Source: a virus. From it: DNA of 64,000 nt. This document shows, one piece after another, positions 1 to 64,000 of the stretch. How positions within the stretch are numbered: position 1 is the first letter of the stretch; the number at the start of each line of letters is the position of its first letter. The DNA is taken from the IMG/VR virus record IMGVR_UViG_3300025133_000030, positions 89,804 to 153,803 of that record. One strand, given 5' to 3'. Below the pieces are notes generated by a model. The model did no database searches. It had not been told where the DNA came from and was given only the letters and a program-made list of their open reading frames with translations. Position numbers and translations under genes: made by a program.

Positions 1-12
1 TAAGTTTGAAAG

Positions 13-786
13 TTATTCTGAATATTTTTTATTTAGCATCGTTTCATACCCCTCTTCGATGAAGGACATTGTTTCGTAATAATTTGAAATCAATGATACG
101 TGGTTGAATTTCTGAGCCGTCGCGTACAATATCCCAACGAGAGCCATTTTTTCGTTGAGCACTCCACTACCAGAACTGCCTCCAATTGCAGGGATTGTCG
201 TCATTGCATTCGGTCCACCGGGAATCATTCCACTGAACAGTCCCATTAGAATAGGAAAGGTTGGTGGGTGAAATATACCAACCGGAGCAGATAAGGAAAT
301 CACTTCTTCGCCAACTTTGGGAGGCCTTGAGGATATTTTCACTCCTTTGGTTTTGAGATTTGGTACATATAACATACAGAGGTCACGAGGGTCCATATCC
401 CCAGACGTCATAGAAATCACACTTCCAGTTTCAATTTCTCCTAAAATATTTTCAGCCTTTAATACTTTCTGAGCGCTTTCAATCGTCACAGCATATTTTC
501 TATTCATAGAGACATAACACATATGTCCAGCAGTTAATATCACAGACCCTCCTTTATGCATTCCTATTGAAATTCCACTCCCAACAGAGGTAAAGGTGCT
601 AATTTTACAGATGGTGTCTTTTTTACACTTATCTATTGAAAACATTCTGTGTATTTTTACGAAAGATTTGGTTGGTATTATTCTTTTTGTTTTTATTGGG
701 CTATTATTATGCTTGTTATTCTTTATTGTGCAACTTGATAAAGAAATACATGCAAAAAACAGCACAAAGATTAGTAATTTATTCAT
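13..786 (-). CDS. Trypsin-like (S1) serine protease with lipoprotein-type signal peptide
   Basis: Triad motifs LTAGHM, RDLCML and GGSSGSG; N-terminus MNK + hydrophobic stretch + ISLSSC lipobox-like; GGAG RBS at 795-792 on the minus strand. Confidence 0.8.
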   Translation of the reverse strand: MNKLLIFVLFFACISLSSCTIKNNKHNNSPIKTKRIIPTKSFVKIHRMFSIDKCKKDTICKISTFTSVGSGISIGMHKGGSVILTAGHMCYVSMNRKYAVTIESAQKVLKAENILGEIETGSVISMTSGDMDPRDLCMLYVPNLKTKGVKISSRPPKVGEEVISLSAPVGIFHPPTFPILMGLFSGMIPGGPNAMTTIPAIGGSSGSGVLNEKMALVGILYATAQKFNHVSLISNYYETMSFIEEGYETMLNKKYSE

Positions 787-802
787 GGATGCTCCTATAT
801 AA

Positions 803-809
803 TAACTAT
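803..809 (-). promoter_or_regulatory. Candidate late-promoter variant ATAGTTA inside a 7-bp hairpin (793-813) overlapping the protease RBS
   Basis: One mismatch to CTANTTA, 16 nt upstream of the start codon; inverted repeat TCCTATA(793-799)/TATAGGA(807-813). Confidence 0.35.
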
Positions 810-827
810 AGGAATACAGTTGTTTTT

Positions 828-857
828 TTGTAAAAAACTATTCTCAATCTGTATGAT
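828..857 (+). promoter_or_regulatory. Possible sigma70-type promoter
   Basis: TTGTAA (828-833), 18-nt spacer, TATGAT (852-857), upstream of the ORF at 870. Confidence 0.4.
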
Positions 858-869
858 CAAGGAAAAGTA

Positions 870-1100
870 ATGAAGACTCTTATAACAATTTTTGTTTTCT
901 CTGCAGCAGGAAGCATAACAAACCAGACATCGAAACCAAACAATAACCCAGTCCAGATTGTTTCTCCAAGTGAAATTTCAATTCTAAAAAAGCAATTTTC
1001 ATTCGAAGGCCAACTAAAAGTGACTCCGCACAACGAAGGTCAAGTAAAACCCGGTTCACAGTTTTATAACGTACCTACTGAGTGGGTAAAAGTAAAGTAG
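870..1100 (+). CDS. Small hypothetical protein with signal-peptide-like N-terminus
   Basis: AAGGA RBS; MKTLITIFVFSAAG N-terminus; fills the intergenic space. Confidence 0.55.
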   Translation: MKTLITIFVFSAAGSITNQTSKPNNNPVQIVSPSEISILKKQFSFEGQLKVTPHNEGQVKPGSQFYNVPTEWVKVK

Positions 1101-1104
1101 AAGC

Positions 1105-1111
1105 CTAGTTA
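1105..1111 (+). promoter_or_regulatory. Candidate phage late promoter CTAGTTA
   Basis: CTANTTA motif in an intergenic gap, 23 nt before the start codon; same motif recurs at 25139, 37131 and 58690. Confidence 0.45.
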
Positions 1112-1134
1112 CTCTATAAGAAAGAGAGTTTAAC

Positions 1135-2457
1135 TTGGTTAAGAAAACATACGTCCTAGATACTAGCGTTTACCTCACAGATTCGAAATCCTTAGAATCT
1201 TATGGAAATAATGATATTGTTATTCCACTGAAGGTTTTAGACGAAATAGATAAACACAAAAAAAGACAAGACCCCGTAGGAACTCAAGCTAGAGCTACTA
1301 TAAGAAAGCTAGACGCCCTTCGCGAAAGAGGTAACTTATGCAAAGGTATGCGAATAGACAAAGGCAAGGGTATTCTTGTAGTTAAGAGTTATGATCCCTT
1401 TGTTATGCCAGATGATTTAGACCTAGAAGATCCAGATAATCAAATAATTGCCACTGCACTCACAGAGAGGAGTAAAAATCCAAAAAGAAAAGTAGTGGTG
1501 GTTTCAAGGGATATTAATATGAGAGTCAAGTGTGATTCTCTAGGGTTAATATCAGAAGATTATTCTCTAGAACATGTCATAGACGATGCTGGTGGGTTGT
1601 TTTCAGGGTATATAGAGCACCTAGTGGACGATCAGATTATAGAATCGTTCTATGTAGACGAGCCAACTTACTTAGATCGCGCCGAGATAGTTGTGCATCC
1701 AAACCAGTTTGTTATGTTGGTCTCCAACTCTAACGATAAAAAAACAGCCTTAGCTAGATTTATAAACTACGAAACGCCCCTTAGTAAGATTCCAAATTTC
1801 AAAAGAGGTATCTGGGGAGTTAAAGCAAGAAACAAAGAGCAGAGCTTCGCAATAGATCTATTGATGGATCCAGCCGTCCCAGTGGTCAGCCTAGTGGGAA
1901 AAGCCGGATCAGGTAAAACACTATTGGCTCTTGCTGCAGCCTTAGAACAAACATTTGGCTCAGACGGCAAAGCACGCACATATAACAAGATAGTAGTAAC
2001 GAAACCAGTCGAGCCGGTAGGTAAAGATATAGGCTTTTTACCCGGGTCTTTAGAAGAAAAAATGATGCCATGGCTAGCCCCGATACAAGATAACTTGCAA
2101 AATCTATTCGGAAATGATAGAATGACATTAGATCAACACGTTCACGAAGGAAGAATAGAAATTGAAGCAATGACTTATATAAGAGGGCGTTCTATTGCTA
2201 ACTCGATAATAATAATCGACGAAGTTCAGAATATGACACAACATGAGATAAAAACAGTCCTCACTAGAGTAGGGGAAGGTACTAAAATTATACTTACTGG
2301 AGATGTGGAACAGATAGACAACGTATATATAGATTCCACTAATAACGGGCTAGCATATGTCGTTGAAAAATTAAAATCTGAATCGATTTCTGGACATATT
2401 ACCCTGCAAAAAGGCGAACGCTCAAAAGTTGCTACAATTTCTGCAAAATTACTATAA
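1135..2457 (+). CDS. phoH: PIN-domain/PhoH-family ATPase fusion (PhoH2/YlaK-like)
   Basis: PIN motifs VLDTSV and SRDINMRVK; Walker A GKAGSGKT; PhoH motifs IGFLPG, YIRGRS, IIDEVQN, LTRVGEG, GDVEQID; TTG start. Confidence 0.92.
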   Translation: MVKKTYVLDTSVYLTDSKSLESYGNNDIVIPLKVLDEIDKHKKRQDPVGTQARATIRKLDALRERGNLCKGMRIDKGKGILVVKSYDPFVMPDDLDLEDPDNQIIATALTERSKNPKRKVVVVSRDINMRVKCDSLGLISEDYSLEHVIDDAGGLFSGYIEHLVDDQIIESFYVDEPTYLDRAEIVVHPNQFVMLVSNSNDKKTALARFINYETPLSKIPNFKRGIWGVKARNKEQSFAIDLLMDPAVPVVSLVGKAGSGKTLLALAAALEQTFGSDGKARTYNKIVVTKPVEPVGKDIGFLPGSLEEKMMPWLAPIQDNLQNLFGNDRMTLDQHVHEGRIEIEAMTYIRGRSIANSIIIIDEVQNMTQHEIKTVLTRVGEGTKIILTGDVEQIDNVYIDSTNNGLAYVVEKLKSESISGHITLQKGERSKVATISAKLL

Positions 2458-2459
2458 AA

Positions 2460-3137
2460 ATGAAAGAATATATTAAAAAATCATCCCAAAAGAGGGTGGG
2501 TGAGTTTCCAATTGTGGGTTGGGGAATCAATTTGGTCGTTGCGGACCCCATCACAAATAACGTCTCGCCAACTTCAGTCATAGAAAGACTTAAAGCTAAG
2601 ATACCTCACAAATATATAGAAAACATCGATGCTATATACGTGGGAAAATTTAAACACCTAGAGAAAATGGACCACAACGCAAGCTATATGGATGGAGTAA
2701 TATATGTAACAAGCGAACAAGACTCAGAATATGATATGCTTGACGACATTGTTCACGAAATTGGCCACGCAGTCGAAGAGTTGTACGGTATGTCCATGTA
2801 TGCAGATAAGAAAATCGAAAGGGAATTTCTAGGTAAACGCCATCGATTATATGATTTGCTAGCTTCGGAAGGATATGACGTGGAACCTTATCAGGTAGAT
2901 TTTTTGTCTCCTGATTATAATCAAAGATTGGATTCTTTTTTTTATATGGAGGTTGGATATCCCTTTATGGAGATGTTGTCTTCTACTTTATTTTATAGTC
3001 CGTACGGCGCAACCAGCTTAAGAGAATACTTCGCAAACGGGTTTGAGTCTATTTATTTTTCAAACAACGGTAATCGACTAAAAAAAATAAGCCCCATATT
3101 GTATAATAAGATAAAATCAATAGAAGGGAATGAATAA
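2460..3137 (+). CDS. Zinc metallopeptidase-like protein (HExxH)
   Basis: VHEIGHAV plus downstream REYFANGFE third-ligand-like motif. Confidence 0.65.
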   Translation: MKEYIKKSSQKRVGEFPIVGWGINLVVADPITNNVSPTSVIERLKAKIPHKYIENIDAIYVGKFKHLEKMDHNASYMDGVIYVTSEQDSEYDMLDDIVHEIGHAVEELYGMSMYADKKIEREFLGKRHRLYDLLASEGYDVEPYQVDFLSPDYNQRLDSFFYMEVGYPFMEMLSSTLFYSPYGATSLREYFANGFESIYFSNNGNRLKKISPILYNKIKSIEGNE

Positions 3138-3502
3138 TGATTGAAATTAAGACAGAAAACAACTCTATCACTGTTAGTGTGGAATTGGAAAAGAGAACTT
3201 ATGCGAAAGATGAGATAACATCATTTTCTAATTCTCAAATTAGGAATATGTTGGTTGATTTGGGTCATAATTTGGATTTTTTTGAGATGACCAAGCAAGG
3301 ATATGTGTCAAATAGGACTGACAGGCAATTGTCCGATAGTTGGGTTTTTGTAAAGAAAAACTTGCAAACTTCTGATGTTTCTGATATAATAGAAACAAAG
3401 AAAGAAGTAAAAAATGTCAAACCAAAACCAAAACCAAAATCAAGGACTACTACAAATAGAAGAGCCTCGCGTACCCGAAAAACAAAAAAAACCACCGATT
3501 AA
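3137..3502 (+). CDS. Hypothetical protein with basic C-terminal tail
   Basis: TAATG coupling with the upstream gene; KPKPKP/RRASRTRK basic tail; overlaps the next ORF by 89 nt. Confidence 0.6.
   Translation: MIEIKTENNSITVSVELEKRTYAKDEITSFSNSQIRNMLVDLGHNLDFFEMTKQGYVSNRTDRQLSDSWVFVKKNLQTSDVSDIIETKKEVKNVKPKPKPKSRTTTNRRASRTRKTKKTTD
3362..3390 (+). promoter_or_regulatory. Sigma70-type promoter with extended -10, embedded in a CDS
   Basis: TTGCAA (3362-3367), 17-nt spacer, TGa-TATAAT (3385-3390); ATG at 3414. Confidence 0.65.
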
Positions 3503-4274
3503 AGAGCATGTAAGTTTTTCTGAACTGAAGAACTGGATGACATGTTCATATTATCACAAAGTCGTATACATCGATGGAAATAAGTTTTTTATGGGTAACG
3601 AGTATACTGCTTTTGGTACAGCTCTACATTCCTTATGTGAAGCGTGGGTGGAAGATAGGTTAGATACGACGCCTGAGAAATTCTTTGTTAAAGAATTTGT
3701 AAAAGAGATTAAGGGTCTTCCTGATTCTCTAGAATTGAATAAAAAACTTTTGCTAGATATGAAAATACAAGGCGAAGTATTGGCTCCAATGACCATTCCA
3801 TATTTGAAAAATCACTTTGGTGAGTTTGAATTGGTATCCGTCGAAGAAAAACTCATGGAGCCAATCACGGAGTATAAAGCTTCAGATTATAAATTTAAAG
3901 GCTTCATCGACCTCGTAATAAAAGACGCCAAAGGGACATATCACATTATAGACTGGAAATCCTGCACATGGGGCTGGAACGCGAAGAAACGCTCTGATCC
4001 AGCAGTAACATACCAGTTAACGTATTACAAAAACTATTTTGCAAAAAAGCACAATATCGATCCATCAGATATAAAGACTCACTTTGCATTGTTGAAAAGA
4101 ACCCCAAAAAGTAACCAAGTAGAAATATTTGAAGTTACTTCCGGACCAGTAAGAACTAAAAATGCTGTTAAATTACTTAAAGATATGCTTTATAATGTAA
4201 CAGAAGGCATCGTTGTGAAGAATCGACTTTCTTGTGAACGATGCGATATATATAAAACTGAATATTGCATTTAA
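3414..4274 (+). CDS. PD-(D/E)XK exonuclease, Cas4/AddB-like, with putative Fe-S cysteines
   Basis: SFSEL..C, FGTALH, KGFIDLV, IIDWKS and YQLTYY motifs; C-terminal CERC...C with an N-terminal Cys. Confidence 0.85.
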   Translation: MSNQNQNQNQGLLQIEEPRVPEKQKKPPIKEHVSFSELKNWMTCSYYHKVVYIDGNKFFMGNEYTAFGTALHSLCEAWVEDRLDTTPEKFFVKEFVKEIKGLPDSLELNKKLLLDMKIQGEVLAPMTIPYLKNHFGEFELVSVEEKLMEPITEYKASDYKFKGFIDLVIKDAKGTYHIIDWKSCTWGWNAKKRSDPAVTYQLTYYKNYFAKKHNIDPSDIKTHFALLKRTPKSNQVEIFEVTSGPVRTKNAVKLLKDMLYNVTEGIVVKNRLSCERCDIYKTEYCI

Positions 4275-4286
4275 CAGGTATACAAC

Positions 4287-5549
4287 ATGTCTAAAACTAA
4301 AAAAACCGTGATTACGATAAGTGACCACCCGTTTTCACCTAGCGGAGTGGGAACGCAAACTAAGCACTTCATTGAATCTATGCTTGAAACTGGAGAATAC
4401 CGGTTTTTGAGTTTGGGTGGTGCCATCCGTCATAATGATTATACGCCATCGAAAACTGAGAAATGGGGGGAGGACTGGGTAGTAGTGCCCGTCGACGGAT
4501 ACGGAACAAAGGAATTCATAAGGCACTTGCTGGCAGCAGAGAAGCCAGATGCTTTGTGGATTATGACAGACCCTAGATTTTGGGGTTGGCTCTGGGCCAT
4601 GGACAATGAAATAAGAACAAACGTTCCAATTATATACTATCATGTTTGGGATAATTACCCATTTCCTACTTTCAATAAGAAATACTATGAATCCAATGAT
4701 TATATTGCAACAATATCTAAAGTAACTGACGACATTGTAGCGAATGTAGCACCTTCTGTAAAGAGGAAATATATCCCCCACTCAGTCGATTCTGATATTT
4801 TTTGCACCCTTTCAGAAAAGGAGACGAAAGAGTTTAGGAAAGTTTCTTTTGGCGATGAGAAAAAGAAATTCACAGTACTTTGGAATAACCGGAATGCAAG
4901 AAGAAAGCAGTCCGGATCTTTAATTTTCTGGTTTAAGGAATTCCTTGATATTGTTGGTCATGACAATGCTAGATTGATTATGCACACGGAGCCCAGTGAT
5001 CCCAACGGTCAGGATCTGATGGCTATCATGAAGAACTTAGACCTTTTAAATGGTCAAGTTATGCTTTCTACGGAAAAGATGCCCCAGCCATCGTTGGCCA
5101 GAATGTACAACATTGCTGATGTGACAATTAATGTCTCTGATGCAGAGGGTTTTGGTCTTGCAACTTTGGAATCACTATCTTGCGGCACTCCAATTATAGT
5201 GACAATGACAGGGGGCCTTCAGGAGCAGGTCACTGATGGTAAGAGCTGGTTTGGAATTGGCATTGAGCCCTCGTCTAAGGCTATTATCGGATCCCAAGAG
5301 GTTCCTTGGATATACGAAGATAGAATCAATAAGAAAGATGTTGTTGATTCGCTTGTTAAGATGTACAACATGACAGATAAGGAAAGGATTGAACTTGGGT
5401 CTAAGGGTCGTGAGCATGTTCTTAAGAACTATAATCCCGAAGTCTGCAAACAGAAGTGGATTGATTTAATGAACGAAGTAGCTGAAGATATGGGCTCTTG
5501 GGAGAATAGAAAAGGCTATGACAACTGGACAATGGAGAAAATAGCGTGA
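4287..5549 (+). CDS. Glycosyltransferase family 4 (GT-B)
   Basis: SGVG N-terminal motif, RNARRK, EGFGLATLESLSCGTP (Ex7E) signature. Confidence 0.9.
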   Translation: MSKTKKTVITISDHPFSPSGVGTQTKHFIESMLETGEYRFLSLGGAIRHNDYTPSKTEKWGEDWVVVPVDGYGTKEFIRHLLAAEKPDALWIMTDPRFWGWLWAMDNEIRTNVPIIYYHVWDNYPFPTFNKKYYESNDYIATISKVTDDIVANVAPSVKRKYIPHSVDSDIFCTLSEKETKEFRKVSFGDEKKKFTVLWNNRNARRKQSGSLIFWFKEFLDIVGHDNARLIMHTEPSDPNGQDLMAIMKNLDLLNGQVMLSTEKMPQPSLARMYNIADVTINVSDAEGFGLATLESLSCGTPIIVTMTGGLQEQVTDGKSWFGIGIEPSSKAIIGSQEVPWIYEDRINKKDVVDSLVKMYNMTDKERIELGSKGREHVLKNYNPEVCKQKWIDLMNEVAEDMGSWENRKGYDNWTMEKIA

Positions 5550-6835
5550 TCAAGTTACTGGTAAGAGGACCGGCACTAAGCCGCTCAGGATATGGCGAGC
5601 AGACAAGGTTTGCAATGAAAGCCCTTCGAGAAGAAGAGCACAAGTATGATATATATCTGGAAAACGTTGGCTGGGGCCAAACCGGAGTCGTTGCTGAAGA
5701 CACAGATGAAAAGAGGTGGTTGGAGTCTTTAGTCGCCAAGACCGCAGCCTATAAACAGTCCGGCGGCAAGTACGATATTTCTTTACAAGTGACTATTCCA
5801 AACGAATGGGAAAAATTGGCCCCTATTAATGTTGGGTACACTGCTGGCATTGAGGTCGACCGAATATCACACGTGTGGATCGAGAAAGCAAAAATAATGG
5901 ATAGAATTATTGTAATTTCAAACCACGCAAAAGACACCTTTAATAGCACTAAATATGATATGCTTGACAACGATCGGAACCCGATCGGCACCTTAGAAAA
6001 TAAAACTAGAATAGATGTAGTAAACTACCCAGTAAGGACATGCTCCCCCGGTGCACCACTTGAGCTTGATTTGGAGCACGACACTAATTTTCTGGCTGTA
6101 GCACAATGGTGCCCTCGAAAGAATTTTGAAAACACTGTTCGCTGGTTTTTAGATGAGTTTAGGAACGACGAAGTTGGGCTTGTTCTAAAAACCAATATTA
6201 TGAACAATTGTAACATAGATAAAGAGCACACGAGAGATAGACTCAGAGCCTTACTCGATTCCTACAAAGATAGGAAGTGTTCGGTACACCTCATTCACGG
6301 AGATATGTCAGAACAGGAGATGGCCTCATTGTACACTCACCCTAAAATTTCAGCACTTATTACGCTAACTCATGGCGAAGGGTTTGGCCTGCCTATTTTT
6401 GAGGCAGTATGTAATGAGTTGCCAGTGATCGCACCAGACTGGAGCGGTCAAGTCGATTTCTTATATGGTGAAGTCAAAGAAAGAAAAAAGGTTCGGAAAA
6501 AGGTTGTTACAAAAAATAAGAAAAAGGCACTATTTCTTCCTGTCTCCTATAAGCTCGCCCCGGTCGCACCTGAGTCGGTTTGGGATGGGGTTATTGAAGC
6601 TGGTTCTCACTGGTGTTATGCAGATAAAACCTCTTATATGGGCTGCTTGCGAAAGTTTACAAAAAATAAAAAACTCTACCAATCATGGGCCAAGAAGTTG
6701 AAAGAATATGTATTTGAGCATTTCTCCGAAGAAAAGCTCAACACTATGATGAGGGAGTCAATTCTCCTCGACCACCCCGGCTTGGCGAATTACAATGAAA
6801 ATGTAGCAGATACAAGGATTCGGGTATTCAACTAA
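5546..6835 (+). CDS. Glycosyltransferase family 4 (GT-B)
   Basis: SGYG, PRKN and GEGFGLPIFEAVCNELP; GTG start overlapping the upstream TGA. Confidence 0.88.
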   Translation: MIKLLVRGPALSRSGYGEQTRFAMKALREEEHKYDIYLENVGWGQTGVVAEDTDEKRWLESLVAKTAAYKQSGGKYDISLQVTIPNEWEKLAPINVGYTAGIEVDRISHVWIEKAKIMDRIIVISNHAKDTFNSTKYDMLDNDRNPIGTLENKTRIDVVNYPVRTCSPGAPLELDLEHDTNFLAVAQWCPRKNFENTVRWFLDEFRNDEVGLVLKTNIMNNCNIDKEHTRDRLRALLDSYKDRKCSVHLIHGDMSEQEMASLYTHPKISALITLTHGEGFGLPIFEAVCNELPVIAPDWSGQVDFLYGEVKERKKVRKKVVTKNKKKALFLPVSYKLAPVAPESVWDGVIEAGSHWCYADKTSYMGCLRKFTKNKKLYQSWAKKLKEYVFEHFSEEKLNTMMRESILLDHPGLANYNENVADTRIRVFN

Positions 6836-8446
6836 ATGGATATTGTATTTGTTTCTGATTTTTTCTTAAGGCAGGTAACTGGTGGGGCCGAATTGGCCGA
6901 CGATTGTCTTATTAAGTATTTGGTAAATTTTAACAATAATGTTGAACTATGCTCAGCAAGAAACACCAAGTTTCTTTTCGAAACCATCAAATCAGAAAAA
7001 GAATACTATTATATAGTTTCTAATTTTACCAGCCTGTCGGAGGAGTCAAAACAGGCATTAATGACTCAGAAGTATTCTATATACGAACACGATCACAAAT
7101 ACCTACAAGAGCGAAACCCGTCCATATATAAAGATTTTCTGGCTCCTGAAAATCGAATAATAAATAGAAGGTTCTACAAGAACGCTCACCATGTGTTTTG
7201 TCAATCTAAGCTGCATGCCGAGGTTGTTGAAAAGAACTTAAAAATAGAAAATGTCGTAAATCTTGGATGCAGCATTTGGCACGAGCAGCACTTAAATTCA
7301 CTAAGAAACGCTATCGGCACAGAGAAGGTTGCCAAAGCTTGTATTCTTGATTCTGAAAATTCAATAAAAGGAAAAACACAAGCGATAGGTTATTGTAAAG
7401 ACAATAAAGTGGAGTATGATTTAATTGGCTCCAGCAATTTCGACGAGTTCGTCGGCCAAATGGCGAAGTACGAAAGTCTGGTGTTCTTCCCTCAAGTGTT
7501 GGAGAGTTTCTGTAGATTGGCTATAGAAGCTAGGATTTTAGGCTGCAAGCTTGTCACGAATGAATTACTGGGGTGCACTTCTGAAGAATGGTTTCCGGAA
7601 TATAAAGGCGAAGAGCTTCTTGATTTTATACAAAACAAACAGCTTGAAGTGGTATCTAGGTTTGTAGAATTAATCAAAAGTGATGTCGTCCGAAAATCCG
7701 AGGTCGCCGATTTGACAGTTGTGTTGAATTCTTACCGCAGGCCATATAATTTGAAAATGCAGATAGAAGCCATTAATAGACAAACAGTAAGACCTAAACA
7801 AATTTGGCTGTGGGTCAACGCCCATGAGGATAATGAGGGATTTGACTACAGTGAGTTAGGTGTAGATAGGATTTTCAACAACGACTATAATTGGAAGTTT
7901 TACGGTAGGTTTGCTGGAGCGTTGCTGGCAGATACTGAATATTTAGCAATTTTTGATGATGATACGATCCCCGGTGAGCGGTGGCTCGAAAACTGCTTAG
8001 AGACAATGGAAACTAATGAAGGTATTCTTGGTTCAGCCGGCATAATCCTCAACGACAAGTTCTATATTCAGCACGACCGCTGTGGTTGGCCCACACAAAA
8101 CAGTGAAATAACAAGAGTAGACTTGGTAGGCCACGCTTGGTTTTTCAAACGAGAGTGGCTGTCTCACTTGTGGAGAGAAAAACCAACAACTTGGGATAAC
8201 GGCGAAGATATCCAATTCTCTTATTTGGCTCAGAAATACGGAAATATCCAAACCTACTGCCCTCCACACCCACCAGAAGATAAAAGCCTTCATGGATCTG
8301 TTTTGGGCAACGAGTTGGGTATTGATATAAAAGCAACCTCAACTAACCAAGCGATATCACATCAGCGCTTTTTCAACGAAAGAGATATCTGTATTCAGAC
8401 AGCGATCAAAGGTGGTTGGAAAACTGTGAAAGCAATTAAAGCATGA
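6836..8446 (+). CDS. Two-domain glycosyltransferase (GT4-like N-terminus + GT-A/GT2-like C-terminus)
   Basis: GGAE and ESFCRLAIEARILGC in the N-terminal half; LTVVLNSYRRP, IFDDDTIPG (DxD) and GEDI in the C-terminal half. Confidence 0.78.
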   Translation: MDIVFVSDFFLRQVTGGAELADDCLIKYLVNFNNNVELCSARNTKFLFETIKSEKEYYYIVSNFTSLSEESKQALMTQKYSIYEHDHKYLQERNPSIYKDFLAPENRIINRRFYKNAHHVFCQSKLHAEVVEKNLKIENVVNLGCSIWHEQHLNSLRNAIGTEKVAKACILDSENSIKGKTQAIGYCKDNKVEYDLIGSSNFDEFVGQMAKYESLVFFPQVLESFCRLAIEARILGCKLVTNELLGCTSEEWFPEYKGEELLDFIQNKQLEVVSRFVELIKSDVVRKSEVADLTVVLNSYRRPYNLKMQIEAINRQTVRPKQIWLWVNAHEDNEGFDYSELGVDRIFNNDYNWKFYGRFAGALLADTEYLAIFDDDTIPGERWLENCLETMETNEGILGSAGIILNDKFYIQHDRCGWPTQNSEITRVDLVGHAWFFKREWLSHLWREKPTTWDNGEDIQFSYLAQKYGNIQTYCPPHPPEDKSLHGSVLGNELGIDIKATSTNQAISHQRFFNERDICIQTAIKGGWKTVKAIKA

Positions 8447-8504
8447 CTTTTGATAATTTTAAAAACTTGCACAATGTTTTATTAATCAACAGGAATATAA
8501 AATA

Positions 8505-9494
8505 ATGATTTTATTAAGTTTCGGAACCCGCCCAGAATTTATCAAGATAAAACCGGTAATAGAAAATTTAGAGATACCATACAAATTGTTGTTTACAGGT
8601 CAACATGAAGACTTGCTAAGTAATATAGAGGAAGAAGTGATCAAGCTTACCATCGACTCAGGCCAAAACCGGCTTGACTCTATAGTCTGTTCTATCTTAA
8701 ACAAGGACGATATATTTGAAGGAGTAGATGCAGTAATGGTTCAAGGGGATACAACTTCCGCCTTTTCTGTTGCTCTCGCTGCTTATCATAGGGGAATTAA
8801 AATAATTCACCTTGAAGCTGGGTTGAGATCGTTCAATAACAAGCACCCATTCCCGGAGGAGTTCAATCGAAGATCAATATCGTGCATGACCGATATACAC
8901 CTGTGTCCGACTAAGCATTCTGCGAAAAACTTAAGAGCAGAAAGTATAGATGGAATCATATATAACGTCGGTAACACTGCCTTAGATAATATAAAAGATC
9001 TAAACAAAGTATACGGCCAGAAGATTCTAGTAACATTACATCGACGAGAGAACTTTCCGATAATAGAAGAGTGGTTTACTGAGATTAACCGATTAGCCGA
9101 AGAGCATCCTGAACTGGAATTCATCTTACCGATCCACCCAAACCCCTCTGTCAAGAGGCACGTTGGCCTATTGAAGAGCGTCAAGGTCGTAGAGCCAATG
9201 GCCCACAGGGAGTTTCTGGAGCTTTTGGCCTCGTGTAAATTCGTGATAACTGATAGTGGTGGCCTGCAGGAAGAAAGCTCGTTTCTCAGGAAAAAGTGCA
9301 TAGTGTGTAGAGAGACCACAGAACGTCCAGAGGGCGTACATAAGTTTGCTTGGTTAGCCAATCCTAAAAATCTTGAGAAGGTTTTCAACAGAGTCAATAG
9401 GGACTTTGTTCCTCATTCTGTCTGTCCGTATGGAAACGGAAGGTCTGGACCGAAGATAAACAAAGTTTTGAAAAAGGAATTAGGTTATGAGTAA
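8505..9494 (+). CDS. wecB: UDP-N-acetylglucosamine 2-epimerase (non-hydrolysing)
   Basis: GTRPEFIK, TGQH, VQGDT, HLEAGLRS, PEEFNR, TDSGGLQEE, TERPEG. Confidence 0.95.
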   Translation: MILLSFGTRPEFIKIKPVIENLEIPYKLLFTGQHEDLLSNIEEEVIKLTIDSGQNRLDSIVCSILNKDDIFEGVDAVMVQGDTTSAFSVALAAYHRGIKIIHLEAGLRSFNNKHPFPEEFNRRSISCMTDIHLCPTKHSAKNLRAESIDGIIYNVGNTALDNIKDLNKVYGQKILVTLHRRENFPIIEEWFTEINRLAEEHPELEFILPIHPNPSVKRHVGLLKSVKVVEPMAHREFLELLASCKFVITDSGGLQEESSFLRKKCIVCRETTERPEGVHKFAWLANPKNLEKVFNRVNRDFVPHSVCPYGNGRSGPKINKVLKKELGYE

Positions 9495-10275
9495 GGATTT
9501 TACAGAAGAGTTCGACAAATTGTTGGATAAATTGAAGACTGGTGAAAATTTTGCATTTGTTAGATTCTCTGATGGGGAAATGTTTATAATGCAGAATAAG
9601 CAGGTCACTTTAGCGGAAAACCACTTTGTAACTGGCGACAGAAAAGGCGCAGGCAGATACCCTGCAGAGGAACAAAAGGAGTTTCTACCAGAAAAGCATC
9701 AATTTTATAGAGAAAAATTAATAGATGCTTTAAAATTCTCAAAAGAGAATTATTTGAAGGGAATCTGCTGTAGGCAGGACGTAGGCGAAGAGGCATTTCA
9801 ATGGCAAAAGGATCTCGCCGGCGGAAACGAGGAAAATTTAACTTTTGCAAACCTACTCATAAACAACAACTATAAAAGATTTGTTGAAGAGTTGGTTCCA
9901 CTTTTGAGAGACAGGAAAGTTTTATATGTCGCTAACGAGGCAGCTGACACTGATCGGTTACCATTTGAGGTGAAAGAGGTTTTCTCTATTGGTTCTAATT
10001 GTATGATAGATGACTATCATGTAGTAGAAGAGGTAAAGGAATATATCGAAAAGAACAATATCAAAGACCACGTTATATTGTGTTCCGCGGCCAGTCTCAG
10101 TAACTACATCATTCATGAGTGCTTCAAGGAGAACTCGGAAAACACCTTTCTAGATATAGGCAGTTGTTTAAATCCCTATCTTGGATTAGAGGGGTGGAAA
10201 TATACGAGAGGATACTTGACACACTACTGGTTAAATAGCGGAAGTCCATATGGAACACAAATCGATACATGGTAG
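9487..10275 (+). CDS. GT-D fold-like glycosyltransferase (DUF1792-related)
   Basis: FAFVRFSDGE near the N-terminus and LDIGS near the C-terminus, typical of GT-D-like proteins; glycan-cluster context. Confidence 0.55.
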   Translation: MSKDFTEEFDKLLDKLKTGENFAFVRFSDGEMFIMQNKQVTLAENHFVTGDRKGAGRYPAEEQKEFLPEKHQFYREKLIDALKFSKENYLKGICCRQDVGEEAFQWQKDLAGGNEENLTFANLLINNNYKRFVEELVPLLRDRKVLYVANEAADTDRLPFEVKEVFSIGSNCMIDDYHVVEEVKEYIEKNNIKDHVILCSAASLSNYIIHECFKENSENTFLDIGSCLNPYLGLEGWKYTRGYLTHYWLNSGSPYGTQIDTW

Positions 10276-10672
10276 TCGTCTAACTCTCGTACCAAACGAG
10301 GAAAAGTATTACTCATTCATACTAAATCTCAGGAACAACCCTGAAGTAAAACAGGGCTTTATAAATCAAGATCACATAGATATAGAATCTCATTTTACAT
10401 TTATGAAAAACTATGGTAGTATGTATTACATATGCTTGCTCGACGGAACACCTGCTGGGTTTGTCGGTCAAATAGATAAAGATATAAGAATCGCAACACA
10501 CCCGGATTTTCAAGGCCGAGGTGTAGCGAGATTTATGATTGTAGAACTTATGAAGCTCCATCCTGACTCTATTGCTAAAGTAAAAGTGAAAAACCAAGCT
10601 AGCTTAAGGTTGTTTGAATCTTGTGGGTTTAAAAAGAGATATTTTATATTAGAGAAAGACAATGCTTCATAA
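10250..10672 (+). CDS. GNAT acetyltransferase (PseH/RimJ-like)
   Basis: HPDFQGRGVA acetyl-CoA motif, NQASLRLFESCGF, LRNNPEV. Confidence 0.85.
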   Translation: MEHKSIHGSRLTLVPNEEKYYSFILNLRNNPEVKQGFINQDHIDIESHFTFMKNYGSMYYICLLDGTPAGFVGQIDKDIRIATHPDFQGRGVARFMIVELMKLHPDSIAKVKVKNQASLRLFESCGFKKRYFILEKDNAS

Positions 10673-11282
10673 TCCGTACAAAATAGTCAAAATGTTTGAA
10701 GAGGAAGTAGCTCACTATACTGGTGCACCATATGCTGTCTCTGTTAATAGTTGCACCAACGCGCTGTTTTTGGCCTGTATGTACGAAGAAGTACAAGGAA
10801 AAGAAGTAACAATACCTCAAAGAACATACATCTCAGTTCCACAATCGATAATATTAGCTGGTGGTAATCTCTCTTTTGAAGATTCCGAATGGAGGGGCAT
10901 ATATCAACTGAAGCCGTTTCCCATTTTCGACGCGGCCAAAAGATTCACTTCTAACATGTATATTCCCGGCACTCACATGTGCTTATCCTTTCATATAAAA
11001 AAGCATTTAAAGATAGGCAAAGGTGGAATGATCTTGACAGATAATCCCGAGGCGGTAAAGTGGCTTAAGAAAGCACGATATGAGGGCCGTACAGAGGGTG
11101 TAAGGTACCAAGAGGATAATATTGATATGATGGGGTGGAATATGTATATGACTCCGATACAGGCCGCCCATGGGCTGTCCCTCATGCAAAACTATCCGCA
11201 AGATGTACCTGACATACTAGAAGAGCCGCCATATCCAGATCTAAAAAAATTCCAGCTATTTAAGGACGTACCAGTAAGATGA
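10662..11282 (+). CDS. DegT/DnrJ/EryC1/StrS PLP-dependent sugar aminotransferase (short form)
   Basis: FEEEVA, VNSCTNAL, DAA, SFHIKK (PLP lysine region), GKGGMILT, GWNMYM. Confidence 0.82.
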   Translation: MLHNPYKIVKMFEEEVAHYTGAPYAVSVNSCTNALFLACMYEEVQGKEVTIPQRTYISVPQSIILAGGNLSFEDSEWRGIYQLKPFPIFDAAKRFTSNMYIPGTHMCLSFHIKKHLKIGKGGMILTDNPEAVKWLKKARYEGRTEGVRYQEDNIDMMGWNMYMTPIQAAHGLSLMQNYPQDVPDILEEPPYPDLKKFQLFKDVPVR

Positions 11283-11977
11283 GTAAATTAATATTTGATA
11301 TAGGATGTAATCTAGGAGAATTCTTCGAAGCGTGTGTTCGAAAGTTTGGCCGAGACAATAGGTTTGTGGTTGTTGATGCAAACAAACAAATACTAGACTA
11401 TTGGTCTGCCCCGGGCATCGATGTGGTCAAAGTTAACGCAGTCGTCGCCAATGAGAGCGAAAGATCTGTACCATTTTTTATATCAATGGAGGATGGCATA
11501 TCCACAGCATCAGAAGATTTCATGCGCAATTCAAGATTTGCAAAAGGAAGTAAAAATCTTCCATTTGTTTCCAGATGGTGTGACCCTGTTTACGTGCCAA
11601 CAATCACCATAGATAAACTAATAGAACTGCACGGCACCCCAGATATAATTAAGCTTGATATAGAAGGTTATGAACTTCAAGCCCTTCTTGGCCTCACTAA
11701 AAAAGTAAATATGATATGTTTTGAGTGGAGTGAGGAGTTCCTCCCTGATTTAAAAAAGTGTATAAAGCACTTATCATCACTTGGGTACGAGAAGTTTGGA
11801 ACAATAGGGTACTTCGACGAATTGCCAAATGATCTACCTTTGACGCACCATGACGCAGGAGATCCGTACTTGGTGGAGCCAGACAACTACGTATCAGCTG
11901 CAACATTGGTTGAATCTCTTGAATCCGTATGTAATATAGATAGGAGAGTAAATTACGGAATGTGTTTTTGTAAATGA
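11279..11977 (+). CDS. FkbM-family SAM methyltransferase
   Basis: FDIGCNLG motif I; IKLDIEGYELQAL. Confidence 0.88.
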   Translation: MSKLIFDIGCNLGEFFEACVRKFGRDNRFVVVDANKQILDYWSAPGIDVVKVNAVVANESERSVPFFISMEDGISTASEDFMRNSRFAKGSKNLPFVSRWCDPVYVPTITIDKLIELHGTPDIIKLDIEGYELQALLGLTKKVNMICFEWSEEFLPDLKKCIKHLSSLGYEKFGTIGYFDELPNDLPLTHHDAGDPYLVEPDNYVSAATLVESLESVCNIDRRVNYGMCFCK

Positions 11978-12861
11978 TTACTTTTTCTGAATTGGGAAGA
12001 TATGGGAGGCTGGGAAATCAGTTATTCCAATATGCTGCAGTAAGGTCCTTGTCTTTGCAGAATGGTTATGAGTTGAAGATACCAGACCCATCAATGATGC
12101 ACTGGCATGGCCAACCGTGTCTATTGGGAGAATTTTCCATACCATGCGGATTCTTAGAAAAGACAGACGTTTCAAAAATAAAATATTTTTACGATGAGTC
12201 AGATCATATGAAGTATGATTTTAACTTCTATAAAATCCCAGACGCTACCAACGTCCGAGGCTTCTTTCAAAGTATGAAATATTTTGTAAAAAACGAAGAT
12301 CAAATAAAAAAAGAATTAACCCCGAAAAAGAATCATCTTGATGCAGCAAAACAAAAATTAAAATCATACAAGGACAAATACCCAGATCACAAAATAGTAA
12401 GTGTTCATCTCCGCCGCGGCGATAACACCAACCACACAAACCCCAGCAAAGAACTGAACAACATGTATGGAACAAGCCAGATGGATGAAGACTCCTTTTA
12501 CGGCGCCTATTTGAAAAAAGCATTTTCTGTATTTGCAAATCAGAATGTTAAGTATCTGATATTCTCAGGAGGTTCACGAGCTGAAGGCAATGATAACTCC
12601 AGCGACCTAGAATGGTGCAAACAAAATATCACAGGTGAAAATATCTTGATAGCAGATCCTGCATCGACTATAGAAGATTTTAGTCTAATTACTTCATGTG
12701 ATCACAACATTATATCACCAATTAGTAGTTTTGGTTGGTGGGCCGCATATGTAAACAACAACGAAAACAAGATAGTGGTAGCGCCTGAGCGCTACCACCC
12801 AGACATTCCAAATTACACACACAGAGAGGGTTTCTACCCGGAAACTTGGAGATTATTGTAA
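11974..12861 (+). CDS. Alpha-1,2-fucosyltransferase-like (GT11)
   Basis: GRLGNQLFQYA, GFFQS, VHLRRGD, SSFGWWAAY. Confidence 0.9.
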   Translation: MITFSELGRYGRLGNQLFQYAAVRSLSLQNGYELKIPDPSMMHWHGQPCLLGEFSIPCGFLEKTDVSKIKYFYDESDHMKYDFNFYKIPDATNVRGFFQSMKYFVKNEDQIKKELTPKKNHLDAAKQKLKSYKDKYPDHKIVSVHLRRGDNTNHTNPSKELNNMYGTSQMDEDSFYGAYLKKAFSVFANQNVKYLIFSGGSRAEGNDNSSDLEWCKQNITGENILIADPASTIEDFSLITSCDHNIISPISSFGWWAAYVNNNENKIVVAPERYHPDIPNYTHREGFYPETWRLL

Positions 12862-12862
12862 A

Positions 12863-14500
12863 ATGAGAGCAGCAGAAGTTAAAAAACCAGTAAGAATAGT
12901 CGGTTTTCATTCCGGCCATGATTGTGCATACTGTATATTGGAGGATGGAATTCCTATCATCCATGAAGAATATGAGAGAATCTCAAGAATAAAAGAAGGT
13001 AACGGCGACGCTTTAAAGCTATATTGGGAGAGACAAGAAGATCCTAAAGATATTCATTTTGCGCATGTAATGCACCAACCCGGTGGAGCAAAATCGATAT
13101 ATCCAGAATCATGGAACGCAATGAAGAAAATAGTTGAAACCAGCGGTGGTCTCTATTCTGAGCCGGGGCACCATCAAGCCCACGCTGCCAATGCGTTCTT
13201 TACTAGTGATTTTGACAAGTCTCTAATAATAACTTTTGATGCTGGAGGTTGGGATTATACCCACTACGTTTCTTCAAAACTCTACGGGGCAATTATGGAT
13301 GAGAAAAAGCCAGTAATCGTAACGACCTCAGCTTGGAGAGGGAAAGACAACATAATCTCACCAGTAATTTTGGAGCCGTGGACGGGTGTGAATATAGGGC
13401 ACCTGTGGCACGATATTTTAAATCCCGTGTTTGGATTGTCTAGCGGCTCCCCAAAGGGAAATCAGGCGGGCACGCTCATGGCCATGGCATCGGTTGGAGA
13501 CAAGTCCAAGTATCGCGATTTATTTAGGGACAATTTTCACCCAAATTATATATCGAATCATTTTGATTTCCTAAAGAAAGAACATGAGAATACAGAACAA
13601 GCCAAGTATGATATCGCAGCAGCGCTTCAAGATGTAACAGAAGAGGTAATAAAAACTTTTATATCTGATCATATCTCGCCTGAAGACAAAAATATTTGTT
13701 TGGCAGGTGGGGTTTCTCTGAATTCTGTAGCTATAGGTAAAATATATGAGTGGTTTCCCCAAATTGAAAACATTTTCGTCCCACCAGCGCCATATGACGC
13801 AGGTCTGGCCATCGGAGCAGCACAGTTTATGTACCATCAATTGATGGGATATCCTAGAATAAAGAATGGAGCTAACGCTTCTCCATATTTAGGGAAGACA
13901 TATAGCGAAAAAGATATATTGGAAGCGATAAATGACACGCAAGTAGAAATACAGAGCGTGGACTCCTCCGTAGACGACCTAGTAGAAAAACTTGCAGACG
14001 GGAAAATAGTATCAGTATTTGCCAGTGGATCTGAATCAGGACGCCGAGCATTGGGTAATAGAAGTATTCTAGCAGATCCAAGAAGACCAGACATGAAAGA
14101 TAAGATCAATGAAAAGGTTAAACACCGACAATGGTTCAGGCCATTTGCACCTAGCATTTTAGCTGAAGAGGTTAAGAATTGGTTTGTAAGAGACGTAGAT
14201 AGCCCTTACATGTCTGTCGTTATACCTTTCAAAGAAGACGTTGTAGACAAGGTACCTGCAGTTGTTCATTTGGATGGGACTGGACGCCTACAAACAGTCA
14301 CAGATAAAACTAATCCTTGGTATTATTCTTTCCTGAAAAAGTGGCACGGTCATTCTGGTGTGCCTATAATACTTAATACCAGTTTTAATGATAGGGAGCC
14401 AATTGTCGAAACTCCTCGTAACGCAATTGATTGTTTTCTCAAAACCAACATAGATTATCTATATTTTGTTGATTCTAAATTGATGATATCTAAAAAATAA
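12863..14500 (+). CDS. O-carbamoyltransferase (NodU/CmcH/TobZ family)
   Basis: GHD, EERISR-like, HHQAHA, AGGVSLN, DAGLAIGA, ALGNRSILADP, KHRQWFRPFAP, HLDGTGRLQTV, LNTSFN. Confidence 0.93.
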   Translation: MRAAEVKKPVRIVGFHSGHDCAYCILEDGIPIIHEEYERISRIKEGNGDALKLYWERQEDPKDIHFAHVMHQPGGAKSIYPESWNAMKKIVETSGGLYSEPGHHQAHAANAFFTSDFDKSLIITFDAGGWDYTHYVSSKLYGAIMDEKKPVIVTTSAWRGKDNIISPVILEPWTGVNIGHLWHDILNPVFGLSSGSPKGNQAGTLMAMASVGDKSKYRDLFRDNFHPNYISNHFDFLKKEHENTEQAKYDIAAALQDVTEEVIKTFISDHISPEDKNICLAGGVSLNSVAIGKIYEWFPQIENIFVPPAPYDAGLAIGAAQFMYHQLMGYPRIKNGANASPYLGKTYSEKDILEAINDTQVEIQSVDSSVDDLVEKLADGKIVSVFASGSESGRRALGNRSILADPRRPDMKDKINEKVKHRQWFRPFAPSILAEEVKNWFVRDVDSPYMSVVIPFKEDVVDKVPAVVHLDGTGRLQTVTDKTNPWYYSFLKKWHGHSGVPIILNTSFNDREPIVETPRNAIDCFLKTNIDYLYFVDSKLMISKK

Positions 14501-14501
14501 T

Positions 14502-14530
14502 TTGTATATCCGCGCAACTTGTGCTATAAT
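14502..14530 (+). promoter_or_regulatory. Sigma70-type promoter with extended -10
   Basis: TTGTAT (14502-14507), 17-nt spacer, TGc-TATAAT (14525-14530); GAGG RBS and ATG at 14554. Confidence 0.75.
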
Positions 14531-14553
14531 GATTTCAACAATGAGGTCTTAAC

Positions 14554-15509
14554 ATGAGTATATTTTGGAAAAATAAAAAAGTATTGGTAACTGGTGCCCA
14601 TGGCTTTGTGGGTAAGAATTTAGTCGAACTTTTACTAGAGAAGAAAAAAGCAGTCGATTTCGAGTTGCTTATGCCGACGCACGAAGAGTTAGATCTTACA
14701 AGAGAGATCGAGGTTAATTCTTATTTTGAATTAAATAAGCCAAACATTGTGTTGCACTTAGCAGGCAAGGTCGGAGGAATTGGAATAAACAAAGCCAAAC
14801 CTGCCGAGTTCTTTTATGATAACATCATGATGGGCACCTTGGTCATGGACCAGTCCTGTAAGCATGGTGTTGAGAAGGTGGTGGCTCTCGCCGCCGGATG
14901 TGGTTACCCAAAGATGCTAGAAGTGCCCTACACAGAAGAGGACTTTTGGCGCGATCTTCCTGATGAAAATTCAATTGGATACTCTATGGCCAAGAAGAAT
15001 TTAATCATACAGTCTTGGACGTATAGAGAGCAATACGGGTTCAATTCAGTTGTATTACTTCCCGCTAATTTATATGGCCCACATGATAATTTTAATTTGG
15101 AGACTTCTCATGTCGTCCCAGCATTAATTAGAAAGTTTGTTGAAGCAGAAGAATCCGGAAATGATGTTGTTAGTGTTTGGGGCACCGGAGAGGCTTCGAG
15201 GGAATTCTTGTATTCTAAAGATACTGCGCAAGCAATATTGGATATCGCTGAGCGGGTTCATGAATCTGGGCCATTTAATTTGGGCACCGGTACAGAGACG
15301 AGTATAAGAGATTTAGTACTCTCAATAAAGAAGGTTACTGGATATACGGGAAATATTGCTTGGGATTCGTCTAGGCCAGACGGCCAGCCCCGGAGATTTT
15401 ACGACATGTCTAAATTTAAAAAAGCCTTGGGGTACGTGCCAGACACTTCCGTAGAGGATGGCCTAACTAAGACCGTAAAGTGGTTTAAGGAAAATAGAGA
15501 TAAAATAAA

Positions 15510-15513
<4 letters not shown>
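14554..15513 (+). CDS. fcl: GDP-L-fucose synthase-like SDR
   Basis: TGAHGFVG, ELDLT, LAGKVGGI, YSMAK, PANLYGPHDNF, SHVVPALIRK, WGTG..SREF, PDGQPR. Confidence 0.82.
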
Positions 15514-17752
<2,239 letters not shown>

Positions 17753-17775
<23 letters not shown>

Positions 17776-18112
17776 GCACGTAGATAAAGGGTGGGGCTAT
17801 GAAAAATGGATAGTAAACAAGCCAGAGTATTGCGGAAAGTTGTTGTTTTTTAGCGCTGGAAAAAAGTGTTCTTGGCATTTTCACAAACTTAAAGATGAAG
17901 TTTTTTATATACAATCTGGAAAGATTTTGGTAAAATATAGTGATCACGACGATATAAGCGAAGCCAAAGAGATAATACTAAATCCGGGAGACAATTTTCA
18001 TGTGTATGTTGGATTGAGACACCAAATGGTTGCGTTAGAAGATACAGAGTTGTTCGAGTTTTCAACACAACATTTTGACGCAGATAGTCACAGAATTCAA
18101 AAGGGGGACTAA
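17753..18112 (+). CDS. Cupin-domain protein (sugar isomerase-like)
   Basis: KGWGYEKWI, SWHFHKLKDE and RHQM metal-binding cupin motifs; ATG 17753 preferred over TTG 17732. Confidence 0.78.
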
Positions 18113-18514
18113 GTGAGAAAATACCTACCAACTCTATCAGAATTGATAGATAGATTATCAATAGCACAACTCAAGGAGGTGTTCATAATAGATCACAAGG
18201 ATGAATACTCCCAAGAGATATCAGACATTTGCCACGACATCGACCTGATATTATCAGACTCAGAGGAAGTCACAGCAGATACTATCCGTGCAATAGTGGT
18301 TTTGTCTCAAATGAACCTGCACATCTGGCATAATGAATCAAATTACAGAAAAGGCATCAAAGATGGCAACAACCTTGAACTAACTCACGGGTTAAATGGA
18401 ATTAGAAATACAGCTAAAAATAAAATTCAAGAAGTTGTCGGAGGGCGAAAAGATTACAAGATTGATTGTCTTGCAGCAGAATTCAAAGATTGGGAAATAA
18501 GTTGGAAAAAATAA
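18113..18514 (+). CDS. Helical protein of a type associated with glycosyltransferase loci (DUF6165/DUF4254-like)
   Basis: LSELIDRLSI, N..IW..E and N..RN..KN.I pattern. Confidence 0.5.
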   Translation: MRKYLPTLSELIDRLSIAQLKEVFIIDHKDEYSQEISDICHDIDLILSDSEEVTADTIRAIVVLSQMNLHIWHNESNYRKGIKDGNNLELTHGLNGIRNTAKNKIQEVVGGRKDYKIDCLAAEFKDWEISWKK

Positions 18515-18798
18515 CACTTAAGGAATATTATAAATATTATTTAACCCTTCACGATAATCATATGTGTCGAAGAATGCATTTTATAGGCCAACTTGCAACA
18601 ATAATTTATATAATAGTGGCGATCCCGCAGAGTTTATTTCTGTTGCTTTTAGCTCCTTTTGTAGTTTATCCATTTGCATGGTATGGCCACTTTCGTTATA
18701 TGGGCAATACTCCAGCAGCCTTCACCGACCCAATTAAGGCAAAAATCTGCGATTGGATTATGTTCAGAGACATTATAACAGGAAAGTTGTCAGTATAA
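18502..18798 (+). CDS. DUF962/Mpo1-like small membrane protein
   Basis: YYLTLH....RRMHFIG, AWYGH, N.PA.F; two hydrophobic segments; start uncertain (TTG 18502 or TTG 18466). Confidence 0.65.
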   Translation: MEKITLKEYYKYYLTLHDNHMCRRMHFIGQLATIIYIIVAIPQSLFLLLLAPFVVYPFAWYGHFRYMGNTPAAFTDPIKAKICDWIMFRDIITGKLSV

Positions 18799-18799
18799 G

Positions 18800-19543
18800 A
18801 TGAGAGTATTGGTTATAGGCGATAGTTGTCTGGATGTATATAAATATGGAGAGTGCGATAGGTTATGTCCTGCTGCTCCTGTGCCTGTGTTTGTGCCTCT
18901 GAATGAGAAGAGGAATTACGGCATGGCAGGGAATGTCTACAATAACTTAGAATCCTTAGGAGTAGCGTGCGACTTGGTTACAAATCAAGAGCAAGTACTT
19001 AAAACCAGATTTGTCGATATATCATCAAACCACATGATAATGAGGATGGATCTAGGAGAGTCAGAAGTCAAACGAGTCTCAAATCTTCACAGGAGGTCGC
19101 TGAGTACCTTTGGTACAATAATAATATCAGATTATGATAAAGGTTTTTTAACCAGAGACGATATTAAGTTCATATGCGAAAATAACTCAAATGTTTTTAT
19201 TGATACAAAGAAGATATTAGGCAATTGGTGCAGGGATGCTAGGTTTATAAAAATAAACCACCACGAATATAAAAGATCTATTCATTTTATAGAGGAAAAT
19301 GATTGGGTACAAGAAAAGTTAATAATAACAAGAGGCTCTTCCGGTGCGGAACATAGGAATGAAACTTTTCCTGTAGAAAAGGTCGAAATTAAAGACCTTA
19401 CAGGAGCAGGAGACACTTTCCTAGCAGGGTTAGTCTGTCAATTTGTCAAAACAGAAGACATAAGTGGATCTATAATTTTTGCGAATGAGTGTGCAACAAA
19501 AGTAGTACAACAAAAGGGGGTTAACATATGTGGCGCAAAATAG
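18800..19543 (+). CDS. hldA: Heptose-7-phosphate kinase (HldE/RfaE kinase domain, PfkB family)
   Basis: [39 protein letters not shown]. Confidence 0.85.
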
Positions 19544-19932
19544 AAGAGAAGAATGTCTGGGTAAACGGATGTTTTGATGTTCTCCATCGCGGCCACATAG
19601 AAATGCTTAAATACGCGAAAAGTCTTGGAACTCATTTGACAGTCGGCATAGACTCTGATAATAGAGTTAAGTTAGCAAAAGGGCCCAACAGACCTTTTAA
19701 TACTGAAGAAGATAGAAAATATATGTTAGAATCTATAAGCTGCGTAAATAAAGTTGTCGTTTTTGACACCGATGAAGAACTTAAGGAAAATATAAGAGAG
19801 AGCAATTCTTCCCTTATGATCGTAGGTTCGGATTGGCAAGGAAAAAAAGTGATAGGCGAAGAACTAGTAGAAAGCGTTTCTTTTTTCGATAGAGTTGGAG
19901 ACTATTCCACTACAAAGATATTAGAATCATGA
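19528..19932 (+). CDS. hldC: Heptose-1-phosphate adenylyltransferase (HldE/RfaE domain II, cytidylyltransferase fold)
   Basis: [32 protein letters not shown]. Confidence 0.85.
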
Positions 19933-20879
19933 AATTGATAGTAGTAACAGGTTGCTTAGGGTTTATTGGGTCTCAAATCACTAGAGATTGCTTATCTAGG
20001 GGTTGGCGAGTTTATGGCATAGATAAGTTAACATACGCTGCAAACACAACATTATTAGACGAATTTTCGGAAAATGAAAACTTTTCCTTTGAGTTGAAGG
20101 ATATTTGTGAATTAAAAAGCATACCAGATTGCGACTACGTGATCAATACCGCAGCAGAAACCCATGTAGGTAACAGTATTATTGATAGCACTGAGTTCAC
20201 AAAATCCAATGTAGAGGGAACCAGAAATATTCTAGATATAATAAGAGCAAAGCCAAGCAACATATCAGAAAAGCCAGTTTTGTTACATTTTAGCACTGAT
20301 GAGGTATACGGGGACATAACCTCAGGTGCTCACACCGAGAAAGATCTGTTAAATCCAAGTAATCCGTATTCTGCTTCAAAGGCTGCAGCAGATCTCATGA
20401 TAACTGCATGGTCAAGAACATATGGTTTAGATTATGTAATCGTCAGGCCCACAAATAATTATGGGAATTATCAATACCCTGAAAAATTGATCCCTCTATC
20501 TGTTAAACACCTGCAACGGGGGAAAAAAATACAACTTCACGAAGCAGGAGAGCCAGTAAGAAACTGGCTACATGTGGAAGACACGTCAGCAGCTATATTG
20601 CAAATAATAGATAGCAACCAGAGAAACCAAATATTTAATATCTCAGGCGGATTCGAGCAAAAAAATGCAGAAACTGTTAGAAAGATAATTAATTCCTTTT
20701 TTGAGAGTAAAGTCAAATGGAAGCGGTATGTCGACCTAGAGCACACTCGTTTGGGTCAAGACGTGAGGTACTCTTTAGACGATTCTAAAATAAGATCAAT
20801 TGGCTGGTCACCAGTTAAGAAATTCGACCAAGAAATAGTAAAAATAGTTAACTTTTACAAAGAAAATTTCAGATGGTAA
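19929..20879 (+). CDS. rmlB: dTDP-glucose 4,6-dehydratase
   Basis: [55 protein letters not shown]. Confidence 0.9.
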
Positions 20880-20898
20880 AACTAACAAAGGAGTTAAA

Positions 20899-21129
20899 AT
20901 GAAACTTTCAAATCAAGCAATAGGAGCACTTATGATGGCTCTTCAGAAGTGCATCATGGAACAGATCGACATCGTGGAAATCTTACAGGATTTTGAATTG
21001 GACACAAATGCAGATAACCAGATAGTGGTAAGTAATTCTCCACTTATCTCAGCACCAACAACCACAGATTTAAAAGAGCAAGCATCAGCGTTTGCCGATG
21101 AGACCAACAGTACTGTTGGTTCAGATTGA
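20899..21129 (+). CDS. Hypothetical protein
   Basis: Strong AAGGAG RBS; coupled to the next gene by TGATG. Confidence 0.7.
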   Translation: MKLSNQAIGALMMALQKCIMEQIDIVEILQDFELDTNADNQIVVSNSPLISAPTTTDLKEQASAFADETNSTVGSD

Positions 21130-21383
21130 TGCCGAAGTATTTCTATCGGTGTAGTTCATGTGAAAATGAATTAGAAGTTTACCACTCTATGAGTGAAAAG
21201 CTTAAAGATTGCAAGGAGTGTGAGACATCCGGGTCTCTAGTCCGTGTGCCATCGCTAGCTGGCACGACAAAGTTTGTAAAATCTTCACCCACCAAAGCCG
21301 GCGCAGTCGTACGCCAGTTTATAGAAGACGCTAAGGCAGACCTTAAATATCAAAAGAAAGAAGCAAAAAAGGAGGGCTTGTAA
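21129..21383 (+). CDS. FmdB-family zinc-ribbon protein
   Basis: MPKYFYRCSSC...CKEC...L.R pattern. Confidence 0.8.
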   Translation: MPKYFYRCSSCENELEVYHSMSEKLKDCKECETSGSLVRVPSLAGTTKFVKSSPTKAGAVVRQFIEDAKADLKYQKKEAKKEGL

Positions 21384-21700
21384 TGTTATACGTCATGTTG
21401 GGTATATCTTTGGTAGCTAATATTGGATTTATATTATATTTAAAGGTTGTATTACAGAAATTATACTTTGTGTCTGAAAATATATCAACCTTGTTATCGA
21501 TGGTATCACAATACGGCTCACACCTAGGTATAATTAGTGAATCTGAAATGTACTATGGAGACGAAAGTTTGCAGGCCCTTCAGGATCACACTAAGATGAT
21601 ATTAGAGGAAATTGAAGAGTACAAGGAAATATATTCTCTCTTTGACAGTGATATAGATATAGAAGCAGAACAGTCAGAACAGGAGAGTCCAGATGCCTAG
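21383..21700 (+). CDS. Hypothetical protein with N-terminal transmembrane helix and acidic tail
   Basis: Hydrophobic first ~22 aa; GGAGG RBS; TAATG coupling. Confidence 0.65.
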   Translation: MLYVMLGISLVANIGFILYLKVVLQKLYFVSENISTLLSMVSQYGSHLGIISESEMYYGDESLQALQDHTKMILEEIEEYKEIYSLFDSDIDIEAEQSEQESPDA

Positions 21701-22379
21701 AAAGAAAAAGAAGAATTATTATTTTACACAAGTCCACGAAGATGCAATAGCAGAGTATATCTTATCTGAGGATCACTCACACAGGTCAGACCTTTATGTA
21801 AAGGTAATTGGACCGGCTCTAAATGAAATGGTTGATAAAATAATTTATACTTACAAATTTACGACTCTTCCAAATATAGATTCACTAAGAGACGAATGCA
21901 AAGTGTGGTTAACAACGGTAATAGATAAGTATGATCCGAACAAGGGATCAAAAGCATTCTCCTATTTCAGCGTTATAACCAAGAATTGGTTTATTCATAA
22001 AGTTAAGAAAAATTCAAAAAAGACAAGAATCGAAGTAGGTTATGAAGATCTTCCAAAAGAATTAGAAATGATTCATATGTCGGCCCAAAACACCTATGTA
22101 CAAGACCGCGAAAAGTTAGAATTCATGAATCTACTGAAAAGAGAAATGGATTCGTGGGACACGGGCAAGCTTAAGGAAAACGAAAAAAAGGTATTAGAAG
22201 CTGTTAAAATACTCATGACTGACGCTGAGGATATCGAGATTTTCAACAAAAAGGCTATTTATTTATATATAAGAGAAATCACTGGATTAAAAACAAAACA
22301 AGTAGTCAACAACCTTAATAAGATGAGATCTCGATATAAGATTTTTGTCAGGCGTTGGCACGAGGGTAGCATTAGATGA
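21693..22379 (+). CDS. Phage RNA polymerase sigma-like factor (T4 gp55-type, putative late sigma)
   Basis: Region-2-like KYDPNKGSKAFSYFSVITKN resembles the gp55 FDP...FAYFT motif; basic N-terminus with NYYF; located at the head of the virion module. Confidence 0.65.
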   Translation: MPRKKKKNYYFTQVHEDAIAEYILSEDHSHRSDLYVKVIGPALNEMVDKIIYTYKFTTLPNIDSLRDECKVWLTTVIDKYDPNKGSKAFSYFSVITKNWFIHKVKKNSKKTRIEVGYEDLPKELEMIHMSAQNTYVQDREKLEFMNLLKREMDSWDTGKLKENEKKVLEAVKILMTDAEDIEIFNKKAIYLYIREITGLKTKQVVNNLNKMRSRYKIFVRRWHEGSIR

Positions 22380-22666
22380 AGAGTTTCGATGAATTTGTGG
22401 AAGAGGCGTTGAGAAATATAAATGAAGACAGGGCTGCAGCCAAGAGTTTGCTAACAGATGTTATGCTTTATATTAAGAAATCTGACGATAGACAGAGAGA
22501 ATTTGGCCTCATCGCCGCAAAATACCTCGAAACCCTCCAGAGGTCAAATGAGCAAATGGTCAAATTGACTTCTATAATGCATCGTCGAGATGATACTTCT
22601 ACTGAATTATCCGAGGAGGATAAGCAGAATGTTTTTGATATTATAAACGAAGAGGAGAAATCTTAA
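22376..22666 (+). CDS. Hypothetical helical protein
   Basis: ATGA overlap with the sigma-like gene; 96 aa. Confidence 0.65.
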   Translation: MKSFDEFVEEALRNINEDRAAAKSLLTDVMLYIKKSDDRQREFGLIAAKYLETLQRSNEQMVKLTSIMHRRDDTSTELSEEDKQNVFDIINEEEKS

Positions 22667-22667
22667 A

Positions 22668-24095
22668 GTGGTTAAGGTTTTGCCACAGGCATCTAGATTT
22701 TCGGGCACCAAGCGAAAAGATAATGCGATTCTCAAGAATGTTCAAACAGACCTTGCTAGAAAGCTAGCCGAGCAGGCTCTTTTAGAGCAAAGCTTTTATT
22801 CAAATAAATATTATTACGGGATCGTTGTCGCCCTTGAGCGAGTCAACCAGTCGACACCTAGGAACAAGACACCAGCAGACGAAGAAGCCTCAGCCGGCGG
22901 AGCTAATTTTGGTGATCTAACACCCATCGACGGTGGCGACCTAAATCATTACTCTGCAAGGATACATGTCCCTAGGGCATCCTCTGTTCCTTCTCCTAGG
23001 GCTGTTATTGAACTCGAAAAGGATCCAAAAAACAGAGACATGCATGATGCTCACATGTATCCGATAGCAAGAGGGCAAGTACCCGGAACTCTTAGTCCCG
23101 GAGACGTTGTAAAAGTCCGACTAGTTCCAGATACAGATGAATTTTTTATTATTGCTGCTTTTGAGTCTACTGGTTTGACTCCTTGTGATTTGTTAAGTGA
23201 AAATTTTGATGGAACCGAGCCGCACATCGATGCCGAAAGAGCTGAAAGCAGAGACGACACAGAACGAAAACAGGTTCCAGCGCCTGCAACATGCGACGAG
23301 CACGTAAAGGTGGGAGATGATGAAGGCACCGCCGCAAAAGTCTGGGATTTTCGGTCCCCAATCAAAGACACTACATGGGCAAATAATAAATCTAGATGCT
23401 TCTATTCATCTCGTGGAAAAGGTGTGACTCACTATGGTATAGACTTGGGGACTACGATGGGCGAAGAAGTCTTTGCATGCGGCTACGGGGAGATAAGGAC
23501 TGTACGCCCTTATCATGTATACCAATCAGCAGTTAAAGCAGTGTATGAGTACCTGAGAAGCAGAACAGATCTGAACCCCGATGGATTTATGCCGGCATTT
23601 AGTACCTTACTAGCTTCAGAGGGCTCGGACCCTGCCCGCGGCGCTATAACCAATAAAGTCTTTTCAGACTTCATCAAGAAACGTCTCTATCTTGAGTCCG
23701 AGCACGAGCAGATCCGGAGAAAAGTGAGTACTTATCGTGCCGGAACATTTCTTGAGATTAAACACATCGGTGCCCCTGCAAAGTTGGTTAGTCGTTATAT
23801 ACATGTAGCTCCCCTAGCCGGGTTAAGTGCCGGCGACATCGTCAAAGCCGGCGACCTAATCGGCCACGTTACAAAGACTGGAATTATCAACGGCCGTCCA
23901 CATGTTCATTTTGAGTTAGTAACCGACAATGATACTGTCTGGGCTCCATATGGCGTTCGACCCGGTCCGAAACAATCTGGATATAGGAAATTTGCCGTTA
24001 ACCCCGGAGCGCTGATTCCCGGCCTCGAAGCATGGATTCACAATTGCCCAGAAATGACCCCCCATGGCGGCGTCACTTGGACAAACTGCAATTAG
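22668..24095 (+). CDS. Virion-associated M23 peptidase (baseplate hub/peptidoglycan hydrolase) with N-terminal OB-like region
   Basis: HYGID (HxxxD), RYIH, V.AGD.IG and PHVHFE (HxH) M23 motifs; PGDVVKV in the N-terminal part; baseplate context. Confidence 0.78.
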   Translation: MVKVLPQASRFSGTKRKDNAILKNVQTDLARKLAEQALLEQSFYSNKYYYGIVVALERVNQSTPRNKTPADEEASAGGANFGDLTPIDGGDLNHYSARIHVPRASSVPSPRAVIELEKDPKNRDMHDAHMYPIARGQVPGTLSPGDVVKVRLVPDTDEFFIIAAFESTGLTPCDLLSENFDGTEPHIDAERAESRDDTERKQVPAPATCDEHVKVGDDEGTAAKVWDFRSPIKDTTWANNKSRCFYSSRGKGVTHYGIDLGTTMGEEVFACGYGEIRTVRPYHVYQSAVKAVYEYLRSRTDLNPDGFMPAFSTLLASEGSDPARGAITNKVFSDFIKKRLYLESEHEQIRRKVSTYRAGTFLEIKHIGAPAKLVSRYIHVAPLAGLSAGDIVKAGDLIGHVTKTGIINGRPHVHFELVTDNDTVWAPYGVRPGPKQSGYRKFAVNPGALIPGLEAWIHNCPEMTPHGGVTWTNCN

Positions 24096-24110
24096 CATAA
24101 GGAAGGTACG

Positions 24111-25130
24111 ATGTCAGGAAAGAACTCTCTACAAACAAAACTACCGGTAGAATCTCGCGGCCGAAGACATAATAGTCAATATTTGACCCCGAAGCAAATA
24201 AGGCAAAACAAGGGAAAGCCCGAAGAAGAAGCAGGCCTTTTTTGCGACATCAATAATTTTGATCCTATACCGTTATATAGAAAGGCTCCGGGCGAGACCG
24301 TCGTCGGTTACGCAAATAACGCAATAATTGTAATAGGTCACGATCGACCTGCAGGTTTTGATAGCGGTTATGGCGGGAAGGGATTCAACGCGGCATCTGA
24401 CATCTTTTTATGTGCCGGCCTAAATGGTACTGACCCAAAGGCATATTTCGACGGATCTAAAGTGGAAGTGGATAGAAGCCCCCACAATGATTCCGCTTTC
24501 ATTCATATAAGTCAAATGAGCGACGTGGATGAAAATTTGGGCCTAGGAACGACGTTCTTGGGCACACCAGACGAATATATACATTCAGCAGGTAAATCCT
24601 CTATATCCCTCAAAGCTGATCATTTAAGGATTGTAGGGAGAGAGGGCGTCGTGATTATGGGCCGCGGCACAGATTCTAGAAACTCCCAAGGTGGGGGGAT
24701 AATTGGCATTCCCGGGGTTCACTTGGTCGGCAACTGGGAAAACGAGGCGATGATGGGACAACAAGAGCCGCTAGTCAAGGGAACTAAACTAGTACAGTTT
24801 TTGGAAGAGTTCATGAGCGAAATGCAAGAGTTTGTCGACACGTTTAACAAATTTCTCAATTTCCAGATGAAATTCAATGAGGCCATCGCGTCTCATAGTC
24901 ACATCGGGTTTATGGGTGTCAATGTGATGCCTTCGATAAAGTTGCAGCTTCAAGGTATAGAAACACAGTTTAAATCTTTTGACGTAGCTCTCGACACCCT
25001 GAAGGGCGACTATAGCTCGCAAGGTATGTCCTTTCAGTATCTCGGCGGCGCAGACCCTAAGACAGGAATTAAATCTGAACCCGGCCTTCTTTCTGATCAT
25101 ATTTTGAGTAAACATAATACAACAAATTAA
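24111..25130 (+). CDS. Putative baseplate spike (gp5/gpV-like)
   Basis: Beta-rich core (ISLKADHLRIVGREGV), EPLVKG..L helix and ASHSH (HxH) spike-tip-like motif; adjacent to M23 and gp25 genes. Confidence 0.55.
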   Translation: MSGKNSLQTKLPVESRGRRHNSQYLTPKQIRQNKGKPEEEAGLFCDINNFDPIPLYRKAPGETVVGYANNAIIVIGHDRPAGFDSGYGGKGFNAASDIFLCAGLNGTDPKAYFDGSKVEVDRSPHNDSAFIHISQMSDVDENLGLGTTFLGTPDEYIHSAGKSSISLKADHLRIVGREGVVIMGRGTDSRNSQGGGIIGIPGVHLVGNWENEAMMGQQEPLVKGTKLVQFLEEFMSEMQEFVDTFNKFLNFQMKFNEAIASHSHIGFMGVNVMPSIKLQLQGIETQFKSFDVALDTLKGDYSSQGMSFQYLGGADPKTGIKSEPGLLSDHILSKHNTTN

Positions 25131-25138
25131 TTAATTTT

Positions 25139-25145
25139 CTAATTA
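25139..25145 (+). promoter_or_regulatory. Candidate late promoter CTAATTA
   Basis: Intergenic, 20 nt upstream of ATG 25166. Confidence 0.5.
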
Positions 25146-25165
25146 GGTACATAAAGGCTTAAAAT

Positions 25166-28100
25166 ATGGCAAGAATACCCGGAACAGCAGTAACCCAAAG
25201 ATCCCCCATGACCCAAGCTCAACGCGAGCTTGAGAATTCATACGACTGGAGAACTCTAGAAGAGCCCAAGTACGTCCCGAATGAGGCGGCATACGTCGTT
25301 AATATAAAGACTCCATACGCTTCATCTCGCGGCGGAGGTATCGGAGTTGATGAATCTCAATTAGCTGATATAAAAGCATGGGCCCGAACTCAGGCCATAA
25401 AGAAGATCTTCGACTTTTATGATAAAAAGTGTGTATTCTTGTCTGGTGGCAACCCGGAACCGCACGATTCTTGGAGACAGAGATATCCGGGACTGGGTGA
25501 GGGCATACACGAATCTTGGAGAAACTATCTAATAGAGAGTAATCCTCCAGCCAGTGGAGAGAGATCTGTTGACGGGTTCACGTGGAATTCTAGAGAATTA
25601 GCAGGGATTCTAGGAATTACCTTTGAAGAGATAACTATAGAAGATTATTATAATGAACCATCTTTCGGTGACCCAACTGATTGGTTCATTTCCAGTCGCC
25701 CCGGATCAACAATACAAGTTAAGGTGCTTTTTGCAGCAGACTATGTAGACGCAATTCCTCAAAATATAGAAGGGTACACTGGCTCTGGAGGCCTTTCTCG
25801 TAACGCCAAAAAAAGTCTCATAGCGAAAATGGCAACATACCCTCTCTTCGGGACACCAGAAGAGACAAGAAGAGGAAGAACAATAATAGATCCCGGCTCA
25901 GCCCGGGCAAGAGATTATTCAGACGTCAGAAGAAACGTAGGAACTCTAGATGCTGCGCTTTCAGGCGACGAAACCGCGAAAGACACTATTAGAAAATCAG
26001 CCCAGCGAGGGTTCGAGCAAAGCAGAACAAAGAGGGAGTTCGATTATTATAATAGAAAGTTCAAACTAAAGGGTCCGTATCGCCAAGACCAAGATCCCTT
26101 TAGTGCACCAGATAATCAATCGTTTACTAGCGCTATAGCATCGGCAAGAGACCAAGGCGCTTTGGTCGGGGCGAAAGTTTTAGCTAGAGAGTTAGCAGTA
26201 AACGAAGGAAAGAATTACTTAAAATCTTCAATGAAGCAAGGTGCCAATGCTGCCTATGACAAATCTGCAAGAAAAGCCGCCGTCGCCGCAGCAAAGTCCA
26301 ACAACAAGAAGGGTGAAGATTTAGCTAATATTGATAGTCCAGTCGTGACTAGGAGATATGAAACTAGAAACTTTTTGGAGAAAATTGAATTTGTAGCAAA
26401 GTCTCTAGAGGAATTTGACAAAGATGTTAAAAAATTCAGGGAGAGCGGTGGAGAAATTTACTTCTCGTTTCTTGCACCATTCGAAGGGGAAGCAGAGGAA
26501 ATAAAAAGACAACAAAAAGAAGCTCAAGAGAAAATTTATTCTGATAAGAGAAAAGGTGTTTACGGTACCGGCCCTGAGCGCCATGACAAGGCAGCACGAG
26601 CCGTCGAAAAGTCAGATGAAGAGGTAATCGCTCGTATCCATTCCCAGAGCATGCAGAAATTAAATCTAAAGAGGGAGGCAAATAGCCTAAGGCAAATAGC
26701 GAATAGCCTTGCAGGGTTTTTATCAGACAATACGGAAGTATACAAGAAGGATCACAAGGAAAGGTGGAAAGCTGGCTCTGGCATACCCATGTCGCCGTTT
26801 AATCAGGGTTTCGCAGGGCAAGGTCCATTTTTGGATATCAATTTCCACATATTAAACAAACAAACTGAACCACTGATTGACATTGATTTCCCGACAGGCA
26901 CTGCCCTGACCGCGGCTATGGATTATCATGGCCCCGGAAGACACAAGAAATTCCCAACAGCAGACGCTATAGACGAAGAATTGTCTCAATATATTGAGGA
27001 GGTGGGCATCAGTGGTCGACTCGCCAGTGTTACATATATCGACAAAGGATTTGTCGAGTATCCCTGCCTCTATAATGTCGGTGCATTCATGAAATCGGGA
27101 GGCTTCACTAACCCGGTATCTGTTGGGTATCTTTTCCAACTAGACACGATGTATGATGAGCTTATGGCACTAAACAGTTGCCGCGAGATTGGCGCTGGCA
27201 TACCATCATTTCCGTTCATATTTAGATTTACGTATCCGGGACTTCAAATAAAGCCAGCAAAACCAACGGCTAAAGCTAAATTTAAGCTAGGAAGCTCTGT
27301 AAAGACTGAAGCCGAAGGTATAAAAGAAGACGCAATATATAGCAGCAAGATGGCAAAACGCGATGCTGGCGGCGCTCTCAAGGGTGCTTCGAATTATGTA
27401 GCGCAAAAACTACCGTACGGCAACATATGCACGCTCAAGGAGCTTCATCAAAAATTCCTGAAAAAGTTCAGCCTTAGTAAAATCTTGTGTGATCTTTACG
27501 CCTGTTTTCAGCTTCCCGGAATTCCAGACATAAGCTTGTGGCAGCCGAAGTTCTCGATGCCCAAATTTAAGAAGTCTAAAACCGGCTGGCCAAAGATAAA
27601 TCTCAAAGACGCATTGAAAGAGATGATCGTGAGGTTTCTTTGCGGATTAATTACAGAATTGATAAATGCAGTCAATTCCCCTGATTGCGATGCTTGGAAG
27701 GAATTTGCAGGAGATCTTATTGGAGGCATAATAGAGGATATAAAGGCAGAATTGAATCAGGCACTCGAAAATATAGTTCCGGGCCTAGGTCAAGCAGCTT
27801 TCGGTCTACCGGAACTAGAAAGAGAAGATGCCTGCCCAGATCTTGGAGGTGTTACTCCGACACCCAATAGATTAGGTACGCAAAACCAACAGTTACTGTC
27901 TGCTTCGTCTGTGTCCGACTTGGTTGAAAAGCTTTCTCACGCTCTCCGTCCAAGTGAATTTTGCTCTCTCTTGGCTGGCGAGCCTGACGAAATGACGTTG
28001 CAAGTAGTAAACGTCATGATAGATTCTAGATATCCCGCGCTTAGAACTATTTTTACTACAAATGACATCATAATGAGTGTTTTTTCAGCCCTTGGATCAA

Positions 28101-31100
28101 CTATTATTGGACAAGATCTGTGTCAGTTGATGTTGGGTGCTGTATCAGGACCCAGCGGCCCAGATGCTCTGTGCGATGTGGACGCATTCAGACAAAGAGT
28201 TTTAGCAAACAGAGTTTCGAAAGATGAATTAGACGAACAGGTCGAAGCCGATAAGCGCCGGCGAAATAGGCTCTACAACAAACTCAAGAGACTAGCCGAT
28301 TCACAAAACATTTTATCTGGAGTCGTTCCAGACAACATCGTTGGTGGTACACCAGATTCTGACAACCCTGCTTTGGTGCCGTTGTATGTCCCGGGAAGTA
28401 GAGTCGACGCTGCTGCGGACATAGCAATAAGGACAGTCTTTAATGCAATAACAGCGCCCTATGACGTGGAAGTAAAATCATTCAAAAATCGGATGAGAGG
28501 CCCCGCGCTCGGGCAGGCATCTGCAGGCTCAGCTCCAAGCGAACCCCCAATTGATGCACTTAGATTCAGAGCTTTGATGGACAACCCAGATAGTGTTTTT
28601 TATAACCCGACTGGGATACAGCCAGATTGGTATACCGGGCAAAACTTGATGGACGATACAGAGTTGTTGTCTAGAATGTTCGAAGCATGGCAGAATTATA
28701 ACAAGACTCTGAATCCTGACCCACAAGGGGAGACGGAAGCTGTATTTGCTGAGAAACTCATCATGCTGTTGAGAGATTTTAAGTCAATAGAGCGAGTACA
28801 AACAGAAGATAGGGTCGCCAAATTCAAACTACTTGTAGAACCAGATGAGTCTCCGGATGATGATATGGGTGTTGAAATAGAATATTCTCACAAGCCTAGT
28901 ACTTTTTGTATAACAGACACATACAATTTGAAAGACACTTATTCTGTTTCTATATCTGGCGAAGGCATGCAGCATGAAATATCATTCGATGGCAGCTCAG
29001 AAGTTGATATTGAAGGAGAGGCCATAAGGGAACAGATTTCCGACTACGATATTAAAGAATTTAGAAGAGAAGATGGACTACCCATACAGCAGCAAATATA
29101 TGCATTCTTCGCCGCCGATATTTGGTCCGAATATTTCGGCCATGGATTCAAGTTCAATAATCATAATTCTGGCTACGGTTCTCCATTTTTCTCATACATG
29201 GCCAGCAACCAATTTTACACTGTAATAGAATCAATTTTGCAGACAATAGCAAAAAGGATAGCAGAGTCAGATTTGATAACCAAGGACGAGTTTGGTCGAT
29301 ACGGCCTTGAAAATATTGATCTGAATCCTGTGTTTGATAGCGACGGTTGTCGCCTAGATGGTTTAATTTCCATAAACTCGGCGATCCAATCAGTTAAACA
29401 GCACTTTTATGGCTTAATGGGGCAAGAAGATCAAGATTATGACCCCGGTCCATTACCGCTGTCTATGGCCTCCAAGGGTGTCACATCCATTCTTGTTAGG
29501 TTGATGATTGTTCAAGTTGTCTTAGAGGGTATTGTATCCTTTAAAGAATTTGGAATAAACACATTATATGAAGATGAGATGTTAGTCCACTATATGATGA
29601 AACGCTTCGACACAATGCTGCAAAACTTCGATTCGCCAGCAGACTATACAGGTAATGGCGACTACAGCAATTTCTTTAAGATGTTTCAGCTTCTTTTAAT
29701 TTTTTCTGAGAGGGAGCAAGTCACAACAGACGAAGTGAGCAATCTGTCTGCAGCATTGGTGACCTTATCTGCCCCTTCAACCACCATGGATGAGGAGGAA
29801 TTCGAAGCTCGACATCCTGATCTTTTTAGCGAGATTGAATACCAAGCAGCACTAAAGAAATCTATAATCTCTAACAGTATGCTTGTGGCTGACTCCGTAA
29901 GGACAATAATAGGTGCAGCCACTAGAGACATCTTTCTGGCATATGCCAACAACTTAGACGTCATGGACGTTGCAGCAAGCCGTCATAAAATTGACGGCTG
30001 GGAAGATATATATGGCACCGCCGACACCGGAGGCCGCTTGGGTCATTCATCCCTCGCCGAACTCGAATATAACGACGAATTAAGACACGAAGACGGGTTT
30101 AGACGACATATCGAGCAGGTAATAGGGCCCTTTCCTTACAACCCAGAAGAGAAGAATAGGTTTTATAATCCGGACGGAACGCTAAAGGCAGGCATGGAAT
30201 CTTTCACCGATGGAGGATTCGTGCTGGAAAAATTCATAAAGATCCAAGAAGTAAATTGGAACGACGAAGTATTCAGAGGGTACTCCAATGGAGTCTTGAA
30301 CGCTAGAGATGAGCAAAGAGTTCTAGTTCGACATCCTGAAATCACAGAAGCTCCAGCAGGAAACTTAATCCCCGTTGAGAGCTTCAAGGAATGGGTATTT
30401 GAGATGGTCGGCAGACCACCAACACAAAGAGGGGATGAAGATTGGTTCGGAGCCTATTTCGACTGCTCTAACACATTTTATGGTACAGCGACAGCATGTG
30501 AGGAGAGACTTTCAGATGAAGATGGATACGGACCAAACGATGTCGGATACGATGAAACAAAAGATCTCTATGGATTAACCCCAGCATATCTTCCAAATGG
30601 ACACCATGACTTTGGCGACGACGGTAATGGCCATTACCACGAAAAAACAGATCAAAACGGAGGATCAGATAGTAATATTTTATTTACAACTGGAAAATTG
30701 CCTATACACACAGGGGACACTTGGGGCCCAGACAATGGAATTTCCATAAGAGGTTACGCTACACCACAAGGCCGCTCAGCAACTGACACCGGCCCGAACG
30801 CCATCGACAAGCAGATAGAAAGATATCTTCTGGATCCTGCAAGTTCCCAGAACCCATGGGTACCGCTTAGGTTTGAAAAAATAAGGTTCATGTACACAGA
30901 GGATCAACGAACGTCGGATAAAAATCCATTCTTAAGAACGAAGCTGGATACATTCAGAAGAAGATCTCCATCACTTTCTCCATCTCGATATATCGAGGAT
31001 TTCACCAATGACGGCTTATTGGGCATGTCAACAACTGAGACTGATAATTCTATTGAGCCAAAACATAATGACACTTGTGGCACAAAATATGTAATATATT

Positions 31101-34100
31101 TCGTTGATGCAAATGCTTTATTTGCGGATTTTCCTAGAGATTCTTGGAGAAGAAACCCCGCAACCGGAAGATATGAATTAATAGACCAAGCGTCAGCTGC
31201 GACTTTACCGAAATCACTACAAAGCTTGAACCCAATCGCACCACCAAAGTCACTAATGGCAAACAAGCTTCAAGGTGCTATGGATTATGAAAATTACACC
31301 GACAAGAATAAAGTAAGGCTGACTGTAGTCGATAAAGAGACTTGGACAAGTTTACATAAAATCTGGGCCGGTACAACAAGTCAGAAGCTATCAAGCGGAG
31401 CAACAGTCGAAGACCTAATAACTAGAAGTAGGAATGTGCAGGTATCACGTGATGACGTGGCATCTATAGCTGCAATCAAAGAAAGGGAAGTGTTTTGGGA
31501 AACAACATATAAGACGTGCTTATATAGTACTCCCGAGGAAGAGCACCTACACAAGGGTATAGCAAAATCGATTGGCCAAGACGTAACTGGAAAATCGACC
31601 GTAGATGAAAAAGGCAACATGACGGGTAATAGATTTTCGATATCTGGCCGGCAAATAACTGTGAGAGCAGTTCCTCCTGAAAAAGGCGGCTCATATGCAG
31701 AGCAGCAAGCATACACATACGTATCCAGAGGGCGATACCTAGGCAAAGCCCCAGAAAGAACCGAAACATTCGGTGAAGCAGCAGAAAACTGGTGGGATGA
31801 ATATGGAGATTATGTAACAGCAGTCGGCGCGGGAATAGCAATCGGCGCTTTGGCCGCGGCCACCGGTGGCGCAGGCCTAGGTGCACTAGCTGCAGGTGTT
31901 GGCGGTGCCGGCGGTGCCGGCGGAGGTGCATTAGCTGGCGCAGCAGCAGTTGCTGGTGCCGGTGCCGTCGCTGGTGCTGCCGTCGGCGCTGCCGGCGGCG
32001 CTGTTGCGGCCGGGGTAATGGCTATTGAAGATGCTTTAGAGACCGAAGCAGGAATAACATCTACCGTCAACACTTTGCGAAGCGATGCAATTGCAAGAAG
32101 ACAAGAAGGTTTTCTAAAAGAAGAGAAAAATGCCACGTCTGTATTCCAAGGAAATGGAATCCAAATGGGCGATCTTGTAACTGTTTGGGCCGACGTCGAC
32201 TGGCGCGATTATCTATCGACGCAGGATTCTGGCCGAAGTCGCTTTGGTTGGTTTACTGACAACTGTTATCGTTATGGGTTCGATCGACAAATAGAAGCCA
32301 ACGACCCTACTATCGAAGGGCCATGGAGTCGGAGAAACGATACCAGTTTGCCGTATTGGTATGACCGAGCAGGGGGGTGGTTTTTTACATGCGGTACCGC
32401 AGTTAATTACGCAGTCGAGCCATATTGGACCAGTGATCCGGGCGCCCGTCACCCTGCAGATTTCCAGTCTAATTCCGACTCTCCGTTGAACGTGGCAACT
32501 AATATGTCTGCAGACTTGCCGAATAACCTTGCACTTCGTGATTACTTGGAATCAAATAAAGCCATCGAGCGCCATATGGGGTTAGATTTTGAGTCTGGAT
32601 TGAGCGTCGACGGCAACGCTCATCACACAATGTTTAAGAACTGGCCAGTCTACTCTACTGGTCGACCCGGATATCAATATGTTGGGTGGTTGAGTAGTGA
32701 TATTAGAGTAAATGGCAACACGACCATCACAAATCCCGAGGACCCAATTCTTACAACAGAGATGGAAACCACACCAGCAGAAGACTCAGTGACAACGCTT
32801 AGTTCAATTATTTCAGGAAAATCCACATATATTCACTCAAGTGGGAAATCAATTAGAGACAATAACTTGTCCGCCGGATTTATAAACCTAAATGAATCTT
32901 TGCTTACTGCAGCTGACTATAACAATTGGGCCGACGTAGTTCGGCAAGGCGGAGACCCAACACTAGTTCACACATTAGAGCAGAGCAAAATTGCACTCGA
33001 AAACGAATTGGCAGCACTGCCGGCAATTACTTTAAGGGCAAATAGTCCTGAACTATTAGAGAGGAGGGAGATAGAACAACGCATCAACGACCAGATAGCA
33101 TTTATCGAATCTGTACTAGATCCAATCGGATCCTTTGGCGATATCGGAGCGTACGAGTTTCTGTCTGCAATCCACGGCCGCACCAAATGGTACGGGTCCA
33201 TGCCGGTAAGATTATCGGAAAGGTCAGAATTTCTAGCCTTGGGTATTGATGCGAACGGGGTATATCTTGATCAAAACAACGACAGCAGTAAATTCAACCC
33301 AGACGAAGAAAGACTTTCTTTTGCTTCAACGCGTGGCATGTACACAAAAAGGGAAGCAAATCCATACTTCTGGATGCCCAGTTCCATGTTCTTTTTAGGT
33401 GGACTAGGAAACCAAGGATATAGAGTAGAGAACACCTCTGAGTTCGGAGCAGAATGGCAAGCCGGCGGCGGTGCACGAGACCAGCCTTCTAATGCAGAAG
33501 CTGAAAACCCAGCTTTATGTAGAGAATATTATATACCATCTCCATTTGGCATACACCCTAACTTGGGTTATGATACTCGTGGCACTGGCGGCGTACGCTC
33601 CGGTGATCCGGTTTCATGGAATAGGCTCGGTTATAAAGACAAAATGAGCCTGCATGATATCTACCAGTCCGATTTCCCGGGATCTGACGCGAGTCTTCAC
33701 AACGCCGGCTTCACCTACGCCCGGGATTCGAAAGCGCCGGCATACTACTGCGAGCCGGGACACACTTTAGGCATGGATTTCCCCGGAGAAAAAGATCCAG
33801 ATGAGTTAGGTCAGAATGTTATTAGGGACTTGATGACTTATGGTATTTATAACGACGATAGTAACTTTGATGATATTATAAACTCAATCGCCAACGGTAC
33901 CGGAGAAATATCGTACAGAGACTGGTGGTTCACCAGCGGTAGATTTGCCCATGAACACGATACGCAAGATTACCCCTTGCCGAGAATCACCCGAGAGGAA
34001 GGCGAATCCGATGATGAATTCGAACGAAGAAAAACCTCAGAGCAAACTGCATGGAGATCCGCCCGAAACGCCGACATTAAAAAATGGTTCAGTTCTGGCG

Positions 34101-36676
34101 GCCGCAATAAGCGCAACGCCAAGAGTCACAGTAACATCAATAGGGGAAATTCATCGCAAGATACATTAGACATTACTGATCACCACCTATTAAGGGCTTT
34201 CAGTTACGTTAGAACAGTAGGAGCAAAACGTTACTTGTTTCAATTGGAGATACTTTATCGTGCCACCTCAACAAACACGACAAGGACGGGAGACAGGATC
34301 TACTTATCTCCAACAAATTTGAGGTCGTACCAAGCCGATCGTAGTAAGATCTTGGGCAGGGATTATTTTTATGAACCATCCGGCCACAACAAAAGACGAC
34401 ACTCGGATTCTCCAAACCAAGCAAGGTATAATACAAATTATTATAGGCTTTTCTCCACCACTCAAGGCCGCGACCACAATAGCGATTATAATTATAAGGT
34501 CGAATCTGTTCTGCGAGCATATGATTTGTCTGCCATCATGTCCGAACATGGAACCTATCGTGAGACTGCCGGCATGCCGACAGGCTTCCCGGACCTACCC
34601 CCAGACGAGCTAGAAAGAATAGAACTAGCTTTGGAAACTCTGGCACAAGACTATCTAACGGACTTGAAAGAAAATAAGCCTATCTCTGTACCTTATGAAG
34701 CTCCCGGAGGAAAAACGAAATATATGATCCGTGATGCTAAATCATATTTAAGAGACGGCGAGGGCTGGGCATATGATCCTTCCCAATTTGCTCTTAAAAA
34801 GTGGTGGACGGGACGAAGAAAAGCCCGCGGCGACAAAATCGAAGCTGCATCTGTGGATACTTGGTACGACATCGCACTTCGAATAAACCTTCCGGGTAAG
34901 ACATATGTTATGAAGAGGGTATTTCTGGCGAACAATACTGCGAAAATTAATACTACTGATGTTTACAACGTTGACTTGATGACCGGCATTGATTTACCGG
35001 GCGACATAGATGAGATATTAGAGTCAACAGAACTTAACTTCGCGATTACCCCCGAGAAGAGACTAAGACTTAAAGCTCACGAAATTGAAAACTGCTACAA
35101 TTTTGTCCGCGGAATCCGACAACCAGCCTCTTTTATCAATTGGATTGAGAGCTATCGAGAATGGGCAGAAGACGGACAAGCTATATTGGAAGAGTTAAAT
35201 GGCCAATTGAATAAGTGTAATATGGAATTTGGAATGAGATTGACTTACGTCAACGCTCTAGATGATGAATTTTCAAACAGTGAAGTCTCAGAGACCAACG
35301 AGAGATTTCATAATGTGGAGTTTCCTACGGAGGCGCCAGATGTAGTGGAGGAGCCCGAAAGCCCATTTTCGTCGATCCCAAGTACTTCAACTATCCAGAG
35401 AACGAGGATGCCTCCTAGAACGAGTCCCGACCCAGAAGCGCTACTTACGGAGTTGGACCCTAACATAGAGCCAGTGGGATTTGGAAGAGGTCGAGATGAT
35501 AGGGTATATTCTCAAAAGAAGTTTAGAACGACAGAGAATTTTTATGCTCCACCTAATACTCGGGACGAAGAAATGTTGCGACACAAATATATATATTCTA
35601 TGCCAATCATAGAAAAGACGGTACCGTTTAAGTTATCTAACATATTGACAATAGAGAGACAGGACTTTTCAGAGGTTGCTATGGATGCACTTCGCGCCGC
35701 CGACAACGCAGCTATCCCACTAACAGGAGAAGTCCGAGATCAGCTCAACGAAATGGCCAACACCGCTGATGATCCGAGTTCTGCCGCGGGATCTTATGGA
35801 AATGAAGCTATTTATGACGCCCCACAACCTATAGGGGCCCCTGAGAGAGAATCGGGGCATTCTCCAGAAGACCCAACGTTTATAAATGTAGTTCAATATA
35901 CAGAAGGATTGTCACCAGAAGAGTTCCTCGCAGGCCAATTCGCGACTATAGACACAGGAAATCTCGATGTGCAGGGATATTTAAAAAACAAAATAATAAG
36001 CTCAGATGAATTTAATATTTTCTTTAAATATTTATTTCCGATAAAGAGGTTTTCGTCTGTGATGGCAATTTACAACGTCCACGCCACTTCAGCAAATTAT
36101 GATTTAGACAAGATGTTTGATCGTACCAGAGGCCTCACAATGTTAATAGCAAAAAATATGATGGTCTCAGACTGGAGAGGAATTCAGGTTGATGCAAATC
36201 CTATCCCAGAGGGATTTGACATGAGTCAATATTCGATAAGTCCAGATGATCCAAGTCTTGGTGAGATAATTACAGACTCTCTAATTAGAATGACAAGGGG
36301 TTTAGCATATATGACATCCCCCGGTTATCGAGCAATGTATAAACCGTTAAATGATTGTAACTTGACTTCAGGATTGACGTGGGGTTCTTTTCAGGGTCGA
36401 CCTGAAAGAAGGACAGGCAGAAACGACTTCAGGCCATGGGATATGTATCCGCCAATCCCCCTACTTGCAGGGCAGCATGGCTTGTACGAGTGGCCAAATG
36501 CACCGTTTATGGGTGCATATCTTAATCCGCTGGTAACGGTGGCTCTTTCGCTTCCTCACTTGGAAGGAGAGTCGTCAGATGCAGTATGTAACCAGTATCG
36601 TTTTGAACCTAGAAGACAGGTGAACTGTTTAGAGAAAGGAATAAGAAATCCACTAGAAATAAAAAAGAATGATTAA
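25166..36676 (+). CDS. Giant 3836-aa putative virion protein with internal Gly/Ala membrane-like segment
   Basis: Uninterrupted 11.5-kb ORF between the spike-like and gp25 genes; no family recognised. Confidence 0.8.
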   Translation: MARIPGTAVTQRSPMTQAQRELENSYDWRTLEEPKYVPNEAAYVVNIKTPYASSRGGGIGVDESQLADIKAWARTQAIKKIFDFYDKKCVFLSGGNPEPHDSWRQRYPGLGEGIHESWRNYLIESNPPASGERSVDGFTWNSRELAGILGITFEEITIEDYYNEPSFGDPTDWFISSRPGSTIQVKVLFAADYVDAIPQNIEGYTGSGGLSRNAKKSLIAKMATYPLFGTPEETRRGRTIIDPGSARARDYSDVRRNVGTLDAALSGDETAKDTIRKSAQRGFEQSRTKREFDYYNRKFKLKGPYRQDQDPFSAPDNQSFTSAIASARDQGALVGAKVLARELAVNEGKNYLKSSMKQGANAAYDKSARKAAVAAAKSNNKKGEDLANIDSPVVTRRYETRNFLEKIEFVAKSLEEFDKDVKKFRESGGEIYFSFLAPFEGEAEEIKRQQKEAQEKIYSDKRKGVYGTGPERHDKAARAVEKSDEEVIARIHSQSMQKLNLKREANSLRQIANSLAGFLSDNTEVYKKDHKERWKAGSGIPMSPFNQGFAGQGPFLDINFHILNKQTEPLIDIDFPTGTALTAAMDYHGPGRHKKFPTADAIDEELSQYIEEVGISGRLASVTYIDKGFVEYPCLYNVGAFMKSGGFTNPVSVGYLFQLDTMYDELMALNSCREIGAGIPSFPFIFRFTYPGLQIKPAKPTAKAKFKLGSSVKTEAEGIKEDAIYSSKMAKRDAGGALKGASNYVAQKLPYGNICTLKELHQKFLKKFSLSKILCDLYACFQLPGIPDISLWQPKFSMPKFKKSKTGWPKINLKDALKEMIVRFLCGLITELINAVNSPDCDAWKEFAGDLIGGIIEDIKAELNQALENIVPGLGQAAFGLPELEREDACPDLGGVTPTPNRLGTQNQQLLSASSVSDLVEKLSHALRPSEFCSLLAGEPDEMTLQVVNVMIDSRYPALRTIFTTNDIIMSVFSALGSTIIGQDLCQLMLGAVSGPSGPDALCDVDAFRQRVLANRVSKDELDEQVEADKRRRNRLYNKLKRLADSQNILSGVVPDNIVGGTPDSDNPALVPLYVPGSRVDAAADIAIRTVFNAITAPYDVEVKSFKNRMRGPALGQASAGSAPSEPPIDALRFRALMDNPDSVFYNPTGIQPDWYTGQNLMDDTELLSRMFEAWQNYNKTLNPDPQGETEAVFAEKLIMLLRDFKSIERVQTEDRVAKFKLLVEPDESPDDDMGVEIEYSHKPSTFCITDTYNLKDTYSVSISGEGMQHEISFDGSSEVDIEGEAIREQISDYDIKEFRREDGLPIQQQIYAFFAADIWSEYFGHGFKFNNHNSGYGSPFFSYMASNQFYTVIESILQTIAKRIAESDLITKDEFGRYGLENIDLNPVFDSDGCRLDGLISINSAIQSVKQHFYGLMGQEDQDYDPGPLPLSMASKGVTSILVRLMIVQVVLEGIVSFKEFGINTLYEDEMLVHYMMKRFDTMLQNFDSPADYTGNGDYSNFFKMFQLLLIFSEREQVTTDEVSNLSAALVTLSAPSTTMDEEEFEARHPDLFSEIEYQAALKKSIISNSMLVADSVRTIIGAATRDIFLAYANNLDVMDVAASRHKIDGWEDIYGTADTGGRLGHSSLAELEYNDELRHEDGFRRHIEQVIGPFPYNPEEKNRFYNPDGTLKAGMESFTDGGFVLEKFIKIQEVNWNDEVFRGYSNGVLNARDEQRVLVRHPEITEAPAGNLIPVESFKEWVFEMVGRPPTQRGDEDWFGAYFDCSNTFYGTATACEERLSDEDGYGPNDVGYDETKDLYGLTPAYLPNGHHDFGDDGNGHYHEKTDQNGGSDSNILFTTGKLPIHTGDTWGPDNGISIRGYATPQGRSATDTGPNAIDKQIERYLLDPASSQNPWVPLRFEKIRFMYTEDQRTSDKNPFLRTKLDTFRRRSPSLSPSRYIEDFTNDGLLGMSTTETDNSIEPKHNDTCGTKYVIYFVDANALFADFPRDSWRRNPATGRYELIDQASAATLPKSLQSLNPIAPPKSLMANKLQGAMDYENYTDKNKVRLTVVDKETWTSLHKIWAGTTSQKLSSGATVEDLITRSRNVQVSRDDVASIAAIKEREVFWETTYKTCLYSTPEEEHLHKGIAKSIGQDVTGKSTVDEKGNMTGNRFSISGRQITVRAVPPEKGGSYAEQQAYTYVSRGRYLGKAPERTETFGEAAENWWDEYGDYVTAVGAGIAIGALAAATGGAGLGALAAGVGGAGGAGGGALAGAAAVAGAGAVAGAAVGAAGGAVAAGVMAIEDALETEAGITSTVNTLRSDAIARRQEGFLKEEKNATSVFQGNGIQMGDLVTVWADVDWRDYLSTQDSGRSRFGWFTDNCYRYGFDRQIEANDPTIEGPWSRRNDTSLPYWYDRAGGWFFTCGTAVNYAVEPYWTSDPGARHPADFQSNSDSPLNVATNMSADLPNNLALRDYLESNKAIERHMGLDFESGLSVDGNAHHTMFKNWPVYSTGRPGYQYVGWLSSDIRVNGNTTITNPEDPILTTEMETTPAEDSVTTLSSIISGKSTYIHSSGKSIRDNNLSAGFINLNESLLTAADYNNWADVVRQGGDPTLVHTLEQSKIALENELAALPAITLRANSPELLERREIEQRINDQIAFIESVLDPIGSFGDIGAYEFLSAIHGRTKWYGSMPVRLSERSEFLALGIDANGVYLDQNNDSSKFNPDEERLSFASTRGMYTKREANPYFWMPSSMFFLGGLGNQGYRVENTSEFGAEWQAGGGARDQPSNAEAENPALCREYYIPSPFGIHPNLGYDTRGTGGVRSGDPVSWNRLGYKDKMSLHDIYQSDFPGSDASLHNAGFTYARDSKAPAYYCEPGHTLGMDFPGEKDPDELGQNVIRDLMTYGIYNDDSNFDDIINSIANGTGEISYRDWWFTSGRFAHEHDTQDYPLPRITREEGESDDEFERRKTSEQTAWRSARNADIKKWFSSGGRNKRNAKSHSNINRGNSSQDTLDITDHHLLRAFSYVRTVGAKRYLFQLEILYRATSTNTTRTGDRIYLSPTNLRSYQADRSKILGRDYFYEPSGHNKRRHSDSPNQARYNTNYYRLFSTTQGRDHNSDYNYKVESVLRAYDLSAIMSEHGTYRETAGMPTGFPDLPPDELERIELALETLAQDYLTDLKENKPISVPYEAPGGKTKYMIRDAKSYLRDGEGWAYDPSQFALKKWWTGRRKARGDKIEAASVDTWYDIALRINLPGKTYVMKRVFLANNTAKINTTDVYNVDLMTGIDLPGDIDEILESTELNFAITPEKRLRLKAHEIENCYNFVRGIRQPASFINWIESYREWAEDGQAILEELNGQLNKCNMEFGMRLTYVNALDDEFSNSEVSETNERFHNVEFPTEAPDVVEEPESPFSSIPSTSTIQRTRMPPRTSPDPEALLTELDPNIEPVGFGRGRDDRVYSQKKFRTTENFYAPPNTRDEEMLRHKYIYSMPIIEKTVPFKLSNILTIERQDFSEVAMDALRAADNAAIPLTGEVRDQLNEMANTADDPSSAAGSYGNEAIYDAPQPIGAPERESGHSPEDPTFINVVQYTEGLSPEEFLAGQFATIDTGNLDVQGYLKNKIISSDEFNIFFKYLFPIKRFSSVMAIYNVHATSANYDLDKMFDRTRGLTMLIAKNMMVSDWRGIQVDANPIPEGFDMSQYSISPDDPSLGEIITDSLIRMTRGLAYMTSPGYRAMYKPLNDCNLTSGLTWGSFQGRPERRTGRNDFRPWDMYPPIPLLAGQHGLYEWPNAPFMGAYLNPLVTVALSLPHLEGESSDAVCNQYRFEPRRQVNCLEKGIRNPLEIKKND

Positions 36677-36690
36677 TTAGGAGAAACAAG

Positions 36691-37107
36691 ATGGCATCAG
36701 GAATAGGACCAAAATTACCACTTTTACCAGATGACGTCGACGGCGCATATGCCTTGACAAAAGATCTTAAGGACACAATAAAGCAGAATTTTAGAAACTT
36801 GATGTTGACAATTCCCGGCGAAAGGATAATGCTTCCTGACTTTGGTGTTGGCATAGCTCGATATCTGTTTGAAAATCAGACGAACTCAAGAATGTTGCTG
36901 TCATCAATAACGTCTAGAGTACAGGATCAAACAAAAAGGCATATGCCCTTTATAACTATAAACTCTGTAAATATGAATACGGCTGAAAACGACCCAACGA
37001 TGTCTCCGCATACAATGATACTTTATGTGGAATATTTTATAACTCCTCTTAATCAAGGGGATTCTTTGGAAATAGGTGTCGATTTAACCGGCGAAGTGAT
37101 TTTATAA
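36691..37107 (+). CDS. Baseplate wedge subunit, gp25/GPW family
   Basis: IKQNFRNLMLTIPGERIMLPDFGVGIARYLFE signature; AGGAG RBS. Confidence 0.92.
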   Translation: MASGIGPKLPLLPDDVDGAYALTKDLKDTIKQNFRNLMLTIPGERIMLPDFGVGIARYLFENQTNSRMLLSSITSRVQDQTKRHMPFITINSVNMNTAENDPTMSPHTMILYVEYFITPLNQGDSLEIGVDLTGEVIL

Positions 37108-37130
37108 TTCTCCAATATTTATTCTTTTTC

Positions 37131-37137
37131 CTACTTA
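37131..37137 (+). promoter_or_regulatory. Candidate late promoter CTACTTA
   Basis: Intergenic, 17 nt upstream of ATG 37155, followed by GAGG RBS. Confidence 0.5.
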
Positions 37138-37154
37138 TATAGAGGACATAAATT

Positions 37155-38954
37155 ATGAGCAACTCCCGTAAGAACAATCTTTCGATAGATTACACCAGTC
37201 GCGACTTCGAATCAATACGAGAAGATCTTATTGATTATGTAAAAAGATATTATCCAAATACTCACAAAGACTTCAACGAAGCTAGTTTTGGAGCTATGAT
37301 GATAGACACCGTTGCATATGTAGGTGATATGCTGTCATATTATCTCGACTACAGTCTCAACGAGACCTTTCTGACAACCGCGTCAGAGAGAAAAAATGTC
37401 CTAAAGATAGGTCGCCAGCTTGGGTATACATCCCCTGCAGTTGCGTCTTCTGTCGGAGACGTATTTCTTTTCATAAATGTCCCTGCTAAATCTGATGGGT
37501 CGCTAGATTTATCGTATGCTCCTGTTTTGCGAGCGGGAAGTACGTTTGCAACAACCAATAGGAGCGTGTTTACTTTAATATCGGATGTTGATTTTTCAAG
37601 TGCACTCAATACTGTTGTCGTCGCAACCGTTGACGATACGTCTGGCATTCCCCTTAATTATGCAATTCGGGCCCCCGGTAGAGTGGTGTCAGGCGAACGA
37701 AAGCAAGAGACGTACACAGTAGGGTCAGTTGTTGATTTTCTTCGCTTAGAGATCGAAGATTCAAACGTGACAGACGTTATTTCAGTAGTAGATGAGGATG
37801 GCCATGAATACTATGAAGTGGAAGCACTGTCCCAAAACGTAGTGTACAAAGAAGTTACCAACAGGGGTGAGTTCAAAGAGATGGTGCCCTCGATCATTAG
37901 GCCTATTTCTGCACCTCGCCGTTATATCATAGAAAACGCCGGAGGCAGCACTTTTGTGCAGTTCGGCAAAGGTTCGGAAGAAGAACAAACAGCACAAGAT
38001 ATAGTGGATCCCTCAAACGTAGTTCTGGATATATATGGAAAGAATTATATAACAGACTTCTCTTTTGATCCGTCTAAGCTCCAGAGAACTGATAAAATGG
38101 GAATATCGCCATCAAACACTAAGATCTTTGTCACATACAGGACTAACAGCAATGGCAATTCGAATTGTGCCACTGGGGCGCTCAACGCCGTTTTAAGACC
38201 AATATTTAAGTTTGACAACAGGAATTCGTTGACTAGTGCAAATATCTCTTCTACAGCCGGCTCCCTAGAGGTAACAAACCCACAACCAATAGTTGGAGAT
38301 GTTACGACTCCAAACGCGGAGGAGTTGAGGCAGAGGATAATTGGCGTCCATGCAGCGCAAAATAGAGCAGTAACAAAGCAAGATTACATATCTTTAGCCT
38401 ATGCGATGCCTAGTAAGTTCGGCGCAATCAGACGATGTACTGTTCTGCGAGACGCAGATTCTGCAAAAAACAACTTAAATATGTATGTTTTAGCAGAAGA
38501 TACCTCCGGCGCTCTCATTGGAGCAAACAGCGCACTAAAAGATAATCTAAGAGTGTGGATAAACGGGTATAAAATGATATCTGATTCTCTAGACATTATG
38601 GATGCAAGAATAGTAAATTTAGGAATTAGATATTCTATAGTTTCGGATTCTAGCAGAGATTCAAATAAAATCTTAATTGATGCAAACGATGCACTACGAA
38701 ATGAGTTCGCATCCAAGATGGACATAGGCGAGCCATTTTATATTACAAAGATTTTCAAAACTCTTAGTAAGGTCGACGGAGTACTTGATGTTGAAAACGT
38801 AGAGGTAGTAACCAAATCAGGAATAGGATACTCAGACAACTATTTTAACATAAAGAAAAACACAACTCCAGATGGGAGAGTCATAGTTCCTAGGGAGGAT
38901 ATGATTTTCGAAATAAGAGATTTATTCACAGACATTGAAGGTTCTATACGATAA
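37155..38954 (+). CDS. Baseplate wedge protein (T4 gp6 / baseplate J-like)
   Basis: YTSRDFESIR, DFNEAS.G, AYVGD.LSYYLD, ETFL.TA, QFGKG, QNRAVTKQDY. Confidence 0.92.
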   Translation: MSNSRKNNLSIDYTSRDFESIREDLIDYVKRYYPNTHKDFNEASFGAMMIDTVAYVGDMLSYYLDYSLNETFLTTASERKNVLKIGRQLGYTSPAVASSVGDVFLFINVPAKSDGSLDLSYAPVLRAGSTFATTNRSVFTLISDVDFSSALNTVVVATVDDTSGIPLNYAIRAPGRVVSGERKQETYTVGSVVDFLRLEIEDSNVTDVISVVDEDGHEYYEVEALSQNVVYKEVTNRGEFKEMVPSIIRPISAPRRYIIENAGGSTFVQFGKGSEEEQTAQDIVDPSNVVLDIYGKNYITDFSFDPSKLQRTDKMGISPSNTKIFVTYRTNSNGNSNCATGALNAVLRPIFKFDNRNSLTSANISSTAGSLEVTNPQPIVGDVTTPNAEELRQRIIGVHAAQNRAVTKQDYISLAYAMPSKFGAIRRCTVLRDADSAKNNLNMYVLAEDTSGALIGANSALKDNLRVWINGYKMISDSLDIMDARIVNLGIRYSIVSDSSRDSNKILIDANDALRNEFASKMDIGEPFYITKIFKTLSKVDGVLDVENVEVVTKSGIGYSDNYFNIKKNTTPDGRVIVPREDMIFEIRDLFTDIEGSIR

Positions 38955-41248
38955 TGGCTATTCTTAGGTTTACTGCAAGTGCAGACAGCACCATAACAGA
39001 TTCATACAAGCCCGGTCTCACCATACGCGGTACCGGCTCGAACACTGGTGCAGCAGACACAGCTGAGGTTTTTTCAATATACGGTCAAACCAGCGGCTCT
39101 TCTGGTATCGGCACTTCAGTAGAGAGGTCCCGTGCACTATTTACATTCCCTGTTAACGATATTATAGCAAAAAGAACAGCAGGAACCTTGCCTGCTAGTG
39201 GTAGTGTTAATTTTTACTTGAAGCTGAGTAATGCGGTCCATGGAAACTCGCTACCAAAAGACTATGTCTTGGCGATATTGCCAGTATCTAGAAGCTGGAA
39301 TGAAGGAAGGGGTCTAGATCTGGATGAATACTCAAACTTAGGTGTAGTTAATTGGGAGTACGCAAGCACCGATGAGATTTTTGCTAGTGCTTCATTAACA
39401 TTTGGGGACGTAAGTATTTCCAACGGTGCCAAACTATACTTAACGGGATCTAGTGTTGACAGTCCGCACACATTTACAATTAACACTGGAATAGGCACGT
39501 CCACAAAAACTGATATAGCTTTGAACGGTTCCATCAACACAACTGCAAAACTAGCAACAGAACTATCCCGCTCAGTGGAGCTAGCCCGACTGGATGCGAC
39601 TATTGCATTAGATATTCAGCCATCTATTAATTCATCAAATAGCTCAAGGGTAGATTTAGTACAGAAAGTCGGCGGCTTTGCTGGAAATACAACAGTTCAA
39701 GGTACTGTAGTCGATGATACCGTAAGTGTGACAACGGTACAATTTACCGGCGGAGATGACAATACTCCGTGGAATGCTGAGGGCGGAGATTTCAAGACTC
39801 AAATGCCTGCAGTAATATACACACAACAGCTTGACGGCGGAGAAGAGGATGTTTCAATAGATATATCTGAAATGGTGGAGCAATGGATCATAGGATCAGG
39901 TCCATCTGCAGCAGGTTCTCTTAAGTTTAATGACGCGTCTATCGCGGACGGGACAACGCTGATATTGACGGGTTCTAATCCCCTGACTCCATTAACTCTA
40001 ACTTTCGATACTTCCACAGCGACATCTACAGCTACAGTCATCGGCGGCAACGGCGCTTCAAGTGCATCTACCGTCGCGACAAGGGTTCAGGAAGCCATCG
40101 CTGCAGCTAAAGCTGCGGGAACCACTGTTAATATCACAGCAACAGTCAACGGTTCTGACAACACAAAAGTAGATTTAGTTCAAGACGGAGCCGGCTCCGT
40201 GGGGAACACAATAATACAGGGAACATTGGTTGACGACACCACCAGTGTAACAACTACACAATTCCGTGGCGGCGGATTAGCAAATTATGGTCTTGTAATG
40301 AAAATGTCGGGGTCTTTTGAAGATGGCACAAGGACACAATCTTATTACACGAAGAAATTTTTTACTAGAAAGAGTCAATACTTTTATAAGAGGCCGTCGA
40401 TTGAAGCAAGGTGGGATTCTTCTACGGGTGACGACAGAAGTTACTTTTATACTAGCAGTTCGCTAGCCCCCGCTGCAGACAATTTAAACAACGTTTACCT
40501 TTACAATCATGTAAGGGGTCAACTGACCGACATACCAAACTTAGGCGCTGATAACAAAGTGTTCGTGAGTTTATTTACTTCATCTGCCGGCTCTATCGCC
40601 ACCGGCGGCCACGCTGTGCACCTCCCTGTAGGTGGCGGAGTTCAAAAGGCTCTTGGCCAACTGGTGACAGGATCTAGGGTTTCTACTGGTATTTATAGTG
40701 CTAGTTTTGCCTACACTGGCTCTAGTAGATTATACGATGTTTGGCGCACCGGCTCTGCAGCTCAAGTAAATGCCGGAACAGCCGGCTTTAGCGCTGTTTT
40801 TCACACAGGGACCATTGAACCAAAGCAGTTTGGTGCAGGAAATGTAAATTCATCGAATTATGAAAGCCCATATGTAACAGCTGTTCCCGGCTTTAGGCCA
40901 TCATACACCAACATGGGCACAGAAAGATTCAGAGTCACAGCTAGAAAGCGCTTTTGGAATCCCAATATTTACTCTGTGGCCAATCAGGCTACATCAGAAG
41001 AGATAGAAATAGTTAGAAATGGGTTTTATAAGATCTATAGAGTTTCTGATGATTATGTTGTTGTGCCCTATGGCACCGGCAGTATCAACCACACAAAGCT
41101 TTCATATGATCGAGACGGCAATTATTTTGATCTAGACATGTCTTTGTTTGAGCAGGATTTTGCATATGCAGTCAAGTTTGTATATTATGTAAATGGCAAC
41201 TATCACGAACAGCCAGAGGTCTTTAAATTTAGAGTTGAGGCAGTATGA
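38954..41248 (+). CDS. Virion structural protein; DNRLRE-like beta-sandwich interrupted by two copies of a ~120-aa module
   Basis: SRALFTF, SWNEG.G, W...GGDF, DISEMVEQWI and NYG motifs; internal duplication at 39383-39754 and 39908-40276. Confidence 0.7.
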   Translation: MAILRFTASADSTITDSYKPGLTIRGTGSNTGAADTAEVFSIYGQTSGSSGIGTSVERSRALFTFPVNDIIAKRTAGTLPASGSVNFYLKLSNAVHGNSLPKDYVLAILPVSRSWNEGRGLDLDEYSNLGVVNWEYASTDEIFASASLTFGDVSISNGAKLYLTGSSVDSPHTFTINTGIGTSTKTDIALNGSINTTAKLATELSRSVELARLDATIALDIQPSINSSNSSRVDLVQKVGGFAGNTTVQGTVVDDTVSVTTVQFTGGDDNTPWNAEGGDFKTQMPAVIYTQQLDGGEEDVSIDISEMVEQWIIGSGPSAAGSLKFNDASIADGTTLILTGSNPLTPLTLTFDTSTATSTATVIGGNGASSASTVATRVQEAIAAAKAAGTTVNITATVNGSDNTKVDLVQDGAGSVGNTIIQGTLVDDTTSVTTTQFRGGGLANYGLVMKMSGSFEDGTRTQSYYTKKFFTRKSQYFYKRPSIEARWDSSTGDDRSYFYTSSSLAPAADNLNNVYLYNHVRGQLTDIPNLGADNKVFVSLFTSSAGSIATGGHAVHLPVGGGVQKALGQLVTGSRVSTGIYSASFAYTGSSRLYDVWRTGSAAQVNAGTAGFSAVFHTGTIEPKQFGAGNVNSSNYESPYVTAVPGFRPSYTNMGTERFRVTARKRFWNPNIYSVANQATSEEIEIVRNGFYKIYRVSDDYVVVPYGTGSINHTKLSYDRDGNYFDLDMSLFEQDFAYAVKFVYYVNGNYHEQPEVFKFRVEAV
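39383..40276 (+). repeat. Protein-level internal duplication (two ~123-codon units)
   Basis: Unit 1 ends RVDLVQKVGGFAGNTTVQGTVVDDTVSVTTVQFTGG; unit 2 ends KVDLVQDGAGSVGNTIIQGTLVDDTTSVTTTQFRGG. Confidence 0.85.
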
Positions 41249-44200
41249 GCATTAAAAAGCATTTTGAAGAAGGCGCTCACTTGGTGAAGCCTTTCAAAAC
41301 TATCAAAGAGCTGACAGAAGGAGAAGTAGAATCTCCAGATTTCCTTAGAAATGTCGCAGACTCTCACAGAAGATTCCGCGCACCTCTAGATTATAGCACT
41401 GCGTCTAATTTTGTTAAGTTCGGAATGGCCGAAGATTATTATGTTGACTCAATCAAGAGAATATATAACACCTTTCCTTATGATGGTTCGCTGGCTGAAA
41501 AGCAACAATGGGAAAACGACTCGTCAGGCCTTGATCTATATCTATTAGAAAATGGATACCCACGCTCAACAGGTTATGCTATATTTAACCCTGCCAGTGC
41601 ATGGGTAGCTGCAGGTGGATCCCCTTTTGATAACAACTATGGTAAGCCAGCCACTATGGAGTATATATCTATAAAAGGTGGACCCAATTCAGACCCTGAT
41701 GAATCTAGCATAAGAAAGGTTTTTCCTGATTCTCAATTTTCAGGCTCAGCCAATTTATATAATACTGCCAGCTTTAGGGAGTCTAATCTAAAGATAGACG
41801 GCGCTCAAGGTAATACAGTTGAATTTTGGATGAACAAGTCTGCGATCTTAAATGACGACACGAAAACAAAAAGAGAAGTTATCTTTGACCTTCACAACGG
41901 CCAAGCTCAAAATAGCGCAAACTATGGACGGTTGAGGATTGAATTAAACGGCGCAGCCGTCGCTTCTCCTTTTTTGGTGACATATTTATCCGGAGCAATA
42001 AGCTCAAACGCAAATAACGATGTTGGGACAACTGTTGTTCCCAACCGCTTCGCGAATCAGGTGATTGGCTCCGGAATAACACCCGCTACGGTAGCTGACG
42101 GAAACTGGCATCATTATGCTTTTACTTTTGCCAATAGTGGAACAGCTGTCGAGAGCAAGTTGTACATAGATGGTCAACTAAACCACACATTGACGCTTGC
42201 TGATGAGTCTGTGGGCGAGGTTAGGTACGCACTACAAGGAACCATCGGAGCCTTGGCTACAATTCCTTACGAGGCAGCCAACGGCGCGATCGTGGCCACC
42301 ACCGGTTGGGGTAAACTGTCTGGATCTCTTGACGATTTTAGATTTTGGAAAACCAAGAGAACTTCAAAAGAAATTGGAAGAAACTGGTATTTCCCAGTTG
42401 GAGGCGGAACAAACACAGACACTTCAAACACAAAGTTGGGTGTATACTTCAAGTTCAACGAAGGCATCACAGCAGATGCTTCTACTGATTCAACTGTTTT
42501 GGACTATTCTGGTCGAATCTCCAACGGAACTTGGACAGGGTATTCTTCCAACTCACGAAACACTGGCTCAGCCTTTTTATCATCTAGTTATGGGTTTGCT
42601 GAGTTTGAAGATCCTATAGTTCATGCGTCGCACCCTAGTGTAACCAATTTCTTAAATGCATACACGGTAGAAGGTCAGGCTTACGACAGCACAAACAATT
42701 CTGCAATTTTTCATTCTTTGCCGCACTGGATTACAGAAGCTGACGAAAGAACAGGGAATACTCATCTTAGAAAGTTGACACAGATTATATCAAGCTATTT
42801 TGATACAGCTTTCGCCCAAATTGAACAACTAGGCAAAGTCAAAGATAAAGAATATGTAACAGGCTCCTTCGAAAAGCCCATAGCGATAATGGATGAGGTA
42901 CTCAGATCAACAGGGTTAGTCGTACCAGAGTTGTTTGTCGACGCTGAAATTATTGAATCTATAACAAACAGAGACGAAGGTAGACTCTATGAAACCGAAC
43001 TTAATGAAGTTAAGAATCTGATATACAAGAATATCTACAACAACATAAACTATATTTACAAATCAAAAGGTGCAGAAAAGTCTGCTCGAAACTTGATTCG
43101 ATGCTTTGGTGTAGATAGTGAACTTGTTGAGATTAATTTCTATTCTGATAACCACGATTTTGTGTTTGAGGACGACATAGAAGAGGTCTCCCTTAGGAAG
43201 AAATATATAGATTTTCACCATACAGCATCACATGGCGGCACAATATATAATTTTACAGAGACGAAAAACACGAATTTCGCGGGCTTTGTGTCTGGCACCA
43301 TCGCCGAAGTCGGAAACGGTGGACTTGCAACAACGACAGAAGCAGAGTTTATATTCCCGAGAGAATTCGCAGACCACGGTCAAGAAGAGACTCTCCGAGG
43401 CGTCAACACTCTCTTGTCCTCTTCTCTGTTTGGTTGCCATACTCCAGTTACAACTACTGGCAAGTGGGCAGCAGCAGCCTCCGATGCTTCCAATTTCCAA
43501 GTGCTGTGTGTGAGAGAATCTTTAACAGGGCCAAATAGCAGAAATGCAAAATTCATGCTAGTTTGTGATCACGGACAAGAAGGTGGCCCTCGATATATCG
43601 GTGCAGGCGGCGATAAGACTGGAGCGGTTCAAACTGGAGAACTTACAAGTTCTTACTATCAAGATGTTTTTGACAATCAAAAGTGGAATTTTGCAGTAAG
43701 AATAAAGCCACTAGTATTTCCTATGGCGAACATGCTCGGTTCAGTTTCTGCTGCTCCCGATTATATTGTAGAATTTGTCGGAATGAATTGCGATGCAGGC
43801 TACATAACAGAGCAGTTTACACTGACGGCTTCAGTGGGGAAAGTAAAAGCCAAAAGCCTAATATCGTCAGCTAAAGGCTTTTATCTTGGAGCACATAGGG
43901 ATGACTTCAGTGGCACCCTGTTAACTGGTTCAGATTGCCGCGCTGGAGGCCTAAGACATTGGTTATCATATCTCGATAACGATGAAATAAAGGCCCATGC
44001 GATATCACCCGACAATGTCGGTGTAAGTATGCCCGGAAAGAACTACTTCTCCTTCGAGGGCCACGGAGCTGCTGTATCGAACAAGGGCAATGTTGAGGTG
44101 CCAAAGATAGACACTCTGGTGTTGAATTGGGACTTTAATGATGTAACCGGTTCCGCGACAGATGGAACTTTCGCAGTTAGGGATATTTCAAGAAGCGGTT

Positions 44201-47200
44201 CGACCAACGGCCTGTTCTCAATTGATAGCAAGTACGCCAGACTAGAGAACATATTAAGAAAAAATCATGCTGCACGAGGCCTCGGTTTTCCAGCAAGTGA
44301 TACTAAAAATATCGCAGATGTAAATTATGTGTACTCTGCTAGAAAAAAACTGCCAGAAAGTATTGCCGGCGCGGACATGACAAAAGTATTAACAGATGAA
44401 GAAAGGCTATTCAGAAGAGATTTTAAGCCAAAGAAATATTATGCATATGTTGAAAAGAGTATGTACAACTCAATTTCTAAAGAGATGCTCAAGATGTTCT
44501 CTTCCATCAAGGACTTCAATAATCTTGTTGGGTCACCAGTAAACAGATACAGGCAAAGCTACAAAGCGTTAAACAAATTAAGACAACTATTCTTTGATAG
44601 GGTCGACAACACACCAAGTATAGAGAAGTATTTAAATTTCTATAAGTGGATAGACTCATCGATCACTATAATGGTCAGTCAGCTGCTACCAGCCTCTCTT
44701 GCTAGCTCTGAGGAATTAAGGGACGTCATTGAGAGTCACGTACTTGAGAGAAATAAGTATCGCTCTAAGTTCCCAACTGTCATAAGAGAAAATGCAGAGT
44801 TTGAAACAACGGTAAGAAACGCCGGCGATGCCCCAGAGTGGGGAATAGGCACTCCACAGTTACCCGGATCTGCACCAGATCAAAGCAAAAAGGCCGAATG
44901 GTGGAAGACTCGTGCTGAACGTGATCGATCTCACGGCGGCCCAGATAGCTCCAATTCTGTAAATTTGGGTAGCGGAAACAGCGCAGTTGATTCCAATCGC
45001 GAATCCATTAGGAGAATCGCCGCGAGAAAGATAAAGGGCTTAGGGTATCTTAAGAAATCAACACCAAGTCCCGGTCGCCTCTATATTAATAAAGAAGAGC
45101 TGTATACAGGAGGCTCAAACAGTCATATAAACAGAAAGCCAGATTTCCACAGGCCATTCACAAAAGCTACAGCTCAAAACGATGGCCAATTAACCGCGAC
45201 GACCTCTATATCTTCATCTTTTATTAACAATGACCCAAGAACAGGCAAGGAAAAGATAAATCATACAATAGAGTTAAATGCCGCAGCCGAAAAACAGATA
45301 CCAAATGATAGAGGCTATTCTGAAGATATGCCTAGCGGCGAAAAATATGTTCCATTTTCATTCTACAGTTCCTCACTAGACAATGTAAATTATCTAAGCT
45401 CAGTGCATCTTTTCCAGCCAGCTTCGGATATTACAAACATCCATATGGACCACTACGGTCCAGACTATCAGATACCCATGCAGGGCCCGTTCACTGAAAC
45501 TCACGTTGGCGGAAACCAACACAGGCATATCCCGATTAATACAACTTCTGGATCTACATCAGCAGAAATAGGCAAAGCACCCTTCGTAGCACTAGACCAC
45601 GCAACGAGCCGGCCAGAAGCATATAAGTTGATGTTTACTTCGAATGGCTTCAAGTTAAAAGCACCAGATATTCCTGCAACTCTTTTTAGAGACGAGACAG
45701 CCAAGAGGCCAGTTAACATAAGGAATATAAAAACAAGTTCGTCCGGCAACCACAACACTGCTGGCAACTACGAAAAAGATTACCAGATAATATCCACGAA
45801 TGGGAGAGACACTAATAATAGATATTTCACTCGGGCTCAGTCTGATGCAAGCTTGGTTTTTGATTTGGATTCATCAAATATAATACAAAACCTTAATGAT
45901 TCTCCAATCTTTTTGACCATGCATGATCATGCAAAGATTCGCTGGGATAATTTGCAGACGGATCACGTCTTTGTAACTAGGTTTTCTCCCTTGGGCGCCC
46001 CAGAAACATCTGGAGATGCTCTCGGAGGTTATGGGTTAGACCATAGGAGTTCTCAATATTCTATATATAGTTCAATAAACTATAGGAATGAATTAGCGAG
46101 AAGTCTTGTAAACAACAAATCACAAGATCATGTTAATCAATTTGGTTTTGATTCTTGCGTTGTTTCTTCAATTGAGGGCTCGATGGTAAATGACGTTGAC
46201 GGTATCCTCGATGGCATCGATTATCAAGATGATTTCACCCTTGCAGAACAACCTCTTCGAGGTTACTCTTGGGCCCCGAATTATTTACAAAATGTTGGTG
46301 ATTGCATATCCACAACTACGGTGAGAGGGTTTTATTACGAACCTCTGACTGTCGGCTACAAGAGATTGGAAGATGGTTCTTTTTCTAGCGCCGGCGTAGA
46401 CAAGGTTCTCAGAGGAAATCAAGCCGCACCGATACATAAAACTAACAGAAATGCTGAATATTACTATGATTTAAGCGAAGCTAAAACGAAAAAGAAGTAT
46501 GATAACTTCTTTGTACAGCATCAGATACCAAGAAGCGACTTGCAATATTCTTGGATAACTGGCTCCGCCGCCACCGGGTTTACCCGGACCGCATATTACT
46601 TTGGCTTCACTAGGGACTGGAAAACAGACCGCGATACTATAAAATGGCTCCCCAAAGCTGAAGAATTTGGAAATATAGTTCTATCAACCACTCCAAATTA
46701 CGGTCTCGCAGTGTTGGGCAGCACATACGAAGCCAACGCTTATTATGTTGATTTTACGGGCCTGAACACCGTTATCGTAGATAGGCCCGATACCGTTAGT
46801 ACATCAACGTCCTCCGGCGCTAATACTTTGAGTTCAGGCATTGCAGCTGTTGCTTCATATAGTTGGATTTCATCTTATTATCGCGATTACGAGACATTTT
46901 ACAATCCAGATATTTGGGGTTATGGTACCAATACAAGTATCTATGCAGATTCAAACACCATCGGGGTTACTGCCACTGGAAAGACCCTTAACGCAATTCT
47001 CTTGAATCGCAACGGGCCGTATGGGTACCCAACATGGAAACAGATCAGAACTGGTGAGACTTCTTTAATAGCTAGAAATATGAAAAAGGACAACAGAATT
47101 TCTGTCGCCTCAATTAGGACAGAGAGCGTTGTAGGTTCGCAATCCGACAAAAAAGAAATAGTCACATTCGAGAATTTCTTCGAGGCACCGTTATCCATCT

Positions 47201-50200
47201 CTAGGCCAACCATGTTATCTGAAACAATCGCACCCGGAACAGATCAAGAGAGGGTGTCTTATAGTCTCATAACTTATCCAAATAACGTTGATATGTTTTC
47301 GGCAACCTCTCTCACAAACAAAGCATTTGTTGCAAGAAAAGACCATCGGTTCCCTCTTGAGTCATACGAGACAGCCTCATACGTCGAGCCCATATACCCT
47401 GCATCAGGAAATATGTTTTTCCAAAAGGTTAGAGAAAGAAACAATTTTGTTATTGATTACTGGCATAGCGATAGGCTCATTAGGTCCGCATCCTACGATT
47501 CAGAAAATTCTTATGGAAACCCCATCCCAGCTCAGAGTATTTGGTCTCTGGATGGTCAACTGGGCGAAACTGGAGCAAGCACTGAGGGCCTGAGGCTAGT
47601 CACTCATATGAACACTGGCCAAAATGGAGAAGGGGAACTTCTGAATGATTATGTGACATGGCACAATGGTGGATATCAAGAAGTAACACACAGCATTATA
47701 GCAACGACGTTGAATCCGCGCCTTGGTGCGTTGTATACCAGAAGAGCCCCGCGTTATTATTTAAGGTATGATAGCAAGGACGATCTTGTCCTTGCGTGGC
47801 ACCATGCTTCTGGTGCACCAATATATGAGGTAACAGGGGCAGGGGAACACAATGTAATATATGACACTTATTATCAGTATTCAGAAGAACTCCGCGCCGC
47901 AGGAAAGGATCATTCCATAGTTCCGGAGTTTAGAATATCCGATCACATGCACTTTTATACAGAAGAAGCAGGTATGGACTTTTCCAGTCAATATTTAACA
48001 GGAGCCCTGTCTTTGACAGGTTCAGATATAAGCGATAGTTCGCAAGCATCTTTTTATAAGACCTACACCAATACGGACTTTATGAAGTTATTTTCTTATA
48101 TCAAGGACCCGGCCGCCGATTCACGAGAATCGAACGTCAATTCTATCACCCTGACTTGTAGGGCTCTTAAGAAGTTTATCCCGTACAAGGGCCTTCAGCC
48201 CTCTGAACGAACTTTGCAATTAGCGACAATGTTTTCTCAGTCATACTACAGAGGGGGAGTTCTTTCTAACGAGGGTTCGAACGTTCAGGCTGAGAGAGGT
48301 GCAAATCATATAAGGCCAATCAACTCAATATTTTTCGCCCCGGGGATAATGTATAATACAATAAAATCTGGCATAGCAGTAGATTACCCAGTCATGACCG
48401 CGTCATTTAATATGTCTCACGTGACAGGCACGACCCAGATCATGCAAATAGGAAAAGAGGAACAGCTCCGCCGCGGCGTCGAACCTGCTGATGCCGAACA
48501 TTTCGACCGGTATGATCACGATACATTTATGAGGATGACTCAAGCAAATCATATTGACACATCTCCTCATCCAAGAAGAGCGATAAGTTCTTCCGCCGGC
48601 AGCAACGATTCTAGATTTGACTTCAGGGTTCCCTTTGAAGCGCTAATAGAACCAGAAAGGTATTTGCCTAAAACTTTCACAGTTGTCGATGCAGAGGGGT
48701 GGCACCCAAGTGCTTCTTTGAATGTGACAAGTACGTTCATGCCAGTCGAACAAAGGCAATATAAATTAGCTGTGAACAACTTTTTGGCAGAAACTGTCTC
48801 CTTTTTCTTAAGAGATGGCAAATTGACATCAATGAGGTCACTGCCAGAAAGCAGTTTCCAACTAACTGAAACAGATTCTATAAAAGAACAATACAAGATG
48901 AGGGTTTATTTGTCAAAAGATGAATCATCAATTAACACCCTGTTTCCCGAGTTGGCGTCTGGATCGTGGGGTCAAATAACAGGCTCATCTCTTGAGGGGT
49001 CATCATCTTTTTTCATGTATGAAAGGCCTTCTGCTTTCGGTCCTCCGGTACACTCTGTGGAGGCGGTTTATGGATCTGTACAGTCAGCAAAACACCCTAG
49101 ATTTGGCACAGGGTTCAGACCATATACGCCACCATATTATGATGGTCATGCTTATGCAGAAATTACTTTTACGCCCCCCGTGGGAACGTCGGCACCATAT
49201 AAACTTAGTGATATTAAAAATGCGGAGAACACTACGGTCACATACCATAGAGACCCCGGAGCGGTTCGCATTTACGACGACATGATAAATTCAAGTAGCT
49301 ATGAATATCGCGCCCTAGACTACACTTCAGGGTCGTCAGACATTTACGTGGAGACGCCTGCCAACGGAGTTGCGTCATATTCTGATAACTGTATAAACCA
49401 TAGAAGTGCAATGCAGTTAAATTCTTCACTCAATTTATTCTCGGAGGTATTGATTCCGTCTATCATCGAAGACTCTTCGGGTAAAGTCAAAGAAGTTAGA
49501 AAAGGAAAAAATAACGAAGAAAAGGCTTGGGTTATACAAACTAAATTTGAAACTCCTATCATGGATTTTTCACCTGTTTCGGCGTCACTCCAGTTCATCA
49601 GCGACTCAGGTCCAATTCAGCATACCGGAGAGAGTGTACTAACACACAAGGACCCCGTGGTGACAACTAGAGGAATGTGGCACCAGCACGCTTCAGCTTC
49701 ACTCGACTCTGATGTTGGAGTTAAGTTGTTTATTGATGACTCTTTTATAGAGTCGTCTGACATTGCTGCTTCCGCAATAATGAGAATGCCTCTTCCGACT
49801 AGCATTGTTCAGCAAGATTTCCTAATAATTACGGACTCATCAGGAAATAGAGTTCACTTTGTGTTTGTAAAATCTGGAGTCATTCCAGCGGACAACGTCG
49901 CGACCGCATTGTATTATGTGGACATTAAGACCACCACCGAGTTATACGACACTAGAAATGCTCTCGTGAATAAAATTAATTCGACAACAGGTAATCATGG
50001 ATACACAGCCGAATTTTTTGATGTTGACGCCTTTATGATCTTTCACAGAGAAAAGGGGAAGGTAGGCAATAACACTGGCCTACCGGTAAAAACAAGAAGA
50101 AGTCAGTTTGGTTCTGAAACAAATCCGCTCGGCCGCTCCGGAGTCCGCGGAGCACATACTGTTGGGAAAGAATACGCATTTATGGGTAAAAATACCGTCA

Positions 50201-51297
50201 CTTATGCTAGAGGTTTTATACAAGGAAATCAATCATCTGGCTTGACTGATCCTGCATCTAATGCAATAGTCTCTTTTGGGTCGGTACAAAACGTCTTTGC
50301 AGACGAGATTGGTGTCGATCACACGAGAACGTGGGCAGCTTTTGGTGACGAACCACGAGACGGGGCTAGGTTTGGTATGAGCAATCCAACTGGATCTCTG
50401 GCTAAGTTGGTGGGATTTGAGACAGGTAAAACTAAAGAATCACAAGTCGGGCAGCTCGCCACCAGCAAAACTGTTTACGAGGCTGTTGTTGCAATACCTT
50501 TTGTTGACTCAACAACGATGCACAAGTACACCAAAAATAAATTGAAGCCTCCCGGCAGTAAATTTACTTTCTTTAAGATACACGAAGATAGAGAAGAGGC
50601 GATGAAAGTCATGTCTAAAATTCGTTCAGGATCAACAGACGACTTAGATCCAGCGATCGTGAACATGGTAGAAAAAATGTCTAAGTATGTATTTCCTCCG
50701 ACTGTTGACTTTATTAATAATGAAAATATTGAGCCATTTTACATGTTCATGTTCGAGTTTTCTCATAAATTTGACAGGCAAGACCTCGCTGACATGTGGC
50801 AAAATGTGTTGCCTTCTGGTATCGGCGCAGATAAGATAGAGAAAGTTTCAAACTCTCTAACAATAAGGGGCATACCGAATATTTTAAATGCCGGCGACCA
50901 ACTGCAGTGGATGGTTTTCAAAGTTAAGCAAAAGGCAGAAAAGTCATACCACAGCATACTTGATAAATCAACAGGTCAAGAATTCTCCGTAAAATCATCA
51001 GAAGGGCACACTAGTTTGGAAAGATCTTTCCAGAGGACAAATAAAAGAGAGCCTGCATATTCATTCAATTGGCCATATGATTTCTTTTCAATAGTGGAAC
51101 TAATTAAGATAGAGGAAACTGTGGAGTTTAATGGTAGGCCTGAGGCCGAAGAGGTTCTTGACGGTAAGCAGCTCGAAGATGGTGTTTTTCTTAACGAAAA
51201 GATTATCAGATCTCGTCAAACTCGAAGTGAAAAAAGTAAAAAAGCGGAAAGTAAAATAAACCCGTATAAACAAGTGTTCGACAAAAAAGACAAGTAA
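41245..51297 (+). CDS. Giant 3350-aa baseplate/tail protein with LamG (concanavalin-A-like) domain(s)
   Basis: TVEFW, DGNWHHYAFT, KLYIDGQL and LDDFRFW LamG motifs; YIYKSKG..KS.RNLIRCFG wedge-like motif; follows the gp6 region. Confidence 0.75.
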   Translation: MSIKKHFEEGAHLVKPFKTIKELTEGEVESPDFLRNVADSHRRFRAPLDYSTASNFVKFGMAEDYYVDSIKRIYNTFPYDGSLAEKQQWENDSSGLDLYLLENGYPRSTGYAIFNPASAWVAAGGSPFDNNYGKPATMEYISIKGGPNSDPDESSIRKVFPDSQFSGSANLYNTASFRESNLKIDGAQGNTVEFWMNKSAILNDDTKTKREVIFDLHNGQAQNSANYGRLRIELNGAAVASPFLVTYLSGAISSNANNDVGTTVVPNRFANQVIGSGITPATVADGNWHHYAFTFANSGTAVESKLYIDGQLNHTLTLADESVGEVRYALQGTIGALATIPYEAANGAIVATTGWGKLSGSLDDFRFWKTKRTSKEIGRNWYFPVGGGTNTDTSNTKLGVYFKFNEGITADASTDSTVLDYSGRISNGTWTGYSSNSRNTGSAFLSSSYGFAEFEDPIVHASHPSVTNFLNAYTVEGQAYDSTNNSAIFHSLPHWITEADERTGNTHLRKLTQIISSYFDTAFAQIEQLGKVKDKEYVTGSFEKPIAIMDEVLRSTGLVVPELFVDAEIIESITNRDEGRLYETELNEVKNLIYKNIYNNINYIYKSKGAEKSARNLIRCFGVDSELVEINFYSDNHDFVFEDDIEEVSLRKKYIDFHHTASHGGTIYNFTETKNTNFAGFVSGTIAEVGNGGLATTTEAEFIFPREFADHGQEETLRGVNTLLSSSLFGCHTPVTTTGKWAAAASDASNFQVLCVRESLTGPNSRNAKFMLVCDHGQEGGPRYIGAGGDKTGAVQTGELTSSYYQDVFDNQKWNFAVRIKPLVFPMANMLGSVSAAPDYIVEFVGMNCDAGYITEQFTLTASVGKVKAKSLISSAKGFYLGAHRDDFSGTLLTGSDCRAGGLRHWLSYLDNDEIKAHAISPDNVGVSMPGKNYFSFEGHGAAVSNKGNVEVPKIDTLVLNWDFNDVTGSATDGTFAVRDISRSGSTNGLFSIDSKYARLENILRKNHAARGLGFPASDTKNIADVNYVYSARKKLPESIAGADMTKVLTDEERLFRRDFKPKKYYAYVEKSMYNSISKEMLKMFSSIKDFNNLVGSPVNRYRQSYKALNKLRQLFFDRVDNTPSIEKYLNFYKWIDSSITIMVSQLLPASLASSEELRDVIESHVLERNKYRSKFPTVIRENAEFETTVRNAGDAPEWGIGTPQLPGSAPDQSKKAEWWKTRAERDRSHGGPDSSNSVNLGSGNSAVDSNRESIRRIAARKIKGLGYLKKSTPSPGRLYINKEELYTGGSNSHINRKPDFHRPFTKATAQNDGQLTATTSISSSFINNDPRTGKEKINHTIELNAAAEKQIPNDRGYSEDMPSGEKYVPFSFYSSSLDNVNYLSSVHLFQPASDITNIHMDHYGPDYQIPMQGPFTETHVGGNQHRHIPINTTSGSTSAEIGKAPFVALDHATSRPEAYKLMFTSNGFKLKAPDIPATLFRDETAKRPVNIRNIKTSSSGNHNTAGNYEKDYQIISTNGRDTNNRYFTRAQSDASLVFDLDSSNIIQNLNDSPIFLTMHDHAKIRWDNLQTDHVFVTRFSPLGAPETSGDALGGYGLDHRSSQYSIYSSINYRNELARSLVNNKSQDHVNQFGFDSCVVSSIEGSMVNDVDGILDGIDYQDDFTLAEQPLRGYSWAPNYLQNVGDCISTTTVRGFYYEPLTVGYKRLEDGSFSSAGVDKVLRGNQAAPIHKTNRNAEYYYDLSEAKTKKKYDNFFVQHQIPRSDLQYSWITGSAATGFTRTAYYFGFTRDWKTDRDTIKWLPKAEEFGNIVLSTTPNYGLAVLGSTYEANAYYVDFTGLNTVIVDRPDTVSTSTSSGANTLSSGIAAVASYSWISSYYRDYETFYNPDIWGYGTNTSIYADSNTIGVTATGKTLNAILLNRNGPYGYPTWKQIRTGETSLIARNMKKDNRISVASIRTESVVGSQSDKKEIVTFENFFEAPLSISRPTMLSETIAPGTDQERVSYSLITYPNNVDMFSATSLTNKAFVARKDHRFPLESYETASYVEPIYPASGNMFFQKVRERNNFVIDYWHSDRLIRSASYDSENSYGNPIPAQSIWSLDGQLGETGASTEGLRLVTHMNTGQNGEGELLNDYVTWHNGGYQEVTHSIIATTLNPRLGALYTRRAPRYYLRYDSKDDLVLAWHHASGAPIYEVTGAGEHNVIYDTYYQYSEELRAAGKDHSIVPEFRISDHMHFYTEEAGMDFSSQYLTGALSLTGSDISDSSQASFYKTYTNTDFMKLFSYIKDPAADSRESNVNSITLTCRALKKFIPYKGLQPSERTLQLATMFSQSYYRGGVLSNEGSNVQAERGANHIRPINSIFFAPGIMYNTIKSGIAVDYPVMTASFNMSHVTGTTQIMQIGKEEQLRRGVEPADAEHFDRYDHDTFMRMTQANHIDTSPHPRRAISSSAGSNDSRFDFRVPFEALIEPERYLPKTFTVVDAEGWHPSASLNVTSTFMPVEQRQYKLAVNNFLAETVSFFLRDGKLTSMRSLPESSFQLTETDSIKEQYKMRVYLSKDESSINTLFPELASGSWGQITGSSLEGSSSFFMYERPSAFGPPVHSVEAVYGSVQSAKHPRFGTGFRPYTPPYYDGHAYAEITFTPPVGTSAPYKLSDIKNAENTTVTYHRDPGAVRIYDDMINSSSYEYRALDYTSGSSDIYVETPANGVASYSDNCINHRSAMQLNSSLNLFSEVLIPSIIEDSSGKVKEVRKGKNNEEKAWVIQTKFETPIMDFSPVSASLQFISDSGPIQHTGESVLTHKDPVVTTRGMWHQHASASLDSDVGVKLFIDDSFIESSDIAASAIMRMPLPTSIVQQDFLIITDSSGNRVHFVFVKSGVIPADNVATALYYVDIKTTTELYDTRNALVNKINSTTGNHGYTAEFFDVDAFMIFHREKGKVGNNTGLPVKTRRSQFGSETNPLGRSGVRGAHTVGKEYAFMGKNTVTYARGFIQGNQSSGLTDPASNAIVSFGSVQNVFADEIGVDHTRTWAAFGDEPRDGARFGMSNPTGSLAKLVGFETGKTKESQVGQLATSKTVYEAVVAIPFVDSTTMHKYTKNKLKPPGSKFTFFKIHEDREEAMKVMSKIRSGSTDDLDPAIVNMVEKMSKYVFPPTVDFINNENIEPFYMFMFEFSHKFDRQDLADMWQNVLPSGIGADKIEKVSNSLTIRGIPNILNAGDQLQWMVFKVKQKAEKSYHSILDKSTGQEFSVKSSEGHTSLERSFQRTNKREPAYSFNWPYDFFSIVELIKIEETVEFNGRPEAEEVLDGKQLEDGVFLNEKIIRSRQTRSEKSKKAESKINPYKQVFDKKDK

Positions 51298-51300
51298 GAT

Positions 51301-52416
51301 ATGAGTTTTTTTAACAAAAAAGAAGAAGTAATAGATTTTGAACTAACCCAACACGGCAAAAGGCTTTTGTCGATAGGGAAGTTGAATCCTGTGTTCTATT
51401 CTTTTTATGATGACGATATTATTTATGATGTGACTCATGTTTCAACGGGTTCGCACCCGACGCCGCCTAGGAATAAATATCTGGAAAACCAAAAAGATAT
51501 AAACAATAGAGTCTTCGATTCAATTCGAACAAAAGTGCAATATAATTTTGCGGGGGTAGAAACAAACCACAACGTAAACCCGTTCCCAATGTTGGACCCG
51601 TATTCCAATCAGGCAACTTTGGGAAACATAATGTTATATGACATGTCGGATCCTGCAGTTTCTTCCCCTCAGCCATTTATGGTCCATCAGGATAAATTTG
51701 AAAGAAATTATGCGCTAGGTATGCCAATCGGAAACTCTAGTCCTGCTCATAAGTTTGCTCCATCTTGGGATATACAAATAATAAATGGACAAATGATAGA
51801 CTCATCGAGAACTTTGAATGAATATATGCATGCCGAGACCGGCAAAGATATAGGTAATAAATTTAGAATACCACAACTTAATATAACCATGTCCTTCGAT
51901 TTGACGATTCACAACATGAGCGTAGATGACCCTATGATATTGGAAGACCTAGCAGAAGAAAAGGGGAATTTAGTTCAAACATCTCATGTATTCGATGACG
52001 GTAGTTTTCTAAAGGTTGAAGGTCCGCCGTTGATGTTAAAGGTCGAGGAGCACAACGTTTCTTTGATGGAGGAACAGTTTGATATCGAAATATTTGAAAT
52101 CATAGAAGGACAGCTACCCGAAAGCGATAATATAGTTCCAGTAGATTTGATACCACTTTTAGCTAGGACGAGCAGAGTTGACCCAGCAAGCAACACTGTC
52201 AGTCACTATTTTGAGGTGCTGGCCGACGATCAATTAGATGTGGATTCGCTGCCAATTTTTTCTCAAACGCATCTTAGTTCAGCGCAGCTTAGGTCCGCGT
52301 TCGAGTCTAGGGTCAACCCATACACTCAGATCCAGTCAACAGGGAATATTAGAGAGAACTCATCTCTGGAAGATATATATAGAAATCCGTCCGAAGAAGT
52401 GGAGGATTGTGATTAA
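51301..52416 (+). CDS. Putative virion protein, paralogue of 58719..59702
   Basis: N-terminal D..LT..GK.LL...F.D..I.Y motif shared with the 58719 ORF. Confidence 0.65.
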   Translation: MSFFNKKEEVIDFELTQHGKRLLSIGKLNPVFYSFYDDDIIYDVTHVSTGSHPTPPRNKYLENQKDINNRVFDSIRTKVQYNFAGVETNHNVNPFPMLDPYSNQATLGNIMLYDMSDPAVSSPQPFMVHQDKFERNYALGMPIGNSSPAHKFAPSWDIQIINGQMIDSSRTLNEYMHAETGKDIGNKFRIPQLNITMSFDLTIHNMSVDDPMILEDLAEEKGNLVQTSHVFDDGSFLKVEGPPLMLKVEEHNVSLMEEQFDIEIFEIIEGQLPESDNIVPVDLIPLLARTSRVDPASNTVSHYFEVLADDQLDVDSLPIFSQTHLSSAQLRSAFESRVNPYTQIQSTGNIRENSSLEDIYRNPSEEVEDCD

Positions 52417-55400
52417 TGCTAGTCAATTCAGATAATATTTCATCTTTATCTTCTAGGGCTTTTATAAAGCAAATCTCTGTTGATCTGCAGTCATCTGGTG
52501 AGCTTGCCAGCCTTCGAAGCAGAGATCCTCACATCTTAACAAGCGATTCGGCAAAATCATCCTCGCAGACCGGCCTGAGTGTATCTCTCGATTTGGTGAT
52601 CAAGGCCAGTCGTCAATTGGCAAATCACCTAGTTTCACCAAACAAGATGATGGAATCATATTTAAGAAATTTAAAAATTCGAGTCCTTAAGGTAGATAGC
52701 GATGCATCAAAAAAGATGATAGTATCACGTCTTACGCAAATTGGGGCATCTTCACCAGAAACCCTAAAAAAACTAAAGATAGAACACAGAGACGTAAGGT
52801 TATATGATCTTTTGCCTATGGACGGTGTGTCTCGACTTAAAAAGATAACGTCAGATACCTTCGGGCCGACCGATGTGGAGATGTACAATCTCACAACTAG
52901 GGTTACTTTTGATATGGGAAGCACAAATCCCTCTCACTTGTCTTTTATTGCATTCACATGTTCTGAAAAAAGTAAAACAGTGTCTCCCTATTCTTGTGAC
53001 ACTGTTTTTGTGGACAGTACGATACCCTCTGAAACATACATAATGTTAGACTCCAATAATGCAATATGGCTTGATAGGGCTACTAGGTGTAGAAACAACA
53101 AGTATGTTAAATGGTCAAGAGGTAGGTATAATCAGTTTCTAAACGCGTTGGCAAGCTTGATCACATCGCCACCAGTCAAAAAGAGAACCTCATTGTATAC
53201 ATCGTATCGAATGGAGCTTCTTCCTTTGATGCAGGGCACCACCGAACCACTTCTGGCCATTAGTAAAATGCTCACCAAATGGAAAGAGAGGAATCCATCA
53301 ACTTCCGCGGGCGATTTATATAACAGATCAAAAGATTTGTATAACTCCTTTATTAGTTCTGAGTCAACGCTGATCCGAAGAAGAATAGCGGTGACAAAGA
53401 TAAAAGATTTTAGACCTATTCGCACACTTATAAAAAAGTCAAAAAGAATGGAGTATAACAATTCAATATCAACTCCCGTCACTCCGTTTCAGACATCTTA
53501 TGACTTTGGGATAGAAAAGTTTGTAGCAGATAAGAAGGTTAGAAATTCTAATTTTTCTGAATTGTTTTTATCAACGGAGATGACAGGGGATGTCAATGGT
53601 TTTTTCGCAATGGATTATATGGCTATGCTAAAATCAGAAATAAGCTTCATCAGAAGGTACCAAAAGTTATCCAGCGTGATACTGGATTTTTGCCCGTTAT
53701 TGGCCATGACCATAGTTCGCCGCCGAGTGGAGGATAATGCAACTGGTATTATGGGCCTAGGTCGAAAATCTCACAGACTAATGAAGCAGGGCATATCAAA
53801 AGAGGAAACCATAGTGGGGTTTTATGGTCCCTCTGGAACTTCTGCTAAAATAGAGGGATCCAACCCAAGAGGCTCATTGAAAGAGGAGCAGCTCTCAGTT
53901 GCAGGTCAAAATAATGATATAAGATATTTCACTTTCAAAGATAGGGATATTGCTAGAATTGCAAACGGAAGCTACCAATATGGAGTAGAGTTTGTTTTTG
54001 CAGACAATACAGTTGGCATACCACGCTCACATATATCCAAAATAAAATCAATAAAATCAACTTTACAAGAGTACCAAGCCCAGTGTTCTTCCGTCAGTAA
54101 CCACGATATCTCTACTGGTAGGATAACTTCGGCCATCGCGCCGAAGTCCAAGGAGTTAAAAGAGTTGATCAATGGATATATTTCGACAATGGAGTACTTA
54201 AATCTTGTGTCGCCTAATTCTGTTTCTGCGAAAGGGATATATAACCTCATCGCTCCAAGGATTGGGACTTTGTCCGGGATTGCTTTGTTCTTGGAGGCAG
54301 TAGATGGTTTGGCTTCTATGCTTCAAGATTCTATAGGATCGAAAGAGAGTGCATCTAGTTCCACCCGGGACGCAACAGCTAACTTCTATTCTTCAGCTGC
54401 TAGAACCAGAAATAACAAGCTTATAAAAATAAAGAAATTTTTTAACACAACGGTAAACGCAAGCGAAACAATGATGCCACATTACGAATATATGCCGACA
54501 ATCTCAGAGGGTTCTAATATGCCATCTATATCAGTATCGGCATTTTCAAGCACTTACGCGTTATCACGAGTTCCTGCTGCGGTGTGTAGCATGGGAGAGA
54601 AAACGCTAATTGGTTCTGAAGTTCGTTTTGTTGGTTCTTCGACCGATGCCGAAAAGAGAGAATCAGAAGAAGCTGAACTTAGAAATCTCGGTCTCTCTAT
54701 TATAAACCACTCGTTCTTCAAGAGCATGACCGCAGGTAAAAATGGTTTGATGTACAATTCCCTCAATCTAAAGGAGAAGGCATCATTGAATTTGGAACAT
54801 CTTAATGCAAACAATTCATACACCTACTTCGATACAAAGACTTCAAAAGAAGCAGCAGAAATGTCTAACGAAGAAAAAGCTAGCTACGACACATCGATCA
54901 GGCATTATTTCGGCTTAGGAGATTCAGCTGTGCACAAAGTGGACACAGAAAGAGAAAACCATCCAGAAGCTGCAATTATCGGCCAAACAAATCTTTTTGA
55001 ACAACCTTCAGAAGTTTTCGTTGGTGGGGAAATAACCTCTCAACTCTTAATGGCTTATAGATCACAAGCTAGGGGCGTAGAGACTTTTAGTGGTTTTGTA
55101 ACAGACCCCAAAGGGAAGCCGTTACTTAAGAAGGCTATTTTTGCGCCTCTTGGTAAAATCTCGGACTCCAATACTAGAATGTTTTGCAGAATAGCGCCGC
55201 CTCAAATATCTTCAACGCGACCAGATTTCGCTACAAAGAGGTTAACTCTACCTGTACATAAAGAATATTTTATGATAAACCCAGACAATTCTTCACCAAT
55301 GGTTGCTAGGTTTTCTCAAGAGATGAGAGATTATTTTAAAGATGAGTCTAGATTAGCAACAGTTAATGAACAAGAATATATATCAGTAGGATCAATTCAA

Positions 55401-55445
55401 ACAATGAACTATTCTTTTACGAATAGTACGAAGGCAGGATACTGA
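52416..55445 (+). CDS. Hypothetical 1009-aa protein (probable virion component)
   Basis: Long ORF, TAATG-coupled, inside the structural module; no family recognised. Confidence 0.7.
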   Translation: MLVNSDNISSLSSRAFIKQISVDLQSSGELASLRSRDPHILTSDSAKSSSQTGLSVSLDLVIKASRQLANHLVSPNKMMESYLRNLKIRVLKVDSDASKKMIVSRLTQIGASSPETLKKLKIEHRDVRLYDLLPMDGVSRLKKITSDTFGPTDVEMYNLTTRVTFDMGSTNPSHLSFIAFTCSEKSKTVSPYSCDTVFVDSTIPSETYIMLDSNNAIWLDRATRCRNNKYVKWSRGRYNQFLNALASLITSPPVKKRTSLYTSYRMELLPLMQGTTEPLLAISKMLTKWKERNPSTSAGDLYNRSKDLYNSFISSESTLIRRRIAVTKIKDFRPIRTLIKKSKRMEYNNSISTPVTPFQTSYDFGIEKFVADKKVRNSNFSELFLSTEMTGDVNGFFAMDYMAMLKSEISFIRRYQKLSSVILDFCPLLAMTIVRRRVEDNATGIMGLGRKSHRLMKQGISKEETIVGFYGPSGTSAKIEGSNPRGSLKEEQLSVAGQNNDIRYFTFKDRDIARIANGSYQYGVEFVFADNTVGIPRSHISKIKSIKSTLQEYQAQCSSVSNHDISTGRITSAIAPKSKELKELINGYISTMEYLNLVSPNSVSAKGIYNLIAPRIGTLSGIALFLEAVDGLASMLQDSIGSKESASSSTRDATANFYSSAARTRNNKLIKIKKFFNTTVNASETMMPHYEYMPTISEGSNMPSISVSAFSSTYALSRVPAAVCSMGEKTLIGSEVRFVGSSTDAEKRESEEAELRNLGLSIINHSFFKSMTAGKNGLMYNSLNLKEKASLNLEHLNANNSYTYFDTKTSKEAAEMSNEEKASYDTSIRHYFGLGDSAVHKVDTERENHPEAAIIGQTNLFEQPSEVFVGGEITSQLLMAYRSQARGVETFSGFVTDPKGKPLLKKAIFAPLGKISDSNTRMFCRIAPPQISSTRPDFATKRLTLPVHKEYFMINPDNSSPMVARFSQEMRDYFKDESRLATVNEQEYISVGSIQTMNYSFTNSTKAGY

Positions 55446-55446
55446 A

Positions 55447-58400
55447 ATGGCAGACAGATATCTACCACGCGCGCTGGGATCAAACACATTGATCAATGTC
55501 CTGCGACAAGGACCAACAGCAACAGCTTTAAGAACAGGTACTGGTTTGAGACTGGAACAAGGGATAGATGCATCGGCGTTCCAAGCAAGCTTGAGGACTC
55601 CACCAAGAGCAGAAGAGCCATGTGTCGACCCAATCACTGAGGAGTTCGACGAACGCGAAGAGTCCCAAGAAGAAGAGGTGTTGGAAATTCACGAAGAGCA
55701 AATAGATCCCATCTCCGACGCCGACACGGCAGCCTCAAGGATCCTTCGAATTGTCTCATCATCTAGGACAAGAGTTGCCCCAAATCAATCATTCGACGCT
55801 AGTGCTGACCCAATCATGTTAGGAAGTAATTGCATGTTTTACGTCTTTCCGGAGGTGGAAAACTCCTTAACAGACGTTGAGGGCGCTCTCTTATATGGTC
55901 AGTCGATAAGTTATAAAAGCCCTTCAGTTCGTCGAGACATGCATGTAACGTTCAAGAACCCGTTCGACCAGCGGTATTCCAGCTATCGCGCTAAACTGAG
56001 TATTCTTGCAGATGCTCAAGAATCCATTAGTAGAGATGTTCTGACGCTTCATGACCATAAAAGAACTCTAGAAGGGCTACCTTCTTATATGAATGGCCCT
56101 CATTTTGGGCCCAACCGCGACCGGGTACAAGTATTCGGCAATGGAACTGGGCAGGCTGAGTTTCACGTATTGAAGATGAATCTTAGCGACGAATCCAGTA
56201 TGATCATCTCCAATCCCTTCACCCTCGCGTCGAGGGAAAATTGGAAAGAATACAAGAGGGAGTTGCTTTCTAGGCTCTTTGGAAATGATAGTGTGAGTAG
56301 AATATATAGCTACACTAATACATCTTTTGAGACACCAATAAGTCATGCCAATAGGAGGTTCGTCGAAGAAAGCAACCCTAAGATAGCCAAATATCAGGCA
56401 GCATACAACTTCTATAATGCATCATACGAGCCTACAATATCCGGTCCAAGTAGAGGTATACCACACCACTTGCTGCCCAGTATTTATATGTTTGCAACAG
56501 AACTTTTCTCAGCCGGCTCCGGTGCAGCCAATCATCGCACCGGTGACGGAGATCTGCTATCAGAAGATCAAATACCGCTTGGTGTTAAGAGATTTATAAG
56601 GCTTGGAGATTTCACGACCAAGGCGCGAATACCAAATATATTTCGCGACATCGAATCCGGCGGCGATAACCCTAAAAAAATAGGTGAGTCTTCAGAGGGT
56701 CAATATTATCAAAGTTGGGCAAACACAATTATGTCGTTAGGTTCGGATGAATACTCAGGACTAGTCGAGTCTTATAACACTTATAAAAACTTGATTTATG
56801 TATCATCAGATAAAGACAAGGGGATGAAAACAAAGATAAACAATATTTCCAGATTCGTCCCGATGTATACAGAAGTAAGATTTGATGATAAGGCAAAGGC
56901 CTCTTCGATGGCTAGTGTTATGTCAAATATGACCCACGAAAATGTCGCCGCTTGTGACGCACTATTCGCATCCGACGTTGTAAGTGCTCTTTCTCGCAAT
57001 AGCGGTAGAGAGAATTTTATCGAATCCTTTTCCGTTGAGATAGAAAGGGAAGAAGAAAAAAGATCCGAATCTAAAGTTCAAAATATCTGGAGAAATTATT
57101 ATGACCTAGAGCGTTGGTTTGAACACTACAGCAAATACGATGGCGATGGCAATGACCCGTACGCACAGGCTTCAACATGGGCGGACCGCGATGAGTCGTA
57201 TATCGTAGGCGAATCGTTGGCGATACGAGCGGTCACAAGAGAATCCGTAGACGGCCGAGCCGCGGCGTCTAACTTCTTGCACGATGGAGTTCTAGCATCT
57301 GAAGAAGCGGCACTCAACCTGAAGCGCGAACATGGCTTATCATACATAGATATGTGCAACGGGAAAAGAACCCACTCAGAAGTGTTGATGTACCGGATAG
57401 ATAAACATGTTGTTATGAGAACTGGTGAGCCGGAACCTGAACCTGTACAAAGTTTCTATATCACTCCCGGCGCTGAGCCAGACGACGGAACCGGCGTAAG
57501 CGGCGTAAGCGGAATAAACAGAGAGATAAGGTATTTAGACTCTCAGGTTAAGTTTGGAGAAAGGTATATATACAAGATCTTTGCACATTTGTTGGTGGTT
57601 GGCATGGACTACATGTATTTCGACCACACACACATGCCAGAGGATCTCTTTACTGTCCATCCCGGAAACAGAGATGAGTACATTTTAGCAGTGACATACC
57701 CAACGTTGAATGTGTATGAGGTGCCGTACTTTAACTCACACGAGTCCATACCAGAAGATAGAGTTCTTGTCACTTCTATTATGGACAACCCGCCGCCCTC
57801 ACCTCAAGTTGAGGTAGTTCCATATGTTAATATAGACAACAAGATCGGTATAAGACTTGAAGGCTCTATAGACGATTATGTTGCATCTCCAATAATGTTG
57901 AGAGATGGAGACGAAGAAGCATACCAGAGAATTTCCGAGTTTCAGAGAGATTTTCTTGATTCGATCGAAAGGAATACTATTACTTCACCGGGAACTGAGG
58001 CAATACGTTTCCGCGCTGATGACGTTGTTTCTGGGTTTGAGATTTTTAGGACAACCACTCCCCCTCGATCGTGGCAACACTTTAGGGGCAAACTGTTGAC
58101 AACCGTCTCTACCGGTGGTATGTCTAATTCCTTCTTTTATTCTGACGACGTCACCCCTAACACGGATTATTATTACACGTTTAGATCAACAGACATTCAC
58201 GGAAACACATCGAACCCTTCTCCGATATATAAAGTTAGAATGGTTAACGATGCTGGTTTAATCTATCCGATAATAGATACAGTAGCGTTGTCAGATCAAG
58301 TAACGGAAAAGGAAGAATCATACTCATCGAGCATGAAGAAGTACCTTAGTATAGCGCCTGTCGCTCAGCAGATGGTTCTAGACATGCAAGAAACTCAAAT

Positions 58401-58632
58401 GCTACGAACAGCTCAAGCCGAACAAGGCGATGGCGGAGAAGCTCTCAATTATGTGAATGTTAAAGAAAATGGCCAAACCACAGTGATTCTCCCTGCAGAT
58501 CAAAAGTATAGAATTGGGACAACGGGCCCCGAAGGAAAGAAGTTCAAAATAAGATTGACCTCTAAGTCTTCTGGCAAGAAACTTGATTTAAATGTGTTTT
58601 TGAAAATTAAACAGGAAACAGAACAACAATAG
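55447..58632 (+). CDS. 1061-aa putative virion protein with C-terminal fibronectin-III-like motifs
   Basis: YLDSQVKFGERYIYKI and DDVTPNTDYYYTFRSTDIHGNTSNPS are FN3-like strand patterns. Confidence 0.6.
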   Translation: MADRYLPRALGSNTLINVLRQGPTATALRTGTGLRLEQGIDASAFQASLRTPPRAEEPCVDPITEEFDEREESQEEEVLEIHEEQIDPISDADTAASRILRIVSSSRTRVAPNQSFDASADPIMLGSNCMFYVFPEVENSLTDVEGALLYGQSISYKSPSVRRDMHVTFKNPFDQRYSSYRAKLSILADAQESISRDVLTLHDHKRTLEGLPSYMNGPHFGPNRDRVQVFGNGTGQAEFHVLKMNLSDESSMIISNPFTLASRENWKEYKRELLSRLFGNDSVSRIYSYTNTSFETPISHANRRFVEESNPKIAKYQAAYNFYNASYEPTISGPSRGIPHHLLPSIYMFATELFSAGSGAANHRTGDGDLLSEDQIPLGVKRFIRLGDFTTKARIPNIFRDIESGGDNPKKIGESSEGQYYQSWANTIMSLGSDEYSGLVESYNTYKNLIYVSSDKDKGMKTKINNISRFVPMYTEVRFDDKAKASSMASVMSNMTHENVAACDALFASDVVSALSRNSGRENFIESFSVEIEREEEKRSESKVQNIWRNYYDLERWFEHYSKYDGDGNDPYAQASTWADRDESYIVGESLAIRAVTRESVDGRAAASNFLHDGVLASEEAALNLKREHGLSYIDMCNGKRTHSEVLMYRIDKHVVMRTGEPEPEPVQSFYITPGAEPDDGTGVSGVSGINREIRYLDSQVKFGERYIYKIFAHLLVVGMDYMYFDHTHMPEDLFTVHPGNRDEYILAVTYPTLNVYEVPYFNSHESIPEDRVLVTSIMDNPPPSPQVEVVPYVNIDNKIGIRLEGSIDDYVASPIMLRDGDEEAYQRISEFQRDFLDSIERNTITSPGTEAIRFRADDVVSGFEIFRTTTPPRSWQHFRGKLLTTVSTGGMSNSFFYSDDVTPNTDYYYTFRSTDIHGNTSNPSPIYKVRMVNDAGLIYPIIDTVALSDQVTEKEESYSSSMKKYLSIAPVAQQMVLDMQETQMLRTAQAEQGDGGEALNYVNVKENGQTTVILPADQKYRIGTTGPEGKKFKIRLTSKSSGKKLDLNVFLKIKQETEQQ

Positions 58633-58647
58633 TTTGAAAAAGAATAC

Positions 58648-58689
58648 GGCGTAAAATATTTTAAAACTAGAACAATTTGGCGTAAAATA
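58648..58689 (+). repeat. 11-bp direct repeat GGCGTAAAATA x2 (31-bp period)
   Basis: Copies at 58648-58658 and 58679-58689 in an intergenic gap, immediately 5' of CTAATTA. Confidence 0.8.
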
Positions 58690-58696
58690 CTAATTA
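58690..58696 (+). promoter_or_regulatory. Candidate late promoter CTAATTA
   Basis: Intergenic, 22 nt upstream of ATG 58719, followed by GAGGAG RBS. Confidence 0.5.
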
Positions 58697-58718
58697 AAAA
58701 AAGAGGAGTTTATTATAA

Positions 58719-59702
58719 ATGGCGTTTTTAGATAACTCGGGAGACATAATACTTGACGCAGTTCTTACTGACGCGGGTAGAAAAAGGCTAGCCAGAGCCG
58801 ATGGATCCTTTAGAATAGAGAAGTTTGCCTTCGGAGACGAAGAGATAAATTATGGCTTATACAACAAAGATCATGCTAATGGCAGCGCGTATTTCGATTT
58901 GGAGATTCTTCAAACACCAGTCTTGGAGGCTTTCACAAATAACACCTCTCTAATGAAAAGTAAATTGATCTCGATTCCTAGAACTGATCTCTTGTATCTT
59001 CCAGTTTTGAAATTGAATGAGGTTGCCCCGGGTCTCCAGAAAGAGACAGAACGCTTCACGGACAGTGATGATGTTAATAAGGGATACTTCTTGGTAGCAG
59101 TCGACAGGTCTACAGAAACGGCGATTACTGATCAATATGGAGCAAGCAACGGCAAGATACCCAATTTCTTTCATGGTGGCAGCAATAAAGTAACGAACCA
59201 CAGGATAAGAATAGATCAAGGCCTTGATACTACAGAAATCTCTCCTAGTTTTAGACTGGATCCACAACTTTATGAGGGGCAATATATTGTTGAAATGGAT
59301 GATAGATTAGGATCTCTTTCTACTTCAGATAGAAGAATCGCGAACGCTTCTTATGTCGATGACGACAATATTGCAAGCTACTTTGTAGCGGATCGCGGCT
59401 TTGTCACGATGAATACCAAAACTGGTAAAAAGGGTGATAACCCAGATGAGCAAGGCTTGGATGGTACGGACGAAGTCATCGAAGGGCCTCGCGGAACTTT
59501 TCTTGAAATGGCTATTCGAGCAAGCGTAGAATTGCAGTCAAGTACTTTCTTGTTTACGAAAATGGGCACAACCGTTGCAGCTAGCACTGCTGGTGCAGCA
59601 ATAACAGCTGCGCATTATTTCATAGACTCCACAATTCGCGTCACGGGAGCCAATACTGGCTATAGCATTGACGTCCCAGTTAGATACATCAAAAAGGCGT
59701 AA
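58719..59702 (+). CDS. Putative tail/baseplate protein with gpH-like (tail-fibre attachment) N-terminal motif
   Basis: DAVLTDAGRKRLA....I.KFAFGD resembles the LT..G...LA start of P2 gpH-type domains; strong RBS. Confidence 0.6.
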   Translation: MAFLDNSGDIILDAVLTDAGRKRLARADGSFRIEKFAFGDEEINYGLYNKDHANGSAYFDLEILQTPVLEAFTNNTSLMKSKLISIPRTDLLYLPVLKLNEVAPGLQKETERFTDSDDVNKGYFLVAVDRSTETAITDQYGASNGKIPNFFHGGSNKVTNHRIRIDQGLDTTEISPSFRLDPQLYEGQYIVEMDDRLGSLSTSDRRIANASYVDDDNIASYFVADRGFVTMNTKTGKKGDNPDEQGLDGTDEVIEGPRGTFLEMAIRASVELQSSTFLFTKMGTTVAASTAGAAITAAHYFIDSTIRVTGANTGYSIDVPVRYIKKA

Positions 59703-59712
59703 GGTATAAATA

Positions 59713-61047
59713 ATGGCAACTTCTTTTAAGACTTTTTTAAACAGCGACATAACAACAACAAGAACCCTCTTACACGAAGCCGTGCCTATTACCGGAGCGG
59801 TTCTCTCTGGGACCTATGAGCACCACAACGGCAATGGCGTCCCTGCAGGTTCCGGTGGCACCGGAACAGATAAAACTCAAGTAAATCAGAAGACTTATGC
59901 CCATGGTATGTTTTCTTCTATTTATGACTATCCCTACTTAAGTTCTTCTGCTAATCATATTATAGACGTCACGGCTGGATTTTCAAACGCTTCCGGTTTT
60001 AGCGGTAGTACCCGAGGCGACTCTGGCGTAGCCACTGTCCAAAACGCAAAAAAAATAAATATATATAATCAAATGGCTCAAATGCTAGCTGGCTACGACG
60101 AAAGTGGAGCTATTAGGGATTTTGATATAGATGGAAATCATTCATCAACTGTTGGAAAAATGAAAGAAGTTTACTTTATAAACTTTTCTAGGCTGTTGAC
60201 AAAGGATGAAATCAAGAAGGGTTCATTTAATTTAACTTTAGCGGTTTCGGGTGGTTTCACAGAGAAACCTAGGACCTCTGCTCAACACACTGAGCACGCA
60301 AAGCTTGTCAAGCTAACGGACGCCTCTGGGTCTAACGGGTTTAAAACAAACTCTCCCGCTGGAGAGTATGGTATTCTTTTCGCCACTGGATCAGCAAACG
60401 CCGCCGCAGCACAGGTTGTTGGCCAACAAGTTGACGGTGTTGGAGATCTCCATTCAGATCCCATTTCGCAAAAAACCATGGCCGCCGGAGGAACCTCTAA
60501 TGCGAAGCCCGCGGGCCTGATTTTCTATCAAGCCGGCATTGCAGTCGTCACAGCATCTATTTTCAACACTGCATCGGTAACTAATGGGGCATACACAAAC
60601 AACGAGGGCATGGGCCTCCTCGAACCCGCTAACGTCTGGAAAGGCACCGGTGTGGACGGCGCTTTGGTTGGAACACAAGTTATTCAGATGGATGGCGATG
60701 GTCACGGTGTAGATAATCGTTTCTCTTACGGTACAATAGCGCAAAACGCGGAATCACTGATGCATAGGATCACTGACATCAGCTTTAACAACACAACAGA
60801 GCTTAACTCTACTGTATATTTCTGTCGCGCAAACCACAACGAGTTCAACTACTCTTCAAATCCGACATATCTAGCTGACAGCAAGATGGTCGTAAAGAAC
60901 AGCACACTAGACTCACCAGTGACTTACTTGACAACTGTAGGCATGTATTCTGCCAACAATGAACTTCTTGCTGTTGCTAAGTTGAGCGAGCCTATCAAGA
61001 AGGATCCAACAAACGAAGTAACCTTGAGGGTGAGGCTAGACTACTAA
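59713..61047 (+). CDS. Putative tail/baseplate structural protein
   Basis: C-terminal TTVGMYSANNELLAVAKLSEPIKK; Gly/Ser/Thr-rich; paralogous C-terminus to the next gene. Confidence 0.65.
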   Translation: MATSFKTFLNSDITTTRTLLHEAVPITGAVLSGTYEHHNGNGVPAGSGGTGTDKTQVNQKTYAHGMFSSIYDYPYLSSSANHIIDVTAGFSNASGFSGSTRGDSGVATVQNAKKINIYNQMAQMLAGYDESGAIRDFDIDGNHSSTVGKMKEVYFINFSRLLTKDEIKKGSFNLTLAVSGGFTEKPRTSAQHTEHAKLVKLTDASGSNGFKTNSPAGEYGILFATGSANAAAAQVVGQQVDGVGDLHSDPISQKTMAAGGTSNAKPAGLIFYQAGIAVVTASIFNTASVTNGAYTNNEGMGLLEPANVWKGTGVDGALVGTQVIQMDGDGHGVDNRFSYGTIAQNAESLMHRITDISFNNTTELNSTVYFCRANHNEFNYSSNPTYLADSKMVVKNSTLDSPVTYLTTVGMYSANNELLAVAKLSEPIKKDPTNEVTLRVRLDY

Positions 61048-61058
61048 GGAGTACTAGC

Positions 61059-62807
61059 ATGGCACTACACAGGTTCGGCCCAGACGACATATTCAGAAAC
61101 ACAATACGAACTTACCCTGAGCAGGTTTTGTACGTCTATAAGGGCGTAACATATCGAGAAGGGGAGGTGAATTTAACTGGATCCGACAACATGGGCGCAT
61201 CAATTGCGACTGGCTTTATGCACAAACCTTCGGGCTCAGTCAGTCTATATGAGTTGAACATCGACCGCGCTCCACCTACTCATGCCGCAACCGCTCTGCT
61301 GCAGTTTACCGATAAACCACTCGACGGTCAGCAGATCACCATAATTTCTTCCGATGGAACGTCGCTGGCATATATGGCCAAAAACGCTGGCGAGGTTCTT
61401 GGTGATCGATCTTTTGACAATTCAGGGACAGTAAAAGCCGCAGCTCAATCCCTCAGGAATTGTATTGAACACGCTAGTGGTCATAACGGAAAAATTTTAG
61501 TGTCGGAGATACAACCACACGAACCCGATGATTATATAATAGTTTTAACTCAGCAAGTTCCCGGGTCAGATGGCAATAAGAATATTGTACACAATCTTGC
61601 AAATGTAAACGTAAAATCTGTAGCCTTCTTATCTGACTCAACTTTGGCGAATGTAGCCAGCTTCTCTAAGGGTAGCGACCCGGCCGAAACAAATTTGATA
61701 TACCCCTTTATAGAGGCCCCTCAACCCGGCCAGACCCGCCCAATATTCAAGACAGTGTCTAGGTCTGGAGGTGATACGAGCGATGGATATATTGGCTCAT
61801 ACCCACTTACTGCAAGTATAACAAGACAATACTACACAGATGATCGATCCACAAGAGAGAAATCAATAAGAAGGCGAGTAAACTCTTTGTGTGTGGCGTT
61901 GGATTCTTATAGTGTTTTTAGTCCGCATTTTGCGCACAATAGCGGATCTGCAGATGTCAAGTGGGACAAGAGCGTTCAAGAAATGTCTCTAATCAGTATA
62001 CCTTCTATATTTTATGGATCGTCAATAAGGAGAGGAAGTGTTAACCTAGACTTTATAATCGACGGTGTCACAGTTGCTCGACTTAACGACGAGAAAGAAA
62101 ACGGAGAATTAATACAAGTTTCTGGATCCAATGAGACCGGCTCTGTCGGCGGTGTGGTTTTGTACAATCATGGCTTTTTGATGTTGACAGGTAGTTGGGA
62201 TGTGTACGCCGCGAACGAAGGCGAGACGTATACTCTTGCAGATACTGACCTGAACGGTGCCCTAAATTCCGTGACCCCAGCATGGAAATACTTCGGAGCT
62301 GGATTGACTGAGGTTAACTTAGAGAGGAAAACTAAGAAAACAGGCCAAATAATTGATGGAGCAGACGAGGTGATTGAAGTCCCCACCGCCCCCAGAGAAC
62401 AAGAGATAGACGTGACTAGGCTTTCTTATTCTGGCTTGTCGGATGTATCGTTTAAAATATCCTTTCAAGGTACTCAAGAAATCAATACTATTACGATGTT
62501 GTCGCATGCCAAGCGAGGCAAAGTCAACCACTCAAATAACTCAACGTTCTTGCAATCTGGATCCTTCATGGATAACCCTCCGATTGCTGGATCCACTGCT
62601 TATATTGAATTTCCCGAAATGGTAATCAAAAACACTGTTTCTTCTTCATATGTCGACCCCACTGGGTCGTTCGAAAAACAGACTTTCATATCAAAGGTCG
62701 GAATTTTTGACAAAGACAAGAATCTTCTTGGCATAGCAAAAATGGCAACACCAGTTAAGAAAACTCAAAACAGGAATTTAACATTTAAGATCAAGATGGA
62801 TGTTTAA
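61059..62807 (+). CDS. Putative tail/baseplate structural protein carrying an inserted ~130-aa module
   Basis: C-terminal SKVGIFDKDKNLLGIAKMATPVKK; G.V.Y..G motif shared with the 59713 ORF; AGGAG RBS. Confidence 0.65.
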   Translation: MALHRFGPDDIFRNTIRTYPEQVLYVYKGVTYREGEVNLTGSDNMGASIATGFMHKPSGSVSLYELNIDRAPPTHAATALLQFTDKPLDGQQITIISSDGTSLAYMAKNAGEVLGDRSFDNSGTVKAAAQSLRNCIEHASGHNGKILVSEIQPHEPDDYIIVLTQQVPGSDGNKNIVHNLANVNVKSVAFLSDSTLANVASFSKGSDPAETNLIYPFIEAPQPGQTRPIFKTVSRSGGDTSDGYIGSYPLTASITRQYYTDDRSTREKSIRRRVNSLCVALDSYSVFSPHFAHNSGSADVKWDKSVQEMSLISIPSIFYGSSIRRGSVNLDFIIDGVTVARLNDEKENGELIQVSGSNETGSVGGVVLYNHGFLMLTGSWDVYAANEGETYTLADTDLNGALNSVTPAWKYFGAGLTEVNLERKTKKTGQIIDGADEVIEVPTAPREQEIDVTRLSYSGLSDVSFKISFQGTQEINTITMLSHAKRGKVNHSNNSTFLQSGSFMDNPPIAGSTAYIEFPEMVIKNTVSSSYVDPTGSFEKQTFISKVGIFDKDKNLLGIAKMATPVKKTQNRNLTFKIKMDV

Positions 62808-63430
62808 TGAAATTAGCTAAGAAGTATGAGTTGATGATTTTGAGACTATCTCTTCTTGAAAAAGAATACGGCTACGAAAAGGAAGCTTCAGACAAGGCTC
62901 AGGACGAGTTTCAAAAACACTTTCAATCAAAAATATCTAACATGACGACAGAAGAAAAGGAAGCGCTGGGGGTCCAAGAGCACAATGGAGTTTATAGGCA
63001 AAAACCAAAAGCCTCCAAGCAGCAACCAAAGACAGAACAGGAAAACGAACAAGTCCAGTCTGCAGCCAAAGAGAGGCCTGCAGTAGTCAAGAAAGTGTTC
63101 AAAGACATAGCCAAGAAAACTCACCCAGATATATTATCTGGAGATGATGTTAAAGCCGATAGAAAAAAAGAGTTATTCCGACAAGCACAAGCCGCCGCCG
63201 AAGAATCTAATATAGGCAAACTACACGAAATAGCTGTTGAGTTAGGTGTAGAATTACCAGATCCAGATGAGAAAACAATTGATCTTTTGCAGAAGTCTAT
63301 CTCTACCACAAATAAGAAAATAAAAGAATTAAAGAAAACTTTTATTTGGTTGTGGTATAATAGTCCAAACAAAGATCAAATAATGGAACGATTCATTGAA
63401 AGGCTTAAAAATGCTAACTCTCGGACTTGA
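62807..63430 (+). CDS. J-domain (DnaJ-like) co-chaperone protein
   Basis: VKKVFKDIAKKTHPD...ELFRQAQAA: HPD motif between helices; flanking coiled-coil segments. Confidence 0.75.
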   Translation: MKLAKKYELMILRLSLLEKEYGYEKEASDKAQDEFQKHFQSKISNMTTEEKEALGVQEHNGVYRQKPKASKQQPKTEQENEQVQSAAKERPAVVKKVFKDIAKKTHPDILSGDDVKADRKKELFRQAQAAAEESNIGKLHEIAVELGVELPDPDEKTIDLLQKSISTTNKKIKELKKTFIWLWYNSPNKDQIMERFIERLKNANSRT

Positions 63431-63944
63431 TATATCCACTAGTATAACAGGAGCAACCATATTAGATCCTGAAGGTAATATACTATTAACAGAGTCTTGG
63501 GATACAAGAAACAAGAATAAATTTCCCGATTTGTTCGGAAAAGCAGATTTTATCAGAAGTCGAATATTTGCCCTGTCACACAATTACTGTATAAAGAATG
63601 TTTTCATAGAACAGTCGTTACAATCGTTCAGATCTGGATTTTCTTCTGCTCAGACACTATCGACCCTATCTAGGTTTAACGGGATAGTGTCTTGGATTTG
63701 CTATAAAACACTCGGTCTCACTCCGGAATATGTAGCCGCCACTACAGCTAGAAAGCTGTGTGGAATAAAAGTCCCAAGGGGAACGAAAGCAAAAGAACAC
63801 GTTCTTCAGTTTGTACTTGACAATGTGCCCAACTTTGAGATACAATATACAAAGAATGGCAATCCGAAACCCGGTGCATACGACCGGTCAGATAGTTGGG
63901 TGATTGCCAAAGCGGGCCTGACCTTATGCAATCAAAAAAAATAA
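63411..63944 (+). CDS. RuvC-like Holliday junction resolvase (RNase H fold)
   Basis: LGLDISTSITG, VFIEQ and D.SDS acidic triad; ATG 63411 preferred over TTG 63396. Confidence 0.82.
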   Translation: MLTLGLDISTSITGATILDPEGNILLTESWDTRNKNKFPDLFGKADFIRSRIFALSHNYCIKNVFIEQSLQSFRSGFSSAQTLSTLSRFNGIVSWICYKTLGLTPEYVAATTARKLCGIKVPRGTKAKEHVLQFVLDNVPNFEIQYTKNGNPKPGAYDRSDSWVIAKAGLTLCNQKK

Positions 63945-64000
63945 AGATCCTTAGAGATTCTCTGGGATCCTTTTACAAATCGACTTCTGAGCTTTTGTTT
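63926..64000 (+). CDS. 5' end of the next gene, truncated by the window (possibly DNA primase)
   Basis: Open frame MQSKKIKILRDSLGSFYKSTSELLF runs to the window edge; primase guess rests only on the RuvC-adjacent position and a loose resemblance to sequence preceding a primase Zn finger. Confidence 0.35.
   Translation, partial: MQSKKIKILRDSLGSFYKSTSELLF

Follow-up and report, generated by a model that had tools for sequence, protein, structure and literature searches.

Order-specific enrichment of [ST]-G-S in outward-facing tail proteins of Far-T4-type myoviruses, and its tentative reading as a phage O-glycosylation sequon

Several tail proteins of an uncultured marine Far-T4-type myovirus contain the tripeptide [ST]-G-S far more often than expected, and this enrichment is real, order-specific and exerted at the level of the protein. 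Comparison of homologues indicates that [ST]-G-S is a selected short linear motif on outward-facing tail parts in a large clade of such phages. We tentatively suggest, at somewhat less than an even chance, that the motif may serve as the sequon, or acceptor site, of a protein O-glycosylation system that is encoded by the phage and works in the cytoplasm; if this is true, the tail tripeptide would be the place at which a phage-made sugar coat is attached. The analysis covered the window, meaning the whole 64,000-nucleotide stretch of DNA given above, and the source genome, G000, to which it belongs. The tail genes concerned are these:

25166..36676, + strand: 3836-aa giant protein, motif-poor
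36691..38954, + strand: gp25-like and gp6-like inner baseplate wedge proteins (Pfam GPW_gp25, PHROG baseplate wedge)
38954..41248, + strand: 764-aa peripheral baseplate protein, encoded immediately downstream of gp6, 10 [ST]GS
41245..51297, + strand: 3350-aa giant baseplate or fibre protein, 15 dispersed [ST]GS
52416..58632, + strand: 1009- and 1061-aa fibre-like proteins (weak match to PHROG 'central tail fiber J')
59713..61047, + strand: 444-aa tail protein, 3 [ST]GS, weakly enriched
61059..62807, + strand: 582-aa tail protein, 8 [ST]GS
G000 42-3323, outside the window: tail sheath

The initial annotation had counted these tripeptides by hand, and every number proved exact on recount: seven TGS, three SGS and three SAS in the 764-aa protein, where each remaining order of T, G and S occurs 0-2 times; four TGS and four SGS in the 582-aa protein; eight TGS and seven SGS in the 3350-aa protein; ATGS, FSGS, ASGS and VTAS in the 444-aa protein; and a single TGS in the 3836-aa protein, with none in the 1009- and 1061-aa proteins. 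The enrichment that it proposed is also real when each ORF is compared with 5000 composition-preserving shuffles. Observed and expected [ST]GS counts are 10 and 1.79 for the 764-aa protein, 15 and 4.30 for the 3350-aa protein, and 8 and 0.88 for the 582-aa protein, the observed count being reached in 0/5000 shuffles each time; enrichment is weak in the 444-aa protein (3 versus 0.77, p=0.04). When the 184 ORFs of the genome are ranked for [ST]GS, the first three of these proteins take the leading three places and the tail sheath comes fourth. When the 764-, 3350-, 582- and 444-aa proteins and the sheath are pooled, 44 sites are present where 9.7 are expected (Poisson p ~8e-16). A scan of all tripeptides in these five proteins, partly circular because they had been picked for [ST]GS, places TGS first (3e-10) and SGS second (2e-7), the next best reaching 4e-4. 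The motif had been put forward as [ST]-[GAS]-S; the glycine form is strongly enriched, but [ST]AS (1.8x) and [ST]SS (1.5x) are only weakly so in this genome, and for this reason we take [ST]-G-S to be the core motif. As the initial annotation described, the sites are dispersed rather than tandem, standing singly at tens to hundreds of residues from one another. Elsewhere in the proteome there is no avoidance of the motif (24 [ST]GS versus 27.4 expected), an observation that speaks against the glycosylation reading.

That these counts merely reflect residue composition, low-complexity sequence, repeats within the proteins or some signal in the DNA is scarcely credible, even though S, T and G are abundant in the carriers (each at about 7-11%) and the 764-aa protein has an inserted module in two copies with one TGS in each. 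Other orders of the same residues (TSG, GTS, GST, STG and SGT) occur 4-7 times each in the five proteins against 4.4 expected (~1x), and the near-variants [ST]GT, [ST]GA, [ST]GN, [ST]GD, AGS, NGS and DGS are likewise at ~1x. Shuffling inside blocks of 20 or 40 residues gives 10.3 +/- 3.1 sites with a maximum of 22, compared with the 44 observed (z ~11), and a first-order Markov model expects 22.7, so that twice as many are seen. The 44 sites are written with about 40 different 9-mers (codon strings) of ordinary codon usage, and recognisable repeated modules account for 2/44. The block shuffles, the Markov null and the codon diversity rule out an origin in composition or at the DNA level; together with the order and repeat controls they refute the artefact reading.

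Sequence matches identify the source phage as a Far-T4-type myovirus, kin of Rhodothermus phage RM378, Flavobacterium phage immuto and Microcystis phage Mel-JY01. The T4-type baseplate genes gp25 and gp6 are matched in both Pfam and PHROGs, and gp6 finds its best phage matches in Mel-JY01 (33%) and immuto (31%), with alignments that span 98% of the protein. The initial annotation had restricted the excess to certain tail and baseplate proteins, and this is borne out, the inner parts being without the motif. The gp6-like and gp25-like proteins of the source genome have no [ST]GS, and among their 79-81 orthologues gp6 has 13 versus 34.5 expected and gp25 has 0 versus 4.2; besides gp6 and gp25, a 339-aa protein, the portal, the tube and the capsid protein are likewise devoid of the motif or depleted in it. 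In immuto and Mel-JY01 the proteins of capsid and tube have 0-1 motif each, about as expected, and the lack of enrichment in capsid proteins of relatives counts against glycosylation. The giant 3836-aa protein is poor in [ST]GS (1 versus 3.04) and in [ST][GAS]S (2 versus 9.03, with 99.86% of shuffles reaching at least 2). Absence of the motif from the serine-rich, fibre-like 1009- and 1061-aa proteins (0 versus 1.33 and 0 versus 1.00) is likewise unfavourable to glycosylation. The sheath core is 40% identical to that of immuto and 29% identical to T4 gp18, and all of the 19 sheath sites in G000, immuto and Mel-JY01 fall outside the conserved C-terminal core, i.e. the part aligning to T4 gp18 residues 334-653. 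On the basis of these alignments and of structural models, the enriched parts are outer sheath domains, peripheral baseplate and fibres, all predicted to face outward.

The many carriers have no BLAST-detectable similarity to one another, and the only two shared modules that we found hold none of the sites. The 444- and 582-aa proteins have homologous C-termini, homologues of the former are present in immuto, Mel-JY01 and RM378, and the 3350-aa protein includes a ConA-like lectin domain at residues 270-377 (Pfam Laminin_G_3, E=1e-7). In the 764-aa protein the sites lie at residues 27, 47, 82, 164, 339, 452, 572, 588, 599 and 708, and in the 582-aa protein at 40, 58, 295, 355, 360, 377, 500 and 535. 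AF2 models of these two proteins (pLDDT 76 and 64) place 9/10 and 8/8 motif glycines in coil, or 17/18 taken together, with several in low-confidence loops and those of the 764-aa protein often straight after a beta strand. Foldseek searches with the 764-aa model return generic Ig/FN3 matches alone.

The excess extends to homologues, being 9.0x expectation for TGS and 5.6x for SGS in the 764-aa family (119 metagenomic homologues), 9.6x and 4.6x in the 582-aa family (118 metagenomic homologues), and 4.6x for pooled [ST]GS in 80 orthologues of the 3350-aa protein from related contigs (1169 versus 253.8). In the 764-aa family, motif columns at residues 27, 82 and 708 are kept in 101-114 of 120 sequences, and those at query residues 588, 599, 618 and 721 bear the motif in 54-84; in the 582-aa family, query residues 377, 360 and 245 do so in 110, 102 and 80 of 120 sequences, respectively. 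By motif position, the first is T/S in 85-92%, the second is G with S and A as alternatives, and the third is S in 76-83%. TGS and SGS each appear in 40 alignment columns of the 764-aa family, 21-23 of these in at least three sequences, compared with 20-31 columns for other T/G/S orders, of which 4-9 are in at least three sequences. In immuto and Mel-JY01, homologous baseplate proteins remain dense in the motif, although most of the positions differ. Some sites are fixed and many turn over across homologues, a pattern indicating that selection acts on the motif itself and not on a few inherited positions. The best-conserved sites fall inside blocks of strongly conserved sequence, as would be expected of a structural or assembly element, and this speaks against glycosylation.

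The glycosyltransferase genes of the window lie in a separate cluster:

3414..4274, + strand: PD-(D/E)XK nuclease, first gene of the nuclease-GT4-GT4 core (PF12705, E=4e-14)
4287..5549, + strand: GT4-1, 420-aa retaining GT-B enzyme, candidate priming enzyme (PF00534, 50.0 bits)
5546..6835, + strand: GT4-2, 429-aa glycosyltransferase, its start overlapping the end of GT4-1 (PF00534, 22.5 bits, below the cut-off)
6836..20879, + strand: variable soluble sugar-synthesis/tailoring island (Pfam matches)

The Pfam cut-off for PF00534 (Glycos_transf_1) is 26.4 bits, and GT4-2 is assigned to the family through its EX7E motif and its orthologues, since orthologous ORFs in related contigs exceed this value. 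EX7E reads EGFGLATLE at residue 287 of GT4-1 and EGFGLPIFE at residue 278 of GT4-2, and the pattern E-G-[FWY]-G-x4-E is found in both GT4s of G000, immuto and Mel-JY01 and is degenerate in the ORF that follows GT4-1 of RM378; by this motif, both enzymes are apparently catalytic. Both sit in almost wholly viral clusters, the nearest Atlas clusters of GT4-1 being 87-100% viral. Phmmer searches of all PDB chains with GT4-1 return BshA, B736L (E=7e-7), a sucrose-phosphate-synthase-like enzyme and GlgA, and those with GT4-2 return nothing below E=0.2; no known protein O-glycosyltransferase is among the matches of either. The nearest solved relatives of GT4-1 (BshA and the sucrose-phosphate-synthase-like enzyme) act on small molecules or sugars, which counts against the glycosylation reading.

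Genes of the island encode a GT2, a UDP-GlcNAc 2-epimerase, a GT-D-like protein, GNAT, DegT, an FkbM methyltransferase, a GT11, a carbamoyltransferase, four SDR epimerases/dehydratases, a cupin, a PfkB kinase and a cytidylyltransferase, and the glycan cluster contains five GT genes in all, with methyl-, acetyl-, amino- and carbamoyl-transferases. Most island genes have no counterpart in immuto, Mel-JY01 or RM378, and immuto has a different island at the same position. No 19-residue hydrophobic window occurs in the cluster proteins except in a 110-aa Mpo1-like ORF, and profile matches to flippase, polymerase or ligase families were not found in the cluster, which, this small ORF aside, appears from its sequence to be without a membrane or export component. 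Host lipid-linked glycans can also be the target of peripheral glycosyltransferases that lack a dedicated exporter, and this counts against protein as the acceptor.

The initial annotation proposed to test whether motif and glycosyltransferases co-occur across related phages, and the clade members that we examined have both. The nuclease-GT4-GT4 core is present in immuto, Mel-JY01 and 21/22 related long contigs, the same number having a tandem pair of ~420-430-aa GT4 ORFs, and synteny of the nuclease is kept in immuto, Mel-JY01 and LR756508. GT4-1 has orthologues in immuto (32%), Mel-JY01, RM378 and LR756508, and GT4-2 in immuto and Mel-JY01, with a degenerate ORF at the same position in RM378 and none in LR756508. 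Tail proteins of immuto have 28 TGS and 34 SGS (6.6 and 7.9 expected), and those of Mel-JY01 have 21 and 30 (3.1 and 4.7 expected). The excess is weaker in RM378 (2.7x genome-wide), which has GT4-1 and the degenerate partner, and four homologous baseplate proteins of LR756508, in which GT4-1 is without GT4-2, have 5 pooled versus 1.6. Neither GT4 homologues nor an order-specific [ST]GS excess were found in T4, S-WAM1, Pseudoalteromonas XG4, Streptococcus GXN1 or Atu_ph07. There is also no [ST]GS excess in phiPsal1 and S-CBS4, siphoviruses with a compact GT4+GT2+methyltransferase cassette in the head module. Because the positive phages all fall within a single clade, the association amounts to roughly one evolutionary event, and this too weighs against glycosylation. 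As for the proposal that GT4, GT4 and GT-D-like enzymes together act on the motif, the GT4 pair does co-occur with it but the GT-D-like gene is absent from motif-bearing cultured relatives.

Under the glycosylation reading, the conserved, phage-specific GT4 pair would attach the first one or two sugars to tail proteins, either already folded or in the course of assembly, at a Ser/Thr hydroxyl of an exposed loop that directly follows a beta strand. The adjoining island (nucleotide-sugar enzymes, further GTs and methyl-, acetyl-, amino- and carbamoyl-transferases) would then extend and decorate the glycan and, as the island differs between phages, each lineage would have its own tail sugar coat. 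With a shade less confidence than the sequon itself, we envisage an abundant, aquatic Far-T4-type clade, with hosts among Bacteroidota and Cyanobacteria, that may have its own O-glycosylation based on an [ST]-G-S sequon, priming by the GT4 pair and hypervariable islands, giving a lineage-specific coat on sheath, baseplate and fibres. We found no virion-protein glycan data (glycoprotein staining or mass spectrometry) for this clade in the literature.

A doubtful but more serious competitor than the artefact reading takes [ST]-G-S for a strand-exit or ST-turn element favoured in the tail-surface beta-sandwich or insertion domains of this lineage, inherited and re-invented for folding or assembly, with the GT4 pair and island serving something unrelated, such as remodelling of host envelope glycans or synthesis of a small glycoside. 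An ST-turn needs S/T at position 1 with Gly next, and the location of the motif in coil, often directly after a strand, suits this idea, as do the fixation of the strongest sites, inside conserved blocks, in over 100 homologues, the absence of protein glycosyltransferases among the nearest solved GT4 relatives and the confinement of positive phages to one clade. The generic turn variants [ST]GN, [ST]GD, [ST]GT, NGS and DGS are, however, at ~1x; the many carriers are dissimilar by BLAST, with no sites in the two shared modules; and the positions of sites change from one homologue to another without loss of density. Moreover, the two best-conserved sites of the 764-aa family differ in context, residue 27 lying in a segment that is unstructured in the AF2 model and residue 82 in a confidently modelled loop that leads into a strand, and the baseplate and fibre proteins of the five GT4-free myoviruses are beta-rich yet show nothing comparable to the excess. 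It is improbable, but consistent with the same evidence for selection, exposure and clade-specificity, which does not by itself name the reader, that the motif is read by a kinase, an acyl- or nucleotidyl-transferase, a tail-assembly chaperone or a host-surface partner. Two hydroxyl residues flanking glycine suit other O-linked modifications too, but no such enzyme is seen co-varying with the motif, and the only conserved candidate that we found is the GT4 pair beside the sugar island.

DNA was also considered as the acceptor. Phage DNA glycosylation includes diverse glycans on hydroxymethylated bases, and the likeness to it (T4 alpha-/beta-glucosyltransferases) consists of soluble phage GT-B enzymes and an adjoining nuclease gene. 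A hydroxymethylase was not found, ThyA-like (PF00303) having no match in the 85% complete G000, and nor was TET/JBP (PF12851), a weak negative in that control genomes gave none either; CCWGG is completely avoided in G000. DNA is an unlikely acceptor because published LC-UV-MS/MS of DNA from immuto, which has the orthologous pair, found dA, dC, dT and fdPreQ1 only, with no glycosylated nucleoside (PMC10516641).

Among known protein glycosylation systems, the initial annotation favoured analogy with the streptococcal GtfA/GtfB (+GtfC, GT-D dGT1) O-GlcNAc system, to which the window is similar in having a GT-B/GT4-type gene pair, a GT-D-like gene and acceptor serines in S-x-S-like contexts ([ST]-[GAS]-S). 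This analogy fails: GtfA and GtfB are absent from the phmmer PDB matches of both GT4s, a GtfB-like inactive partner is ruled out by the EX7E motif kept in each, and immuto, Mel-JY01 and RM378 show the motif without a GT-D-like gene. The phage sites are, furthermore, dispersed single tripeptides and not the long SASA-type repeats of streptococcal serine-rich-repeat adhesins. Bacterial autotransporter heptosyltransferases (TibC/TibA, Aah/AIDA-I) are cytoplasmic and modify many surface serines of a folded, beta-rich protein, and the PfkB kinase, cytidylyltransferase-like protein and SDR epimerase of the window could make a nucleotide-heptose; however, an enzyme of the BAHT family was not found, and motif-bearing relatives do not share the heptose genes. 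Glycans have been shown chemically on mycobacteriophage virions, where they occupy the C-terminal ends of the capsid and tail-tube subunits (Freeman et al. 2023, Cell Host Microbe, as cited in PMC12619734). As far as that citing account goes, the system resembles the one proposed here in its phage GTs and methyltransferases and in being cytoplasmic without export machinery, but differs in that our candidate sites are a dispersed tripeptide on sheath, baseplate and fibres, and relatives show no enrichment in their capsid and tube proteins. Chlorovirus PBCV-1 encodes an autonomous, soluble capsid glycosylation system with atypical sequons and methylated sugars (PMC4691112), to which the proposed system is alike, and its glycosyltransferase B736L is one of the solved relatives of GT4-1 noted above; in this virus of eukaryotes, however, the glycans are N-linked and sit on the major capsid protein, whereas those proposed here would be O-linked on phage tail proteins.

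The window corresponds to G000:C1:89804-153803 of an IMG/VR virus contig that is 153.8 kb long and 85% complete, and nearly all genes of the window lie on the + strand. Judged by gp6, Microcystis phage Mel-JY01 and Flavobacterium phage immuto (host Flavobacterium sp. LMO8) come closest among cultured phages (31-33% identity across 98% of the protein). The main features are as follows (window coordinates, except for the tail sheath).

Start of the window, before the sugar cluster: PhoH-like gene and PD-(D/E)XK nuclease
4287-20879, after the nuclease: sugar cluster, 16.6 kb
Sugar cluster, transferases: GT4, GT4, GT2, GT-D-like protein, GNAT, DegT, FkbM methyltransferase, GT11, carbamoyltransferase
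Sugar cluster, other enzymes: UDP-GlcNAc 2-epimerase, SDR epimerases/dehydratases, cupin, PfkB kinase, cytidylyltransferase
After the sugar cluster, in order: M23 peptidase, 3836-aa giant, gp25 and gp6 homologues, then proteins rich in the ordered tripeptide [ST]GS
G000:C1:42-3323, at the other end of the same contig (G000): tail sheath, 1093 aa, ~430 aa longer than T4 gp18

The initial annotation had proposed TGS and SGS as acceptor sites for O-glycosylation in particular tail and baseplate proteins, and its hand counts were all exact on recount. Relative to composition-preserving shuffles, [ST]GS is in excess in the 764-aa (10 observed vs 1.79 expected), 3350-aa (15 vs 4.30) and 582-aa (8 vs 0.88) proteins, at levels reached by 0 of 5000 shuffles, and marginally so in the 444-aa protein (3 vs 0.77). 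The first three proteins hold ranks 1 to 3 for this excess among the 184 ORFs of the contig, and rank 4 falls to the tail sheath at the opposite contig end (8 vs 2.0). Pooling these five proteins gives 44 vs 9.7, while each of the other five orders of T, G and S occurs 4-7 times vs 4.4 expected, and [ST]GT, [ST]GA, [ST]GN, [ST]GD, AGS, NGS and DGS are all near 1x. The broader motif [ST]-[GAS]-S that had been put forward stands in its glycine form, which is strong; [ST]AS (1.8x) and [ST]SS (1.5x) are both weak. TGS and SGS top all tripeptides in the five proteins by three orders of magnitude, a ranking that is partly circular because the protein set was picked for [ST]GS. Shuffling inside 20- or 40-residue blocks gave 10.3 +/- 3.1 with a maximum of 22, and the first-order Markov expectation was 22.7, a null that already absorbs the motif's own dipeptides. 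An artefact of composition or low complexity is ruled out by the permutation counts, the block shuffles and the Markov null. About 40 different 9-mers encode the 44 sites, so that the signal lies at the protein level, and this codon diversity rules out a DNA-level motif. Repeated modules are likewise ruled out as motif carriers: all-against-all BLAST of 11 virion proteins found two shared modules only (582-aa protein residues 76-190 with sheath 167-277, and the C-termini of the 444-aa and 582-aa proteins), both devoid of [ST]GS sites. Avoidance of the motif outside the five proteins was not seen, the remaining proteome being neutral (24 vs 27.4). Within the 3836-aa giant (25166-36676, between the M23 peptidase and gp25), which has a hydrophobic stretch near residue 1439 and gave no Pfam match, [ST][GAS]S is depleted (2 vs 9.0).

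Judged from alignments of homologues, the motif is a property of the protein families that is in part fixed and in part mobile. Metagenomes contain more than 1200 homologues of the 764-aa protein, many of them marine (Tara, for example), and in 119 of these TGS is found at 9.0x and SGS at 5.6x expectation, with the other orders at 0.6-2.1x. Columns 27, 82 and 708 (query residues) are nearly fixed, carrying the motif in 101-114 of 120 sequences, and the remaining motif columns carry it in 5-84 of 120. TGS and SGS each appear in 40 alignment columns of this family, 21-23 of which have them in at least three sequences, compared with 20-31 columns and 4-9 for the other orders; even in weakly conserved columns TGS remains at 3.4x. 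The 582-aa family behaves similarly (TGS 9.6x, SGS 4.6x), and its fixed sites are residues 245, 360 and 377. In motif columns, T or S fills position 1 in 85-92% of cases, G fills position 2 in ~80%, S or A being next, and S fills position 3 in 76-83%, T being rare there. When orthologues from 80 related contigs were pooled, the excess was 6.8x for the 764-aa and 4.6x for the 3350-aa protein; gp6 (13 vs 34.5), gp25 (0 vs 4.2) and the 339-aa protein (0 vs 5.6) were motif-poor, a depletion that is suggestive, the counts coming from mutually related sequences.

The same excess is present in cultured phages. Baseplate and fibre proteins of immuto contain TGS 28 vs 6.6 and SGS 34 vs 7.9 times, the 1053-aa tail spike alone has 26 vs 5.9, and the sheath (7 sites) and a 373-aa structural-module protein (12 sites) are also enriched. 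The corresponding values for Mel-JY01 baseplate and fibre proteins are 21 vs 3.1 (TGS) and 30 vs 4.7 (SGS), and Rhodothermus phage RM378 has 53 vs 19.9 genome-wide. Capsid, portal and tube proteins of these phages show no enrichment. Order-specific excess is absent from five myoviruses of other lineages (T4, S-WAM1, Pseudoalteromonas XG4, Streptococcus GXN1 and Agrobacterium Atu_ph07), the T4 counts being 7 vs 8.4 for baseplate plus fibres and 20 vs 29.1 for the whole genome; this rules out a general trait of myovirus baseplates and fibres. Nor is the excess a trait of any phage with a GT4 enzyme, since phiPsal1 and S-CBS4 do not show it. Two S/G/T-rich, low-complexity ORFs of Mel-JY01 (805 and 508 aa, record positions 635-4591), in which all T/G/S orders are very frequent, are a phenomenon distinct from the ordered motif.

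All eight [ST]GS sites of the G000 tail sheath precede its conserved core (residues 780-1093). With the immuto and Mel-JY01 sheaths included, 19 of 19 sites fall outside the C-terminal core alignable with residues 334-653 of T4 gp18. In the gp18 structure this core lies towards the tube, with the other domains turned outward. The sheath module shared with the 582-aa protein is an insert of ~115 aa (window 61284-61628 in the latter; 37% identity), and homologues of the 582-aa protein are mostly ~400 aa long and lack it. The model of the 764-aa protein has an inserted alpha/beta module twice (residues ~142-240 and ~321-410). Foldseek returned only generic Ig/FN3 matches for this model and no significant match for that of the 582-aa protein, and most tail proteins had no match in Pfam and PHROGs.

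The motif co-occurs with a GT4 pair; the initial annotation had proposed a check for co-occurrence with the glycosyltransferase cluster. Of 22 related long contigs, 21 have tandem GT4 ORFs of ~420-430 aa, among them each of the three with a completeness of 90% or more, and the one without the pair is a 47%-complete fragment. The order nuclease, GT4-1, GT4-2 is kept in G000, immuto and Mel-JY01, and that of nuclease and GT4-1 (then GT4-2) across very distant phages, at the following loci.

Window 3414-6835: nuclease, GT4-1, GT4-2
immuto record 48008-51927 (comparison records L082/L122): nuclease, GT4-1, GT4-2
Mel-JY01 record 81375-86302: nuclease, GT4-1, GT4-2
LR756508 (uncultured 484-kb phage), L129:5691-8749: nuclease, GT4-1

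In Mel-JY01 (PP395634, 83447-84932) the GT4-1 orthologue is apparently split into two adjacent ORFs annotated as putative glycosyltransferases, the called C-terminal part (302 aa) keeping EX7E. In RM378 the ORF after GT4-1 is 425 aa long, and its catalytic motif is degenerate. Full-length relatives of GT4-1 and GT4-2 are confined to this phage group (tblastn, 50,697 phage records), and the five control phages therefore lack the pair. Both enzymes keep EX7E and look catalytic, and their Atlas clusters are 87-100% viral. Beyond the pair the island is not conserved; immuto has in the same place a different 8-kb set (GT2, two WecE-type aminotransferases, methyltransferase, mannosyltransferase, 'pilin glycosylation protein', epimerase and WcaA-type glycosyltransferase). 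We infer that diversifying selection on a surface glycan would be expected to give such a layout, a conserved priming pair followed by an island of hypervariable tailoring genes. The T4-type late promoter TATAAATA, examined for the timing of the glycosyltransferase genes, was uninformative (7 sites vs 4.7 expected). Upstream, a 225-aa ORF (2460-3137) has a weak ATLF (zincin-like) match (E=0.001, 19 bits, below the 27.4 cut-off).

The motif is real, specific, selected, clade-wide and confined to putatively exposed parts of the tail. The best single explanation, which we put forward tentatively, is that the GT4 pair may recognise it as an O-glycosylation sequon. The main rival, which we consider somewhat less likely, is a lineage-specific structural idiom at strand exits, in which case the glycosyltransferases would have some other role. 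In two AlphaFold models (pLDDT 76 and 64), 17 of 18 motif glycines are in coil, relative to a coil background of 62-65%, and 5-7 of the 18 (the number varies with the criterion used) begin at or just past the end of a beta-strand; several sites fall in low-confidence loops. Hydrophobic residues are enriched at positions -4 to -1 (0.41-0.48 vs 0.30), and no longer consensus was found around [ST]GS. A sequon would be expected to decay once the pair is lost, as is hinted by LR756508, in which no GT4-2 was found. Mel-JY01 and immuto have clear homologues of its baseplate proteins, and four of the LR756508 proteins pool to 5 vs 1.6, compared with 24 vs 2.8 and 17 vs 3.1 for the counterparts in those two phages; at many aligned motif sites LR756508 has unrelated residues. 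This lower motif density is suggestive only, because the alignments, at 25-30% identity, are unreliable and few positions are common even to immuto and Mel-JY01.

The acceptor might also lie elsewhere. The only transmembrane segment in the sugar cluster belongs to a 110-aa Mpo1-like ORF, and no flippase, polymerase, ligase or priming phosphoglycosyltransferase families were detected there; host lipid-linked glycans or small molecules are possible acceptors. DNA is unlikely to be one, because no ThyA-like hydroxymethylase or TET/JBP match was found in G000 (85% complete; the TET/JBP search was silent in its control genomes too), because CCWGG is absent and, most directly, because LC-UV-MS/MS of immuto DNA found dA, dC, dT and 7-(formylamino)methyl-7-deazaguanine only (PMC10516641). 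CCWGG, an EcoRII/Dcm-type site, is strongly avoided in the 64-kb window (0 vs 78.4 +/- 8.9 in dinucleotide-preserving shuffles), and this avoidance argues against hypermodification of cytosines throughout the genome.

If a tripeptide sequon and a conserved phage enzyme pair do act together, the sequences of thousands of phage genomes from the sea and from fresh water could be used to predict virion glycosylation, and large sugar islands, usually assumed to remodel host surfaces, would gain a function. It would also point to a means of shielding or targeting the tail, with proteases, grazers, host defences and non-productive adsorption as possible threats, and might provide a compact tag for glyco-engineering. 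The idea is directly testable because three cultured phages (immuto, Mel-JY01 and RM378) share the motif. Should the motif turn out to be structural instead, it would remain a marker of exposed tail surfaces that is specific to the lineage and unusually sharp.

To our knowledge, glycosylated phage particles have so far been demonstrated for some actinobacteriophages only, and a sequon has been defined for none. The analogy with streptococcal GtfA/B and a GT-D enzyme, drawn by the initial annotation, came out negative in three tests of membership. The closest demonstrated system is virion glycosylation in mycobacteriophages, in which capsid and tail-tube subunits are reported to carry glycans at their C-termini (PMC12619734, with reference to Freeman et al. 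2023). Sites, target proteins and enzymes all differ from those of G000, in which glycosylation is predicted from sequence. Two siphoviruses have a compact cassette of a GT4, a second glycosyltransferase and a SAM methyltransferase in the head gene module.

L126:6979-9351 (comparison record of Pontimonas phage phiPsal1): siphovirus cassette
L127:9916-12282 (comparison record of Synechococcus phage S-CBS4): siphovirus cassette

The layout of both is, we presume, reminiscent of the mycobacteriophage glycosylation cassettes.
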